Assembly: GCA_963781585.1 (NCBI GenBank)
Contig: CAWAGQ010000012.1
Coordinates: 1-64,000 of the forward strand
Origin: an uncultured Gemmatimonadaceae bacterium
Lineage (GTDB): Bacteria > Gemmatimonadota > Gemmatimonadetes > Gemmatimonadales > Gemmatimonadaceae
Direction: 5' to 3'
Length of the DNA: 64,000 nt
This document shows positions 1 through 64,000 of the stretch, in pieces. The notes beneath the pieces were generated by a model. It was not told the origin of the DNA. It saw only the letters and a program-made list of their open reading frames with translations, and searched no databases. Each line of letters opens with the position of its first letter. Within the stretch, counting starts at the first letter, position 1. A program made the position numbers and the translations under genes.

Positions 1-184
1 GGGCCAGGTGCTGCGGATCGAGCAGCCCGCCGGTGATGACCACCACGTCGGGATGCGCGCGTCGGAGCGCTCCGCGGAAGTCGTCGAGGGGCGAGACCAT
101 CTCGGTGGTGATCCCGCTGCGCTCGAGCAGGGCGTTGAGCCGAACCGCGGGTTCGACGTCGGTGAGGGTAATGAGGACGTTCAC
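1..184 (-). CDS. Partial CDS (runs off the window), receiver-domain-like regulator N-terminus
   Basis: Manual translation from GTG at 184 (GTGA overlap with the mog stop): MNVLITLTDVEPAVRLNALLERSGITTEMVSPLDDFRGALRRAHPDVVVITGGLLD, a receiver-like beta/alpha pattern. Confidence 0.5.
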   Translation of the reverse strand, partial: MNVLITLTDVEPAVRLNALLERSGITTEMVSPLDDFRGALRRAHPDVVVITGGLLDPQHLA

Positions 185-675
185 TGCGTTCCAGGCGAGT
201 GATCGGTAGGCGCGCCGCGGACGATGTCGGCCGCGTGTTGGACAATGGGTTCGAGCGCGGCCAGCGCGTCGCGCACGCCCCCGGGGGACCCGGGAAGATT
301 GACCACCAGCGTGCGACCGCGCACCCCCGCCACGCCGCGCGACAGCGCCGAGCGCGGAAAGCGCGTCATCTCCAGCACCCGGAGCCGCTCGGCGATCCCC
401 GGGGCTTCGCGCTCCACTACGGCGCGGGTGGCCTCGGGTGTCACGTCGCGCGGGCTCAGCCCGGTGCCGCCGGTGGTGAGCACCAGGTCGGCCACGTCGT
501 GGTCGCACCACGCCAGGAGCTGGCGCACGATTTCGACGGTGTCGTCGGGGACCACCGCGCGGGCGACCACGTCGTGCTGCTGCCCTTCCGCCCAGGCCAC
601 CACCGCGTCGCCCGAGGTGTCCGCGCGCTGGCCGCGGGCGCCGGCATCGGAGATGGTGAGGAGGGCGATGCGCAC
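181..675 (-). CDS. mog: Molybdopterin adenylyltransferase (MogA/MoaB family)
   Basis: Motifs LTISD, D.SG, TTGGTGLSPRDVTPEAT, VNLPGSPGGV. Confidence 0.92.
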   Translation of the reverse strand: MRIALLTISDAGARGQRADTSGDAVVAWAEGQQHDVVARAVVPDDTVEIVRQLLAWCDHDVADLVLTTGGTGLSPRDVTPEATRAVVEREAPGIAERLRVLEMTRFPRSALSRGVAGVRGRTLVVNLPGSPGGVRDALAALEPIVQHAADIVRGAPTDHSPGTQ

Positions 676-806
676 GGGGGGCGACCGGGTGCCTAACGAG
701 CCTGCAGGGGGCCGGCGCGCCGGCCGGTCGGAACGGAACGGCGCGAACGCCGGCAGGGTGCGGACATCCTGTGCGTAACGGCGCGCCCGGGCATCGCCGT
801 CGCCGG

Positions 807-1919
807 CTAGTGGTGGGTTCCCTTCTTATAGAACGGCATCTTCACCACCCGCGCCGGCGCGCGCTTCCCGCGAATGTCCAGCTCGAACGTGGTCCCCTCG
901 ACGGCGGCCGGTGTGGGCAGGTAGCAGGTTCCGATGGGGATGTTGAGACTCGGGCTCGACGTGCCGCTGCACACCGTGCCCGATGGCGCGCCCCCGATGA
1001 AGACCGGATATCCGTGGCGGGGAAAGATGCGCTCATCCGAGGTGAAGCCCACGAGGCGGCGCGGAACGCCGCGTTCCTTCTGTCGCACCAGCGCGTCGCG
1101 GCCCACGAAGTCGCCCTTCGGCAGCTTGACGATCCAGCCGAGGCTGGCCTCGTACGGCGTGGTCGTGTCGTCGATGTCGTTGCCGTAGAGCGCCATCCCC
1201 ATTTCCAGGCGCAGCGAATCGCGCGCGCCGAGTCCGGCGGGCGACACGCGGTCGTCAGCAGTGAGCGCCGTCCAGATGGTGCGGGCGTGGGCGGGATCGA
1301 AGTACAGCTCGAATCCGTCTTCGCCGGTATAGCCGGTGCGCGACACGATCACGTCGTTCACGCCGGCCACGTCGCCCACCGCGAAGTGGTAGTACGGCAT
1401 GCCGCCGAGTTCGAGACTGGTGCGGGGAGACAACACTTGTTCGGCCATCGGGCCCTGGAGGGCGAGCAGGGCCGTGCGGTCGCTGGCATCCTGGAGCGTG
1501 CACTCAAATCGCGAGGATCGTGGCAGAATGTGGGTCCAGTCCTTGGCGGCATTGGAGGCATTGACGACCATCATGATTCCGTCGGCGGTGCGGTAGACGA
1601 GGCAGTCGTCCTCGAAGGTGCCGCGGTCGTTGAGGATTCCGGAGTATTGGACCTGTCCCTGGGTGAGGGCGGTCACGTTGTTGGTGGTGACGTAGTTAAC
1701 GAAGTCGACGGCCTGCGGTCCGCGGACGAGAAACTCGCCCATGTGGGACACATCGAACAGTCCGCAGCGCTCGCGCACCGCGCGGTGTTCGGCGGTGATG
1801 CCCGACGGATACTGGACCGGCATCTGGAAACCGGCAAAGGGCACCATCTTTGCGCCCAATGCGACGTGGAAGTCGTGGAACGGCGTGCGCCGCAGCGCCG
1901 CCTGTGTCGTTGTGGACAT
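807..1919 (-). CDS. gcvT: Glycine cleavage system aminomethyltransferase T
   Basis: LRRTPFHDFH, FAGFQMPVQY, GLFDVSHMGEF, SRTGYTGEDGFE, GLGARDSLRLEMG. Confidence 0.97.
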   Translation of the reverse strand: MSTTTQAALRRTPFHDFHVALGAKMVPFAGFQMPVQYPSGITAEHRAVRERCGLFDVSHMGEFLVRGPQAVDFVNYVTTNNVTALTQGQVQYSGILNDRGTFEDDCLVYRTADGIMMVVNASNAAKDWTHILPRSSRFECTLQDASDRTALLALQGPMAEQVLSPRTSLELGGMPYYHFAVGDVAGVNDVIVSRTGYTGEDGFELYFDPAHARTIWTALTADDRVSPAGLGARDSLRLEMGMALYGNDIDDTTTPYEASLGWIVKLPKGDFVGRDALVRQKERGVPRRLVGFTSDERIFPRHGYPVFIGGAPSGTVCSGTSSPSLNIPIGTCYLPTPAAVEGTTFELDIRGKRAPARVVKMPFYKKGTHH

Positions 1920-2137
1920 GGGTGCTGTGAGGTGGAGTACGCGGGTTATGGATGCTGCGCCGCAATATGTGGCGCGCGCGCATAAGTGGCCAGTGCACAG
2001 TCATTTAGACCGATGTTACCGGTCGGGTTTCATCTCGTCGAATGAGTGCGAATGCGGACGCGGCGCGCGATGCGGTCGTCGCGCCACGCGCGATTCGTGT
2101 ACACAAACGGCTCGTTAGGCACCGGAGAGGTGGCGTC

Positions 2138-2611
2138 GTGCGGTCAGAGCGCAAAGGATACACGCTGGTCGAGATGATGATCGTGCTGTCGATCATGGGC
2201 GGTCTGGCGCTGTTCTCCCTGCCCAGGTTCGCGGGGTTGCAGGAGCGCAGCCGCCTGACGGCGGCGCGTCAGGAAGTCGAGGCCGCGATCGCCACCGCGC
2301 GGGCGGCGGCGATTCAGAAAGGCCGCACCGCGACGGTGGTCTTCAGCAACAACAGGCTGTGGGTGACGGTGACCTCGTCGGGGAGCGGGACCCAGACCTC
2401 GGTGGTTCCGGTCACGCCGCTCGACAGCATCTATGGTGTGACGGTCCAGAGCCGGTCGGCTGGTGACACCTCGATCGCGTTCGACATGCGGGGCTTCGCC
2501 AGTCCGCGCCTGTCGGCGACCGGGGTGTTCGTGCTCAGGGGGACCACCCGGACCGACTCGGTATGCGTGACGACCAGCGGACAGATCATGCCGCGGGGGT
2601 GCGCGTTATGA
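2138..2611 (+). CDS. Type IV minor pilin, FimT/GspH-like
   Basis: Prepilin site RKG|YTLVEMMIVLSIMG, ARAAAI helix, FD.RG motif; GGAGAGG RBS before GTG 2138. Confidence 0.85.
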   Translation: MRSERKGYTLVEMMIVLSIMGGLALFSLPRFAGLQERSRLTAARQEVEAAIATARAAAIQKGRTATVVFSNNRLWVTVTSSGSGTQTSVVPVTPLDSIYGVTVQSRSAGDTSIAFDMRGFASPRLSATGVFVLRGTTRTDSVCVTTSGQIMPRGCAL

Positions 2612-2988
2612 AGAAGACACGGGCTCGCCGCGCGCGACAGCGCCGCGGACTCACGATCATCGAAATGATCGTCGCGATCATACTGCTGGGCGTCGGCATG
2701 CTGGGACTGGCGGGGTTCTCGCTGGTGGCCGGCAACCAGTTGAAGGGTGCCTCGCTGCAGGAGACCGCCGCGCTGGTGGTCCAGTCGCGCCTCGATTCGC
2801 TCGCCAGCATCAATTGCGCGGCGCTGGCGCCCACCAGCACCCAGACCGGCACCGCCACCACGATGGGGGTGACCGAGAAGTGGGTGATTGCCGACGGCAA
2901 CGACATCAAGACCATCGTCGACTCGGTGCAGTTCAAGGGGCGCACCCGGGCCCTCGTCTACCAGAGCATCATCCCATGCCGCGACTGA
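2608..2988 (+). CDS. Type IV minor pilin, PilV-like
   Basis: RRG|LTIIEMIVAIILLGVGMLGLA; ATGA overlap with the upstream gene. Confidence 0.85.
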   Translation: MKKTRARRARQRRGLTIIEMIVAIILLGVGMLGLAGFSLVAGNQLKGASLQETAALVVQSRLDSLASINCAALAPTSTQTGTATTMGVTEKWVIADGNDIKTIVDSVQFKGRTRALVYQSIIPCRD

Positions 2989-3917
2989 TCGGTGCCGCGC
3001 TGCCAGCGCGGCGGGCAGGCCGGGGTTTCACTCTGGTCGAAATGCTGGTGGCGATGATCCTGCTCGCGATCATCGGCGGCGCGATGACGAAGGTACTCAT
3101 CAAGCAGAACCAGTACTATCGCGACTCCGATCGCACGTCGGCCGCGCGGCGCGAACTGCGGCTCGGCGCCACCGTGCTGCCATCCGAGCTTCGCTCGATC
3201 TCGAGCTCGGGCGGCGATATCGTGTCGATGAGCGAGAGCGACATCACCGTACTCGCCGCCATTGGCGCGTCGATCGTGTGCGCCAAAGGGGCATCCTGGT
3301 TCGCCATCCCGCCAACCAATCTGTCGCGCCAGACGCTCACCAGTCTGGCCACGGCTCCGCTGGACGGTGATGCGGTTTTTCTCTATAACGACTCGACCCT
3401 CAAGGGATCCGAAGACGACAAGTGGGAGCAGTTCACCCTGACCGGCAGGTCGTCAACGGCGGACTGCCCGGGCGCACCGTATACGGATGCGGTCCTCGAT
3501 CCCACCGGCTCGAAACCCCGGACCCGCTACACGGTCGCGGGGACGATTCAGGACTCGGTGCACCTCGGCGCCGGCGTCCGCTTCGCCAGGCAGACGCGCT
3601 ACCGGATCTACCAGGAATCGAGCGGCAACTGGTACCTCGGCATGCAGGAGTACAAGGGCGCCGCGTGGAACACCATTCAGCCCCTTGCCGGCCCATTCCG
3701 GCCTTTCCAGTCGGGTGACGCGAACCCCAGCGGGCTGCAGTTCCGCTACTTCGACACGCTGGGCGTGCGGATCACCGACTATACCCAGACGAAGAGCGTG
3801 GGACGCATCGACGTGTTTCTGCGTACCAACGCCGGGCAAGCAGCCATAAGCGAACGGAAGGGCGCCGCATTGCGCGACTCGGTCGTCATGCGCGTCGCGA
3901 TCCGCAATTCCAAGTGA
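2976..3917 (+). CDS. Type IV minor pilin, PilW-like
   Basis: GRG|FTLVEMLVAMILLAIIG; C-terminal GLQFRYFD and MRVAIRN typical of PilW. Confidence 0.85.
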   Translation: MPRLIGAALPARRAGRGFTLVEMLVAMILLAIIGGAMTKVLIKQNQYYRDSDRTSAARRELRLGATVLPSELRSISSSGGDIVSMSESDITVLAAIGASIVCAKGASWFAIPPTNLSRQTLTSLATAPLDGDAVFLYNDSTLKGSEDDKWEQFTLTGRSSTADCPGAPYTDAVLDPTGSKPRTRYTVAGTIQDSVHLGAGVRFARQTRYRIYQESSGNWYLGMQEYKGAAWNTIQPLAGPFRPFQSGDANPSGLQFRYFDTLGVRITDYTQTKSVGRIDVFLRTNAGQAAISERKGAALRDSVVMRVAIRNSK

Positions 3918-5107
3918 GGAACTCCATGGACGGAATTCTGGTGCAGACAGGTCCGCAGGACGACGATCGGGGCGCCGGCGACCGCCGGGGTATCGCACTG
4001 ATCACTGCTCTTTTCGGCATTGTCGTCCTCGCGATCGTGATCACGGGCGCGTTCTTTACGTCCACGCAGGAGTACCGCGGGTCGCGCAACGAGCTCATCT
4101 CGCAGCGGTCCTTTGCGGTGGCCGAATACGGACTCAACAGCGAGATCTCGAACTGGGACCGCTCGCGCAACCTCCCCGGTGGCATGGCCACGGGCGCGAT
4201 CGACTCCTCGCAGATCTACGTCGCGTCCGGGGACACGGCGCGCGTGAAGGTGACGCGGCTGAACGACAACGCCTTCTGGGTCGTCTCGGAGGGCCAGGCG
4301 AGCATGGGGAATGCGAAACTTACCGCGCGGCGACAGACCGGCGCGCTGGTGCGCCTGGCGTATCCGAGCATCACGGCCAAGGGTGCCATCACCGCCGCGG
4401 GCGACGTGTCGATCTCGGGCAGCGCCGACATCAATGGGACGAATCACAACCCCGCCGGCTGGTCGCAGTGCGCGTCGATCCCGGGATCTACGGTGCCCGC
4501 GGTGGTCGTTCCCCCGGGCGCCACGGTGGACTACAAGGCGAAGAACATCACATCCACGCCGGCCGTGGTGTACGATCCCGCCGCCGCCGACTCGAACACC
4601 TACGTGCGGTACGGATCGGAATCGTGGAACTCCCTGGCCTCCAATGCCGACATCCACATCAGCGGTGGAACGCTGGGATCCGGCATCGGTCCGGTTGGCA
4701 CCGCCAGCAGCTGTGACTCGTCCAATCCGCTCAACTGGGGAGAACCGTCGCGTCCCGGCAGCGTCGCCGGCTGCTACGGCTACTTCCCCATCATCTACTC
4801 GAGCGGAGACCTCCACATCAACGGAAACGGACGAGGTCAGGGCGTGCTGCTGGTGAACGGCGACCTGGACATCAACGGCACGTTCGAGTTCTACGGGCTG
4901 GTGGTGGTACGCGATGACATCAGCAAGGGGAACGGGAATGCGTTGATCCAGGGCGCTGTGTACGCGGCGAACGTGAACCTGGGCGACCCGTCCGTCTTCA
5001 ACGGCAACAAGGATCTGTTCTACTCCGCGTGCGCGGTGGAAAGCGCACTCCGCGGATCCGCGATTCTGGTGCGGGTGAAGGAGCGCGGCTGGACCCAGAT
5101 CTTCTGA
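3914..5107 (+). CDS. Large minor pilin, PilX-like
   Basis: RRG|IALITALFGIVVLA (no Glu5), SFAVAEYGL, Gly-rich beta-helix-like C-terminus (NGNGRGQGVLLVNGDL). Confidence 0.8.
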   Translation: MRNSMDGILVQTGPQDDDRGAGDRRGIALITALFGIVVLAIVITGAFFTSTQEYRGSRNELISQRSFAVAEYGLNSEISNWDRSRNLPGGMATGAIDSSQIYVASGDTARVKVTRLNDNAFWVVSEGQASMGNAKLTARRQTGALVRLAYPSITAKGAITAAGDVSISGSADINGTNHNPAGWSQCASIPGSTVPAVVVPPGATVDYKAKNITSTPAVVYDPAAADSNTYVRYGSESWNSLASNADIHISGGTLGSGIGPVGTASSCDSSNPLNWGEPSRPGSVAGCYGYFPIIYSSGDLHINGNGRGQGVLLVNGDLDINGTFEFYGLVVVRDDISKGNGNALIQGAVYAANVNLGDPSVFNGNKDLFYSACAVESALRGSAILVRVKERGWTQIF

Positions 5108-5340
5108 GCCCGCCCCAGACACGGCCAGCACCCGCCAGGGTCGCGTGGCCCACGCTCTCTCGTGAGCGAGGCGCGTAGCGGACGAAACCGCGTCTGCCGA
5201 GTTGGTGCACGCCGAAGGCCCGCTGGACCGGAATCACCCGGTCCAACGGGCCTTCGCTCGTATGACGGCCAGAGCTACGGTCTGACCACCCCGACAGTTC
5301 CATCGAACGGCCGACGTTGTCCTGCCGCGCGCAGCCGCGG

Positions 5341-5811
5341 TCAGGTGCCCCGCAGTCGCTCCACCGCGCCGGCCACCTGCTCGGCATGCCCTTCGGCCTT
5401 CACCTTCTCGAAGACCTGTGCCACGGTGCCGGCAGGATCGATCAGGAAGGTCGTGCGCGCGACTCCCATGTACGACTTCCCGAGAAAGCTTTTCTGCTGC
5501 CACACGCCGTAGCGATCGGCCACGCCGTGGTCGACATCGGCGAGCAACGCGAACGGCAGGTCGTACTTCGCCTTGAACTTCCGCTGCTTCTCCACCGAGT
5601 CGGGGCTGCAGCCAAGCACCACCGCATCGAGTCCCTCGAACCGAGGGATGGCGTCGCGAAACTCGCGCGCTTCGGCCGTTCAGCCAGGGGTGTCGGCCTT
5701 GGGGAAGAAATACAGGACGACCCAGTGGCCGCGGAACTGTGCGAGAGTGACCTCAACGCCTGTGTCGTCGTGCAACGTGAAGTCGGGAGCCTTCGTGCCG
5801 GGCGCGATCAT
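5341..5811 (-). CDS. bcp: Peroxiredoxin BCP/PrxQ with in-frame TGA at the catalytic residue (putative selenoprotein)
   Basis: ATG 5811 overlaps the argF stop; MIAPGTKAPDFTL...VVLYFFPKADTPG(TGA 5682-5680)TAEAREFRD...VLGCSPDS...RTTFLIDPAG; one frame, 156 aa. Confidence 0.88.
5637..5679 (-). promoter_or_regulatory. Putative bacterial SECIS hairpin directly 3' of the UGA
   Basis: mRNA UGA-AC-GGCCGA-A-GCG-CGCGA-GUU-UCGCG-A-CGC-CAUCCC-UCGGUU; folds by eye into a two-part stem with an apical G 18 nt after the UGA. Confidence 0.55.
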
Positions 5812-6719
5812 GCGAGCGACTCTCCGCCCATGAGTACCGCCATCAGAGCCCTTTGTACGTGGAGGCGGTTTTCCGCTTCATCCCACACCCGGCTGGTGGG
5901 GCCGTCGATGACCTCGGCCGCGACCTCCTCGCCGCGATGCGCGGGCAGGCAATGGAGGAAGATCGCGTCGCGTGCGGCGCGCCGCATGAGGGCCGCGTCC
6001 ACCGTGTAGCCCGCGAACGCCTGCCGGCGGGCGGCCTGTTCGTCCTCCTGCCCCATCGAGGCCCAGACGTCGGTGGTGACCACGTGGGCGCCCTCGGCGG
6101 CCTCCCGGGGGTCGCGCACGAGCCGGATCGCGGCGGTCTCCCTGCCCCGGGCGACGATGTCGGGATCGGGGTCGTAGCCATCCGGACACGCCAGACGGAG
6201 GTCGAAGCCGAGGCTTCCCGCGGCGTTGATCCAGGAATTCGCCATGTTGTTTCCGTCGCCGATCCACGCCACCACTTTCCCCTGGTACGAACCAAGCTGC
6301 TGCTTCACCGTCAGCACGTCGGCGAGCACCTGGCAGGGATGCAGGAGGTCAGTCAGTCCGTTGATGACGGGCACGGTCGCGCAACGCGCGAGTTCTTCGA
6401 CGTCGGCGTGGGCAAAGGTGCGGATCATGATGCCCTGGACATAGCGCGAGAGGACCCGCGCCGTGTCGGCAATCGGCTCGCCGCGGCCGAGCTGGATGTC
6501 GCGCGACGAGAGGAAGAGGGCGTGACCACCCAGCTGCCAGCATCCGACCTCGAAGGAGACGCGCGTGCGCGTCGACGACTTCGTGAACAGCATCGCCAGG
6601 GACTGGCCCGCGAGCGGCGTCTTGTCGTAGCGGCCGTCGTGCATCGACTGGGCGAGGTCGAACAGGCGCGCGAGCTCGGGGGCGGAGAAGTCGGGGATGG
6701 CGAGGAAATGGCGCAGCAC
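5808..6719 (-). CDS. argF: Ornithine carbamoyltransferase
   Basis: KSSTRTRVSFE, HPCQVLAD, GDGNNMANS, TDVWASMGQE, HCLPAHRGEE. Confidence 0.97.
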   Translation of the reverse strand: MLRHFLAIPDFSAPELARLFDLAQSMHDGRYDKTPLAGQSLAMLFTKSSTRTRVSFEVGCWQLGGHALFLSSRDIQLGRGEPIADTARVLSRYVQGIMIRTFAHADVEELARCATVPVINGLTDLLHPCQVLADVLTVKQQLGSYQGKVVAWIGDGNNMANSWINAAGSLGFDLRLACPDGYDPDPDIVARGRETAAIRLVRDPREAAEGAHVVTTDVWASMGQEDEQAARRQAFAGYTVDAALMRRAARDAIFLHCLPAHRGEEVAAEVIDGPTSRVWDEAENRLHVQRALMAVLMGGESLA

Positions 6720-6721
6720 GG

Positions 6722-6760
<39 letters not shown>

Positions 6761-6850
6761 AAGTAAGGCGGTCAGTGATCAGCTTTCAGGAGTCAGCTCT
6801 CGGGATCCAGGATACGTGGCGCGGCCGAAAGGCGAAACCCCGCGGCGCCC

Positions 6851-6903
6851 CTGGCCTTTGGCCTCGGACCTCTGGCCTCTCACCCTTGGCCTTTTGGCCT
6901 TCG
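6851..6903. repeat. Degenerate heptamer array (TGGCCTY-like)
   Basis: ctggcctttggcctcggacctctggcctctcacccttggccttttggccttcg. Confidence 0.7.
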
Positions 6904-8382
<1,479 letters not shown>

Positions 8383-8435
8383 GAAGAACGAAGTGAATCG
8401 GAGGCGGGCCGTGTGACCGCGCACTCCGGTTCTTC

Positions 8436-8987
8436 CTACGCGCTGGGCTCCAGCACGGTGATGTGCGTATTCGTATACACGCAGATTTCGCCCGCTATCT
8501 CCAGACTCTTGCGGACGATTTCCGCGGCGGTCATCTGCGTGGTCGCGACCAGGGCGCGCGCCGCGGCAAGGGCGTACGGTCCACCAGAGCCGATCGCGAG
8601 GATTCCGTCATCCGGCTCGATGATGTCGCCGGTACCCGAGAGCACGAATCCGTGCTGCCGGTCAGCGACCGCGAGCAGAGCTTCCAGACGCCGCAACACG
8701 CGGTCGGAGCGCCATTCCTTGGCCAGCTCCACGGCGGCCTTGGGGAGGTTGGCCGGGAAGCGCTCGAGCTTCTCCTCGAATTTCTCGAACAGCGTGAAGG
8801 CATCGGCGGCCGCTCCGGCGAACCCGGCCAGAATCCTGCCTCCCGCCAGGGTCCGGACCTTCTGGGCATTCGACTTCATCACCGTGTCGCCGACGGTCAC
8901 CTGACCGTCGCCGCCGAGTGCAACCGTGCCGTCACGCCGCACAGCCAATACCGTGGTTGCGCGAATCCGGCGGGTTGAAGAGATCAT
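8436..8987 (-). CDS. hslV: ATP-dependent protease peptidase subunit HslV
   Basis: [41 protein letters not shown]. Confidence 0.97.
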
Positions 8988-9330
8988 GGAGAGCGGATCG
9001 AACGAATGGGGCCCATGAAGCGGATATGGCGGGGAGTTGATCGCCGAGTGCTGATTGCTGCGGTTGCGGGTAGGCAAGCCAGGTCGTGCGCCTCGTCGGC
9101 GATTTCGAGGGATTCAGTGAGGCCGACGGCTCTTGCCAATACCGGCAAGGGGGCCCGTCGGACTGCGCGAACCGGAGCGGCCGCGTTCGACGCTGCGACA
9201 TCAGCGTCGGGACGGCCAAGATAGCACCGGGCCGGAGCCGTTCCAACTCGCCGGGATGAGGTGGTCCGTGTGGAGAGCGGCCCTGCGGATAGGCGACCGC
9301 GCGAGGGGGGAGCGAGAATCGAAACCTTTC

Positions 9331-10281
9331 TCAGGCGCGGGGGTGCGCCTTCTGGTACACGCGCTTCAGCCGTTCGACGCTGGTGTGGGTGTAGATCTGG
9401 GTCGTGGAAATCGACGCGTGCCCGAGCAGTTCCTGCACGGCCCGCAGGTCGGCGCCGGCGTCGAGAAGGTGGGTGGCGAAGGTGTGGCGGAGCGAGTGCG
9501 TCGAGAGGCCCGCTTCCTCGTCGACCTGGTCGAGGAAGCGCGTGACGACCAGCTGAATGCCGCGCGCGCTCATGCGTTTGCCGCGAGGGCTCAGGAAGAC
9601 TGCCGAGCGATCGATGCCGCCCAGTCGCCTGGCGAGCTCGTCGCGTTTCGCCTCGTAGTTGCGCAGTGCGAGCTGCGCATGGTCTCCGATGGGGACGATG
9701 CGTTCCTTGCGTCCTTTCCCTCTGACCTTCGCCTGCTGCGAGACCAGGTCGAGGTCCCCGCGATTGAGCCCACGCAGCTCCGAGAGGCGGATCCCGGTGG
9801 AGTAGAAGAGTTCGAGGATCGCGAGGTTGCGGACATCGCCATAGCGGCCTTCCCTGGCTCGCACTTCCGCCATTCCGAACAGGAGGTCGATCTGCGCGCG
9901 GTCGAGATAGCTCGGCAGGTAGCGGTCCAGCTTGGGGCTCGAGACCGCGCGCGTCGGATTCGCGGCCAGGCGTTCGTCCCGGTGCAGAAAGCGGAAGAAG
10001 CTCCGGACCGCAGAGAGCGCCCGTGCCGTCGAGCGCCTGGCAAGACCGCGGCGGGCGAGGAAGCCGAGAAAGCCGCGCACGGTGAGGCGGTCCACATCGG
10101 CCCAGGTCCACGCCTCGCCACCCAGATGCGCGGCCAGGAACTCGGTGAAGCAGGCGAGGTCGCGGCGATAGGCGCGCACGGTGTGTGGGGAGACGTCGCG
10201 CTCGCGGGCGAGGTGGTCGAGGAAGTCGGCGATGTCGGGGTGCGTTGGGGAGCTGTCGGCTGCGTTCGCGGGATGGCGCAT
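9331..10281 (-). CDS. xerC: Tyrosine recombinase XerC
   Basis: SPHTVRAYRRDL, YSTGIRLSEL, GKGRKERIVP, HSLRHTFATHLL, LLGHASISTTQIYT; trmFO-xerC-hslVU synteny; start uncertain. Confidence 0.92.
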   Translation of the reverse strand: MRHPANAADSSPTHPDIADFLDHLARERDVSPHTVRAYRRDLACFTEFLAAHLGGEAWTWADVDRLTVRGFLGFLARRGLARRSTARALSAVRSFFRFLHRDERLAANPTRAVSSPKLDRYLPSYLDRAQIDLLFGMAEVRAREGRYGDVRNLAILELFYSTGIRLSELRGLNRGDLDLVSQQAKVRGKGRKERIVPIGDHAQLALRNYEAKRDELARRLGGIDRSAVFLSPRGKRMSARGIQLVVTRFLDQVDEEAGLSTHSLRHTFATHLLDAGADLRAVQELLGHASISTTQIYTHTSVERLKRVYQKAHPRA

Positions 10282-10508
10282 GTCCGCCGGAATGCCCTCG
10301 ATAATGGAGGGTCCCTGCGCGTTCGAGTGGGTGGGGGTTGCCGGTCTTCGTCGGCTCACGTGCCGGGTTTCATGGGGGAATCATGACGGTGACGAGTGTT
10401 GGGCGGCCTGACGCTCAGTCCTGGTATTCGACAACCATTTCCAAGGCGCCGTGCGGCGACGCCAGCGGGTCGAATCCCTCCGTGACGCTGCTGCGGAGAA
10501 TTTCTTGA

Positions 10509-10606
10509 ACCACGGAGGTCGCGGAGAACACAGAGAAACGCGCTTCCCCGTCGTCGTGTGAAATGTCCGGCGGCGCCCCCTCCGTGACCTCCGCGTTCTC
10601 CGTGGT
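10509..10606. repeat. Imperfect 27-bp inverted repeat built of 9-bp units (REP-like)
   Basis: ACCACGGAG GTCGCGGAG AACACAGAG (10509-10535) versus reverse complement of 10580-10606, ACCACGGAG AACGCGGAG GTCACGGAG. Confidence 0.85.
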
Positions 10607-10684
10607 AGAGAATGACGGGACCCATGGAATCTGGGGGTCTGGCTCGCTGCGCGCACAGTTCACCTGCACTGCCCGGGCGCCCGG

Positions 10685-12064
10685 TTACCGCGCCACTGCG
10701 CCAGATACATGCGTCCGGCTCCGACCCCGCAACGCCGCGTGCTCGTCGCGCCACTGCTCAATTGCTCCGATGGCGCGCTCCGCCATCCGCAGCCTCTTGC
10801 GGCGCTTGTCGGGCTCGACCTCGTCCAGCGGATCCAATAGGCCGAAGTTCGCGTTCATCGGTTGGAAGCGGCTGGGATCCGCTTCCCGCAGGTATCGGTA
10901 CAGTCCGCCGATCATGGTGACCGGTGGTGGAAGCTCCGGCGGATCCCCACCGAGCAGTCGCGACAGGATAATCCCCGCCAGAAGCCCGGTGGCCGCGCTC
11001 TCGGTATACCCCTCGACCCCGGTGAGCTGACCCGCGACCAGCACCTGCGGATCGTCGCGCAGCGACAGGTGTGGCGTGAGGTACGCCGGCGAATTGACGT
11101 AGGAATTCCGATGGACTGATCCGTAGCGCAGGAACTCGGCGTGCGCCAGCCCGGGGATGAGGCGGAGCACGCGCTGCTGCTCGCCGGTGCGCAGTCGCGT
11201 CTGGAATCCGACCAGGTTCCACATCTGTCCCCGTCGATCTTCCATGCGTAGCTGGACCACGGCCCACGGAATCCGACCGGTGCGCGGATCGCGAAGCCCG
11301 ACCGGTTTCATGGGGCCAAATCGCAGGGTGTCGCGTCCGCGCCGGGCCATCTCCTCGACCGGCATGCATCCCTCGAAGTACGGGATGGGATCGAAGTCGT
11401 AGCCGGCATACTGGTCCGCTGACAGCAGGGCATCAAGGAACTGCTCGTAGTCGTCGCGACTGAAGGGGCAATTCAGATACGCCCCCTCGCTTTCGGCCCC
11501 GGTCATGGTCTCCTTGCCGTAACGCGACGCCCGGTAGGCGACGGAAGCGTCGACCGAGTCGCCCGCCACGATCGGCGCGATGGCGTCGTAGAACGCGAGC
11601 GCGCCGCCACCCAGCCGCTCCTGGAGCTGCGCCGCGAGCGCATCGGACGTCAGAGGGCCCGACGCGATGACTGACGGGGTTGGAATCTCCGTGACTTCAT
11701 CGCGCTCGATGCGGATTCCCGGGTGCGCTTCGACGCGCGACGAAACGATTTCAGCGAACCGCGTGCGGTCGACGGCAAGCGCCGACCCACCGGGAATGCG
11801 CGCCTGATCAGCCGCCTCGAGGACCAGACTGCCCAGCACGCGCATTTCGGCCTTGAGCAAGCCGTGCGCGTTGGTGAGCTCGGTGCTCTTGAACGTGTTG
11901 GAGCAGACCAGTTCTGCCAGGCGCGCCGTCTGATGCGCCGGCGTCGTTCGCAGCGGGCGCATCTCGTGGAGAACGACCGGATGCCCGCACTCGGCGAGTT
12001 GCCATGCGGCTTCACTGCCGGCCAGGCCGCCGCCGATGACGTGGACCGCGTCAGCACGCTGCAT
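10685..12064 (-). CDS. trmFO: Methylenetetrahydrofolate--tRNA-(uracil-5-)-methyltransferase
   Basis: VIGGGLAGSEAAWQLA, AELVCSNTF, FYDAIAP, YFEGCMPVE, GQLTGVEGYTES, FQPMNANFG. Confidence 0.97.
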   Translation of the reverse strand: MQRADAVHVIGGGLAGSEAAWQLAECGHPVVLHEMRPLRTTPAHQTARLAELVCSNTFKSTELTNAHGLLKAEMRVLGSLVLEAADQARIPGGSALAVDRTRFAEIVSSRVEAHPGIRIERDEVTEIPTPSVIASGPLTSDALAAQLQERLGGGALAFYDAIAPIVAGDSVDASVAYRASRYGKETMTGAESEGAYLNCPFSRDDYEQFLDALLSADQYAGYDFDPIPYFEGCMPVEEMARRGRDTLRFGPMKPVGLRDPRTGRIPWAVVQLRMEDRRGQMWNLVGFQTRLRTGEQQRVLRLIPGLAHAEFLRYGSVHRNSYVNSPAYLTPHLSLRDDPQVLVAGQLTGVEGYTESAATGLLAGIILSRLLGGDPPELPPPVTMIGGLYRYLREADPSRFQPMNANFGLLDPLDEVEPDKRRKRLRMAERAIGAIEQWRDEHAALRGRSRTHVSGAVAR

Positions 12065-12147
12065 GAGGCTGAGTATACAGTCGGCGACGTCTCAGGGCAT
12101 CGCAGGCAGTCTCAGCCCCCGCCGAGTTTGACGGCGACGTGCGGCGC

Positions 12148-12730
12148 TCACGCCGACGGGCTTCGGACTTGCCACGTGGGGTCGAGGGCGAGGACCGGGT
12201 ATGGCAGGGGCGCCGGCCGCCGCCAGACAATCTCCCCCGTGGTCGCGCGCAGCGCCCACACGATGCCGCCACCAGCCCTCGAAGATGAGCGAGTCGTTTG
12301 CCGCGGGATTCGAGTTGGCGGTCGAAGCCCCGGTCTCGCCGCGAAAATGCCAGCGCGGCACCCCCGTGACACGATCGAACGCGTAGAGTTCGATGTCCAC
12401 CATGACGACATTCGGACCGGAAACGGCGGTGCCAAACCCGATCGTCTGGCCGCTGGTGTTCTGCGTATGGCTTCGCCACGCGATCCTGCCGGTTGCTTTC
12501 TCGACGGCGACGAGTTCGTTGTTGAGGCCGGAGAAGTAGACGCGGGTGGAATCGGCGCTGGCGCGGCCCGCAGTCGCCGCCTGTACCGCCCAGGCGATGG
12601 ATGGTCGCCGCCCGAACCGCGGGTCGAGCGGCGAGTCATGGTGACAGCTCGTGCCTGTCGTGAGCAGCGACCACATCATGAGGATGCGCGCTGGGTCCAG
12701 GCGAAGCGGCTTGTGGTGAAATGTCGACAC
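12148..12730 (-). pseudogene. Truncated/frameshifted PQQ-like beta-propeller (BamB-like) lipoprotein fragment
   Basis: Blade motifs LVAVEKATGRIAW and LYAFDRVTGVPRWHF, plus IVWALRATTGEIVW in a second frame; only ~3 blades before a stop. Confidence 0.6.
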
Positions 12731-12895
12731 AGTTGACTACGGGCAGATCGGGTCATGCTTCCCGGCCAAGTGTCAATCAGGTCCGGTCACCACGGAATCG
12801 CAGGGGGCCGGCACGCGCTGTCGAACACTACTCCGAAGTCTTGTGCGGGAAGGCCTCATAAACGCGGCTTGGCGAGGGCGACGGTTCGCCTGCCA

Positions 12896-15427
12896 TCACA
12901 CCGCGACGGCTTCAGCCTCCGCCGGCACGGCGTCCCACTCGTTCCCGCACTTGAGGCAGCGACGATACTCGCCGCGCGTCTTGTTACGCTTGGATTCCGC
13001 GCCAACGTAACCGCACTCGGGGCACTTCTCCGCAACGGGGCGATCCCAACAGACGAAATCGCAATTCGGATAGTTGGAGCAACCGAAGAACGCCTTGCCT
13101 CGCTTCTTCGACCTGCGCTCGGCGATGTCGCCACCGTCCTTGGGACACAGCACGCCGGTCGGCATGGAGCGGGTGCCGCGGCACTTGGGGAAGCGGCTGC
13201 AGCCCAGGAAATTGCCCGACCGGCCATGGCGAATGACCATCGGAGCACCGCACTCGTGGCATTTGTATGGCGTGAGCTCCGGCGGCTTGCGCTCACCCTT
13301 GATTGGCCGGGTGTACTTGCAGTTCTTCGGATGGTTCTCGCAGGCCACGAACGGCCCGAAGAAGCCGCCCTTGGCCACGAGCTTTCCGCCACACACCGGA
13401 CACCGGTCCTTCTCGAGCGACGAGAGGTCGTGGGCCTCGGCAATCAGCGCCTCCACCTTCGCGGTGTTCAGCGAGGTCTCGAAGGGGCCGTAGAAGTCCT
13501 TCAGGAGGCGACGCCATCCCTGCGAGCCTTCCTCGATCTTGTCGAGTTCCGCCTCCATCTCGGAGGTGAACCCCACGTCGAACACGTCGGGGAACTGCTT
13601 GACCATCACGCGCTCCACGCTCTCGCCTAACGGCGTCGGGAAGAACCGTCGCTGCTCCAGCGTCACGTAGTGGCGATCCTGGAGCGTGGAGATGATCTGC
13701 GCGTAGGTGGACGGCCGGCCGATCCCCAGCCGCTCGAGTTCCTTGACCAGACTGGCTTCCGAAAAGCGGGGCGGGGGCTCCGTGAAATGCTGGTCGGGCG
13801 TGATGTCGACCATCGGGATGCGCTCGCCACGCTCCGCGGGCGGCAGCGCCTGCTCGTCCTCGAGCGCCCTGCCCTCCCCTTCCTCGCGCGACTCGCGATA
13901 GAGCGCGAGGAATCCCGGGAACTTCACGACGCTCCCCGTCGCGCGGAACAGGAAATGACGGTCCGCCCGATCGGCGCTGGCCAGATCGAAGTCCAGCGTG
14001 GTCGTGTCGAACACGGCCGGCGCCATCTGCGACGCCATGAACCGCTGCCACACCAGCTGATACAGGCGAAACTGCTCGTCCTTGAGATATCGCCTGATGT
14101 CTTCCGGGCGGCGCGCCGGATCCGTCGGCCGGACGGCTTCGTGCGCGTCCTGCGTGTTGGCCGACTGCCTGGCGCCTCCATACAGTTGCGGCCCGGGCGC
14201 GAGGTACGCCGCCCCGAACTGCCGCTCCAGGGTCTCGCGCGCGTGCAGCGCCGCGCTTTCCGCGACCCGCGTGCTGTCGGTGCGCATGTACGTGATCAGC
14301 CCGACGGCTCCCTCGTCTCCGATCTCGACGCCCTCGTACAGCCCCTGCGCCACGCGCATGGTGCGCTTCGATCCGAGGCCGAGCTTCTTCGCCGCTTCCT
14401 GCTGCAGGGTGCTGGTGGTGAACGGAGCCGCGGGGTTCTTGCGGCGCTCGCGCCGTTTGACCTCGGTGAGCGGGAACGCGCGATCGACGTCCATGCCGGC
14501 GTCGCTCGCCACCCGGCGCGCGGCGCGGTCCACCTGGTCGACGATGCTACGCGCCTGCTGTTCGTCATGAATGCCGACTTTCTGCCCGTCGACCGCGTGC
14601 AACCGCGCCGTGAAGCGCTGCGCGTTCTTCTCGAGCTGCGCGGCGATGGTCCAGTACTCCTGTGGCTTGAAAGCGCGAATCTCACGCTCGCGTTCTACCA
14701 TCAGCCGAAGGGCGACCGTCTGCACGCGACCGGCTGAAAGTCCCTTCTTCACGGTCTTCCAGAGCAGCGGGCTCGCCTTGTATCCGACCAACCGGTCGAG
14801 TACGCGTCGCGCCTGCTGCGCCTCCACCAGGCGCATATCGATCTCGCGGGGATGCGACATGGCCTCACGGACGGCATCGCGTGTGATCTCATGGAAGAGC
14901 ACGCGCCTGACGCGAGCGCCGTTCTTCTTGGGCAGCTGCTCGGAAACATGCCAGCCGATGGCCTCGCCTTCACGATCGGGGTCGGTCGCGATGAAGATCT
15001 GGCCCACGCCCTTCGACGCCTCGCGGATCTCGTCGAGCGTCTTCTCCTTCCCGACGATGGTCACGTATTCGGGCGCGAATCCCTTCTCGATGTCGATGCC
15101 GAGTCGCTTTTCGGGCAGGTCTCTCAGATGACCGACAGTCGCCTTCACACGGTACCCGCGTCCGAGGTACTTCCCGATCGTCCTGGCCTTGGCCGGCGAC
15201 TCGACGATCACGAGCGCGGAGGCGCCGTTGCCGCCATTCGAGCTGGCGGAGATCTCCTCTGGAACGGAGCGGCTGCGGCCCTTCTTTGGACCAGCCGCCT
15301 TGCCGCGCGCGGTTTTCCTGGTGGTTTTCCCACGGGACGACGCAGCCCGCCTGGATTCCCCCCGCCCCGCGATCTTCCGCGTAACGGGGGTCTCCTTTTC
15401 GTCTCTGGGTTTCCTTGTAGATGCCAT
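12896..15427 (-). CDS. topA: DNA topoisomerase I
   Basis: LVIVESPAKA, ATDPDREGEAI, SAGRVQ, GLITYMRTDS, GIGRPSTY, C-terminal C4 zinc ribbons. Confidence 0.97.
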   Translation of the reverse strand: MASTRKPRDEKETPVTRKIAGRGESRRAASSRGKTTRKTARGKAAGPKKGRSRSVPEEISASSNGGNGASALVIVESPAKARTIGKYLGRGYRVKATVGHLRDLPEKRLGIDIEKGFAPEYVTIVGKEKTLDEIREASKGVGQIFIATDPDREGEAIGWHVSEQLPKKNGARVRRVLFHEITRDAVREAMSHPREIDMRLVEAQQARRVLDRLVGYKASPLLWKTVKKGLSAGRVQTVALRLMVEREREIRAFKPQEYWTIAAQLEKNAQRFTARLHAVDGQKVGIHDEQQARSIVDQVDRAARRVASDAGMDVDRAFPLTEVKRRERRKNPAAPFTTSTLQQEAAKKLGLGSKRTMRVAQGLYEGVEIGDEGAVGLITYMRTDSTRVAESAALHARETLERQFGAAYLAPGPQLYGGARQSANTQDAHEAVRPTDPARRPEDIRRYLKDEQFRLYQLVWQRFMASQMAPAVFDTTTLDFDLASADRADRHFLFRATGSVVKFPGFLALYRESREEGEGRALEDEQALPPAERGERIPMVDITPDQHFTEPPPRFSEASLVKELERLGIGRPSTYAQIISTLQDRHYVTLEQRRFFPTPLGESVERVMVKQFPDVFDVGFTSEMEAELDKIEEGSQGWRRLLKDFYGPFETSLNTAKVEALIAEAHDLSSLEKDRCPVCGGKLVAKGGFFGPFVACENHPKNCKYTRPIKGERKPPELTPYKCHECGAPMVIRHGRSGNFLGCSRFPKCRGTRSMPTGVLCPKDGGDIAERRSKKRGKAFFGCSNYPNCDFVCWDRPVAEKCPECGYVGAESKRNKTRGEYRRCLKCGNEWDAVPAEAEAVAV

Positions 15428-15430
15428 TGG

Positions 15431-15859
15431 TTAATGAACGTTTACTTGTTCGAGTCCCGTGCCCGAATCGTCGAGCCCGCCGCCATCGAGGATTGCGCGA
15501 ATATCCTCGAGCGCGATGCGGCCGTCGAAGTGCATGAGCGCCCGGTCTATCACGTGTTCGAGCTGTGGCGCGGTGAGCGCCCCGGAGCTCGACAACGACA
15601 ACAGATGTCCCCAGGCTTCTGGAGCGAACCGCCCCCACTCGTGCGGACCCAGTACTCGGAAAGTCATGATATGGTCAAGGCTCGACCGCTTCTGATCGGT
15701 CGACTCCCTACGATCTGCAAAAAAGCGGGATACTACCTCACCTATTTGTCCCCGGTCGTACCCTTTCGACGACAGATAAGACTCGATCTCGGCAACATCC
15801 GTATCAGTCGAAAAGCGCCGTCGGAGCCGGTTGAGGATCGCGGCCAAGCGGTCTTCCAT
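15431..15859 (-). CDS. Smg/DUF494 family protein
   Basis: FRVLGPHEWGRFAPEAWGHLL...LEHVIDRAL, ends VH; conserved position upstream of topA. Confidence 0.8.
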   Translation of the reverse strand: MEDRLAAILNRLRRRFSTDTDVAEIESYLSSKGYDRGQIGEVVSRFFADRRESTDQKRSSLDHIMTFRVLGPHEWGRFAPEAWGHLLSLSSSGALTAPQLEHVIDRALMHFDGRIALEDIRAILDGGGLDDSGTGLEQVNVH

Positions 15860-15862
15860 GGC

Positions 15863-16468
15863 CTAGTCAACCAGCCATCCCCAGCGCCCCGCAAGCGCCA
15901 GGATTGTCTGTGTAACTCCTTCTACTGCAAGGAGTTCCGTGTTCACCTCGGCATCGGCTGCCGAATAGTGAGGAGCTCGCTCGCGCTGCAGGCCGGCCAT
16001 GACTCCCACCGGGTCGTCCCCTGCAAGAAGGGGCCTGGAGGTCCTGCGAGTTCCCAACCGCGAGATTGCGGTCCCGATTTCCACGCGCAGGTGGATGATA
16101 CGCGCGGGAGGGCGCAGAAGTGCCAGATTGGCCGCTTCCTGCACCCAGCCGCCCCCGGGTGCGAGTATCTGAGGAATGGCTCCTTGCAGCTCTTCGGTCA
16201 ACTCCCTCTCGAGTTTCCGGAAGTACGCCTCACCGCGTTCACTGAAGATCCGGGCCACCGACTTTCCCTGTCGGCGCTCGATCTCCTCATCGAAGTCGAG
16301 GAACGGTGCGCGCAGACTTACGGCGAGATGACGTCCGACGCTTGTTTTGCCAGCGCCCGGTAGACCGACGAGAATCAGATGGGCTCCGGCGCGCGGTGAA
16401 ACCACGCCTGCGGAGACCGTGTGCGCAACCCCGCGTCGTTCGGCGCTGTTCCCTTTGTGGCCGGTCAC
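15863..16468 (-). CDS. aroK: Shikimate kinase
   Basis: LVGLPGAGKTSVG, IFSERGEAYFRKLE, APGGG, RPLL. Confidence 0.93.
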   Translation of the reverse strand: MTGHKGNSAERRGVAHTVSAGVVSPRAGAHLILVGLPGAGKTSVGRHLAVSLRAPFLDFDEEIERRQGKSVARIFSERGEAYFRKLERELTEELQGAIPQILAPGGGWVQEAANLALLRPPARIIHLRVEIGTAISRLGTRRTSRPLLAGDDPVGVMAGLQRERAPHYSAADAEVNTELLAVEGVTQTILALAGRWGWLVD

Positions 16469-17655
16469 GATCCGATGCGTTCAGAGATTCGTGACAGATA
16501 GCCGGAGTAGTTTCGTCGCGTCTCGTTGAGCGAGTCGCCGCCGAATTTCTCGAGCCAGGCCTGCGCCAGGACGAACGCGACCATTGCTTCCGCGATGACA
16601 CCCATGGCTGGAACGGCGGTCACGTCGCTTCGTTCAGCCGTGGCGGCCGCGGCTTCACCGGTGGCGACATCGACGGTGCCGAGCGGGCGCATGAGAGTGC
16701 TGATCGGCTTCATCGCGACGCGCACGACCAGGGGTTCACCGGTCGTCATGCCTCCTTCGGTGCCACCGGCCCGATTCGTGCGCCGGCGAACGTTGCCGGT
16801 GCGAGTGCTTCCGGGTGCGCCCTCGATCTCGTCGTGTACTTCCGCGCCGGTGCGTCGCGCCGTGTTCATGCCCAGGCCGATTTCCATCCCTTTGACGGCG
16901 GGGATGGAGAGCAGCGCCGCGCCAAGTCGGCCATCCAGCTTGCGGTCCCACGACACGTGGGCGCCGAGGCCAACGGGGAGTCCGTCGGCGACCACCTCGC
17001 AGATTCCGCCGAGGGTGTTGCCGGTGGCTTTCACCTCGTCGATGCGGGCGATCACCCGGCGTGCCGCCTCCGGGTCGAGCATCCGGACGGGAGAGGCGTC
17101 GGCCCCTTCATTAATATTGTCCGGCATCGGGTCGGGCGGCGTCGCGTCGATGCCGCCGAGATGGGTGACGTGACTCCCGATACGCACACCGAACTCGGCG
17201 AGCAGGCGTTTGCAGATCGCGCCGGCGGCGACTCTGGCGGTGGTCTCACGCGCCGACGCGCGTTCCAGAATGTCCCGTGCGTCTTCGCGGTCGTACTTGA
17301 GCAGGCCGGTGAGGTCGGCGTGGCCGGGACGAGGTCGGGTGACGGCGCGGCGGCGGGGTGACGGATCGCCCTCACGAACCCCGGGGTCCATGATCTCCTG
17401 CCAGTTGGCCCAGTCGCGGTTGCGGATGAGCATCGCGATCGGCGAGCCTAACGTCTCGCCGGCGCGAACGCCGGCGAGGAATTCGATCTCGTCGTGCTCG
17501 ATCTGCATGCGACGGCCCCGCCCGTAGCCCTGCTGGCGCCGGGCGAGTTCGCGATTCACGTCGTCGCCGGCGAGGGGCAATCCGGCGACCATCCCCTCGA
17601 GGACGCTCACCAGCGCCGGACCGTGTGATTCTCCCGCCGTCACGAAGCGCAGCAT
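16465..17655 (-). CDS. aroC: Chorismate synthase
   Basis: MLRFVTAGESHG, RRQQGYGRG, PRPGHADL, ERASARETT, MKPISTL, ERSD. Confidence 0.97.
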   Translation of the reverse strand: MLRFVTAGESHGPALVSVLEGMVAGLPLAGDDVNRELARRQQGYGRGRRMQIEHDEIEFLAGVRAGETLGSPIAMLIRNRDWANWQEIMDPGVREGDPSPRRRAVTRPRPGHADLTGLLKYDREDARDILERASARETTARVAAGAICKRLLAEFGVRIGSHVTHLGGIDATPPDPMPDNINEGADASPVRMLDPEAARRVIARIDEVKATGNTLGGICEVVADGLPVGLGAHVSWDRKLDGRLGAALLSIPAVKGMEIGLGMNTARRTGAEVHDEIEGAPGSTRTGNVRRRTNRAGGTEGGMTTGEPLVVRVAMKPISTLMRPLGTVDVATGEAAAATAERSDVTAVPAMGVIAEAMVAFVLAQAWLEKFGGDSLNETRRNYSGYLSRISERIGS

Positions 17656-17664
17656 AGTCTCCGC

Positions 17665-17700
17665 AAAAACGCGAGCCCGACCAGGGAAGTCGGGCTCGCG
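17665..17700 (-). terminator. Rho-independent terminator after the pilM-Q/lipoprotein operon
   Basis: 12-bp perfect stem CGCGAGCCCGAC/GTCGGGCTCGCG followed by T5 on the minus strand. Confidence 0.8.
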
Positions 17701-17731
17701 AAGGACGTCTCGTGAAACCAGCGCGCTCGGC

Positions 17732-20185
17732 TCAGGGGCTCCGCGCGTTGTCGATATCTCCCTTGCGCACATCTATGACCACGATTCCTTCCGAGGTCAA
17801 GCCGAAGAGCTTCACGGCCAGGGTGGGATCAGCCGACCGTTCGGCGGGCGTGGGCAGCACGGCGCGCAACGGACCATACAGGTTTTCGCGGATCGGAATC
17901 CGGCCGCGCAGCCGATAGCTGTAGCTGTCGACGATCTGGATCGACTTGTCGCCGGAGGCCACGAACGCCACGCGGGTGAGTGAGTCGGCCGGATTCTCAT
18001 CGACGTTCAGCGGGTGGAAGGCAATCCCGGCGCCGGTGTTGAATGTCGCGAACTTGCCCTGGAGCCGGAGCGACGAGTCGGCGAAGAACGTCTCCACGCC
18101 GTGCACGCCGATGTTTGCGCTGTTGCCATTGATGGCGAGGCCAAAGACCTTGTCGGAGGCGTTGTTGGTCAGGTCGGCGACCTCGATCGGTGCGGAGTAG
18201 GCCTCGCTCCCGGCCGGCGTACCGGAGGGGTCGAAGACCAGGAGCACCCGGCCGGCGGTGCCGGCGGTATGCCCCTCACCGAAGGCGACACGGCGCCGGT
18301 CACCACCCACCGCCACGAAGTTCGTGTCGGGGAGGGCGAGCGATTCCACCTCAAGATCCTTGATGGCCTCGAGGTTGCCGTTCACGGGCGCCGACCGCAG
18401 GGCCGCGACGGCCCCCTCGACGGTGCCGGATGAGACGCAGGTGGCGGTTGTGGGCGAGTCGCCCGGCGTGTGCTCGCAGATGACGATGAGATCCGGCACG
18501 CCACTCTGTCCGGGAATGACGTCCACGAAATCCGAGTTCGTGATCACGTAGTGTCCCGCCCGGAAGGCGCCGTACTGCCAGATCTGGCGCGGTTCGGTGC
18601 GTGCGTCGAGGAAGTTGTCGATGCGCCGCAGCGTGCCCGGGGTGGCGGTGGTCGTCGGGCGCGTGGAGTAGTACAGCGCGCCGCTTGCCGACTGCCCGAT
18701 GAACTGCGGACGGTCGGAGTAGTCGATTGGTGCCGACACCTTGTACTTGTAGCCGCCTGACGTCTCGTCCTTCGTGTAGGTGACGTCGAACAGGTACTCA
18801 TTGGATGTCTTCACCCGTCCGGTTTCGAGCCGGCTGAGGAGACTGACCTTCGAGATGTTGGTTCCGCCGGAATTCGCCACCAGCAGGAGCGAACCCGAGT
18901 TGTCGATGATCATGCCCCAGGGCATGGCGCCCACCGCCACCGCCGGCAGCGACGAGAGCGTGGTGCCGTAGTTCCAGGCTTCGAGCTCGTTTCTATTGAT
19001 GTTGGAGACGTACACGGTTGCCCGCGTGGTATCCACGATCAGATCCGCACCCAGGCTGCCCGCCGGCAGGCCGTAGGTGAGCCCGTAGGCATAGACCGCA
19101 GGGTCGCGCTTGGCGATCGCGTCGGAAGTGACGGGCACGTTGGAACCGTTGGCGACCGCGTAGCCGGTGTGTCCGGCACCGTCGGTGGCGTAGGCGGTGA
19201 TGGTGAAGGTGGTGCCGCGCAACGAAACCGGCGCGCTGAAGGCCTTGCGGCGCGTAACCTGTTGTGCGGGGGCGGCGAGGGTGTCGGCGCTCCGGTAGAC
19301 GATGTTGCCGTTGGCATCCTTCGCGATGAAGCCGACGATACCAATGATGCCGTCAGCGTCGCGCGCGGCGATGTCGATGGAATCCGGCGTCTCCAACCGC
19401 GGAGGCACAGTCTGGAAGACCAGCGGCGCAACCAGGTCCGGTCCCGCGGCCTGCACGCGGACCGTCAGCACCTGGCCGGCGGTGCGCAAGCCGTCGCGGT
19501 TTTCGGCGAACGGCGTGATCGTGAAGGTAGTCCCGACCGCCACGCCACCCGGCAGGGCGACCGTGAAGGAGACCGTATCGGTCTTGGGGAGTGGGACGCC
19601 GAACGACGTGCTGTCGGCCCGGTTGATGCCGGGGCCGACGGCCTTGTAGCCGGCCTTGGCCACGCCGGTCGAGTCGGCGAGGGAGAGATCGAAGGAATAC
19701 GTCCCGCCCACGATCACCGTCGCCGCCGGCTGCACGAAGTGGAGTTGCGGCACGTTGGGATCGAAGGCCACCGCCGTCGCCTGGCCGGACGCGGCGTTGC
19801 CCGCGCCGTCGCTCACGCTGGTGAGCACGGTGATTTCCTGGCCGGACTGTACGCCGGACAGGTTGATGTTCAGGATCTTGTCGTAGCTCTTGCCGCCGAT
19901 GACCGCGGTGTCGCGCTGGATGAGCGTGGTGTCCGCGTACACGCGGGTGATGATACCGTAGAGCGCGGCGTTATCGGTCGCCAAGATGTGCACCTGCATG
20001 GGAAGGCGCACCGACACGGAGTCGACGCCTTCACTGCCGGTCTTGCTCTCGATGTTGATGGACACCGAGGGAATGACGCGGTCCTGGCCGGACGACGCGA
20101 TGTCCGTCGAGCCGCAACTCGCGAGTATTGCGGTCGCGAGCGCGCCAGTGGCCACAGAGGCCGCGCGATGCATGAGAAGCCTCAT
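17732..20185 (-). CDS. Large lipoprotein with Ig-like repeats and a YVTN-like beta-propeller
   Basis: Lipobox ILAS|C; repeated ATD/SD-x-AG-N Ig-like motifs; VAVGAMPWG...LLVANSGGTNISKV propeller blades. Confidence 0.7.
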   Translation of the reverse strand: MRLLMHRAASVATGALATAILASCGSTDIASSGQDRVIPSVSINIESKTGSEGVDSVSVRLPMQVHILATDNAALYGIITRVYADTTLIQRDTAVIGGKSYDKILNINLSGVQSGQEITVLTSVSDGAGNAASGQATAVAFDPNVPQLHFVQPAATVIVGGTYSFDLSLADSTGVAKAGYKAVGPGINRADSTSFGVPLPKTDTVSFTVALPGGVAVGTTFTITPFAENRDGLRTAGQVLTVRVQAAGPDLVAPLVFQTVPPRLETPDSIDIAARDADGIIGIVGFIAKDANGNIVYRSADTLAAPAQQVTRRKAFSAPVSLRGTTFTITAYATDGAGHTGYAVANGSNVPVTSDAIAKRDPAVYAYGLTYGLPAGSLGADLIVDTTRATVYVSNINRNELEAWNYGTTLSSLPAVAVGAMPWGMIIDNSGSLLLVANSGGTNISKVSLLSRLETGRVKTSNEYLFDVTYTKDETSGGYKYKVSAPIDYSDRPQFIGQSASGALYYSTRPTTTATPGTLRRIDNFLDARTEPRQIWQYGAFRAGHYVITNSDFVDVIPGQSGVPDLIVICEHTPGDSPTTATCVSSGTVEGAVAALRSAPVNGNLEAIKDLEVESLALPDTNFVAVGGDRRRVAFGEGHTAGTAGRVLLVFDPSGTPAGSEAYSAPIEVADLTNNASDKVFGLAINGNSANIGVHGVETFFADSSLRLQGKFATFNTGAGIAFHPLNVDENPADSLTRVAFVASGDKSIQIVDSYSYRLRGRIPIRENLYGPLRAVLPTPAERSADPTLAVKLFGLTSEGIVVIDVRKGDIDNARSP

Positions 20186-20203
20186 CGTCAGGACTCCGTA
20201 GCG

Positions 20204-22207
20204 TTATTTCGAACCGTTGCCCGGCGGGCGAATCGCCGCGCCTTCGTCGATGATGTGTGGCGTGATCAGAATCAGCAGGTCCTGCTTGATCTCCTGGCTG
20301 TCGGTCTGCGAGAAGAGCCGGCCGAGGAGCGGGAGATCGGACAGAATCGGGATGCCGGACCTGTTCTTGGTGACCTGGGTTTGCGTGAGGCCGCCGATGA
20401 CCGCCGTCTCGCCGTCGTTGACGAGGAGCTGGGTGGTGGCGTTCCGCTTGTCGATGTTGAAGCCCAGGTCGCCGCCGATGATGTTGAGCGAGGACTGTTC
20501 GGCCTCGATCGTCATCCGGATCTGGCGGTTGTTGGTGATATGCGGGGTGACCGTGAGGATGATACCGGTCTCCTTGAACTGGACGTTGGCGCGGACCGGC
20601 GCGCCGACCTGGGCCGCGGCACCGGCGTCGATGACGCGGACCGGGGTTTCCTGGCCGACGAGGATCCGGGCCTGGCGGTTGTCGAGCGTGGTCACGCTCG
20701 GTTCGGCCTGGATGTCGGACAACTGCTCCGAGCGCAGGGCGTCGATGAACGACGTGAGGCTGTATTTGCCGAGGGCGGTGGAGAACAGGATGTTGAGGGC
20801 ACTCCCGTTCTTGTACTTGCGCTGGGCATTGGCGACGCCGGCCAGCGCGTCGCCGCCTAACGAAACGCGGCCTTCGCGGTCATCCACGGTCGTCTCGGCA
20901 CCCGGCTTGTTGCGGGGCAGCAGCGTATTGAAGTAGGACGAGGCGCTGCCGAGGTCGTAGCTGACCCCGAGCTGTTCGATCGACGTACGGTTCACCGAGA
21001 TGAGCTTGGCCTTGAGCACGACCTGCGGGGTTCGCACGTCGAGCTGCTTGACGTACGTCATCAGGGCCGGGAGGCGCGAGGTGACTTCGGTGATGATCAG
21101 CGAGTTCGTGCCGCTGTCGGCGGCGACGTTGCCGCGAACGAGGCACCACGCCTGTCCCGGCTGCTGGTTGCCGGTGGCGGGCGGGGGTGACTGCGGACAG
21201 TCCTTCGACAGCAGTCCTACGATCGTGGGGACGAGCGACGAGGCCGACACGTAGTTGATGTTCACCATCTGGGTGGTGAGCGGTTCGCTGGCCTGCCGTT
21301 CGAGGATGTTCTGGTAGCTATCGACCGTGATGATGCCGGTGGAGTCTTCGGTGGCGGCGAGGCCCTGGGACTCGAGAATCGCCTTCAGCGCGACGTCCCA
21401 CGGCTGATCCTTGATCTCGGCGGTGATGGTTCCGGTGACGCTCTTGCCGACCACGATGGTCCGGCCGGTCTGGGCGGCGAAGCCCGCGATGACGTCGCGG
21501 ATATCGGCGTCCTGCCAGGACACCGTCACGCGCTGCTGCTGCGACTGTTGCGAGAAGAGGGGGACCGGATCACGCAGCGCCTGCTGGGTGACCGGAGTGG
21601 TGGGCGCCGCGCGATCGCTGGTGATGGCGGGGACCGCGAGGGTCGGCGGTGCGACCGCGGAATCGATCACTTCCCCGCCGGCGTCGGACACGGTACTCAG
21701 CGCGACGGCCGGTCGCTCGACGACGGGGGCAGCGGCGACCGCCGCGCCCTGGTTTTGCGAATGCCAGGCCGCGAATTTCTCCGGGGTGGCCAGGGAGATG
21801 CGCACCTCGGCATCACTGTGCGAGACGACGTAGGTGTGCGGGACGTCGAGATCGAGCACGATGCGAACGATGTCGGGCCGATACTGCGAGATCCTTATAT
21901 TCAGGATGCCGCCCCGCGCCTTGCGGTCGTAGCTCCGGTCGAGCGCCGTGAGACGCGCGCCCGAGAGATCGACCACGATGCGATGCGGGGCTTCGACGGT
22001 GAAGTCCTGGACCGACACCGGCCCGGACAGGGCGATGATGACGTCCGCGCGACCGTCGGCCGGCACGACGCTGAGCGCCGTGACGGCGCTTGCCGCGGCC
22101 CGCGCGGTGCGGGCGGACGGCACGGTGAGGTGCGCGGCACGCGCGCGCCCGGCGCTGATGCCCAGCGCGAGCGCCGACAGCGTGGCCAGCGTACAGACTC
22201 GCCTCAT
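20204..22207 (-). CDS. pilQ: Type IV pilus secretin with AMIN domain
   Basis: PHRIVVDL (AMIN), QDADIRDVI, DQPWDVAL, LDVRTPQV, TGIILTVTPHIT, GIPILSDLPLLGRLF. Confidence 0.93.
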   Translation of the reverse strand: MRRVCTLATLSALALGISAGRARAAHLTVPSARTARAAASAVTALSVVPADGRADVIIALSGPVSVQDFTVEAPHRIVVDLSGARLTALDRSYDRKARGGILNIRISQYRPDIVRIVLDLDVPHTYVVSHSDAEVRISLATPEKFAAWHSQNQGAAVAAAPVVERPAVALSTVSDAGGEVIDSAVAPPTLAVPAITSDRAAPTTPVTQQALRDPVPLFSQQSQQQRVTVSWQDADIRDVIAGFAAQTGRTIVVGKSVTGTITAEIKDQPWDVALKAILESQGLAATEDSTGIITVDSYQNILERQASEPLTTQMVNINYVSASSLVPTIVGLLSKDCPQSPPPATGNQQPGQAWCLVRGNVAADSGTNSLIITEVTSRLPALMTYVKQLDVRTPQVVLKAKLISVNRTSIEQLGVSYDLGSASSYFNTLLPRNKPGAETTVDDREGRVSLGGDALAGVANAQRKYKNGSALNILFSTALGKYSLTSFIDALRSEQLSDIQAEPSVTTLDNRQARILVGQETPVRVIDAGAAAQVGAPVRANVQFKETGIILTVTPHITNNRQIRMTIEAEQSSLNIIGGDLGFNIDKRNATTQLLVNDGETAVIGGLTQTQVTKNRSGIPILSDLPLLGRLFSQTDSQEIKQDLLILITPHIIDEGAAIRPPGNGSK

Positions 22208-22815
22208 TTCGTCCTCTCTTTGTTGGAATCACCCAGCGCCAGCGTTTCCTGGCGGCTGAAGCCGAATTCTTCGATGGTGAACGTCACTGCCTTGGGATCG
22301 ATGCGCGCGACCCGGATGCGGCCTAACGTCTGGCCGACGCGGACGCGATACTGTTCCTTGGTGCTCAGGTCCCGGAGGATGGCGACCGAGCTGCGTCCGG
22401 AGGCGTCGTAGACGATGCCCGACACCTGCAGGTCGGTGATCACCGGGCGGAGTTCGCCGGTGGCCATCAGCGAGACGAACGGATCGCGCCGCCCGTCGGG
22501 CTGGTAACTGAAGACTTCCCGGTCGAAGGTGCCGGCCGGGCGCTCGACCGAGGGGACGGCGGTGCTGCCGGCAGCGCTCTCCGTCGCCCGGCCGGATGCG
22601 GCCGCCTGCGCCGAGTCGGCCGAGGCCGCGGGCGGCTTGCCGCCCTGCGCCGGCATCGAGTCCTGATTGGCGGTCATGGTCGCCGTGTGGGCGTTGGTGG
22701 CCTGGACGGCTCGCTTCGCCGCTTCCTTGGATTTGGTGATGGGAGGCAGCGACTGGGCCGGCAGGGTGCCGGCCGCGAACAGCCCGAGCAGCACCGTGAA
22801 GCGCGCGCGACTCAT
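22204..22815 (-). CDS. pilP: PilP-like protein
   Basis: FSYQPDGRRDPF motif, GIVYD, YRVRVGQTLG; lies between pilO and pilQ. Confidence 0.75.
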   Translation of the reverse strand: MSRARFTVLLGLFAAGTLPAQSLPPITKSKEAAKRAVQATNAHTATMTANQDSMPAQGGKPPAASADSAQAAASGRATESAAGSTAVPSVERPAGTFDREVFSYQPDGRRDPFVSLMATGELRPVITDLQVSGIVYDASGRSSVAILRDLSTKEQYRVRVGQTLGRIRVARIDPKAVTFTIEEFGFSRQETLALGDSNKERTK

Positions 22816-23426
22816 GACTTCCCTCCCCGCGCCGCGGGCGCGGACCTGATCACGTAGGTCTGGATTTCGAATTTCGACTCGATCGCCGCGGTGCCGGGAC
22901 GAACCAGCTTGACCGCGGTGGCGTTCGGGTTGGTGGCCGGCGCCAGCGACAGATTCACCGGCGCGACGATTCTGGTCAGCGAGCCCACATTGCTGAGGAA
23001 CGCGCCTAACGCGTGGAAGCCGCCGGTGACGGACACCTTGTAGCGATAGGTATCGAACATCTCGCCCTCGATCACGGGCTGCGGCTCCACGGCCGAGATG
23101 TCGAGCCCGGCGCGGCGCGCCGAAGTCGAGACCTGCTCGAGGAGCGACGGGAGCTCGTTGCCGGTGGGCACCAGCTGGCGCATCACGTCCAGGTCGCGCG
23201 CGTACTGCTCGGCTTCCTTCTGCACGTCGCCCGCCGATCCCTTGGCCGTTTCGGTCCGGGCGCGGTCGTTGGCGTGCTCGAGCGAATCCACGCGGACGGT
23301 GAGGGTCGCCAGCTCCGTCTGCTTGGGCGAATAGACGTACATCCAGTACAGGGCAGCCAGCGCCACCGCGATGATGCAAACCAGCACCATCGCCTGGTCA
23401 CGCTGATTCTTGGGCAGGAGTGCCAT
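22812..23426 (-). CDS. pilO: Type IV pilus assembly protein PilO
   Basis: N-terminal TM, LVPTGNELPSLLEQV, VTGGFHALGAFLSNVGSLTRIV. Confidence 0.9.
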   Translation of the reverse strand: MALLPKNQRDQAMVLVCIIAVALAALYWMYVYSPKQTELATLTVRVDSLEHANDRARTETAKGSAGDVQKEAEQYARDLDVMRQLVPTGNELPSLLEQVSTSARRAGLDISAVEPQPVIEGEMFDTYRYKVSVTGGFHALGAFLSNVGSLTRIVAPVNLSLAPATNPNATAVKLVRPGTAAIESKFEIQTYVIRSAPAARGGKS

Positions 23427-23428
23427 GG

Positions 23429-24136
23429 TTACCTCACCGACAGCGTGACGGGGGCGGTCATGAGCGCCGACTTGTCCGGACGCTCGTACTGCGCTTCGAG
23501 TTCGAATTCGGTGACTTCCTTCCCGTCGACCATCGCCAGCTGGGACCGCGCCAGTTGCACGTTCTGGATGAACGGCGAGGTCTCGAGCAGTTTCATGAAG
23601 CGCGTGAGCGCCTGGATGTCTACGGTGTTGCCCACGATGCGGAACCGTGGGGGCTCGGCTTCGGGCGTCGGGTCCTTGGCGCCGGCGGCGGCCGCGGGGG
23701 CCGACGGGGTGGCCACCGCGGTGACCGCGGCGAGGGACTTGAGCCAGGTGTACGGCGGCAGCGCCCGGCTGACCTCGTCCATGACGTGGGGCCAGACGAA
23801 CCGGTCGTCGTCGATCGCGCGAATGACCTGCAGCTGGCGCAGGACCGAATCGCGCTTGGCGGTGGCCCGCCGGTGTTCCCGCAGTACCGTCGCGAAACGT
23901 ACCGAGTCGGCGACCGCCTTCTGCTCACGGACTCCCAGATCAGCCGCCTTGGCGGTCTGCGAGAAGTAGAGGAGGCCAACCGCACCGGCGGCGACCAGCA
24001 CGCTGGCCGCGGCGCTGAGCATGAAGGGATCCTTGACCCGCGCTCGCGCGCCGGCCGCGACGGCCACGAGCGAAAAGCCCGTGCCGCGTCCCTTCGTCTT
24101 CCGTGCCGCACCCGGCAGCAGATTGATTTCAATCAT
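23429..24136 (-). CDS. pilN: Type IV pilus assembly protein PilN
   Basis: MIEINLLP, WPHVMDEVSRALPPYTWL, FMKLLETSPF. Confidence 0.9.
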   Translation of the reverse strand: MIEINLLPGAARKTKGRGTGFSLVAVAAGARARVKDPFMLSAAASVLVAAGAVGLLYFSQTAKAADLGVREQKAVADSVRFATVLREHRRATAKRDSVLRQLQVIRAIDDDRFVWPHVMDEVSRALPPYTWLKSLAAVTAVATPSAPAAAAGAKDPTPEAEPPRFRIVGNTVDIQALTRFMKLLETSPFIQNVQLARSQLAMVDGKEVTEFELEAQYERPDKSALMTAPVTLSVR

Positions 24137-24157
24137 CGTTATGCGCTCAGAGAGGAC

Positions 24158-25201
24158 TCACGCGGCCTTGCGCAGTGCGAGGCCGATGGGGAGCATGAGA
24201 AGGGGCGCCACCTCGTCGGTCACCAACCCGTCGAGGGCGCCGTCGCGAACACGGAGGTTGGCCAGGGGATTGGCCTGCTCCACCGGAAGGCGCAGCCGGC
24301 GTCCGAGCGCCTCGGCCAGACCGGGGACGCGTGAGCCGCCGCCGCAGAGGTACACGGCGCGCATCTGGCTGCCGGTCCGCGACGAGGAGGCCAGAAACGC
24401 CGCCGCCCGCTCGACGCCAACCGCGATCTCCTCGCCCCGCCCTTCGATGACGGCGTCGAGGTGCGGCGAGCGGTCATAGCCCTGCAGCAACGACTCCGCT
24501 TCCTCGGCGCCGAGGCCGCGCTCCCGCTGCAGGTCCTCGCGAAACCGCCGCGTCCCGACCGTGATGTCGCGGGTGAGGATCGGCACTCCCTCGTCGAGGA
24601 TGTTGATGTTGGTGACTTCGTGTCCGATGTTGATCAGCCCCACCACGCCGCTCATCGCGTCGGGATGATTGACCTCGAACGCGTTGTGGAGGGCGAATGC
24701 ATCGACGTCCACCACCGACACGTTCAACCCTGCGTCGGACAGCAGCCGGATCTTCGATTCGATCAGGTCGCGCTTGGCGGCCACCAGCAGCACGCTCATG
24801 TCCATGCCGTCGCCTTCGGGATCGAGGATCTGGAAGTCCAGCTCCACCGACTCCATGTCGAACGGCACGTGCTGCTCGGCCTCCCAGCGCATCAGCTCGC
24901 GCGCCTGTTGATCCTTCACGCGCTCGATCTGGATTTTCTTGATGATGACGTCGCGCCCGCCGACCGCGGTGACGACGTCGTGTGATTTCACGCCGGACTG
25001 CTCGAGCGCCGACCGGATCGCGTCGGTGACGATGCCCGGGTCCATCACCTCGCCCTCGACGATGGCGTCGGCCAGGAGGGGGGTGATCACGACGCGCGCC
25101 AGTTCCGGCTCACCTGGTCCGTGTTCCACGACCGCGACCTTGATGAGTCCTGAACCGACGTCGAGTCCGATCGTCGTCTTTTTGCGACCGAAGAGCGCCA
25201 T
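24158..25201 (-). CDS. pilM: Type IV pilus assembly protein PilM
   Basis: IGLDVGSGLIK, EAEQHVPF, VLLVAAK, VDVDAFAL, YLCGGGS, IGLALR. Confidence 0.93.
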   Translation of the reverse strand: MALFGRKKTTIGLDVGSGLIKVAVVEHGPGEPELARVVITPLLADAIVEGEVMDPGIVTDAIRSALEQSGVKSHDVVTAVGGRDVIIKKIQIERVKDQQARELMRWEAEQHVPFDMESVELDFQILDPEGDGMDMSVLLVAAKRDLIESKIRLLSDAGLNVSVVDVDAFALHNAFEVNHPDAMSGVVGLINIGHEVTNINILDEGVPILTRDITVGTRRFREDLQRERGLGAEEAESLLQGYDRSPHLDAVIEGRGEEIAVGVERAAAFLASSSRTGSQMRAVYLCGGGSRVPGLAEALGRRLRLPVEQANPLANLRVRDGALDGLVTDEVAPLLMLPIGLALRKAA

Positions 25202-25624
25202 AACGAGTTGGCCGAGTGCGGTGTGAATCCGATGCCGGGAATCGCGGGAGCGCGAGCTCGGCGTGGTCTTTTCGTGTGCGTCGTGCGAAGGCGTCGGCGG
25301 ATCCGGCAACTCCGCATAACGAGGGGATCAGCGCGGCCGGGAACGCGAGCCTTCAGTTGAGACGCTGCGGCGACATTGCCGGCGCGGCGCGAACGGAGAG
25401 GGCACTTTGTCCCGTCGGTCGGTCGATTCTGCCATGTACACGACCGTCCCTGAGGGGGAGTAACAGCAGAGTGCGGCGCGCGTTGCGAATTCCCGCAGGG
25501 GTGAGCAGGATCACCTTGCGGCGGTGACGGTATGGGGAGATTGGAGTCAAAAAGGCCGCTGGAGAGAGGCAACCGGCACCGCCCGGAGGCCAGGGCACAC
25601 CCGCAGCACGAGGCAGTGCCGCGT

Positions 25625-26899
25625 CTACGGCAGCTCGGCCCACGCGCGTTCTTCCACGCGTTTGAGCAGCGCCGAGCCGTATAGCGCGCTCTCCAGTCCG
25701 CAGGCGGAGTACCGGATCAGCCCACCACTTCCTATGACGCTGTGGTCGCCTGGCGCCAACCGGGAATCACTCGCGAACGCCGCGCCGACAATCGATCCGC
25801 CGCCCGCCCCGGTGACGATGTCATCGCGCGCGATCACCAGCCCCACGAACGACGCGCCCGCCACCAACCGCACGTCGCCCTCGGCCAGCAGGATTCCCTG
25901 CCCCCTCCCACCAGCGATCGTCACATCGCCGCGCGCCCAGATGACCGGGAAGTAATCGGCGCAGGGCGACGCCCGGAACGGATCGCCCCAGTTGGCCGGG
26001 ACGCCGCGCTGGCACGCTCCGGCTGACGCCTGGGGAGCGGGGGTCACCGAGACGTTAGGCGGCAGGACGACGTCGGCGTCGGCGGCGAGAGACTGCCAGG
26101 TCCGATCTCCAAAGACCAGATAGCGCAGCGAGTCGGCGGCGGCCGGATCCTCCAGCCGGGGAGGAAGCCCCCGTACGTTCCCGGCGGACGCTCCGCCGCA
26201 AGTGCCGTCGCAGATGGCCAGCGTGTCAGGAGCCGCGACCCCGGCGATCGATGGCGACGGTGTCGCGCAGGACGCAATCACGCCCGGACCCGCGACTACG
26301 CTGTCGGCCCCTTCCACCCGTCCGCCGGTTTCCACTTCGACGCTGTCGCGCGCGGTCAGAGCCGCCGCCACATCCGGCTCTGCCAGATTGAGCCGGTAGA
26401 GTACGTTCACGAGCCGGCGCGCATCGGCACCGAGCGAGGCCGCGCCGGCGGTCCCCTCGCTCGCCACCCAGAACGACACCATGCTGCTGCGCGTGGCCCG
26501 AGCCACGGCCGTGGCCCCAGCCAGGGCCGTGGTGAACGGGCCCAGCGTGCCTCCGACCGCGGTGGACAGGCTCAGGTCCGGAGTCCAGTCGCGCATGAGC
26601 GCGGTGGCCCCGTACTCTGCCGCCTCGAGCGCCTGCCGTTCGCTGAGCGCATTGTGACCGGCGCGCGCCTCCTGCATGGCGAAGAACGCCGAGCCGGCGA
26701 TGAACAGCGAGACGACCGCGAGCGAAATCAGTGCCGCCGGCAGCGCGATGCCGCGACGAGGCGGCCGGCTGGCCGGCCCCGGCACGCAGGCGGCGGAGAG
26801 ACTGATCGGCTGGTCCGGCGCGACGGCGAAGATCCGATTTGCGGGAGTTCGAGTCCAGCGGGATGCCGCCCGCGAGGCGGCGTGGGTGAGCGTTTTCAT
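25625..26899 (-). CDS. Large minor pilin, PilX-like (second set)
   Basis: RRG|IALPAALISLAVV, ALEAAEYG; C-terminus similar to 3914..5107 (GRGQGILL, ACGLESALYGS). Confidence 0.78.
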   Translation of the reverse strand: MKTLTHAASRAASRWTRTPANRIFAVAPDQPISLSAACVPGPASRPPRRGIALPAALISLAVVSLFIAGSAFFAMQEARAGHNALSERQALEAAEYGATALMRDWTPDLSLSTAVGGTLGPFTTALAGATAVARATRSSMVSFWVASEGTAGAASLGADARRLVNVLYRLNLAEPDVAAALTARDSVEVETGGRVEGADSVVAGPGVIASCATPSPSIAGVAAPDTLAICDGTCGGASAGNVRGLPPRLEDPAAADSLRYLVFGDRTWQSLAADADVVLPPNVSVTPAPQASAGACQRGVPANWGDPFRASPCADYFPVIWARGDVTIAGGRGQGILLAEGDVRLVAGASFVGLVIARDDIVTGAGGGSIVGAAFASDSRLAPGDHSVIGSGGLIRYSACGLESALYGSALLKRVEERAWAELP

Positions 26900-27852
26900 C
26901 TGCGATTCCTCAACGCGATGATCGATGCCAGGGAGTCGGTGCGGACCCCGCGTACCACGCCGTCCAGGCGCACTGCGCCGCGGGTCAGGGCGCGTGCCGT
27001 CACCGACAGTCGCGCGGCCGCGGCAGGCGGGAGACCCGGCGGCAGCTGCACGCCCAGCGAGTCCCAGGCCGCGAACGCGATTCCTCCGGCGCCGGGCCGG
27101 GCGCGGTTATACGGTACCAGCCGGTCGCTCACGGGCTGAATCACGTTCCAGGCTGCTGCGGCCGGATTCCAGTCCGCCCAGCCAAGAGCGGTCTCTCCGG
27201 TAGACGTGCGATAAAGCGCGAATCGCGAAAGCCGCGTTAGGCGGACGGTCGTACCTGCCGCGATGGTGGCCGGGAGCGACGTGGCAGCACTCAACGTCAG
27301 TCGCCACCCGACGCGGCCGGCATCGAGGACCGGATCGACGAAGGGCGTGCCGGCGCAGGCGCCCGTCAACGGTACGGCGCTGATCACCAGGGCCGGTACC
27401 CATCGGTCGTCCGATGACGCCGGCAACGCGCCTTCGTCGCGTACCCAGATCGAGTCCCCCGCCCGCGGACGGGACGCGAAGCTGGCCAGCCGCTGACCGC
27501 TGGCGACCACGCTTGGCGCCAGATCGACGAGGGTCGGTGCCACCGCACACGCCAGGGCGCTGCCCGCCAGCGAGCGGTAGACGATGGCCGAGTCGGTGAT
27601 GCCTGCGATGTCGCCGGCAGCGCTGGATGCGGACCGCAGTTCTTCGGCAATCGCGTCGTGCGCCGCGGACATCTGCGTGCGGGTCTCGAGGATGCGGTTG
27701 ATGCCATCGTGGAACCGTGCCTGCCGATCGAGGGCGCGCACCATCGCGCCGGCGACGACGCCGAACACGGCGAGCGCCACGATCAGCTCGATGAGGGAGG
27801 TGCCGCGGGGCCCTCGACGCCGCACCGCGGACCACGCCGTCACGGATCGCAT
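26896..27852 (-). CDS. Minor pilin, PilW-like (second set)
   Basis: PRG|TSLIELIVALAVFG, ends IIALRNRR; paralog of 2976..3917. Confidence 0.82.
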   Translation of the reverse strand: MRSVTAWSAVRRRGPRGTSLIELIVALAVFGVVAGAMVRALDRQARFHDGINRILETRTQMSAAHDAIAEELRSASSAAGDIAGITDSAIVYRSLAGSALACAVAPTLVDLAPSVVASGQRLASFASRPRAGDSIWVRDEGALPASSDDRWVPALVISAVPLTGACAGTPFVDPVLDAGRVGWRLTLSAATSLPATIAAGTTVRLTRLSRFALYRTSTGETALGWADWNPAAAAWNVIQPVSDRLVPYNRARPGAGGIAFAAWDSLGVQLPPGLPPAAAARLSVTARALTRGAVRLDGVVRGVRTDSLASIIALRNRR

Positions 27853-28247
27853 GGCAGGAGCGCGTCAAGGATGAACGTGCGGGTACGGCCGCTCCGAGCC
27901 GTGGTGAGCGTGAGGCGCACCGCCCGGCTGCGCGGCGCCGTGCTGACGGTCCAGGCGACGGTGCCGCCCACGAAGGTGTCCAGTCCGGGGGCGAGTGTCG
28001 CGCAGGGCGTGGCCCGGAGCGAGTCGAGCCGCGCTCCGGCCACTTCCGCGACATCGAGGAGTCGGCGGGCGTCGCCCGTCTGGGCGGCGATGAACGTCGC
28101 CGTGGATGCAAGTCCCAGGATCCCGACCGCGAAGATCATGATAGCCAGGAGCACTTCGGGAAGCGTGAAGGCGGCGCGGCCATCGGCCTGGCGGGTCGCC
28201 ACGAAACGGCGTGGAAGGTGGGAGGTCATTGGCGAGGAGTATGACAT
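27840..28247 (-). CDS. Minor pilin, PilV-like (second set)
   Basis: AA|FTLPEVLLAIMIFAVGILGLA, RLDSL, ends LPCDP (first set ends IPCRD). Confidence 0.8.
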   Translation of the reverse strand: MSYSSPMTSHLPRRFVATRQADGRAAFTLPEVLLAIMIFAVGILGLASTATFIAAQTGDARRLLDVAEVAGARLDSLRATPCATLAPGLDTFVGGTVAWTVSTAPRSRAVRLTLTTARSGRTRTFILDALLPCDP

Positions 28248-28476
28248 CCGCGGCGCCGAAGACCGTCATCGTTTCATGGCGAGGATAAGCATGGCTCTGC
28301 ATCCGCGGCCTGCAGGAGAACCCGGCGGGGCCGAGATGGCCGTCGGCCGGGCCGGCGCGTCGACTGGCGTGGGTTGCGGGCGGTGCCGATCTCTGGCCGC
28401 GCCGCGCGAGGTCGCGCGGTGGCTCGCCACTCGCGTTAGGCAGCTGGCGAGAGAATCGAACCGGCGCCGGTGTGCA

Positions 28477-28514
28477 AACGGAAGGGCGGCGGCCTTTCGG
28501 CCGCCGCCCGTTCC
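28477..28514 (-). terminator. Terminator hairpin after pilA
   Basis: 11-bp stem GGGCGGCGGCC/GGCCGCCGCCC with GAAA loop on the minus strand, followed by TTCCGTTT. Confidence 0.75.
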
Positions 28515-28544
28515 ACCTCGTAACTGTGGGAGGGTGCTACGAGG

Positions 28545-28952
28545 CTAGTTGCACTTCGGCTCGCCGTCGACCGTAGCCGGAGCAACCACACCGACGTTGA
28601 CGAACATGGCGCACGTCTTGGTGGTGGCCGAGTGGGCCGCCGTCGCGCTCCAACCCGTCCCGCCTGTCGCCGCGGCAACCACCGTCACGCCGGCCGACGG
28701 AACGAAACCGTTGATCGCCGCCGTACCACCAGAGTTGTTCTGGCCGGTACCCGACGTGTACACCTGGAAGTCGGCGAAGTATGCTTCCTCGGTGGTCGCC
28801 ATGTTGCGAAGATCCGACTTCATCGACGCGAGGTACGCCTTCTCCTTCGTGTTCGCGAACTTCGGGATCGCGATCGCGGCCAGGATGCCGATGATCACGA
28901 CGACGATGAGAAGTTCGATCAGCGTGAAGCCCTTGCGAATCGTGTTGCGCAT
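28545..28952 (-). CDS. pilA: Type IVa major pilin
   Basis: MRNTIRKG|FTLIELLIVVVIIGILAAIAIPKF; 135 aa, C-terminal Cys pair; own promoter and terminator. Confidence 0.9.
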   Translation of the reverse strand: MRNTIRKGFTLIELLIVVVIIGILAAIAIPKFANTKEKAYLASMKSDLRNMATTEEAYFADFQVYTSGTGQNNSGGTAAINGFVPSAGVTVVAAATGGTGWSATAAHSATTKTCAMFVNVGVVAPATVDGEPKCN

Positions 28953-29019
28953 GCTTGGTCTCCGGGGGTCCCGTTGGAGGTGGATTCTGCTCGAGACGAC
29001 TGCTTTGGTCTCCGTATGA

Positions 29020-29035
29020 GGCAACGCGTGGACCA
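29020..29035 (-). promoter_or_regulatory. Sigma-54 (-24/-12) promoter of pilA
   Basis: Minus strand TGGTCCACGCGTTGCC = GG-N10-GC about 70 bp upstream of the pilA ATG; PilR-type activator encoded nearby. Confidence 0.65.
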
Positions 29036-29278
29036 GCAGCCGTTCCCGATTACATCTACTTGCCCTGCAATCGGTTGGACGTTTGGGCAGATCGCTCGCA
29101 GGTCGCATTGCCCTGAGTGTTTTGCGCCCTGTCTTGCAGTCTGCCATGCCGCTCACGTCGAGTGATGCTGCCCTCCCGCCGGTTGCGCCCGCCCGGTCTT
29201 CAGCAAGCGTCAAGCACGAGCTTGAGAACACCCGCAAGACGCGACGGGAACGACGGAGGTAACGCGGATTTCGGCGCG

Positions 29279-30097
29279 TCAGCGCGGTGCGGCGTCGCTT
29301 GTGTTTCGCGTCACCGGCGGAAGCAGGTTGAAGCGCACAATGTGCCAGATCGCGGCCACGCCATCGCGCCAACCGATCTTCTTTCCCTCGGCGTACGTTC
29401 GACCGGAATAGCTGATCGGAACCTCGAAGATCCTGGCTCCAGCCTGTGCCAGACGTGCCGTCACCTCGGGCTCGAAGCCGAACCGATCCGACGTCAACGT
29501 GAGCGCGCGCGCGACATCGCCGCGAATCGCCTTGTAGCACGTCTCCATGTCGGTCAGGTTCAGGTTCGTGCACATGTTGCTGACGGTGGTGAGGATCCAG
29601 TTCCCCACGGAGTGCCAGTAGTAGAGCACGCGATGCGGGCCGCTGAGGAACCGCGAGCCGAACACGGCGTCGGCTCTTCCCTCGATGATCGGATCGAGGA
29701 GCTGCGGCCAGTCGGCGGGATCGTATTCGAGATCGGCATCCTGCACGATGACCACGTTGCCGGTGCTCGCCCGGAGTGCGCTGCGGATCGCGGCCCCTTT
29801 TCCCTCGTTCCGCTCCTTGTGGATGAGCTGATCGATGCGGCCGTCGCGCTTGAGCCGGTCGAGCACGTCGCGGGTGCCATCGGTCGAACAGTCGTTGACG
29901 CAGATGATCTCCATGTTCACCGGCACCGAGCGTACCTGGTCGATGATCAGCTCGATGGTGGTGCGCTCGTTGTAGACCGGAATGAGCACCGACAGGCGCA
30001 CCTCGTCGGGCTCGATCGGCGTGCGGCCCCGCATGCGCGGGATCAGCCCCTCCATCGCCGCGGCGTTGAGCGGAGTCATTCGGCGGGGACTGGTCAT
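29279..30097 (-). CDS. Family 2 glycosyltransferase (polyprenol-phosphate glycosyltransferase/DPM1-like)
   Basis: LSVLIPVYNE, NDCSTDGT, NEGKGAA, QDADLEYDP, VFGSRF, LTDMETCYK, FGFEPEVT. Confidence 0.9.
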   Translation of the reverse strand: MTSPRRMTPLNAAAMEGLIPRMRGRTPIEPDEVRLSVLIPVYNERTTIELIIDQVRSVPVNMEIICVNDCSTDGTRDVLDRLKRDGRIDQLIHKERNEGKGAAIRSALRASTGNVVIVQDADLEYDPADWPQLLDPIIEGRADAVFGSRFLSGPHRVLYYWHSVGNWILTTVSNMCTNLNLTDMETCYKAIRGDVARALTLTSDRFGFEPEVTARLAQAGARIFEVPISYSGRTYAEGKKIGWRDGVAAIWHIVRFNLLPPVTRNTSDAAPR

Positions 30098-31787
30098 GGC
30101 TGGATCCGTTCGAAAACGAAAGCGTTCGGGGTGTGGCCGGCTCGCCGGAGGAGCGGATGGTCTCCGGCGGAGAGGGCGTTCGCGGCGTCGACAGCGGGCT
30201 GCCACGCGGTGATGTAGATAGCGCGGCTGGTAGCGCTCGATCACGTCGCGCACACTGGCCAGCGTCTCGGCCGCCGAGAGCGGATGGATGCGCTCCCGTG
30301 GCAGAAAGGTAGAGACGGGGACGGCCCGCCGCCCCGTGTACAGGTAGACGATGAGATCGTGCTCGGTGGACAGTACGTCATCGGGCGCGGTGTGCTGCGC
30401 CACCCACTCGACGATCGGCTTGGCGCTCTGCCCGCCCTGCCGCTGTACCGACGCCCACCAGGCGCCGCGATACCCGCGCACGTTGTAGGTGACGTGACCA
30501 GCGACCACGGCCGCCGACAACGCGAGCGCCGCCCAGCGCGCGGCTCGCGTCGGTCCGCGGCGCGGGCGCCAGCGCCAGAGGGTCAGGATGGCGGCGCCGG
30601 TCACCACCGCGAGCAGCGGCCACACCGCAAGCACGAACCGGTCGGGCTCGAACGGCCAGAGCACGATCACCCCGACGTAGAACAGCGAGAAAGAGCACCG
30701 TGACCGGCGCGCGCCTGACGAGCGCGAGCAATCCGCCGAAGAAGAGCGCGACCAACGTGAGAAATGCCACGAGGTGCGGCCAGGAGGCGCGCACCGGCAT
30801 GAACAGATAGCCGAGGACGCGGTTCAGGCCCGCGACGTTGACCTGAACGACGGACCACGCGAACGGGAGGCCGCCCAGCGGTAGCCGTCGATCAGCCAGG
30901 AGCCGTACGCGCCGTACTTGCCGGCCAGGACCGGTGGGACTTCGTGCTGATAGGCGGAGACCCAGAGCTGCCAGGGAACCAGCAGGAGGCTCGGCGCCGG
31001 CCACGAGCGCGAGCGCCGCCCGCTCATGCGCCGGCGCACCAGGAGCACCAGCGCCGCCGCCGGAACCGCCACCGCGCCGAGCGTGCGCACCAGCGCCACC
31101 ACCCCAGCAGCGCGCCGCTGAGCGCGGCCATGCGCGCGTCGTCGTCGCGTGCGCTTCGCTCGGCCAGGAGCAGGGCCGGAATCAGCGACGCCATGAACAG
31201 CGGCTCCGACAGGATCACGCCGGTAATGAGCAGCACCACCACCGACAGCGTTCCGGCCAGCGCCGCGCCCGATGCGAGGAGGGGCGAGAGCCGCAAGACG
31301 CCGGCGGCAGAACTGGTAGACGCCGAGCGCGGCCAGGGACAGAAGAGCCGCGTTCGCGAACTTGAATACGACGATGTTGTCAGGGAAATCGTGGTGCCAG
31401 GCGCCAGAGCATGGCCAGCACGAGCGGGTAGCCCGGCGGATAGTGCGTGGCGTGCGGCGCGCCGGGGAGATTGATCGAGGCGGTACCCCTCACCGGTGGC
31501 CAGCGCCTTCGCCAGCACGGTGTAGATGGCGTCGTCCTCGAACACGCCGACCGGCCATGGCGTGATGGTGAGGATGGCCACCAGCAACACGATGGCGACG
31601 AGCAGGAACGGGAGGAGCTTCTGGAGTCTCGCCGCGCGTCCTCGGCGTTCCAGGCCGTCACCCGTGGTGTGGCGGCCGCCGAGCCGACGGGAGCGGGCGC
31701 TCCCACCGGGCCGGTGATCGCGCCTGGAACCGGCGCCGGTTGTCCGACGCCCCCCCAGGGGTCGCTCGCGGCGCGTGGCGCGCTCAC
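30094..31787 (-). CDS. Multi-pass membrane protein, GT-C (PMT/ArnT-like) glycosyltransferase; several frameshifts
   Basis: Pieces across frames: WPVGVFEDDAIYTVLAKALATGEG, HYPPGYP, ILSEPLF, WPFEPDRFV, VYLYTGRRAVP. Confidence 0.6.
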
Positions 31788-33332
31788 TCCGGCGTCCTTT
31801 CGTAGACGACGCCGCGCGTCAACACGGCCGCGATGCGCATGTGCGCGGGGTCGCGACGCGCCAGCTCGCGGGCCGCCATGACGCCGTAGCTGGTCGAGCA
31901 CAGGACGTAGCGCGGCTGGTAGCGCGCGATGATCCGCGCGAGCTGGTGCGGCGAAGGCGTAGGTCTGGGCTCGCAGGTACTCCTGCGGCGTGAAGGTGCC
32001 CACCGGCACGGCCCGGCGGCCGGTGTACAGGTTGAGCAGCGCGTCGTCGTCGGTGGCCAGGACGTCGTCGGGCGCGGTGTGGGTGCGCGCCCAGGCCACG
32101 AGGGGCGTGGCGCGCTCGGTGTTGGCGCGGGGGATCGTGTCCCACCAGCGCTGTCGCACGCCGCGCACGTTGTAGACGGCGAATCCGCACGCCAGGAGCG
32201 CCGCCGGGCCAGGCGGCGCCGCGGATCGCCCGGCGGCCCGGGTGCCATGGACCCAGCGGCCGTGGCGACGTTGCCGGGCAGGAGGATCCCGAACAGCGGA
32301 AGGATCGCCCACACGAACCGCGTGGGGTCGAACGGCCAGACGAGCACCAGCGACAGGTACGGCATCGATGAAGAGCAGCGTACCGGCATCCGCCGCGCGG
32401 AGCGAACTGGCCGAGCCCGGTGAGCCAGGAGCACCGACGAGTCGCGACCGCAGGCCGGGCGCCGGCCCGGCGCCGCGGGATCCACCCCCGAGAACACTTC
32501 CCCGCCATGTCGTCGAGCTCCGTGGAGGTTCGTCGCCACCACGCGGACCAGGAACGGGATCCCGCCGCTTCGCACCGCAGCGGCAAGCCACGCCCGTAGG
32601 CCCCGTACTTGCCGACCAGCACCGGCGGCACCTCCGCGGCCGGTGCGCCCGCCCACAGTTGCCACGGCACGAGAAAGCGCGCCGCGCCGGGAGCGCCAGC
32701 GCCGCGCCTCGCCAGTGGCGCCGGCCGACCAGGACCATCACCAGCGCCGGAATCAGCAAGCGCCCGGCGTCCGCACCATGGCGAGGAGCCGGCGCACGCG
32801 GCCCGTCGCCGAACGCATCACGCGCTCGCCCGCCATCGGCCGCGCGCTCCGCGAGGAGCAGCGCCGGAAGCAGGAGCGCCATGAACATCGGCTCGGAGAG
32901 CACGAACACGCCGAAGATGAGGGGCGGCGCAGCGCCACCGGCGGCGAGGCACACCACGGCAGCCCCCGCGCCGGAGATCGCCGCGCGAGTGCGCGCGAAG
33001 GAGTGAAACGTGCCGGCCGCGGCAAGGGCGAGAAAGACGGCGTTGGCGAAGGTGAACACCGCGACGTTGGACGGGAACCGCGGCGCGAACTGCCAGAGCA
33101 GTGCGAGAAACGCCGGGTATGCCGGCGGATAGTGCGTCGCGTGCGGAAGCCCGGGGATGTTCAGGTAGCGGAAGCCGTGTCCCGTCGCCAGGGCCTTTGC
33201 GAGGACGGTGTAGATGCCGTCGTCCTGAAAGACGCCGACCGGCCACGTCGCCATGGCCGCGAGGGCCGCGAGCAGGGTGACGGCTGGCGGCGACGGGCCC
33301 GATGGCGAGCAGGCGGGGCGATGGGGCCTCAC
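31784..33332 (-). CDS. Paralogous GT-C-type membrane glycosyltransferase; several frameshifts
   Basis: WPVGVFQDDGIYTVLAKALATGHG, HYPPAYP, VLSEPMF, WPFDPTRFV, LNLYTGRRAVP. Confidence 0.6.
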
Positions 33333-34714
33333 GACTCCGTTCCGAAGCGCGACAGCTTGCGGTGCAGCGTCGACGGGTCGATGCCTAACGTCTCGGCCGC
33401 CCGCGTCTTGTTCCCGCCCTCGCTCTGCAGCACCCACAGGATGTACGCCCGCTCGATGGCGTCGAGCGTGGGGTTCGGCCTGGCCCGGTCTCCACGAGCC
33501 GCTCCGGCGTCCGGCGTGCGTCACCCGCTCGGGCAGCGCTGCGGCTCGATGCGTCGCCCGTCCGTGAGGATCACGGCCCGCTCCAGCGCGTTCTCGAGCT
33601 CGCGCACGTTGCCGGGCCAGGGATAGGACTGCACGACCTCGAGTGCGCCGCGGCGCTCAGCTGCTTCGGCGGCTCGCCGCGCTGCGCGGCCGACGCTGCA
33701 GGAACGACTCGACGAGCAGCGGGATGTCGTCCCTGCGCTCGCGCAGCGGCGGCAGGTGGATGGCGATCACGTTGAGCCGGTAGTACAGGTCCTGGCGGAA
33801 GGTGCCGCGGCGGATCTCCTCCTCGAGGTCGCGGTTGGTGGCCGCGACCAGGCGCGTGTCGATCGGCACGGACTCGGTGGCGCCCACCGGGATGACCTTC
33901 CGCTGCTGGAGCACGCGCAGCAGCTTCACCTGCGTGGCCGGCGTCGTCTCGCCGATCTCGTCGAGGAAGAACGTGCCCTTCGCCGCCGCCGTGAACAGGC
34001 CGCGCCTTGTCCTTCACGGCGCCGGTGAACGAGCCCTTCACGTGGCCGAACAGCTCGCTCTCCAGCAGGCTCTCCGGCAGCGCGCCGCAGTTGATCGAGA
34101 GGAACGGGCCATCCGCGCGGTTGCGAGAGGTCGTGGATGTAGCGCGCGATGACCTCCTTGCCGGTGCCCGATTCGCCCTGAATCAGCACCGTCGAGTCGG
34201 TCGGCGCGACGGTCTCCGCCAGGCGCAGCACGTCGAGCCACGACTTGCTCTTCCCCACCGGCCGGCCGCCCGATGGTCGTGTCGCGGCGCCGGATCTCCT
34301 GCTTGAGCGACTTGTTCTCGACGCGCAGGTGCCGGTGCTCGGCCGCGCGCCTCAGGATCGCCAGCAGCTCGTCGTTGCGGAACGGCTTCTGGATGTAGTA
34401 GTACGCGCCCTCGTTCACCGCCTGCATCGCCGACTGCAGCGTGGCCTGCGCCGTCATGAGGATCACCGGCATGTCCGGGTCCTGCTGGCGCGCCGCGCTG
34501 AGGATCTCCAGCCCGCCCACGTCCGGCATGCGCACGTCGCTGAGCACGATGTCCGGCGCGAGCGACGTCGATCTGCTCGAGCCCCTGCTTGCCGCCCAGC
34601 GCGACGTGCGGCGTGAAGCCCTCGTTCTTGAGCAGGATGCGGAGCGACTCGAGGATGCCCGCCTCGTCGTCGACGACGAGGACGCTCGGTCCGTTGCCGT
34701 GCGCGGTCGGTCAT
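33329..34714 (-). CDS. pilR: Sigma-54-dependent response regulator (PilR-like); frameshifted in this assembly
   Basis: Receiver [10 protein letters not shown]...[49 protein letters not shown]. Confidence 0.8.
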
Positions 34715-36359
34715 CGGTCTCCGGCTTCGGTCTGTGGAGCGGCAGCAGCACGGTCACGCGCGTCCCGTGTCGTCGCTGTCGACGAAGACGAAGCCGCGGT
34801 GGGCCTCGATGGCGCGGTGGACGACCGCCAGGCCCAGCCCGCTGCCGCCGGGCTTGGTGGTGAAGAACGGGTCGAACAGCCGGTCGCGGATCTCGGCGGG
34901 ATGCCCGGGCCGTCGTCGGAGACGCGGAGCGCGACGCCGCCGCGATCGAACGAGACGCCGGCCGGCGCGTCGTCGAGCGCAGCGGCGCGACCTCGACGCG
35001 CACCGACCGGCTGGGCGGGACGCCTGCACCGCGTTGAGCGCGAGGTTGAAGACCGCGCGATGCAGCAGGTCCTCGTCGCCCTCGATGCAGAGCGACGTCG
35101 TCCGGCGTCGTGCACGCGATCTCGACGTCCTCGGGGCGATCCGGGTTGGTGGCGGCGAGATCGCCGCCCCGCGCGCCACCGCGCCGATGTCGAGCCGCTC
35201 CACGCGGGACCCGCGCACGCGCGCGAAGTCGAGGAACTCGGAGAGCAGCCGCGACAGGCGATCGGACTCCCGGACGATGAGGTTGTGAGCGTGCGCTCGT
35301 CCGCCGTGGCCTTCGGCGAGCGCCCGAGCTGCTCCACCGCCCTCCGGATGGACGCCAGCGGATTCTTGATCTCGTGCGCGAGCGAGGCGCTCAGCTCGGC
35401 GACCGCCTCGAGCCGCTCGGCGCGCATGTGCAGCGTGTCGAGCCGCTTCTGGTCGGAGATGTCCTGGAAGATCGCCGTCGCCGTTCGCCCGGTCGCCGCC
35501 GGTCTCGGCCGCCGACGTCATGGTGGTGTTGAGGCCGATCGGGAACTGCCGCGTGCGTGGTCGCGACGCGTCCCTCGGCGCGCGTCGTGCGCACCCCTTC
35601 GGCCGCGCGCTCGAGCGCGCGCGCGAGCGCGGGCGAAACCGGCTCGATAGGCCGAGCACCGGGTCCCCGACTCGGCGTCCCAGATCGACGCCGAGGAGCG
35701 AGCTGGCCGCGGGGTTGGCGTACAGCAGCGTTCCCCACTCATCGACGGTGACGATCCCGCTGCGGATGTTCCGCAGGATGTCGTGGCCTGCAGGCGCGCC
35801 TTGACCAGCTCCGCCGCGAACTCCCCGTGCCGGCACGCGCCTCGCGCAGCCGCGTGGCGATGTAGCCCGCGCAGGGCGACCGTGCCGAAGACCCCGAGCT
35901 GCAGCCAGAGTCCGAGGTCCAGGGGCGATGGTGCCGAGCAGGACGTCGGCGAAGTACAGCCCGCAGCCGAGCGCGGCGATCAGCAGCCCCGTGGTCGGCA
36001 GGAGCAGCGCCGCGGTGGCGATGACCAGGATGTAGAGCGCCGCGAATTGCGACGTGCCGCCGCCGGTGATGTGCACGACGCCGTCACCAGCACGAGGTCG
36101 AACAGTGCCTGCGGCGAAGAACGCCGGACGAGCGGACTCCGGTAGACTCGCTGTAGACCGCCGACCCGGCGGTGAAGATCATCGCGCCCATGATGAGCAG
36201 CGACGCGACCAGCGTGTCGGTCTTCTCCGCGTCGCGCCACGCAAAGACGGCGGCGAGGAAGATCGCAGCCGTCATGGCGAGCCGCCCCACGTACATCCAG
36301 CGCAGCAAGGCGTCGAGGTTCCAGGATGGTCGGCGCGCGGCGGAAGCCTGAGTGGTCAC
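34711..36359 (-). CDS. pilS: Membrane sensor histidine kinase (PilS-like); frameshifted
   Basis: N-terminal TMs with HITGGGTSQF, PAS-like ILRNIRSGIVTVD, H-box LAHEIKNPLASI, FDPFFTTKPGGSGLGL; start approximate. Confidence 0.75.
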
Positions 36360-36478
36360 GCGGTGATCCGAAGTGCGGGTATGGCAACCTGCAATACGCC
36401 GGCTCGGCTGGGTGGTGCGTTTTGCCATGCTGTGGACGACTGGGAGGAAAGGCGAGGCAATGGGCGCATGGAGGACGA

Positions 36479-36615
36479 AGGTCAGAGAGGCCAAAGGTCA
36501 GAGGCGAGAGGCCAAAGGCCAGAGGCCAAAGGCGAGAGGCGAAAGGCCAAAGGTCAGAGGCCAAAGGCGAAAGGGCAGAGGCGGAAGGCGAAAAGGGCAG
36601 AGGTCGAAGGCCAAA
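36479..36615. repeat. Degenerate heptamer array (AGGCCAA/AGGYCAG/AGGCGAR), ~19 units
   Basis: aggtcagagaggccaaaggtcagaggcgagaggccaaaggccagaggccaaaggcgagaggcgaaaggccaaaggtcag... Confidence 0.85.
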
Positions 36616-36733
36616 CGACGCGCGACGGGAAGGCTGCTTGCTAGGCACTGCCTACAGCCAGGAGGCGCGGGCCCACAACTATTTTGGACCCGAGGTCACC
36701 GTGGCGTCACGGGCCGAGCATTTCGCGGCGCCG

Positions 36734-37191
36734 ATGCCGCACAAGTCCTCATCAGGCGCCCGGGACGAGGGGCTCCGGGTCGACCCTCGATCACGCTATT
36801 CCGCGCGAGGAGCTCCACGTGCGGGCGACACGGTCGGGCGGCCCGGGGGGCCAGCACGTGAACGTGACGTCGTCGCGGATCGAGGTTCGCTGGAACCCGC
36901 TGCGCCCGGGCGTTCTCCGCGGAAGAACGGGAGCGCGTCGTCGCGAAGCTGTCGAACCGCCTGGACGGCGAGGGGTTTCTGCGCGTCGTGTCGAGCGAAA
37001 CGCGCAGTCAGCGTCAGAACCGGGACCTGGCGGAGGCGCGTCTGGCGGAACTCGTCAGGCGGGCGCTGATCGTGCCGAAGCCCAGGAAGGCGACCAAGCC
37101 ATCGCGTGCGGTGCGCGAAGCCCGGTTATCCGAGAAGCGCCGGCGCTCCGAACGGAAGCGTGAACGAAGGCGCGGGGAGGGATGGGAGTGA
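36734..37191 (+). CDS. arfB: Alternative ribosome rescue peptidyl-tRNA hydrolase; frameshifted
   Basis: ATRSGGPGGQHVN (GGQ), RSQRQNR, PKPRKATKPS...RLSEKRRRSERK basic tail. Confidence 0.88.
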
Positions 37192-37286
37192 GGAGTCTCA
37201 AGGCGCAAAGGCCGAAGGCCGAGTCCAATGTACTGCGCCGAAGGCTAAGGCCTGTGGCCCTTGATCCCTGACCCTCTGACCTCCCA

Positions 37287-38010
37287 TCACTGAATCGAAA
37301 ACGACACCCCAACCCGATACGTGACCAGATTGGCATCGCTCTGGATGGTGTGCAGCACGATGTCGCCGTTGGGAAGATCCTCGATGCCACCCTTTCGCAG
37401 GTAGCTCACCTGGCCGTTGTTGTGGTATCGCGCGCCAAGATCGATGGCGACTTCGCCCTTTCGGGTCTTGAAGGGGATGAGCAGGCCGCCGCCGACGCCC
37501 CAGGCGAAGGTGCCGTCGTGATAGTTCTTCGTCTGGGCAAGCTTTGGTTGTCGGGGAGCCTTCCACGGAGCTTTCCGTGAAGAAGTAGGAAAACCCGGCG
37601 CTGGCATTCGCGTAGGGGCGGAAGCCGGGAAGCGGCAGCGTGAGCTGCGGTCCGATGCCCATCCAGACAATGTTGTTGGACGTGGTGAGATCCACGAGGA
37701 TCCGGCCGCCGATGGTCGAGGACAGCGGGACGCGCTTTTTTTCGTGTCCGTACTGCAGCCAACCGCCGTCGATGCGCAGACTGAGCACGCCGCGCCGGTC
37801 GGCGTTCCAGCGGAAAAACGCGTCGAGCCCCCAGCCGTGGTCCACATAGTCGTGAAATCGCCACCGGCGACGCCGTAGTTGGCGGCGCCACCGACGGCGA
37901 AGCGGTAGGTCGCGGCGATCGGTGAGGAGGCGGAGGCGCGGGAGCGCGAGAAACGTGGCGCGGGAACGACTGAGACGCGATGAAGGCGCGTAACGAAATG
38001 AGGACAGGTA
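37287..38010 (-). CDS. Outer-membrane beta-barrel protein; frameshifted, start uncertain
   Basis: Amphipathic strands GWGLDAFF, RPYANASAGFSYF, FAWGVGGGL, C-terminal YRVGVSF. Confidence 0.6.
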
Positions 38011-38169
38011 TGTAGCGAGCGGTTCCTTGCTGGAGAGACGGCGAGCCGCCCGTGACGTGTCTGTGCGGCCGCATCACCTGTCCGACCGTCATCGCGGCTG
38101 CCGCCTCACCACGCACGTACCCGTGCCGCCTGGTTTCTCCTGGCGCCGCAGGCCACGCCGGCAGAGGGG

Positions 38170-40750
38170 CCTTACGGAACCCGAAACCTTCCTCCGGTTC
38201 GTACGGGGGTCGGGGTTTCCCCACATCCCGAAGTCGTCGTCCTCGCCGAAGGGATCGCCCGGCGGCGCACGCAGGGCACGGGTGGTCGCGGGAAGCTCCG
38301 CTTGTCCAGCCAGCGCGTGAAGTCGGCCTGGACCTCGGTCCAGTGCGCGCGATTCTCGAGGTTCCCCTGCCCGGCGCGCTGCTTTGCCATGGGCAACCAG
38401 TTCCGGATCCGGTACTCGGCGATCGCCCGCACATCCCGCGGCGTCGCTGTCGGCGGCCAGTAACATCACCCGATCGATCACCGCGCGCTGCGTGGCCCGC
38501 AGGATTCCGGCTCTTCGCGGTCCATGGTTCCGGGCTGCATGCGTACCGCCGCGATGCGGTCGATCAGCTCGTTGAACGTGAGGGGATTCTTCTGGTAACG
38601 CGCAAACTGAATCAGGCTGGGCATCGCGGTCGGCTCTGGAGCAGCGCATCGACCACCATCTGCGCCAGTGTGCGCGCGGCGCCGAACTCGTCGAACACGG
38701 GACGGGTGCGGCGGGAGAAGAGCTCCACGCCACCGTTGAAACCCGGAGGCGCAGGCGGGAGCAGCGGAGTACCGTGTCGGGAATCGCCAGCTCCGTGGGG
38801 CTCAGGGCAAGGAGTAACTGATCCAGCGCCTGACGCTGGCGCGCAGGCTCCACCGGCCGCGTCGCGGCTGCCCATCGCCGCGTACTCCGTAGCTGTATTC
38901 CATGCCACCGATCGTCTTCCGATGCGGATGATGCCCCAGCGATGGAAGAGGTAGAGCGGCACGAATCGGTCGTGCAGGAGTGCAATCGGCTCGCCGGGGC
39001 GGATGTTGCGCAACCCGTAGCGCGCCATGGCCACGCGGCGCACGTCCATCTGTCGCTTGAGGAATTCCACGGGTGTCTTGGCATCGTCCCAGATGCTGAC
39101 GCGCGGATCGGAGCCGTTCTCGGGTCGGCCGTCCTGGTCCGTGAGGAACAGGTAGCCTTTCTTCAGCCCTTCATCGACGATGGCCTTGAGTGAATCGGCT
39201 TCGCTGGCGGGCGGGAAGATGCCGTAGGCCCAGTGGATTGCCCATACGTCGTAGTCGCCCGGCCCCGACGCGTAGGCCTGGCTCAGATCGATCCACCCTG
39301 GGCGTCAATCGCACGCGCGGCGCCGGGTAGTCCATCACCGAGCCGCGCTCGTAGGTGGACTGCGATGTAGTTGTGCGCCATGCCGAGCGTGTGGCCGAGC
39401 TCGTGGGCGGTCACCTGGCGGATGCGGGCGAGGACGAAATGCGTGTCGGCCGGCGACGGGTCGGCGCCCATGAGCGAGGCGTAGATGTTGTAGTCGGTGC
39501 GATTGCGGTGCGAATCCATGTGGGCGACGCCCTTGATGTTCTCTCCGGTGCGCGGGTCGCCTAACGAGCCGCCGAACGACCAGCCCCGCTCGTTGCGGTT
39601 GATCCAGAGCACCATGTTGTAGCGGATGTCCATCGGTCGGCGCCGGGCGGCAGGTCGCGCACCACGAATCCGCCGCGGAGTCCGGCGCGGTCGAAGGCCT
39701 GCGACCAGAAGTGCGCCCCGTTCTATGGATGCGGTGCGCAGCGGCTCCGGAATGCCCGGGTCGACGTAATACACGATCGGATTCTTGATGGGACTGTTGG
39801 GATCGTTCGGATTGGTGCGTTCCAGCCGGAAGCGCGAAATCCAGTGCTGATCGAGACGGCCCTGGATGGGCTGCCCGTAGTCGTTGAACGAGATGCCGAA
39901 GAAGCCGATGCGCGGATCGACGGCGCGGGACGATACCCCGCGTCAGGCAGGCGCACGAAGCTCAGGTGCTGGTGCAGCGTGACGGCGTGTCCGTCGGCGA
40001 GGATCCGCGATGAGGATCCCCGGCGCGCCGTTGGTGACGAACGTGAGCGACGAGTCGAGCCACTGTTATCCGGGAAGCCCTTCGTGTACGGCTGGTAGAC
40101 GGACGACCGGTCGCGCACCACCTGGTAGTTCCCCTGCCTGCTCCCCTGGAGCGTCTGGCCGACGTCGGTCCAGTCCCGGTAGGCGAACTCGTGGCGTCCA
40201 CCAGCACGCGTCCACCCTCGTCGGCGAGCACCGGCAGCGAGGCGATAATGCTGGGCGGGAACGACTGCGCCACAGAGAACTGGTGCGCGGCGTTGTTCGC
40301 GAGCGACGCGCGTAGTTCCAGTTCTCGAAGAGCACCATGACGCGGTCGCCGCTGCGCACGAAGTCCGTGACGTTTTCCAGGCCGCCGCCGCCGCGGTCGA
40401 TGCCGATGGGATTGGAGCCCAGGCCGGTGGCCTGCTGCGCGAAGAAGAGCATCTGCATCGAGTCGCGCGGGATCTCAAGTACACCTTGCCCCTCTTCTCT
40501 TCCGTGTAGATCGGCAGGAAGCCGTCGTGCTGCTGGAAGCTGCGTGCGTTCGGCGATGGTCGCAGCTGCGGGACGGGTGCCGGCGTTTCCGGGGTTCGGC
40601 GCGGGGAGCTGTGTCGGCGGCGTCGGCTCCGGCCGCGGCGCGGGGGTGGGGGGGCGGGCGGGGGTGGGGGTGCACGACAGCGCTGAGCATGAGTGGTCGC
40701 GAGCAGCGCGGTCGCGAGCAGCGCGGGTCCGCGAGAAGAGTGTCCACTAT
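38170..40750 (-). CDS. Zinc-dependent metzincin protease (DUF5117/DUF4953-type); many frameshifts, ends approximate
   Basis: YYVDPGIPEP, DPRTGENIKG, AHELGHTLGMAHNY (HExxHxxGxxH), FVPLYLFHR. Confidence 0.75.
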
Positions 40751-41080
40751 GGGGATGCGGTGGGCTCGGCGCGAGGGTGACGTCAGATCGGGCATGAATG
40801 GGCGACAGGCTCGCATGGGAAGGGGGCGCGTCTGTCTCGTCGGGACGCCGAGGAGCGCGAGGCCATGGACCCGAGGGGGTCGAGGCGTCGCAAGTGCGGG
40901 TGGAGTGTCAGTGTGCGGTCGTGCGGCATGGCCTGTGGTCTTTCACCCATGGCCTGTGGCCCATGGGCAGTGACCATAGCTCAGAGGCCATGGGCCATAG
41001 CCTCCTCCCACCAGCATCCCAAGGGCAGGAGCGAATCGGTGCCTCGTATGGGCTATGGCCGGTGGCCTGTGCCCTCTCCG

Positions 41081-42082
41081 ATGATCTTTCTTATCGTGTT
41101 GACGGTTTGTGTTGACGAAATTGGCGCGGCGCGCGAGCGGATCGCGCCGTACCTGACGCCGACGCCGCTCCTGCGCGTACGCCGAGCTGGATGCGGCGGT
41201 CGGGCACGGCATCCGTGTGTTCGTCAAGCACGAGAACTTTCAGCCGACGGGCGCGTTCAAGGTACGGAACGGACTGTCGCTCATGATGGTGCTGCCGTAC
41301 GCCGAGCGGCAACGCGGCGTGGTGGCGGCCATGCTGAAGAAATCACGGTCTGGGCGTGGCGTTCGCCGCCCACGCGTTCGGCGTGCGCGCCACGATCTGC
41401 GTCCCGGCGGGGAACAACCCCGAGAAGAACGCGGCCATGGTGTGCGATAGGCGCGCCGGGTCGTCCAGGAGGGACGCGACTATGATGACGCCACGGCGGC
41501 GGGCCGACGGGATCGGCCCGGCCGGGGACGAAGGGGCCACGCTTGCGCACTCGACGAATGAGGTGGGGGTGATCGCCGGAGCGGGCACGATGTCGCTGGA
41601 GATGCTGGAGCAGGGCAGCCTGGGCTCGACGCGATGGTGATCGCGGTCGGCGGCGGGTCGCAGGCGGTTGCAGCGATGGCGGTGGCGCGCGCCCGGGAGC
41701 CGCGGCGCTCGCGGTGTACGCGGTGCAGGCGGCCGGGGCGTCGGCGGCGCACGAAAAGAGGAACGCCGGCCGGCGGCTCACCACGCCGTCCGCGGACACC
41801 TTCGCCGACGGTCTCGCCACGCGCGCGACGTACGATCTTACCTTTCCGGCGTTGCAGGAGAGCCTGGCTGATTTCGTGACGGTGACCGACGCCGAGATCG
41901 CCGAAGCGATGCGCCTGGTGCTGCGGACGACGCATTCACTGGTGGAAGGCGCGGGGGCGGCCGGGCTCGCGGGGTTGAGGAAGCTGGCGCCGCGCCTGCG
42001 TGGCCAGTGCATCGGCGTCGTGCTGTCGGGCGCGAACGTGGATCTGGAGACCCTGCGACGGGTGGCGAGTGGGGAGCTGTGA
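41081..42082 (+). CDS. PLP-dependent threonine/serine dehydratase; frameshifted
   Basis: [56 protein letters not shown]. Confidence 0.85.
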
Positions 42083-42129
42083 GAGCGAACCCCACCGCGA
42101 GTTGCCGACAACCCCAGCCCTGATGCCTG

Positions 42130-42573
42130 GTGGCATCCAGGCCCAATCTCCATGCCCGCCCCTCCCCCTCCCCTCCCCCTCCCCCTCACCCTCCCCAACG
42201 TGTCCGCCTCGACAAGTGGCTCTGGGCCGCGCGCTTCTACAAGACGCGCGCCCTGGCCGCCGAGGCGATCGATGCAGGCCGCGTCGAGGTGAACGACGAG
42301 CGCGCCAAGCGCGCGCGCCACGTCGCGACGGGTGACCGCATTCGCATCCGCAAGCCTCCGTTCGAACAGCGAGTGACCGTGCGCGGGTTGTCGGAGACCC
42401 GGGGACCCGCGCCGGTGGCCGCCACGCTGTACGAGGAGTTCGAGGAGAGCCGCCAGGCGCGCGAAGAACTGGCGAAGCAGATGAAGCAGCTCGGGCCGCC
42501 GGTGTTCCGCGACAAGGGGCATCCGTCGAAGAAGGAGCGACGGATCATCGACAAATGGCGGGGGCGACGGTAG
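42130..42573 (+). CDS. hslR: Ribosome-associated heat shock protein Hsp15 (S4 domain)
   Basis: VRLDKWLWAARFYKTRALA, RGPAPVAATLYEE, GHPSKKERR; start uncertain because of a C-rich run. Confidence 0.9.
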   Translation: MASRPNLHARPSPSPPPPPHPPQRVRLDKWLWAARFYKTRALAAEAIDAGRVEVNDERAKRARHVATGDRIRIRKPPFEQRVTVRGLSETRGPAPVAATLYEEFEESRQAREELAKQMKQLGPPVFRDKGHPSKKERRIIDKWRGRR

Positions 42574-42683
42574 GACGTGAGAGGCGGGATTCCCCTCCGC
42601 AGTCCAGAGTCCATAGGTCATTGGCCACAGGCCATGCCCATCGCTCTGCAATGGACTACGTGCATACGTCTGTGGCCTCTGGC

Positions 42684-43334
42684 CTATGTCCCCAATACCT
42701 CCAGCGTCCCATCGTCCAACCGATGCCCCCCCTCGAACTCCACGGTCTCGAAGGCGATCCCCGCCTCGGTGAGTCGGGCGTGATTCTCCTCGAGGTTCAC
42801 CCAGCTCGCGAACTGATCGGCCGAGCCCGTGACGAGAATGAGCGGCGCGCCGGCCAGGCGGTTGCCGAGCAGCGCCAGGTCCAGGTCCGGCGGGAGCGTC
42901 CCCGCCCACGCCACGAACCGGTCAGCGCGCCCCCTGCCTAACGCGAGCCAGCGCGCCGCGGTCGCCACCCCCTGCGAGAACCCCAGCACCGTGACGCGCG
43001 CGCCGGGCGTCACGACTTCCCCGAACACCGCATCGAGAAAGTCCACGTAATCGGCGATCTCGTTCTCCCGATCCTCCTTCGTCATCCAGGTGGCCCCCAC
43101 CTCGGCGTCGGCACGCGTCCCGCTCGGTCCGACCTTGCTGTAGTAGCGGTTCAGCGCTTCGGGCGCGACCAGCAGCCGGCGCGGCCGCGCGATCCGCTGG
43201 AACTGACGGAGGAACGAGCCGGCGAGCTGGCCGAACCCGTGGATCAGGAACCAGATGTCGGCGGCGTCATCGACGGTGTCGCCCAGCGTGTAGTACCGGG
43301 CGCGGCGCGTCGTCGTCAGGCGGTGCTCCTTCAC
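42684..43334 (-). CDS. Phospholipase/carboxylesterase (alpha/beta hydrolase)
   Basis: HGFGQ, GFSQG nucleophile elbow, FEGGH. Confidence 0.88.
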   Translation of the reverse strand: MKEHRLTTTRRARYYTLGDTVDDAADIWFLIHGFGQLAGSFLRQFQRIARPRRLLVAPEALNRYYSKVGPSGTRADAEVGATWMTKEDRENEIADYVDFLDAVFGEVVTPGARVTVLGFSQGVATAARWLALGRGRADRFVAWAGTLPPDLDLALLGNRLAGAPLILVTGSADQFASWVNLEENHARLTEAGIAFETVEFEGGHRLDDGTLEVLGT

Positions 43335-43335
43335 G

Positions 43336-44130
43336 TCACGACCCCGGACTCACCAGCAGCCGCTGCCCGACCATGATCCGGTCGCGCACAGTATGATTCC
43401 AGGCACGCAGCGAGTCGACGTTGACCCCGTAGCGATCCGCGATGCCGAACAGCGTTTCGCCGGGCTGCACCAGATGATAGACAGGACGCCGCGCCGCCGC
43501 CGCCGTGGCCTCGACCGCGATGCGCTCCGCCTCCTGCGCCGTGCGAATCGCCAGGCGACGTCGATCGACGACGGCAGTCACTGAATCCAGGCGAGAGGCG
43601 TTCCGTGACGCGATGGCAAAGGCGACCGTATCCCCTCCACCGCGCACCGTGAGGCCCGGGCGCGTCTGGTGGAGAACGCGTTCCGCGCGGAGTTCGAGGG
43701 GCGCACGATATCGCCACGACCGTACTTCCAGCTCCGGAGGCTCGTCTTCGTGCGGCAGCAACCGTTCCGGCGGCACCCCAACGTAGATGAGCCGCTGATT
43801 CGTCGCCGCCACGATTCCATGGGTGACGCGGAAGTAGTTCCACCAGTGCCGCTGCATCACCGGCACCAGCGCTTCCACCTGCTCGCCGCGATCCAGCAGA
43901 AAGTCGATCTCCTGGTTGGCGATGCGCGCCGACCCTTCCGCGTCTCCGCGATGCAGGTACAGCAGGAGTCCGATCACGCCCAGCAGCGCCAGCCACACCG
44001 CAGTCCACGCCGACACGCGCACCGCCCTGACGAGTCGGCGTGGTGAAGCAGGGGTTCGTGCTCGCCGAGTGGTCAGCGGCGTAATCGGTCGTACTCGACC
44101 CGCCGACTGACCCCATTTTACGAGTCTCAC
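43336..44130 (-). CDS. Membrane-anchored LysM-domain protein
   Basis: N-terminal TM; C-terminal YHLVQPGETLFGIADRYGVNVDSLRAWN...IMVGQRL. Confidence 0.82.
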   Translation of the reverse strand: MRLVKWGQSAGRVRPITPLTTRRARTPASPRRLVRAVRVSAWTAVWLALLGVIGLLLYLHRGDAEGSARIANQEIDFLLDRGEQVEALVPVMQRHWWNYFRVTHGIVAATNQRLIYVGVPPERLLPHEDEPPELEVRSWRYRAPLELRAERVLHQTRPGLTVRGGGDTVAFAIASRNASRLDSVTAVVDRRRLAIRTAQEAERIAVEATAAAARRPVYHLVQPGETLFGIADRYGVNVDSLRAWNHTVRDRIMVGQRLLVSPGS

Positions 44131-44170
44131 CCCGTCTTGCTGCGAGCGCGCCGGCGATAGGCGTTCGCTC

Positions 44171-44677
44171 TCAGGGGCGCGGTGGGCGCCCGCGGCCTCG
44201 GCCCCGCGACGCGTCGCCCACGTGGGCCGCCAGCGAATCGAACGTGGCGCGCTGCGGCACGGTCAGCAGCGTTCTCGCCTCGGCCTGCGCCGTCTGGTTG
44301 TTGGCGCGAATGACCTGGGTAACCGGCTCCGACAGCCGCCGGAACCGCTCCAGGGCGTCGCGGTCGGCATCGGTCAGCCGCGGCCTCGGTTCGCGCGACA
44401 CGCCCACCACGTCGCGCAGCGAGTCGAGCTGCTGCATGAAGGGCTCATTGGTCCGGCGCAGTCGCCGGCGCACGTCGATGAGGGACATCTTCTGCGAATC
44501 GGTGAGCTCCAGCTCGCGCGAATGCTCGAGGAAGAAGCTGATCGGCTCCCCGTCGCTCAGGTCGAACGTGAGTCCGCGTCCCACGCCGATCGTCGGCATA
44601 TCCTGCGCGACGAGACCTGTCGGGAAGGCGGTGATGAGTGCAGCAACGAGGAGCGGAATCGACGAGCGCATGATCAA
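44171..44677 (-). CDS. Exported helical protein, Spy/CpxP-like
   Basis: Signal peptide; ELELTDSQK and LLTVPQR LTxxQ motifs. Confidence 0.6.
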   Translation of the reverse strand: MIMRSSIPLLVAALITAFPTGLVAQDMPTIGVGRGLTFDLSDGEPISFFLEHSRELELTDSQKMSLIDVRRRLRRTNEPFMQQLDSLRDVVGVSREPRPRLTDADRDALERFRRLSEPVTQVIRANNQTAQAEARTLLTVPQRATFDSLAAHVGDASRGRGRGRPPRP

Positions 44678-44792
44678 CTACGGCCTCGGACCTGATCTCA
44701 GGGCTATGACTTGTGGTATCCCACGGTGAGCGTCCGTCATACCCATGGATCGATGCGAGGTGTCACGCACGGACCCGGGCTGCTGCCGCGCA

Positions 44793-44963
44793 CTACTTGG
44801 CCCAGGTCTCCGTAGAGTGCGGTACCGTGGGATCGAGCGGCGAGCTGTGAGTGCGCCGATTGATCGTGAACGCAATGGAAAACGCGGCCACGACCAGAAA
44901 CGCGATGAACGCGGCGACGCCCCAGCCCTGGTTGAAGTTCGGTTCGATTCGACGACTGGCCAT
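44793..44963 (-). CDS. Small single-pass membrane protein (56 aa), not in the ORF track
   Basis: GAGAGG RBS; MASRRIEPNFNQGWGVAAFIAFLVVAAFSIAFTINRRTHSSPLDPTVPHSTETWAK*. Confidence 0.6.
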   Translation of the reverse strand: MASRRIEPNFNQGWGVAAFIAFLVVAAFSIAFTINRRTHSSPLDPTVPHSTETWAK

Positions 44964-45030
44964 GCGGTCCTCTCGCGACCCGGCGGCGTGCCGCCGGATG
45001 ACGGGTGTGTTCGGTCACGGGTTGTGGAAT

Positions 45031-45612
45031 CTAGTGCGGTTTCGCCCCGTCTCGCCAATCTGTCGCGCTTTCACGGAACCGGCGGCCCGCCCGCGCCAGC
45101 ATGTCCAGTATCTCGAGCACAATGGTTCGCCCGTGATCCCGCGCGTACCAGGAACGAGTTCGACGATACCGCTCGTCCCTGGGGAGGCAGAGCCCCACGG
45201 ACCGCACCCAGCGCTGCAGCTCCGCCGGCCGCGGACCCCACCAACTCCATCGGACCAATGTCTGGTCGAGCGCCATGACCACGGGAATCGATCTCGTGTC
45301 GGACGTCAGATGCACATCCATGAGATCCGGATTCGCATCACGGCCGGCAACCCGCATCTCCAGACTGAGACTCTCAGCCAGGCGTGCCACCACCGGGACC
45401 ACGTTGACGGCATCGCCACACCAGTCCTCGCTGAGCACGAGCAGGCGGCAGCCGGGGGGCCACGCCGCCGTCGCCACGCCGGGAGGGACCGAAGCCATGC
45501 GATACACCGCGCGCCAGAAGTCCTCATTCTTGCGAACCGTTTCCAGGTAGTCATGGAAAGTCGGTGCCGCCCGAAATCGCTCTTCGGAGAGGATGGCCTG
45601 GCGAGGCGGCAC
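45031..45612 (-). CDS. Thioredoxin-like protein
   Basis: LVLSEDWCGDA, RDANPDLMD, RSIPV, WGPRP. Confidence 0.85.
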   Translation of the reverse strand: MPPRQAILSEERFRAAPTFHDYLETVRKNEDFWRAVYRMASVPPGVATAAWPPGCRLLVLSEDWCGDAVNVVPVVARLAESLSLEMRVAGRDANPDLMDVHLTSDTRSIPVVMALDQTLVRWSWWGPRPAELQRWVRSVGLCLPRDERYRRTRSWYARDHGRTIVLEILDMLARAGRRFRESATDWRDGAKPH

Positions 45613-45625
45613 CGTGGTCGTTCCG

Positions 45626-46411
45626 CTACCTGGTGGAGTGTTCGCGGCGCGGCGGCAGGAAACTCATGCCGAACGTCACGGTGTTGTTCGCCTCCACAGC
45701 CAATCCGTCGCTCTTGAGGGAAAGCTGCTCGAGGAATCCCACCTCGCCGCGCCAGTCCGACGAGAAGCGCCACCCGATGGCCGCCGACGTGCGGTTCTGG
45801 TCGAAAACGTTGTTCTTCACGTTCGCCCCGAAGCTGACGAAGATCTCCTCGGACGCGGTGAGGTACGGCTGATGCACGGCGACCGTCGTTCCATGCCAAG
45901 GAAGCGTCGCCCGGATCTGGTACCGGGCACGCGACGTCCGCACCCAGTGGTCGATGTGGTGATCGGTGGTATCGACCCCGCGCCGTCCCTGCCAGCGCTG
46001 TTCCAGGCGATAGCGGTGGACCAGCGCCACCCGGCCGACCGTCTGCAGCAGCAGGACCTGCTGCCACGTCCGCCGTTCCGGATACGCGTAGGCAACGGGC
46101 AGCTTACCGTATGGCCACGACTCGGCGAGGTTGGCGCCGGCGGCAACGCGAAGGGCCGAGGAGATCTCATATGAAAGGCCGCCGCGCACGAACGCGGCCT
46201 GCCACTGGTCGAGGGGTCCGGAGCGCCGCACCGACGCATCGAACAGGGAGCCCCACCGCGCACCGAAGGGCAGCTCGCCCGACACTGTGTACCAGCTGTT
46301 CCAGTTCGACAAGGTGTGGCGCTGTCCCTCGGCGGGGCGAGCGGCGAGTGAGAGCGATACGGCGGCGAGAACCCAGTGGCGCGCGCTGCGGACGCGTATC
46401 GAGAAGTGCAC
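45626..46411 (-). CDS. DUF2490-type outer-membrane protein
   Basis: ERRTWQQ, HRYRLEQRW, RARYQ, EEIFVSFG...FDQNR; start approximate. Confidence 0.75.
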   Translation of the reverse strand: MHFSIRVRSARHWVLAAVSLSLAARPAEGQRHTLSNWNSWYTVSGELPFGARWGSLFDASVRRSGPLDQWQAAFVRGGLSYEISSALRVAAGANLAESWPYGKLPVAYAYPERRTWQQVLLLQTVGRVALVHRYRLEQRWQGRRGVDTTDHHIDHWVRTSRARYQIRATLPWHGTTVAVHQPYLTASEEIFVSFGANVKNNVFDQNRTSAAIGWRFSSDWRGEVGFLEQLSLKSDGLAVEANNTVTFGMSFLPPRREHSTR

Positions 46412-46542
46412 GGAATTCGAAAGAAGGATGAGACCACACGTACCGGAAGTCCGACGATGGATCCACGGGAGACCAGACTGGGTCCAGAAGCCACGGGCCA
46501 GAAGTCCGGAGGCGAGAGTGCGGCCTCGGGGCTCGCCCGCGC

Positions 46543-47031
46543 TCAGCTCCTCACCAGCTTCACGGCCGCGATCACCACGATGATCGCCGCCAGCGCGCCG
46601 GCCCGCGCCGAGAGGACGAGCCACCGCCTGCGTCGCGGCCAATCCGGGGACGACTCAAGCGCCCGCACCCGGCCGGGCGACAACGCGACGTCGTGCACCG
46701 CGGAAAGTACGATCATGACCGCCACCGCGCTGAGCTTCCACGCGAAGGCGGTGCCGGCCGGGGTGGCCCAGAACGCGCGCCGTCCCAGCACCTGCCACGT
46801 GAGCCACCCGCGCAGGGACAGCATCCACGTCCCGGTCGCCAGCAGCAGCCCGACGGCGCCCCAGCCCAGATACCGGAAGCGCAGTCCCAGCGCCTCGAAG
46901 AGCTCCGCTCGAAGGGATTCCGGCTCCACGCGTCGCAACACCGGTGCACCAGCGACCGAGAGGAAGATCATTCCGCCGATCCAGGTCATGGCGGACAGCA
47001 CGTGAATGGTGACAAGTATCAGGTAGGTCAC
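46543..47031 (-). CDS. CopD/DUF4149-like membrane protein
   Basis: HVLSAMTWIGGMIF, LLATG, KLSAV...HD. Confidence 0.7.
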   Translation of the reverse strand: MTYLILVTIHVLSAMTWIGGMIFLSVAGAPVLRRVEPESLRAELFEALGLRFRYLGWGAVGLLLATGTWMLSLRGWLTWQVLGRRAFWATPAGTAFAWKLSAVAVMIVLSAVHDVALSPGRVRALESSPDWPRRRRWLVLSARAGALAAIIVVIAAVKLVRS

Positions 47032-47221
47032 CGGGGGACGAGCCCCGCGCCGAGGGCCACAGGCCAAAGGCCAAAGGCCACGGGCCATAGGGCAGTCATG
47101 AGCGGTACGCCCTGACCTGTGAGCTATGAACCGCTGGTCTGTCCCTCATATCTTGGAGCACCTCGACCGCATTCTTCCGTAGCGGAGCTGCAATCTAGCC
47201 CCAACGCAAACCCACGCGATC

Positions 47222-48037
47222 ATGGCGATCATGCTCCTCAAACCAGTGACGTCCGAGACTCCGCTCGGCCTCTCCGACCGGGCAGCCAGACCACCGCGGG
47301 GATTAACGCGCGGTGCGGAACTCAAGGCGGCAACGGCGGCGGAGGTCGAGAAGCTGGGCAAGCTGCAGAACGCCCTGTTCGCCGACAAGCGGTTCGCGCT
47401 GCTGATTGTGCTGCAAGGCCGTGACGCCGCCGGCAAGGACGGCACCATCAAGCACGTGTTCGACGGCTGCAACCCGATGGGGTGCCGGGTGACCAGCTTC
47501 GGTGTGCCGACTGACTTGGAGCTCAAACACGACTACCTCTGGCGGGTGCACGATGCCGTTCCTCCTCGCGGATACATCGGCATCTTCAACCGCTCCCACT
47601 ACGAGGACGTGCTGGTGGTTCGGGTCCATCGCCTTGCGCCGCGCGCGGTCTGGCGTGAGCGTTACGCGCAGATCAACGATTTCGAGCGCATGCTCACGCG
47701 CAACGGCGTGATCATTCTCAAGTTCTACCTGCACGTGTCGCGCGACGAACAGCGCGAGCGTCTCGACGAGCGTCTCCGGGACCCGGAGAAGAACTGGAAA
47801 TTCCGGGTTGGCGATCTGGACGATCGACGCGCGTGGAACGACTACACGCGGGCGTACCGCGACGCGCTGCGCAAGTGCAGCACTCCGTGGGCGCCATGGT
47901 TCGTGGTGCCGGCCGACAGCAAGCCGGTGCGGAACCACCTCGTGACGGCGACGATCAATCGCGCGCTGCACCGGCTGCACCTCCGATATCCGCGCGCCGC
48001 GAAGGAGGTGCTGGCGCTGAAGGGAAAGATCCGCTGA
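47222..48037 (+). CDS. ppk2: Polyphosphate kinase 2 family
   Basis: LQGRDAAGKDG, HDYLWR, FNRSHYEDVL, EKNWKF, APWFVVPAD. Confidence 0.92.
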   Translation: MAIMLLKPVTSETPLGLSDRAARPPRGLTRGAELKAATAAEVEKLGKLQNALFADKRFALLIVLQGRDAAGKDGTIKHVFDGCNPMGCRVTSFGVPTDLELKHDYLWRVHDAVPPRGYIGIFNRSHYEDVLVVRVHRLAPRAVWRERYAQINDFERMLTRNGVIILKFYLHVSRDEQRERLDERLRDPEKNWKFRVGDLDDRRAWNDYTRAYRDALRKCSTPWAPWFVVPADSKPVRNHLVTATINRALHRLHLRYPRAAKEVLALKGKIR

Positions 48038-48096
48038 GGTTCAGGCCACCCGGCGAGCGCCGCGCGGCCAGTCATCCCCACCGCTCGCCAACGTCG

Positions 48097-50566
48097 CTAT
48101 TCGAAGCGCAGCGCCACGATCGGGTCCACCCTGAGTCGCGCGTCTGGCCGGGAAATAGCTGGCGAGCGCCGCCACCACTGCGAGAAAGATGGCGACGCCG
48201 GCAAAGCTCATCGGATCGGTGGGCGACACGCCGATGAGCAGGCTCTTCACCACGCGCGTGACACCGAACGCACCGACGATGCCGAGGGCGATGCCGATCG
48301 CCGGCCAGGGTCATGCCCTGTCGGACGACCATGTTGATCACGTGACGCCGCTGGGCGCCGAGCGCCACGCGGACGCCGATCTCCTGCGTGCGCTGCGACA
48401 CGCCGTAGGAGATGACGCCGTACACGCCCACGGCCGCCAGCACCAGCGCGATGCCGCCGAACGTCGAGAACATCATCCCGAACAACCCGTACTCCCAGAT
48501 GCTGAGCGAACGCACCTTGTCCTCGGTGAGCACCCTGGACACTGGAATGGCCGGGATCGGCAGCCCGGATCTGATCCCGCACCGAGCGCGTGATGGCTGA
48601 CCGGGTCGCCCGATCGCACGCCGCACCATGAGGCCGTTGTTGCGCCCCACCTGGAAGACGGTAGGGGGAGATAGGCGGTGGCCGGGATGGTCCCCTCGCT
48701 CGTCGAGCGGGAGTAACGCGGATGTCGGGGGCACGACTCCGATCACCGGAATACCACGTCCGCGACGAATCGCTGGCCATCCGGAAGCGACGGCCGATGG
48801 GATTCTCGTTCAGGCCACATCGCCCGCACCATGCTGTTGCTCACGACCGCCACCGGCGACGCTGTCGCTCTGCTCGGCGTCGGAGAACGGCGCGACCGGC
48901 CAGGAGGTGCACGCCGAGCGTTTCGAACCAGCCGTTGGCGACACGGCTGCCCAGGAGAGGCCCGGCGCGCGCTCGTCGGGCCCCAGCTCCCGCCCGTCGA
49001 TCACGTATCCGTCGCCGGACAGCCCGCCGCCCAGCGGAATCAGGGTCGAAACAGTCGGCCGCCTCCGCGCCGGGAAGCGCCTGCACGCGACGCAGGACGT
49101 CCTCCACGCGCTGGCGGCGGACCGCGGCGCTGTCGTACGTGTGTCCGGCGAGATAGAACCGCATCGTCATGATCCGCGACGTGATCGAAGCCGAGCTGGG
49201 TTCGCTGCATCAGCGCGAAGCTGCGCACGAAGAGCGACGCGCCGATCAGCAGCACCAGCGCCAGGGCGATCTCGACCACCACCAGCGCGCTGCGCAGCCG
49301 GTTCTTGCGCACGCCGGCCCCCGTGCCGCGCCCGCCCTCCTTGAGCGCTTCGTGCAAATCGCCCGCGCGCCGCCTGGAGCGCCGGGGCCAGCCCGAACAG
49401 CAAACCGGCCAGCACCGACACCCCCAGCCGTGTACAGCAGGGTCGGTCGTGTCGAGCGACCAGTGCATGTACGTATGGTATCGGGTCCTCGGGCGGTATC
49501 CCCAGTGCGACCAGCTCGAAGCCCGGCCCACGTGAGCGGAACGCGCGACGACCCCCGCCGCCAACTGCCACCAGCACCGACTCCGTGAGCAGCTGCCTGA
49601 CGATCCGTCCGCGCCCGGCACCGATCGCGGCGCGAACGGCGATCTCGCGCTCGCCGCGCCGTGGCCCGGGTCAGAAGAAGATTCGCAACGTTGGCGCACG
49701 CGATGAGCAGCACGAAGACCACCGCCCCGTACATCGCAGTGACGATGGTCCGCACCTCGGGATCGATGAACCGGTCGCTGAGCTGACGTGACGTTGCCCA
49801 CCAGATTGTCCTCGCGCAGGCCGTACTGCGCGCTTCACGCGCTGAGATACCGCGGCGACGTCGCGATCGGCCTGCGGCCACGGTCATCCCTGGCGCCAGG
49901 CGCCCGTAAGCCTCCGTCGTGCGTCCACTCGCGGTCCTCGGCGCTCGCGATTGGCGCGAGCGGGAATCCACAGATCGGCGTCCTCCGGGAACTTGAAGCG
50001 CGGCGGCATGACACCGACCACCGTGTACGGATTGTCGTTCACCGAGATGACGCGGCCCACGACCGCCGCTGTCGCCGGCATATCGCCGATGCCAGACCTC
50101 GTCGCTCAACAGGATCACCCCCGGCGCGTCCCGGCTTGTCCTCATCGGGCCGGAACAGCCGGCCGATCTGCGGCCGGATGCCCAGCATCGGGAAAGAGGT
50201 TCGCCGTCACTGCGCCTCGCCGTTCAGCCGCTCCGGCTCCTCGCCCTCGGTGATCGAGAGGCTCCGGCCCGACGCCGCCCCCATGTCGGACGAGTGTGCG
50301 TGTCTGCGCCCTCCAGTCGAGATAGTTGAGGTAGGAGATCGACTGTCCAGCCGCCGGCTCGTTCGGATTCCGCTCGCGCAGGTAGACCACAGCGCGATCG
50401 GGTCGGTGAACGGCAGCGGGCGGAGCAGGATCGCGTTGAGGATCGAGAAGAGCGTGGTATTGGTGGCGATCCCCAGGGCCAGACACACGACCGCGATTGC
50501 CGTGAATGCCGGGCTCTTGCGCAGCGTGCGCGCGGCAAAGCGGAGGTCCTGAAGGAGTCGTTCCAT
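48097..50566 (-). CDS. Duplicated MacB-like ABC permease (ADOP-type); frameshifted
   Basis: [64 protein letters not shown]. Confidence 0.82.
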
Positions 50567-50681
50567 GCGAATAGGCCGAAGGTCAGAGGCCATAGGCCAT
50601 GGGCCATGGGCCATACCCGCCAGTTCATCACGACAGCCGGGGCCCTACGAAGGGACGGCGAGGCCGGATTCACCGAGGAGC

Positions 50682-50743
50682 TGGAAAATGGGGTCAGAGT
50701 CGACTTTCGGAGGCGAAAAATTCGACTCTGACCCCATTTTCCA
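50682..50743. repeat. Perfect 22-bp inverted repeat with 18-bp spacer (REP-like)
   Basis: TGGAAAATGGGGTCAGAGTCGA (50682-50703) / TCGACTCTGACCCCATTTTCCA (50722-50743). Confidence 0.92.
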
Positions 50744-50867
50744 ACTGAGCGACAAGTGTAGTAAACCCTCCGCGTTCCGAGCGCGACTAACCCTCCGGAT
50801 TCGCTCTCTAACCGCTGCCGATCGGCCGGTGCAGCCGGCCGATGCCCTTCCCTCCGGAGATTCCGCA

Positions 50868-52055
50868 ATGCCGTGGCTCTCCCGTCTCCCGTCGCTGATG
50901 TTTGCCCTCCTTCTCGCCGCCCCGCTGCCGGCGCTGGCCCAGAACGTCCCCGTGAAGACGCTCACCAAACCCGACGCCGAATACAGCGAGCCCTTTACCC
51001 AGATCACCGGGCTGCGCGAATTGCGGGACGGCCGGGTGGTGGTCGCCGACCTCCGCGACAAGGTGGTCGAGGCGGTGGACTTCAAGGCCGGGAGCGCGGT
51101 CAAGATCGGGCGCGAAGGATCGGGGCCGGGCGAGTACGCCCTGCCGAGGTCGGTGTTCCCGCTGCCCGGGGACTCGTCGGTGGTGGCGGATGCGCTCAAC
51201 CGGCGCCTTCTGGTGGTCCTGCCTGACGCGAAACCCGGTGGTTTCATCGGACTCAATTCCGGTGGGGGCGGCAGGGGAGGCATGATCATCAGCGGTTCGT
51301 CGGTCGCGGCGATCGACGCCCGCGGGCGATTCTACTCGCAGGGCCCGCCGATCCGGATGGTCAATGGCGCGCCGCAGACCTCCGACTCCACTCCCATCGA
51401 GCGCTGGGATCGCGCCACGAACAAACGCGACACGCTGGCCTGGCTCCAGACGCCGAAGGGATCGGCGCAGGTGAGCGGCAGCAAGGGCAACATGTCGGTC
51501 CGGATTGGTGCCGCGAACCCGTTCTCGCCCCAGGACCAGTGGGCGGTGGCCCCCGACGGACGCGTGGCGGTCGTCCACGCCGATGACTACTACGTCGACT
51601 GGGTGGACGCGGCTGGACACCGAACCTCCGCGCCGCCGATCCGGTTCGACCGCCTCAAGGTCACCGAAGGCCACAAGCAGGAGTGGCGTGACGGCATGAA
51701 GTCGGCCACCGGCATCATGGTGACCAACAACAACGGGAAGCAGTCGGCGCAGGCCGTTCCGATGCGGAACGTCCAGGATCCCCCGGACTGGCCGGAGTAC
51801 ATGCCTCCGTTCCTCACGAACGCAGTGTCGTTTGCGAACGACGGCACCCTCTGGGTCAAGCGGACGACGGTGGCCGGCGCCCCGCCGACCTACGACCTGA
51901 TCGACGGCGCGGGCAGGGTGACCCAGCACGTCGTGTTCCCGAAACGCACCAAGTTGGTGGGATTCGGGAATGGCACGGTCTATCTCGTGCGGCTCGACGA
52001 GGACGACCTGGAGTACCTGCAGCGCTACCGTTTCACGCCGGCGGAACGACCGTAG
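50868..52055 (+). CDS. Exported 6-bladed beta-propeller protein
   Basis: Signal peptide; IGREGSGPGEY, WAVAPDGRV, DGTLWV, DEDDLEYLQRY. Confidence 0.75.
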   Translation: MPWLSRLPSLMFALLLAAPLPALAQNVPVKTLTKPDAEYSEPFTQITGLRELRDGRVVVADLRDKVVEAVDFKAGSAVKIGREGSGPGEYALPRSVFPLPGDSSVVADALNRRLLVVLPDAKPGGFIGLNSGGGGRGGMIISGSSVAAIDARGRFYSQGPPIRMVNGAPQTSDSTPIERWDRATNKRDTLAWLQTPKGSAQVSGSKGNMSVRIGAANPFSPQDQWAVAPDGRVAVVHADDYYVDWVDAAGHRTSAPPIRFDRLKVTEGHKQEWRDGMKSATGIMVTNNNGKQSAQAVPMRNVQDPPDWPEYMPPFLTNAVSFANDGTLWVKRTTVAGAPPTYDLIDGAGRVTQHVVFPKRTKLVGFGNGTVYLVRLDEDDLEYLQRYRFTPAERP

Positions 52056-52071
52056 AACCGGAGGGGCGCGC

Positions 52072-53147
52072 TTACGGCGCTCCGTGCTTCAACCAGATCA
52101 CCACGGCGCGAGCGATGTCATCCATCGGCACGCGCTGTGAGCTCGCCCCCGCACCAAGGCCGACGTTATATCCGCTCGAACCACGCGATACGGCGTGCTG
52201 GGGACGGCCACCATTGCCGCACACGCCGCCGCGCGGCCAGCGTTTCGCGAGGGTGTTGGTGAAGTCGGCGCGCAGACCGTACACTTCCACCGCCTCGACC
52301 TCCTCGGCGGTGAAGTCATCCAGCACGGTCAGCGGTCGCGGCAGGCCATCGACATAGACGCACGTGATGGCGTCGTCGATCACGAGGCCGCTGAGCATGA
52401 ATGCGGGGGAGTAACGCAGCGCCGTCGCCAGTCCCGCCTTCAGGTGACCGGCCAGCTCCTGGCGCGGTATGACGGCCGCGCGTGACTTCACCCCCCACTG
52501 CATCCGCTCGTCGAATTCGCGGAGCGGCATCTCCAGGGCCTTGTCGCGGCTCTTCCCCGAGTCCAGCGCCACCGCCAGCTCGATGCCTCCGTCGCGCGGC
52601 ACCACGACCGAGAGCATGCGGCTCACATAACCGTTACGCTTCGTGCGCACCACGTAGGCGCCGGCCGGGACCGTTGGGAAGTTGAAGTCCCCGGACGGGC
52701 CGGTCCTGGCCGTCACCCGGGCCCCGATCACATCGACTGCGGCGCCACCCAGCGGCTGGAGCCCCGGATGCTGGATCACCTTGCCGAAGATCCCGGTGCG
52801 CGAGGCGCGCACGGGAATGGTGTCGAGCCGCACGACCAGCTGGCGCATGACCACCGTGACATCGAGCCCTTCCGCGGGCACGTCGATGGTCCGTTCGTCC
52901 GGCTGGAAACCTAACGATAAAACGAGGAGCGTGTGTTGTCCGCGCGAGACACGGGTGAACCGGAAGCGGCCGCCGCTGTCGGCGCGCGTCCGCCGGGACG
53001 ACGCGTCGCGGTCCAGCACCACCACGCATTCTGGAGCGCGCCCCCGGCCTCGTCGCGTACCGTTCCCGACACGACGCCGGGCGACTGCGCCCCGAGCGCG
53101 GCACCGGCCAGTATCACGGCGGTGCAGGCGATCGCGACTGGGCGCAC
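52072..53147 (-). CDS. Exported protein with carboxypeptidase regulatory-like domains and a plug-like C-terminus; one frameshift near the start
   Basis: VSGTVRDEAG, TRADSGGRFRF, LGFQP, EEVEAVEVY, AVVIWLK. Confidence 0.65.
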
Positions 53148-53160
53148 GGCGCGCCCGATT

Positions 53161-54306
53161 TCAGTTGGGTCGCCGCAGCCGATACACCGCGACATGCGGT
53201 TCGCCATCGCTGGCTTCATAGGCGCCGAGGATGTAGTCGTGACCCACCTCGTACGCCGTCAGGCCGACGGGGATCCGTACGTCCGCCACCACGCGCCCCG
53301 ACGCGGTCACGGCCCGAAGGCGCGTGTCGGCATCCCCCGGAGCCGACAGCACCGCCCAGAGCAGGCCGTCGCTGTCGGCAAATAGAGCCGTATACGGCGG
53401 CAGGAACTCGGGCATCGGCGCCTCCAGCATCTGCGAGGAGATCGACTGGCGCATCGCCGCCGGGAACATCGACGCCATGTCGTTCACAGCGCGTTCGTAG
53501 TTTGCCCGCGTCGCACGCCGCGGAGCGATCCCGAACGAAACCGCTCCAAGGGATTGCCCGGCGGGCGAGTATACGTCGACCGTCCCCGAATCAGCCGTGC
53601 CGATGTAGACGCGGTCGCCGGACAGCGCCAGGCTGGTCGCGCGTCCCAGCGGGCGAAAGCCGCCGCCCCGTGGACCGCCGCGCCGCCCCGTCAGAATCAT
53701 CTCGCCGCTCGCAACTTCGCCCAGCGAGCGCACCACGTTGCCGCTGGCGTCGCCAAGCGAGACGACCGCGTTTCCACGAATCACGCTCGAATCCGGCGTC
53801 ACGATGGTCACCTGGCCGCGAGGGCTGCCCGGTGGCTGATAGATGAAGCGTCCGTCGCGCGAGCAGCTGATCGTGGTCGGCGCGGCGGCTCGCGCACCAT
53901 CCGACGGGATGGCGTACTGCCTGACCACCGACCCGTTCGCCGAGAGCACCGTCATGCGCACGAGACCATAGTCCCACACGAAGATCGAATCGCGAGCGCA
54001 CTGGCCGAGCCACATGATGAGCTGGAAGTCACCGGGGCCCTGTCCCTTTTGCCCAACCGAACGAACCAGCCTTCCGCTTCCATCGAAGAAACGAATCGCG
54101 CTCGCCAGTTGATCCGCGATCACGATCGTGCCGTCGGCGAGGCGCGTCCCCGCGACAGGGCGCTCGAGATTGATGGCGCCGTTGGCGCCGAGCCCGGGGA
54201 TGTCCGCGAGCGGGGTGGGATCCACTACCCACCGCGGCTGGGACGCCAGCAACTCCGGCGCCAGCGAAAGGGCCAGTCCGAGGCAGAGCGCCCGAGGAAG
54301 TCGCAT
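53161..54306 (-). CDS. Exported 6-bladed beta-propeller protein
   Basis: Signal peptide; VGQKGQGPGDF, DSDGLLW, DGEPHVAVYRL. Confidence 0.75.
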   Translation of the reverse strand: MRLPRALCLGLALSLAPELLASQPRWVVDPTPLADIPGLGANGAINLERPVAGTRLADGTIVIADQLASAIRFFDGSGRLVRSVGQKGQGPGDFQLIMWLGQCARDSIFVWDYGLVRMTVLSANGSVVRQYAIPSDGARAAAPTTISCSRDGRFIYQPPGSPRGQVTIVTPDSSVIRGNAVVSLGDASGNVVRSLGEVASGEMILTGRRGGPRGGGFRPLGRATSLALSGDRVYIGTADSGTVDVYSPAGQSLGAVSFGIAPRRATRANYERAVNDMASMFPAAMRQSISSQMLEAPMPEFLPPYTALFADSDGLLWAVLSAPGDADTRLRAVTASGRVVADVRIPVGLTAYEVGHDYILGAYEASDGEPHVAVYRLRRPN

Positions 54307-54504
54307 GCGGAAAACCCCGTCGAGGTGTGGTATGTCGCGCCGGAACGAACCATCTTACAGCTTCCTGGCGTGGGTGCGCCACGTCGGAGCGAACCTCCTC
54401 GAACGGATCGCGCATAGGGCGCGCGACCCCTCTCACGGCAACCCTTTCCCCCGGTTCCGACGACAAAGGTAGTCAGTGGCCGGGCGCCGCCTATCTTGAG
54501 ACAA

Positions 54505-55680
54505 ATGTCTCCTTCCGTCCATACGCCGCTCCGGCGGCTCCTGCTCGCGCTCTCGCTGCCCGCCGTGGTCGCGTGGGCCTGCTCCAGGAGTTCCGCCGCC
54601 AAAACGGACGGCGACTCGTCAGCCGCAGCATCGGACAGCGGCGGCGAGACCTCCGGCGCCCCGCGTCTGGCGCTCCCCGTAGCCGCCGCCAAGGTGCGCG
54701 AGGGCGACCTCGTCCTGACCGTCACCACCACGGGCCAGGTGCGCTCGGAGAGCGAGGCGACGCTCAAGGCGGAGGTCGCGGGCACCGTGGACCGGGTCTT
54801 CGTGCGCGCCGGCGACCGGGTGCACAAGGGCGACACGCTGATTGCCCTCGACCCGCGTCCCCTCGATCTGGCCGTCGAGCAGGCGCAGGCCGCCGTGGCC
54901 GAGGCGCAGGTGCGGTACCGCGACTCGTACTTCCCCGACTCGTTCGTCACCGGCCGCATGCCGAGCGAAGAACAGCAGCGCATCTTCAGGGCGCGTTCCG
55001 GACTCCAGAGCGCGCAGGTCGCCCTCGAGCAGAAGAAGCTCGACCGCGAGCGGGCGACCGTTGCTGGCCCCATTCGACGGCATGGTGGACCAGGTCGCGG
55101 TGGCGCCCGGAACGCGGATCGGCGCCGGAGAGCTGGTCACGCGCGTGGTGAGCATAACCCAGCTGCGGGTGGAAGCTTCGGTGCTGGAGCACGACCTCCC
55201 GCTCATCAAGGAAGGCGGCGAAGCGATCGTCACCAGCAGCGCGGCTCCGGACCATCCGATCATCGGGCGTATCGCCGCGGTGCTGCCAATGGTGGACACG
55301 ACAACCCGCAGCGGGCGCGCGTATGTGCGCATTCCCCCCAACACGGTCCTGCGGCCGGGGATGTATGCCGACGTGCGGCTCGAGGCCAACCGCCTCACGC
55401 ACCGGCGGCTGGTGCCGACGCGCGCGATCATCGAGCGCGACGGACGGCCGCTGGTGTTCGTGGTGAAGGACGGGACGTGCCCAGTGGGTCTACGTGAATC
55501 CGGGACGATCCAACGGCACCGACACGGAGATCCTCCCCGACTCGGCATCGGGCGTCATTCCGGTGGCGGTCGGTGACCTGGTGGTCGTCGGAGGGACACC
55601 TCACGCTCACCCACGACGCCCCGGTGCGCGTGGTCAGCCCCGATACGGCCGCCGGTTCGGTGGGCGTGAAGAAGGAATGA
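54505..55680 (+). CDS. RND efflux periplasmic adaptor (MFP); frameshifted
   Basis: GDRVHKGDTL lipoyl half, APFDGMV, LRPGMYA, LVPTRAI. Confidence 0.85.
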
Positions 55681-55841
55681 CGGGTGGATGTCGTCGATCG
55701 GACCGCGATGGCGCATCCTGTGATCGCGGAGCGGCGCGGTGGTGCGCCTTCAGGTGATGCCCCGGCGACGGACGGGGCGCAGCGCCGGCGGACGTTCCGT
55801 CCGCTGACCGGCTGACCCTCGATCCCGGCTTCCGGCACCCC

Positions 55842-58800
55842 GTGTCACTCGTCTCGATCGCCGTCCGCCGCCCGGTTTCCACGGTTGCCGCCACCCTGGG
55901 CATCGTGCTGCTCGGTTCGGTGTCGTTAGGCCGCATGCCGGTCTCGCTGCTGCCCGACGTCACGCTGCCGGTCCTGACCATCCGCACGCTGTACCCGGGG
56001 GCCGCCGCGCCGGAGGTCTCGCGGTTCGTGGCCGAGCCGATCGAGAAAGTCGATCGCCGCGATGCCCGGGCTGGTGGAGCTGCGCTCGGCGAGCCGGAAC
56101 GGCGAGGTGACCACCACGGCGCGGTTCTCGTGGGGCACCGACATGCAGACCACGCTGCTCAACATGCGCGAGCGGCTGGACAACGCGCGCGGAAGCGCTG
56201 CCGGAGCGCGCCGAGCGGCCCACGCTCCTCACCAGCGACCCGGGCGAGCGCCCGATCGCCGTGCTCAGCCTGGGCATCCAGGGCAGCCTGCGCGACCTGG
56301 CGCGGACCGCCGAGGACGTCTACGCACGCCGCCTGGAGCAGATCGCCGGGGTCTCCGAGCGTGGCGGTGGTGGGCGCGCCGGACGACGAGATCCGCGTGG
56401 AGGTCGATCCCGAGCGGATGCGCGCGCTGGGCGTGACCAGCGACGACATCGCCCGCGCGATTCGCGCCGAGAACGCGACCGGAACCAGCGGGACCATCCG
56501 GCGCGGCCAGTTCCGCTTCACGGTGCGGACGATGACCGAGTTCCGCACGCCGGACGAAATCGGGGAGACGCCGGTGGGGCGGGCGGGGAGCGGCATCAAG
56601 CTGCGCGACCTGGCGGCGATCGACGTGACCACGGCCGACCCGCTCACGCTCACGCGCCTCGACAGCAAGCCGGCCGTGGGGCTGGTGGTCTACAAGGATG
56701 CCGGCGCCAACACGGTTTCGGTGACGAGCGAGCTGGAGAAGGTGGTGGGCCAGCTCCGCACCGAGTTTCCCGGCATCACGCTGACGATCGTGGCCGAGCA
56801 GGCACAGTTCGTGTCCGCGGCGCTCGGCAACCTGTGGCAGGAGATCATCGTCGGCGGGCTCCTGTCGCTGGGCGTGATTCTGCTGTTCCTGCGGGACTGG
56901 CGGCTCTCGCTGGCGATCGGGATGATGGTGCCGCTGTCGGTGCTGGTGGCGCTGGTGATCCTGCAGGGGATGCACGTCACCATCAACGTTCTGTCGTTAG
57001 GCGGGCTGGCGCTGGGGGTCGGCCTGCTGGTGGACAACGCCATCGTGGTAGCCGAGGCGGCGGTGCGGAAGCGGGAGGAGGGGCTGCCGCTCGACCAGGC
57101 GACGCTGATCGCCACCGAGGAAGTCTCGGGGCCGCTGATCGCCGGCACGCTCACCACGCTGCTGGTGTTCGGGCCGATCATCTTCGTGCGCGGGCTGGCG
57201 GCGGTCCTGTTCCGCGATCTCTCGCTGTCGGTGGTGATGAGCGTGGGGGCGTCGCTCATTCTCGCGCTGACGCTGATGCCGGTGATGGTGATCGGCCGCC
57301 GCCGCGCTTCGCTGAGCCAACCGGATCGGAAGCGACCGGTGCGTGCAGGGCGCGGCGTCGGATCGACGCACCCACCCGGCAGTCCCGACGGCGGTCGGCC
57401 GCCAGCCATCTCGCTGGTCACGGGCATCGGGGCGCGCCGGAGACAGGCTGGCTCCGGTGGTTCACCGCCATGGGCGAGTGGTTCGAGGGGCAGTACACGC
57501 GCGGGATGAAGTGGTCGCTGGCGAATCCCGGTCCCCGTGCTCGTGATCACGGTCGGCGTCGCTGGCGTTCACCGTGTGGGTCACCATGCGCCTGCCGCGC
57601 GAGATCCTGCCGCAGGTACAGGAACGGGTGGTGGTGGCATCGCTGCAGCTCACCGAGGGGACGGCGATCGAGGAAACCACCCGCCAGGTGGCCCGGCTGG
57701 AGGACGCCGCTCACGCGTTAGGCTCGACGAATGTGTACAGCCGGGTGGGCGATCGCCACCGACGAGGAGATCCTGGCCGGCGCCGAGCCGGGGACGTCGG
57801 CTACCGCGCAGCTTATTCTCCCGGTGCCCGCGCGCGGCGACGCGCTCGGCTTCGCCGATGCGCTGCGGCGCGCGGTCCCCGACCTGGCCCAGGGCGCGCT
57901 GGCGCTCGACGTGGCCGGCGCCTCGGAATTCGGGAGCCTGATCGGGCGCGAAGGCCGGGTGGTGCGGGTCGAGATCAGCGCCCACACCGTCGAAGAAGCC
58001 GAGGTGTGGGCCGACACCGCGCGGGCGCGCCTGCGCGGGGTGTCGTCGCTCTCCGACGTGCGCGACGCGCAGGAGGGGCTGCAGCCGGTGGTAGAGGTGA
58101 CGCTCGATCGCGACCGCATCGCCCAGCGCGGACTGTCGTGTGGACGCGGTGTCGAACGCGCTGGCGGGCGGACTGGGGGGGGTCGACGCCAGCGAGCTCC
58201 GCGAGACCGACCGGCGCACCCCGATCACCGTGCGGTTCGCGGGCGCGGCCAACGAGAACCTGGCCGCGGCGATGAACACGCTGGTGGCGGGCGTACCAGT
58301 GGCGCAGCTGATCCAGGTCAACGAGACGAAAGCCCCGATCGAGGTCGTGCGCGTGGGTCAGCGCCCGGTGGTGGCGGTGGAGGCGCTCATCGAACGCGGG
58401 GGCACCAGTCACGCGTCCGACGATGTCTCGCAGGTCATGTCCTCGCTCAGGATGCCGGTGGGAGTGAGCTGGACGGTGAGCGGGGCCAACGCCGAGCAAC
58501 AGCGCACTACCAACGAGCTCACCCTGGTCGCGATCCTGTCCGCCGCGCTGATGTTCCTGGTGCTGGCCGGCGAATTCGCCTCGTTCACCGTGCCGCTGGT
58601 GGTGATGCTCACCGTCCCCCTGGCGGCCGCCGGCGGTCTGGTGTTCCTGTGGATGACGGGGCAGAGCATCAACGCGGTATCGCTCATCGGCATCGTCGTC
58701 ATGATCGGCATGGCCGACAACGAAGCGGTGGTGAAGCTCGACGCGGTGCGCCGGTTCCGCGAGATGGGCCACTCGATCGAGGACGCCGTCTTGTTAGGCG

Positions 58801-59153
58801 GGCACCAGCGGCTGCGGGCGATCGCCATGACGTCCATCACCACGATCACCGGCGTGCTGCCGCTGGTGTTCGGGGGCGGCAGCGGCGGCGCGCTGTACCA
58901 GCCGCTGGCGGCGGGGGTCATCGGCGGCAGCGTGTCGGCGCTGGCGGTGACGTTCTTCCTGCTGCCGACCGCGTACGCGGTGCTCGAACGGCGTACCGAG
59001 CGGCGCAAGCTGCGGTCGCAGGGCGGCGGGGCGGCCACGGACGCGCGACCGGTCGCGTCAGGGACCCAGGCGTCGCCGGCCGCAGTGCACATGGTGATCG
59101 AGCGCGACAGCCCGCGGGCGCCAGGATTGGGCGCCCTGGATTCGGAGAGGTGA
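55842..59153 (+). CDS. RND efflux permease subunit 1 (AcrB family); frameshifted
   Basis: AVRRPV, LLPDV, YPGA, GLLVDNAIVV, RLRAIAMT, YQPLA. Confidence 0.85.
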
Positions 59154-59157
59154 TCGC

Positions 59158-62100
59158 ATGATCCGCTGGGCGGTATCCCGTCCTGCCGTCGTATGGGCCA
59201 CGAGCATCACCATCGTGCTGGGCGGAGCGGTGGCGTTCACGCGGCTGGTCCTGGGCTCGGCGTCGGTGGAGCTGCCCAGGCTGAACGTGTCGATACCGTG
59301 GCCGGGTGCCGCGGCCGAACTGGTCGAGATGTACGTCGCCACGCCGGTGGAAGCCGCGATTCAGAGCGTGCGCGGGGTGCGCAAGACGCACAGCGATTCC
59401 AACGAGGGCATGGTGGCGCTCACCGTGGAACTCGAGCCCCGCGCCGACGTGCAGATCACGCGGCTGGCAATCCTCGAGCGGCTCGAGCTGCTGCAGCCGA
59501 CATTCGACTCGCTGCGAATCGGGCGCCCGTCGGTCACCAACTATGTGCCGAAGGACCTGAGCGAGGAGCCGCTCATCACGCTCTCGATCAACGGGCCGTA
59601 TACGGCCGGGGCATTGGTCAAGCTCAGCACCGACGTGCTCGAGCCGCGCCTGTCGGCGGTCCCGGGGGTGGCGGGGATCGGGACGCAGGGCGGCACGTCA
59701 CTGGGCGTTTCGGTTGCCTACGACCCGAGTTTTCTCCGACAGGTGGGCGTGGCGCCGGCCGCGGTCCAGGCGGCGCTGCTGCGCGCGCGGGTGGTGCAGG
59801 CGGTGGGCGACGCACAACAGGGTTCGATGGAGCGCGAGGTCACGATCCGCGATCAGCCGAACGTGATTTCGGATCTCGACAAGCTGCCGGTGATCGGCCG
59901 GGCGGGCCGCGTGTTCCGGCTGGGCGAGCTCGCCACGGTGCGTCCGGACGAAGACGCGAATGGGGCGTTCTACCGCGTGGACGGCCAGCCGGCGGTGATC
60001 CTGCAGATCTCCCGCCTTCCGGGTTCGGACGCGATCAAGACCGCGGCGGCGGTGCGGGCCGCGCTCGCCGAGCTCAAGCCCAAGCTCCCGCTGGGCGTGC
60101 GTCTCGAGATCCGGAACGACACCAGCGAGGACATGGCGCACGACCTGCGCGATCTGCTGACGCGTGGCGCGATCGCGTTCGGCGCGGTCATTCTGGTCAT
60201 CGCGATCATGTTGCGCGACGCGCGCGCGGTGGCACTGGTGATCGGGAGCGCGGCGGTGGCCATTTCCGGCACCGCACTGGGGCTGTTCATCTTCAGGATC
60301 CCGGCGAACATGCTGACGCTGGCGGGGCTGGCGATGGGCATCGGAATACTCGTGCAGAACGGGCTGGTGGTGGCCGAGCGACTGGGGACGGTGCCCGATT
60401 CGCCGCGAGCGCGCGGCGACGCGGCGGCGCGCATCACGCCGGCGGTGATCGGCGCCACGATGACGACGGCGGTGGTGCTGTTCCCGTTCCTCTATCTGCA
60501 GGGCGACACGCGGGCGGCGTTCGTCCCGTTCGCCTCGGCGTTCGCGATGGCGCTCGCCTGGTCGGTGCTGGCGTCGGTGGTGATGATCCCGGCGCTCGCC
60601 AAGGGGCACCGGATCCACGAGGCCAGCTGGCCCCGGATCCGACACGTGTACGCGCGGATCATCGCGCCCCTGATCCGGTGGCGGTGGATCACGTTAGGCG
60701 TGACGGTGCTGGCGCTCGGCGGACTCACCTGGGTGTTCGTCAAGAAGGTGCCGCGGTTCTCGTTCTCCGGCTTCGGGCAGCAGCGCACCTATCTCACGGC
60801 GTCGATCAGCTTCCCGCGCGGCTCCGATCCCGAGGGCCTCGACCGGTCGATCCGCGAGCTCGAGGACATCGCCGTCGGCAAGCCGGGCGTGGAGCGGACG
60901 CAGGCCTACTCGGGAGGGAGCACCAGTGCCTTTCTGAACGTGATGTTCACGCACGAGTCGGAGTACTCAGCGCGATTCCGCTGGAGATGGAAGAGCTGAT
61001 GACGCAGCGGGCGGTGCTGATCGGGGGGGCGAATGTGAGTGTGCACGGCCAGGGGCCGGGGTTCTACTCGGGGATGGGGTCGATGGGGATGGCGTCGTTC
61101 CGCATCCGGGTGCTGGGGTACTCGTTCTCGGGCGTGGAGGCGCTCGCCAGGGATCTCAAGGAGCGCCTGGAGCGCATCCCGCGGGTGCGCGACGTGGACA
61201 TCGGCACCACCTCGTTCGGCTACGGCGGCGGGGAGAAGGCGTTCGCGATCACCATCGAGCCCAATCGCGCCGTGCTGGCGCAATACGGGCTCACGGCGCA
61301 GGACCTCACGTACGCGGTGGGCCGCGAGATCCGCGGCGCCGCCGGGCAGATGCGGCTCGAGATCGGGGGCGAGGAGATCAACGTCCGCCTCAAGACGTCG
61401 GGATCACGCGAGCGCACGCTCAACGAGCTGCGCGACGCGATGATCCCGACGCCGTCCGGCGGATCAGTGCGCCTGAGCGCGGTGTCGAACGTGAGCGAGC
61501 GCGAGGCGCTCAGCACCATCAGCCGCGAGGACCAGCAGTTCATCCGGGTGGTGGCGTACGAGTTCCGCGGTCCCAACAAGCTGGCGCAGCGCACCCACGA
61601 CGCGTTCATGAAGACCGTCAGCACCCCGCCGGGCTACACGGTGGAGGACGCGGCGTACAGCTTTTACGGGCAGGACAAGAGCGAGCAGGGGCTGTGGCTG
61701 GTGTTCAGCATCGGGATCGTGCTGGTGATTCTGTCGGTGGCGCTGGTATTCGACTCGGTCTGGGCGGCCGGCGTCGTGTTCGCCAGCCTGCCCGTGGCGT
61801 TAGGCGGGGTGGTGGCTGATCTTCTGGCTGGCCAACGCGGCATTCACCCGCGAGGCGGCGGTCGGGGTGATCCTGGTGGTGGGACACGCGGTGAACCAGG
61901 CGATCCTGCTGGTCGACTCGGCGCTCCAGAAGCGGCGCGCCAACCGCCGGCGCGGGGCGCCCGGGCTCGGCATCCGTCAGGTGCTGCGGTCGGCGCTCGA
62001 CCGCGGGGGGATGATCGTCCTGGTCACACTCAGCACGCTGGCCAGCCTGCTCCCGCTGGCGATCGGGACCAGGACGACGTCGCTGTTCGGGGCGATCGCG

Positions 62101-62187
62101 CTGGCGGCGGCGGGCGGGATGACGGCCGGCACGTTAGGCGCGCTGTTCGTGGTGCCGGCGATGCTGGTGGGGCGGCGCCGGCGGTGA
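59158..62187 (+). CDS. RND efflux permease subunit 2 (AcrB family); frameshifted
   Basis: IRWAVSRP, WPGA, ANMLTLAGLAMGIGILVQN, LLPLAIG, LFVVPAM. Confidence 0.82.
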
Positions 62188-62448
62188 GTACGGCGCCGGC
62201 CGCAGTCGATTACGCGGCACCACCGGTGCGCAAATCTGGGCCGGTTGGGCGATCTTCACCTACGATCTCGACACGCTCAGCAGGAAAGCGACGACCGGCC
62301 GAGCGGCATGCCAGCAGACTCGCGACAGCTCATGATCGGCGATGACACCAACACGCAGCCATGACACGAAGCAAATCTCAGCAGGGGGCAACACGGGTCA
62401 CTCCTCCCTTGTCGCTTCTCCCAATCCCGATTTTTCCGGGGGAAGTAG

Positions 62449-62803
62449 TTAGAGCCGATCTTGCGGGCTTGTGGGCAGTGTGAGCAGCGCATCGTCGCTG
62501 TCAGCAGCGAAGGCCGCGAGTCGGGACCGATTCCGCAACAAGAGACCCGCGATCACGGCTGTGCCGGCGTTCCCCACCACCAGCCAGACCACCTTGGGCG
62601 GATGACCGCGGAGGAAGCTGAGTTGACGGAAGTCGTCGTCCTTGGACACAACGAGGAAGCCGTGCTCGGCCGCGTATCGCCAAACCGCAATATCCGGTTG
62701 ACCATGTAACTCGAGTTCGTCAACATGCGCGGTCTCCGGAAAGGCGGCCGTCAACCGGGCGACAAGTTTGTGGGCTGAGGTTCTCGTCGAGAAGGAGCTT
62801 CAC
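62449..62803 (-). CDS. DUF5615 PIN-like toxin; one extra base near the start
   Basis: MKLLLDENLS..., DIAVWRYAAEHGFLVVSKDDDF, GHPPKVVWL.GN; span 355 bp, i.e. +1. Confidence 0.82.
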
Positions 62804-63027
62804 ACCCCCGATCCGGACGCCAGGCGACGCTCACGGGCAGCGGCAAAGGCCAGAGCGGCCCGTACATGCTCCGGGGCCAGAGCCGGAAACTCCTCAAGCA
62901 GCTGCTTCTCGCTCATCCCGCCAGCGAGATACTCCAGAACGTCATAGACAGTGATCCGGGTGCCTTTGAAGCAGGGCTTCCCGCTGCGAACCTCGGGCCG
63001 GATCTCGATGTAGTCGTCCAATCGCAT
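62800..63027 (-). CDS. DUF433 antitoxin
   Basis: IEIRPEVRSGKPCFKGTRITVYDVLEYLAGGMS...EFPAL...AALAFAA; GTGA overlap with the toxin. Confidence 0.9.
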   Translation of the reverse strand: MRLDDYIEIRPEVRSGKPCFKGTRITVYDVLEYLAGGMSEKQLLEEFPALAPEHVRAALAFAAARERRLASGSGV

Positions 63028-63109
63028 GGCGATACGATAGGCTCCGCACGAAAGCGCGACAAGAGCACGCGGCTCGAGATGGGATGCGCTCAACGCTGTG
63101 CATCGGCGT

Positions 63110-63257
63110 CCGCTGCCGCTGGCGATCGGGACCAAAACGACGTCGCTGTTCGGGGCGATCGCGCTCGGGGCGGCGGGCGGGATGACGGCGGGCACGTTAG
63201 TTAGGCGCGCTGTTCGTGGTGCCGGCGATGCTGGTGGGCCGGCGCCGGCGTCGTTGA
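63110..63257 (+). repeat. Diverged direct repeat of the 3' end of RND permease 2 (62047..62187)
   Basis: Aligns codon for codon (LPLAIGT...VPAMLVGRRR*) with a few substitutions and a 4-bp TTAG insertion. Confidence 0.92.
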
Positions 63258-63259
63258 CC

Positions 63260-63283
63260 AATGTGGCTACATGGAGCTACATT
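63260..63283 (+). promoter_or_regulatory. Putative TA operator
   Basis: Near-palindrome ATGTGGCTACAT and a second GCTACAT, ending 7 bp before the antitoxin ATG. Confidence 0.5.
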
Positions 63284-63290
63284 CAAATCC

Positions 63291-63599
63291 ATGATATCCG
63301 CCGGGATTCGAGACCTGAAGAACAACCTGAGCCGCTACCTGCGGGGGCTCCGGCCCGGCGACGTCATTGCCATTACGGACCGAGGCCGCATCGTGGCGGA
63401 GCTTCGCGCACCATCCTCGCAGGGTAGCGCGAGCGCGGCTCCGTCCCCGCTGACGGGCGGGACGCGCGACTCCTGGCCGCAGGCGTCATCCGGGCGGCGC
63501 GTGAGTCCGGGGATCCCCTCGGCGACGTGGAAACGACGCGCGGGCGGCGGCACCCAGGGCACGGTCGCGGCGCTGATTCGAGAAGACCGGGGTGACTGA
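63291..63599 (+). CDS. Phd/YefM-family antitoxin
   Basis: MISAGIRDLKNNLSRYL...GDVIAITDRGRIVAEL; C-terminal LIREDRGD. Confidence 0.85.
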   Translation: MISAGIRDLKNNLSRYLRGLRPGDVIAITDRGRIVAELRAPSSQGSASAAPSPLTGGTRDSWPQASSGRRVSPGIPSATWKRRAGGGTQGTVAALIREDRGD

Positions 63600-64000
63600 G
63601 CCGCGGGCACCGGCCGCACCCGATCCGTTCGAGCCCATTCGGTATATCGAGTCCAGTGCCCTTCTGTCGGCGATCCTCGAGCGCGATCCGGGTGCCATGC
63701 GTGCCGTTCGCCGACGCGGGCGTCGTGTGACGTCCGTGCTGACGATCGCGGAGTCGCACCGGGCGCTCGTTCGCGCCCGTGCGACAAACCGGCTCGATGC
63801 CGGACAGGTACGGGCGGCGGTGCGGTCGCTTCGGGCGTTCGCTGCGCGATGCGACCTGGTCGCCATCAGCGACGACGTGCTGCTCCGCGCGGGCCGGGCC
63901 TTTCCGTTCGAACCCCTACGGACGCTGGATGCGATCCACCTCGCCACGGCCGACCTGCTGGGTGAGCCTCCCGCCGTGGTCACCATCGTCACGCGCGACA
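63592..64000 (+). CDS. vapC: VapC-type PIN toxin (runs off the window)
   Basis: Manual translation: RYIESSALL...TSVLTIAE...LRTLDAIHLATA...IVTRD. Confidence 0.8.
   Translation, partial: MTEPRAPAAPDPFEPIRYIESSALLSAILERDPGAMRAVRRRGRRVTSVLTIAESHRALVRARATNRLDAGQVRAAVRSLRAFAARCDLVAISDDVLLRAGRAFPFEPLRTLDAIHLATADLLGEPPAVVTIVTRD

Follow-up and report, generated by a model that had tools for sequence, protein, structure and literature searches.

The question raised by this 64-kb stretch of DNA (the window) from a Gemmatimonadaceae bacterium is why one 8-base word, CGTTAGGC/GCCTAACG, recurs so often inside and between its genes. The window holds exactly 19 perfect copies, 10 on the plus strand and nine on the minus strand. 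All lie at the exact coordinates given in the original prediction, which had also placed copies on both strands, between genes, and in the core genes topA, aroC and pilQ, and had listed three 7/8 matches; each of these points was borne out (Table 1). No earlier report of the word was found in the literature.

The number of copies was far above expectation under every null model. In 100 dinucleotide-preserving shuffles of the window, the mean was 0.93 copies (sd 0.96, largest 5) and none attained 19. The GC content was 0.680, close to the 70% assumed in the original prediction, and the two or so copies expected there proved a slight overestimate. An order-3 Markov model ranked CGTTAGGC first among the window's 8-mers for exceptional frequency (19 versus 0.62 expected). 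The enrichment also survived a codon-aware null of 500 shuffles, in which the synonymous codons of every called gene were permuted separately: 13 copies were found in called coding sequences, against a mean of 0.51 (sd 0.71, maximum 4). A similar excess of other TTAG-containing 8-mers was not seen. The enrichment is confined to this word: the window has 29 TTAG tetramers, 21 of them within TTAGGC and 19 of those within the full 8-mer. One-mismatch variants showed no notable enrichment within the window. The density of perfect copies was 0.30 per kb, or about one per 3.4 kb.

We compared the window with 40 syntenic loci from independent relatives (near set) and 40 loci from more distant Gemmatimonadota (far set). 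Conservation in relatives, a check proposed in the original prediction, was clear: CGTTAGGC was by far the top 8-mer in the near loci, which together with the window held 276 copies versus 11.5 expected (order-1 Markov). Among near loci spanning 10 kb or more, 26 of 31 were individually significant, with 0.05–1.38 copies per kb and 3- to 60-fold enrichment, and the codon-aware null gave 199 copies versus 6.65 for the relatives. The far loci held 11 copies versus 9.6 expected. Eight of these 11 were in L042 and L066, which represent a second, separate lineage carrying the word; the other 38 loci were essentially without it. On a PilQ tree, the motif-bearing metagenome-assembled genomes (MAGs) formed a single clade of 38 rows (SH-aLRT 97). 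The word is some 20 to 60 times above chance in genes of one soil/freshwater bacterial group, with densities differing up to 25-fold between close relatives.

Table 1. Perfect copies and 7/8 variants of CGTTAGGC in the window, with their context and the occurrence of the word at the same site in relatives (alignment cluster and column)
Match	Position	Strand	Context	Same site in relatives
Exact	691..698	-	between MoCF/mog-like gene (181-675, -) and gcvT (807-1919, -)	
Exact	2113..2120	+	intergenic, 18 bases ahead of start of GspH/FimT-like minor pilin gene (2138-2611, +)	
Exact	13625..13632	-	topA, sense, nCG-TTA-GGC (PTPLGESV)	15/30 aligned (cluster 8, col 662)
Exact	17446..17453	-	aroC, sense, TTA-GGC (GETLGSPI)	8/33 (cluster 7, col 73)
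Exact	20855..20862	-	pilQ, sense, TTA-GGC (RVSLGGDA)	L008 and L010 (cluster 1, col 611)
Exact	22321..22328	-	pilP-like gene, sense, TTA-GGC (GQTLGRIR)	11/39; CGTTAGGT in 3 others (cluster 2, col 297)
Exact	23004..23011	-	pilO, sense, TTA-GGC (FHALGAFL)	5/36 (cluster 4, col 139)
Exact	26053..26060	+	PilX-like minor pilin gene (25625-26785, -), antisense, nnG-CCT-AAC-Gnn (Pro-Asn)	L003 (cluster 10, col 272)
Exact	27235..27242	+	prepilin-type gene (26896-27843, -), antisense, nGC-CTA-ACG (Leu-Thr)	
Exact	28434..28441	+	intergenic, PilV-like gene (27840-28202, -) / PilA-like major pilin gene (28545-28952, -)	
Exact	33383..33390	-	poorly resolved stretch; long ORF (31380-33524, -), no family match, coding status uncertain	
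Exact	39559..39566	-	fragmentary Met-zincin-like ORF (39283-39633, -), sense, TTA-GGC (GGSLGDPR)	
Exact	42936..42943	-	serine hydrolase/carboxylesterase-like gene (42684-43334, -), sense, TTA-GGC (WLALGRGR)	
Exact	55924..55931	+	near 5' end of AcrB-like gene 1 (frame of ORF 55842-57509), sense, TTA-GGC; called intergenic, the gene being split between frames	
Exact	56995..57002	+	AcrB-like gene 1, sense, TTA-GGC (VLSLGGLA)	
Exact	57716..57723	+	frame-shifted middle of AcrB-like gene 1; phase 1 (TTA-GGC) in frame of ORF 57574-58275, which bears the AcrB match	
Exact	60692..60699	+	AcrB-like gene 2 (59158-60999), sense, TTA-GGC (WITLGVTV)	
Exact	61798..61805	+	AcrB-like gene 2 (frame of 60987-62345), sense, TTA-GGC (PVALGGVV)	
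Exact	62132..62139	+	3' end of AcrB-like gene 2; frame ambiguous, the gene being split between frames (GTT-AGG in called ORF; local coding score favours TTA-GGC)	
7/8, CGTTAGGT	52909..52916	-	differs at last position; variant 8-fold enriched in clade	
7/8, TGTTAGGC	58792..58799	+	differs at first position; variant 3.6-fold enriched in clade	
7/8, AGTTAGGC	63199..63206	+	differs at first position; variant 2.8-fold enriched in clade	

Most copies (212 of 276) were inside called genes and 64 were outside. Non-coding DNA nevertheless held 58 of 257 copies versus 13.3% of the bases, a 1.7-fold excess (p = 3.5e-5). In the window, 16 of 19 copies were sense and 17 of 19 were in phase 1 (nCG-TTA-GGC), with one copy each in the CCT-AAC and CTA-ACG frames. 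The word was predicted to be hosted by AT-rich, rare codons, and this was borne out: it accounted for 10 of 16 TTA codons within called genes of the window and for 117 of 206 in the relatives. These data support the proposal of a lineage-specific, non-palindromic signal with a constraint acting on DNA rather than protein. Positions 1 and 8 of the word were softer, and the inner positions 2, 3, 5 and 7 tolerated almost nothing. As the flanks of the copies were not conserved, a mobile element was rejected.

The copies arise by point substitution at Leu-Gly sites with common codons. The positions of copies read CTC-GGC or CTG-GGC in relatives, and Leu-Gly was encoded by 218 of the 606 orthologous words without the motif at sense phase-1 sites. 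Once present, copies persist. For genome pairs with an identical [STPA]-Leu-Gly tripeptide, we scored whether the second genome had the identical 8-mer, as it did in 508 of 1296 pairs (39%) in which the first had the motif versus 372 of 3786 pairs (9.8%) in which it had another word. Conservation at orthologous positions is therefore four times as frequent for CGTTAGGC as for other synonymous words.

The sense bias in the window is a persistence effect that vanishes once copies are reduced to independent sites. Among 74 independent orthologous coding sites of the syntenic loci, the genes of which are almost all on one strand, 35 were sense and 39 antisense (p = 3e-5 against a 75% skew). The split over the contiguous window was 10:9 (p = 0.03 against a 75% skew), and orientation there flipped with gene direction four times, not once. 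In some genomes most copies were antisense, for example in L038 (eight, versus five sense). Sense occupancy remained high in subclades that also use antisense frames, and the difference between subclades is thus not a polarity inversion. CGTTAGGC therefore appears to be a signal on double-stranded DNA with no strand polarity, as judged from contiguity and synteny.

This lack of polarity argues against several explanations, including the polar signals (Chi, KOPS) among the candidate functions in the original prediction. A Chi-like recombination hotspot or a polar chromosome signal of the KOPS/AIMS type, read by RecBCD/AddAB or FtsK, would likewise be an 8-base asymmetric word found about once per few kb, and Chi in Escherichia coli is mostly on the sense strand in one codon frame, as are the copies in the window. 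However, the excess of Chi is modest and codon-driven, whereas that of CGTTAGGC is 20- to 60-fold, is built from rare codons, and is unequal among close relatives; such a signal is quite unlikely. Lack of polarity also weighs against a role in RNA or translation, in which the rare TTA in a fixed context would mark a pause or regulate (bldA-like), or the word would be an mRNA motif. The fixed frame of the window copies and the share of TTA codons that they hold, over half, would suit it. Antisense and intergenic copies contradict it, an Rfam search of the window gave no matches, and we regard it as very improbable. An artefact of sequencing, basecalling or assembly of one record might be suspected, since many window genes are split across reading frames and base-level quality is questionable. 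It is refuted by loci from dozens of MAGs assembled independently (as judged by differing contig-naming styles), where the same word ranks first among 8-mers and occurs at orthologous codons; the candidate 'true' word CGCTGGGC was also not depleted (19 copies).

Cyanobacterial HIP1 (GCGATCGC) suggests a possible cause in DNA modification or repair: a clade-specific methyltransferase or sequence-specific mismatch (very-short-patch-like) repair, where biased repair or selection for modification sites would inflate the count independently of uptake. HIP1 is also a hyper-abundant octamer conserved at orthologous sites, with a similar range of enrichment (15- to 300-fold in the available part of PMC5861425), and it is recognised by two methylases (available text of 10.64898/2026.06.24.733823). 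The sharp clade boundaries and second lineage of CGTTAGGC would be expected if one enzyme gene had been gained or lost. HIP1, however, is a phylum-wide palindrome, whereas CGTTAGGC is asymmetric and confined to part of one family, which also sets it apart from the HIP-like candidate of the original prediction. Biased repair should deplete substrate variants, but depletion of the single-transition neighbours was not stronger in the near clade (observed/expected 0.32 versus 0.30 in the far clade for CGCTAGGC; 0.44 versus 0.45 for CGTTGGGC). No methyltransferase or Vsr-type gene was among the family matches within the window, and we know of no contiguous 8-base asymmetric methyltransferase target. 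We consider this explanation unlikely, and still less probable is an abundant clade-specific DNA-binding protein (nucleoid-associated, a chromosome-organisation factor or a global regulator), with selection on the number of sites and not on transfer. The word's neutral orientation, its genome-wide presence in genes and spacers, and its non-coding excess are what such a protein would predict. Known nucleoid proteins tolerate degenerate sites, however, whereas inner positions 2, 3, 5 and 7 are near-invariant here; most copies are in coding sequence, and the density range among close relatives is hard to fit to an essential architectural role.

Our tentative reading, with a probability of roughly 0.4, is that in one Gemmatimonadaceae lineage CGTTAGGC has built up along the whole chromosome as a word specific to that clade and recognised on double-stranded DNA in either orientation. 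It would most plausibly serve in the uptake or recognition of a species' own DNA, like the words of Neisseriaceae (DUS) and Pasteurellaceae (USS), and be maintained by molecular drive. A putative surface or periplasmic DNA receptor of a type IV pilus/competence pathway would favour fragments carrying the word and so raise their rates of uptake and recombination; point mutations creating the word would then spread, and those destroying it would be replaced. In keeping with uptake, the window encodes the whole pilMNOPQ operon together with a PilA-like pilin and two sets of minor pilins. The related motif-free clade possesses these pilus genes just as fully and in synteny, down to the adjacent minor-pilin cluster, and they therefore do not explain the distribution of the word. 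HIP1, the function of which was long unknown, is now proposed in 10.64898/2026.06.24.733823 to be an uptake tag or watermark, which also favours uptake. Several observations count against it: copies in the window were no more evenly spaced than random (CV 1.05), density was equal in conserved and rare genes (0.378 versus 0.362 per kb), and motif-encoded dipeptides showed no detectable shift between near and far clades. Density in classical uptake systems is roughly one per kb, higher than in the window, and our literature search found no evidence of any naturally transformable Gemmatimonadota.

Of the two systems, DUS belong to a different phylum and are an unrelated word. They share with CGTTAGGC that they are short, non-palindromic, hyper-abundant, family-restricted and present on both strands in genes and spacers, in genomes with type IV pilus machinery. 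A further difference is that CGTTAGGC is 8 bases long with no conservation of its flanks. Neisserial DUS often form terminators, whereas only one overlapping inverted pair occurred among the 276 copies of the word, and intergenic copies were not more hairpin-prone than control intergenic DNA (57 versus 457 windows, p = 0.40). DUS are bound by the minor pilin ComP (available part of PMC3868556); no ComP-type family matched any of the window's eight pilin-like proteins, even at E ≤ 1. USS resemble CGTTAGGC in arising by point mutation at orthologous sites and in frame biases set by the peptides and codons able to host them. They differ in having an AT-rich flank, a pattern that CGTTAGGC lacks. 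In the available part of PMC2817400, 65% of Haemophilus influenzae USS lie in coding regions, comparable to the mostly coding copies here; USS frame use correlates with preferred codons, where CGTTAGGC uses rare ones, and the tripeptides that uptake sequences encode were about doubled by them in three proteomes, where CGTTAGGC has no measurable effect on the proteome. The 25-fold differences in density between close relatives are as in DUS and USS lineages.

We examined the abundance of the 8-mer CGTTAGGC and its reverse complement GCCTAACG (hereafter the word) in the window. All copies read off by eye in the original prediction were recovered at their stated positions: 19 exact matches in 64,000 bases, 10 on the plus strand and nine on the minus strand, together with three 7/8 matches (CGTTAGGT at 52909, TGTTAGGC at 58792 and AGTTAGGC at 63199). 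At a G+C content of 0.680, the expected number was 0.96 (order-1 Markov model) or 0.62 (order 3), and 100 dinucleotide-preserving shuffles of the window averaged 0.93 copies, with five at most. Under the order-3 model, CGTTAGGC was the most exceptional 8-mer of the window. The predicted excess also held against a codon-aware null, in which synonymous codons were shuffled inside each gene 500 times: called genes contained 13 copies, compared to 0.51 ± 0.71 (maximum four) in the shuffled sets. The excess was confined to this word: most TTAG tetramers of the window (21 of 29) lay within TTAGGC, 19 of these 21 with CG directly before. None of the one-mismatch neighbours of the word was strikingly enriched in the window.

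A codon-usage gene caller placed 13 copies in genes and six outside, and at least three of the latter (55924, 57716 and probably 33383) sit in frame-split genes. Of the 13 genic copies, eleven were in sense orientation, ten of them reading nCG-TTA-GGC, i.e., (Ser/Pro/Thr/Ala)-Leu-Gly. Called genes had 16 TTA codons, 10 of which fell inside the word. Its spacing in the window was as irregular as random (CV 1.05), with no sign of even spacing. No Rfam families were detected in the window. The two minor-pilin sets are paralogous, and the second, part of the minus-strand region 25625-28952, adjoins pilM, with synteny kept in relatives.

Features of the window and copies of the word in two distant relatives' loci (L042 and L066, in locus coordinates)
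Feature	Position	Strand	Remark
mog-like gene and gcvT	window		family searches
First minor-pilin set	2138-5107	+	GspH/FimT-like, PilV-like, PilW-like, PilX-like genes
Ornithine/aspartate carbamoyltransferase (OTCase-family) gene, hslUV, xerC, trmFO, topA, aroK, aroC	window		family searches
817-residue protein without family	17732-20185	-	directly after pilQ
pilQ-P-O-N-M	window		family searches
CGTTATGC	24137; 25314	+; -	one-mismatch variant of the word; 46 copies in near loci
Second minor-pilin set	25625-28247	-	PilX-like, PilW-like, PilV-like genes
PilA-like major pilin	28545-28952	-	family searches
Glycosyltransferase, two-component system, PPK2	window		family searches
Frame-split genes	34711-36076; 41338-42082; 48072-50868		examples
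AGGCCAAAGG-based tandem array	36486-36615		periods 14, 21, 35; about 130 bases
(CCCCTC)n tandem run	42155-42196		about 40 bases
AcrB-like transporter gene 1	55842-59153		family searches; in tandem with gene 2; frame-split
AcrB-like transporter gene 2	59158-62345		family searches; frame-split
GCTGGTGG	2721, 14411, 56070	+	examples
GCTGGTGG	303, 18877, 49568	-	examples
Word in L042	144, 3107, 10920
Word in L066	6123, 8624, 19105, 19848, 20596

The distribution of the word among relatives was assessed by scanning genomes with the window's PilQ, 10-kb flanks included, which yielded 80 loci (L-numbers below). Their record titles named Gemmatimonadota in nearly all cases, a few giving no phylum. The best protein identity was 68-75%, and the window therefore comes from an unsampled Gemmatimonadaceae species. 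Together, the 80 loci contained 268 copies of the word in 1.23 Mb, spread very unevenly. Among the 40 loci with the most similar PilQ (near loci), the word was by far the top 8-mer (257 copies vs 13.2 expected, order 3); near loci and window combined (684 kb) contained 276 copies vs 11.5 expected (order 1), an excess of about 24-fold. The other 40 loci (far loci) contained 11 copies vs 9.6 expected, eight of them from L042 and L066, and 38 of the 40 were essentially without the word. Considering loci of at least 10 kb, the word was significantly enriched (p-value < 0.01) in 26 of 31 near loci and two of 32 far loci (L042 and L066 only). Word density per locus ranged from 0.05 to 1.38 per kb, i.e., 3- to 60-fold above expectation.

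A PilQ tree was built from 77 of the 81 sequences; L027, L051, L053 and L071 were omitted by a filter requiring a single HSP of 350 residues or more. The word-bearing MAGs formed one clade of 38 rows (SH-aLRT 97), and its sister pair, L028/L032, had zero copies. L042 and L066 formed a separate small word-bearing pair, with sister loci L040 and L065 lacking copies. This pair, a Gemmatirosa-labelled MAG and a relative, had a GC content of 0.74, carried the word at 0.23-0.25 per kb and had no sites in common with the main clade. Either the word is ancient and was lost in places, or this lineage acquired the same specificity independently.

We analyzed how copies arise and persist. No conserved sequence beyond the eight bases was found in 275 aligned contexts, where flanking information reached at most about 0.3 bit at any position. 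By aligning orthologous proteins, we could map 200 of the 212 coding copies; the remaining 12 belong to gene clusters with fewer than five members. The mapped copies represented 74 distinct sites, 38 of them occupied in a single MAG only and the rest common to 2-15 MAGs. The topA site of the window copy at 13625, for example, held the word in 15 of 30 orthologues, and the pilP site of the copy at 22321 in 11 of 39. At orthologous codons the word stood in place of synonymous words, at unchanged length. At sites in the sense frame nCG-TTA-GGC (phase 1), wordless orthologues mostly encoded Leu-Gly by common codons (218 words out of 606), CTC-GGC (83) and CTG-GGC (34) being the commonest, and decayed forms such as CGTTAGGT occupied the same alignment columns as the word. 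New copies therefore arise by substitution and not by insertion; with flanks unconserved as well, an extended motif or a mobile element (REP, MITE) was rejected.

When identical (Ser/Thr/Pro/Ala)-Leu-Gly tripeptides were compared between genomes, the second genome had the same eight bases in 39% of pairs (508/1296) if the first had the word, and in 9.8% (372/3786) for all other words; these pairs are phylogenetically non-independent, with the same tree for both classes. Across the clade, the word was present at 127 of 543 compatible sites of this kind, and 117 of 206 TTA codons in the relatives were inside it. Variants of the word changed at positions 1 and 8 were 2.5- to 8-fold enriched in the near clade and depleted in the far clade, whereas those changed at positions 2, 3, 5 and 7 showed no enrichment in the near clade. 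The functional core is thus roughly GTTAGG, with softer ends. The variant CGTTATGC was rejected as a dialect of the word, as its 4.5-fold excess largely came from one conserved orthologous context flanking pilM (near pilM/pilN).

By local coding score, 16 of the 19 window copies were in sense. Clade-wide, there were 141 sense and 71 antisense coding copies, a ratio like that of the synonymous opportunities (847 vs 442). Counted as independent sites, 35 were sense (27 and 8) and 39 antisense (15 and 24); a few antisense singletons, located where PilQ is gappy, may represent a single misaligned site, and merging them gave a ratio of about 35:35, leaving the conclusion unaltered. A transcription-strand signal was rejected, as the 2:1 sense excess matches the synonymous opportunities and is gone by independent sites. 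Because independent sites split 35:39, the strong sense bias of the window is an effect of the longer persistence of copies synonymous with conserved Leu-Gly and not of an RNA-level function. The relatives' loci are syntenic, and nearly all of their genes point the same way (plus-strand genes carry 200 of the 212 coding copies), so the same split also tests chromosomal strand polarity. A 75% strand skew was rejected for the sites (35:39, p-value = 3e-5) and for the window (10:9, p-value = 0.03), polarity being judged by synteny and contiguity.

Subgroups of the near clade differed in the frames hosting the word (e.g., L017, L038, L022 and L013 compared to L026, L037 and L011). The sole difference concerned the antisense frame nGC-CTA-ACG, with an occupancy of 0-6% in the window's part of the clade vs 15-52% in two other subgroups; this may be because the subgroups tolerate the CTA codon differently. 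The TTA frame was in use in all near-clade subgroups. A polarity inversion between subclades was considered and rejected: mostly-antisense MAGs exist, but occupancy of the sense phase-1 frame was 13-37% in every subgroup. GC3 skew was discarded as a proxy for replication direction, being negative on the sense strand everywhere and uncorrelated with motif orientation.

DNA outside called genes contained 58 of 257 copies vs 13.3% of bases (1.7-fold excess, p-value = 3.5e-5), a figure somewhat inflated by missed genes. The hairpin stability of 57 intergenic copies did not differ from that of 457 controls (p-value = 0.40), and only one overlapping inverted pair was present among 276 copies. The inverted-pair terminators that are frequent, though not universal, in neisserial DUS were accordingly rejected for the word. 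Widely shared genes and rare genes had similar densities (0.378 and 0.362 per kb; small sample), giving no indication of depletion in accessory genes. The near clade was no richer in motif-encoded dipeptides than the far clade.

Like the uptake words of Neisseriaceae (DUS) and Pasteurellaceae (USS) and the cyanobacterial octamer HIP1, the Gemmatimonadaceae word has the signature of a duplex-DNA recognition word that beats codon preference. The findings point to a word recognised on duplex DNA in either orientation alike and maintained by selection or by a transmission bias that outweighs codon preference; one lineage acquired it, and seemingly a second one too. On the strength of the common signature, we rank first a DUS/USS-like uptake or self-recognition sequence, with a probability of roughly 0.4. 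As expected of uptake sequences, it is over-represented (on 64 kb and the syntenic loci), restricted to and conserved within a lineage (one 38-row clade plus the L042/L066 pair), and free of orientation bias (10:9 in the window and 35:39 among sites, judged by synteny and contiguity). Somewhat more doubtful is the fuller proposal that it would be the first DNA uptake (self-recognition) sequence outside Proteobacteria, in a transformable Gemmatimonadaceae lineage selectively importing DNA of its own clade via the type IV pilus with a ComP-unrelated receptor. The uptake reading has weak points. The cognate receptor of the Neisseria DUS system is a ComP-type minor pilin, and no ComP-type Pfam family was found among the window's eight pilin-like proteins at E ≤ 1; we know of no receptor for USS systems. 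The pilus cluster is syntenic in word-bearing and word-free clades, so its genes do not track the motif, and their presence or absence was rejected as the cause of the motif's distribution. Missing, too, are several secondary hallmarks of classical systems: terminator pairs, a proteome shift and accessory-gene depletion.

Of the alternatives, a word driven by modification or repair is unlikely, if the least so. Cognate (orphan) methyltransferases are a trait of HIP1-type words, which are palindromic octamers, whereas the word is non-palindromic (CGTTAGGC becoming GCCTAACG on reverse complementation). No methyltransferase was among the window's family matches, and the expected depletion of substrate variants was not seen: one-transition neighbours of the word showed no clade-specific depletion, near vs far. 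A polar signal of the Chi or KOPS type is improbable and contradicted by the strand counts (10:9; 35:39), which show neither the skew with replication of Chi nor the very strong skew towards dif of KOPS, as judged by synteny and contiguity; the RecBCD/AddAB genes lie outside the window. We consider sites for a cytoplasmic DNA-binding protein equally improbable. An RNA or translation signal is very improbable: a bldA-type TTA regulation would use the codon on the sense strand only, and 39 of the 74 independent coding sites were antisense, with 64 of 276 copies beyond called genes. Least credible, to a vanishing degree, is a sequencing or assembly artefact. The original prediction had named recurrence in independent relatives as the check on this, and the word does recur in independent MAGs, which refutes the artefact. 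As the near and far contigs carry the naming styles of several assemblers, an artefact of one technology is excluded. Miscalling of bases was rejected as well, also in the form of a double transition from CGCTGGGC, since CGCTGGGC is not depleted (19 copies).

Sequence-selective DNA uptake is described as established in only two proteobacterial families (10.1101/2025.10.24.684340), and HIP1 has lately been argued to be a third case, serving as an uptake watermark by way of methylation (10.64898/2026.06.24.733823). Our literature searches, which covered subscription journals and bioRxiv supplements incompletely, found the 8-mer only in constructs and primers that were unrelated judging by titles. 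No over-represented word, uptake sequence or natural transformation/competence was found in the literature on Gemmatimonadota, which we count as a further weak point of the uptake reading. We regard the word as a new lineage-specific, hyper-abundant DNA word, of which an earlier mention may exist. If the uptake reading is true, a widespread soil and freshwater Gemmatimonadaceae lineage is naturally transformable, and the same word in L042 and L066 marks a shared exchange community; confirmation in Gemmatimonadota would suggest that self-biased gene exchange is commoner than thought in environmental bacteria. The candidate uptake word could aid genetics in a hard-to-manipulate phylum, e.g., when added to transforming DNA, and would serve as a simple k-mer marker, both to bin these genomes and to recognise foreign DNA in them. 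If its function is another, it still reveals a strong unexplained force on genome sequence, beating codon preference at about a quarter of compatible Leu-Gly sites (127/543).

The 817-residue protein is lipoprotein-like and matched no Pfam or NCBIfam family. It is kept in 35 of 40 near loci (median identity 70%), and in 30 of 40 far loci its homologues reach only about 30% identity. The motif-free L028, a single case, lacks it and has aroC directly after pilQ. An AlphaFold model (pLDDT 73) shows Ig-like domains and a beta-propeller; matches in the PDB were generic Ig-array and propeller folds (TM below 0.3), and in the atlas the only leads, to YncE/lactonase propellers, stayed below threshold. 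With generic folds, sub-threshold leads and absence in one locus only, the protein was rejected as a DNA receptor.

The first 25 kb of the window look intact, and frame-split genes are many in 30000-62345. AcrB-like gene 1 is broken into three parts (profile positions 166-486, 542-590 and 732-1020) and gene 2 into two (1-608 and 670-912). In the same region, a PALP enzyme is in two pieces, one kinase has its HisKA and HATPase in separate reading frames, and an ADOP/FtsX permease is fragmented. Copies of the word do not fall at these breaks. The splitting suggests assembly indel errors or a run of pseudogenes. Finally, GCTGGTGG, which we take to be the E. coli Chi word, had 29 copies in the window (16 plus, 13 minus; no strand skew) vs an order-1 expectation of 2.9. 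It was not exceptional under order 3, and its count therefore probably reflects CTG-GTG codon usage.
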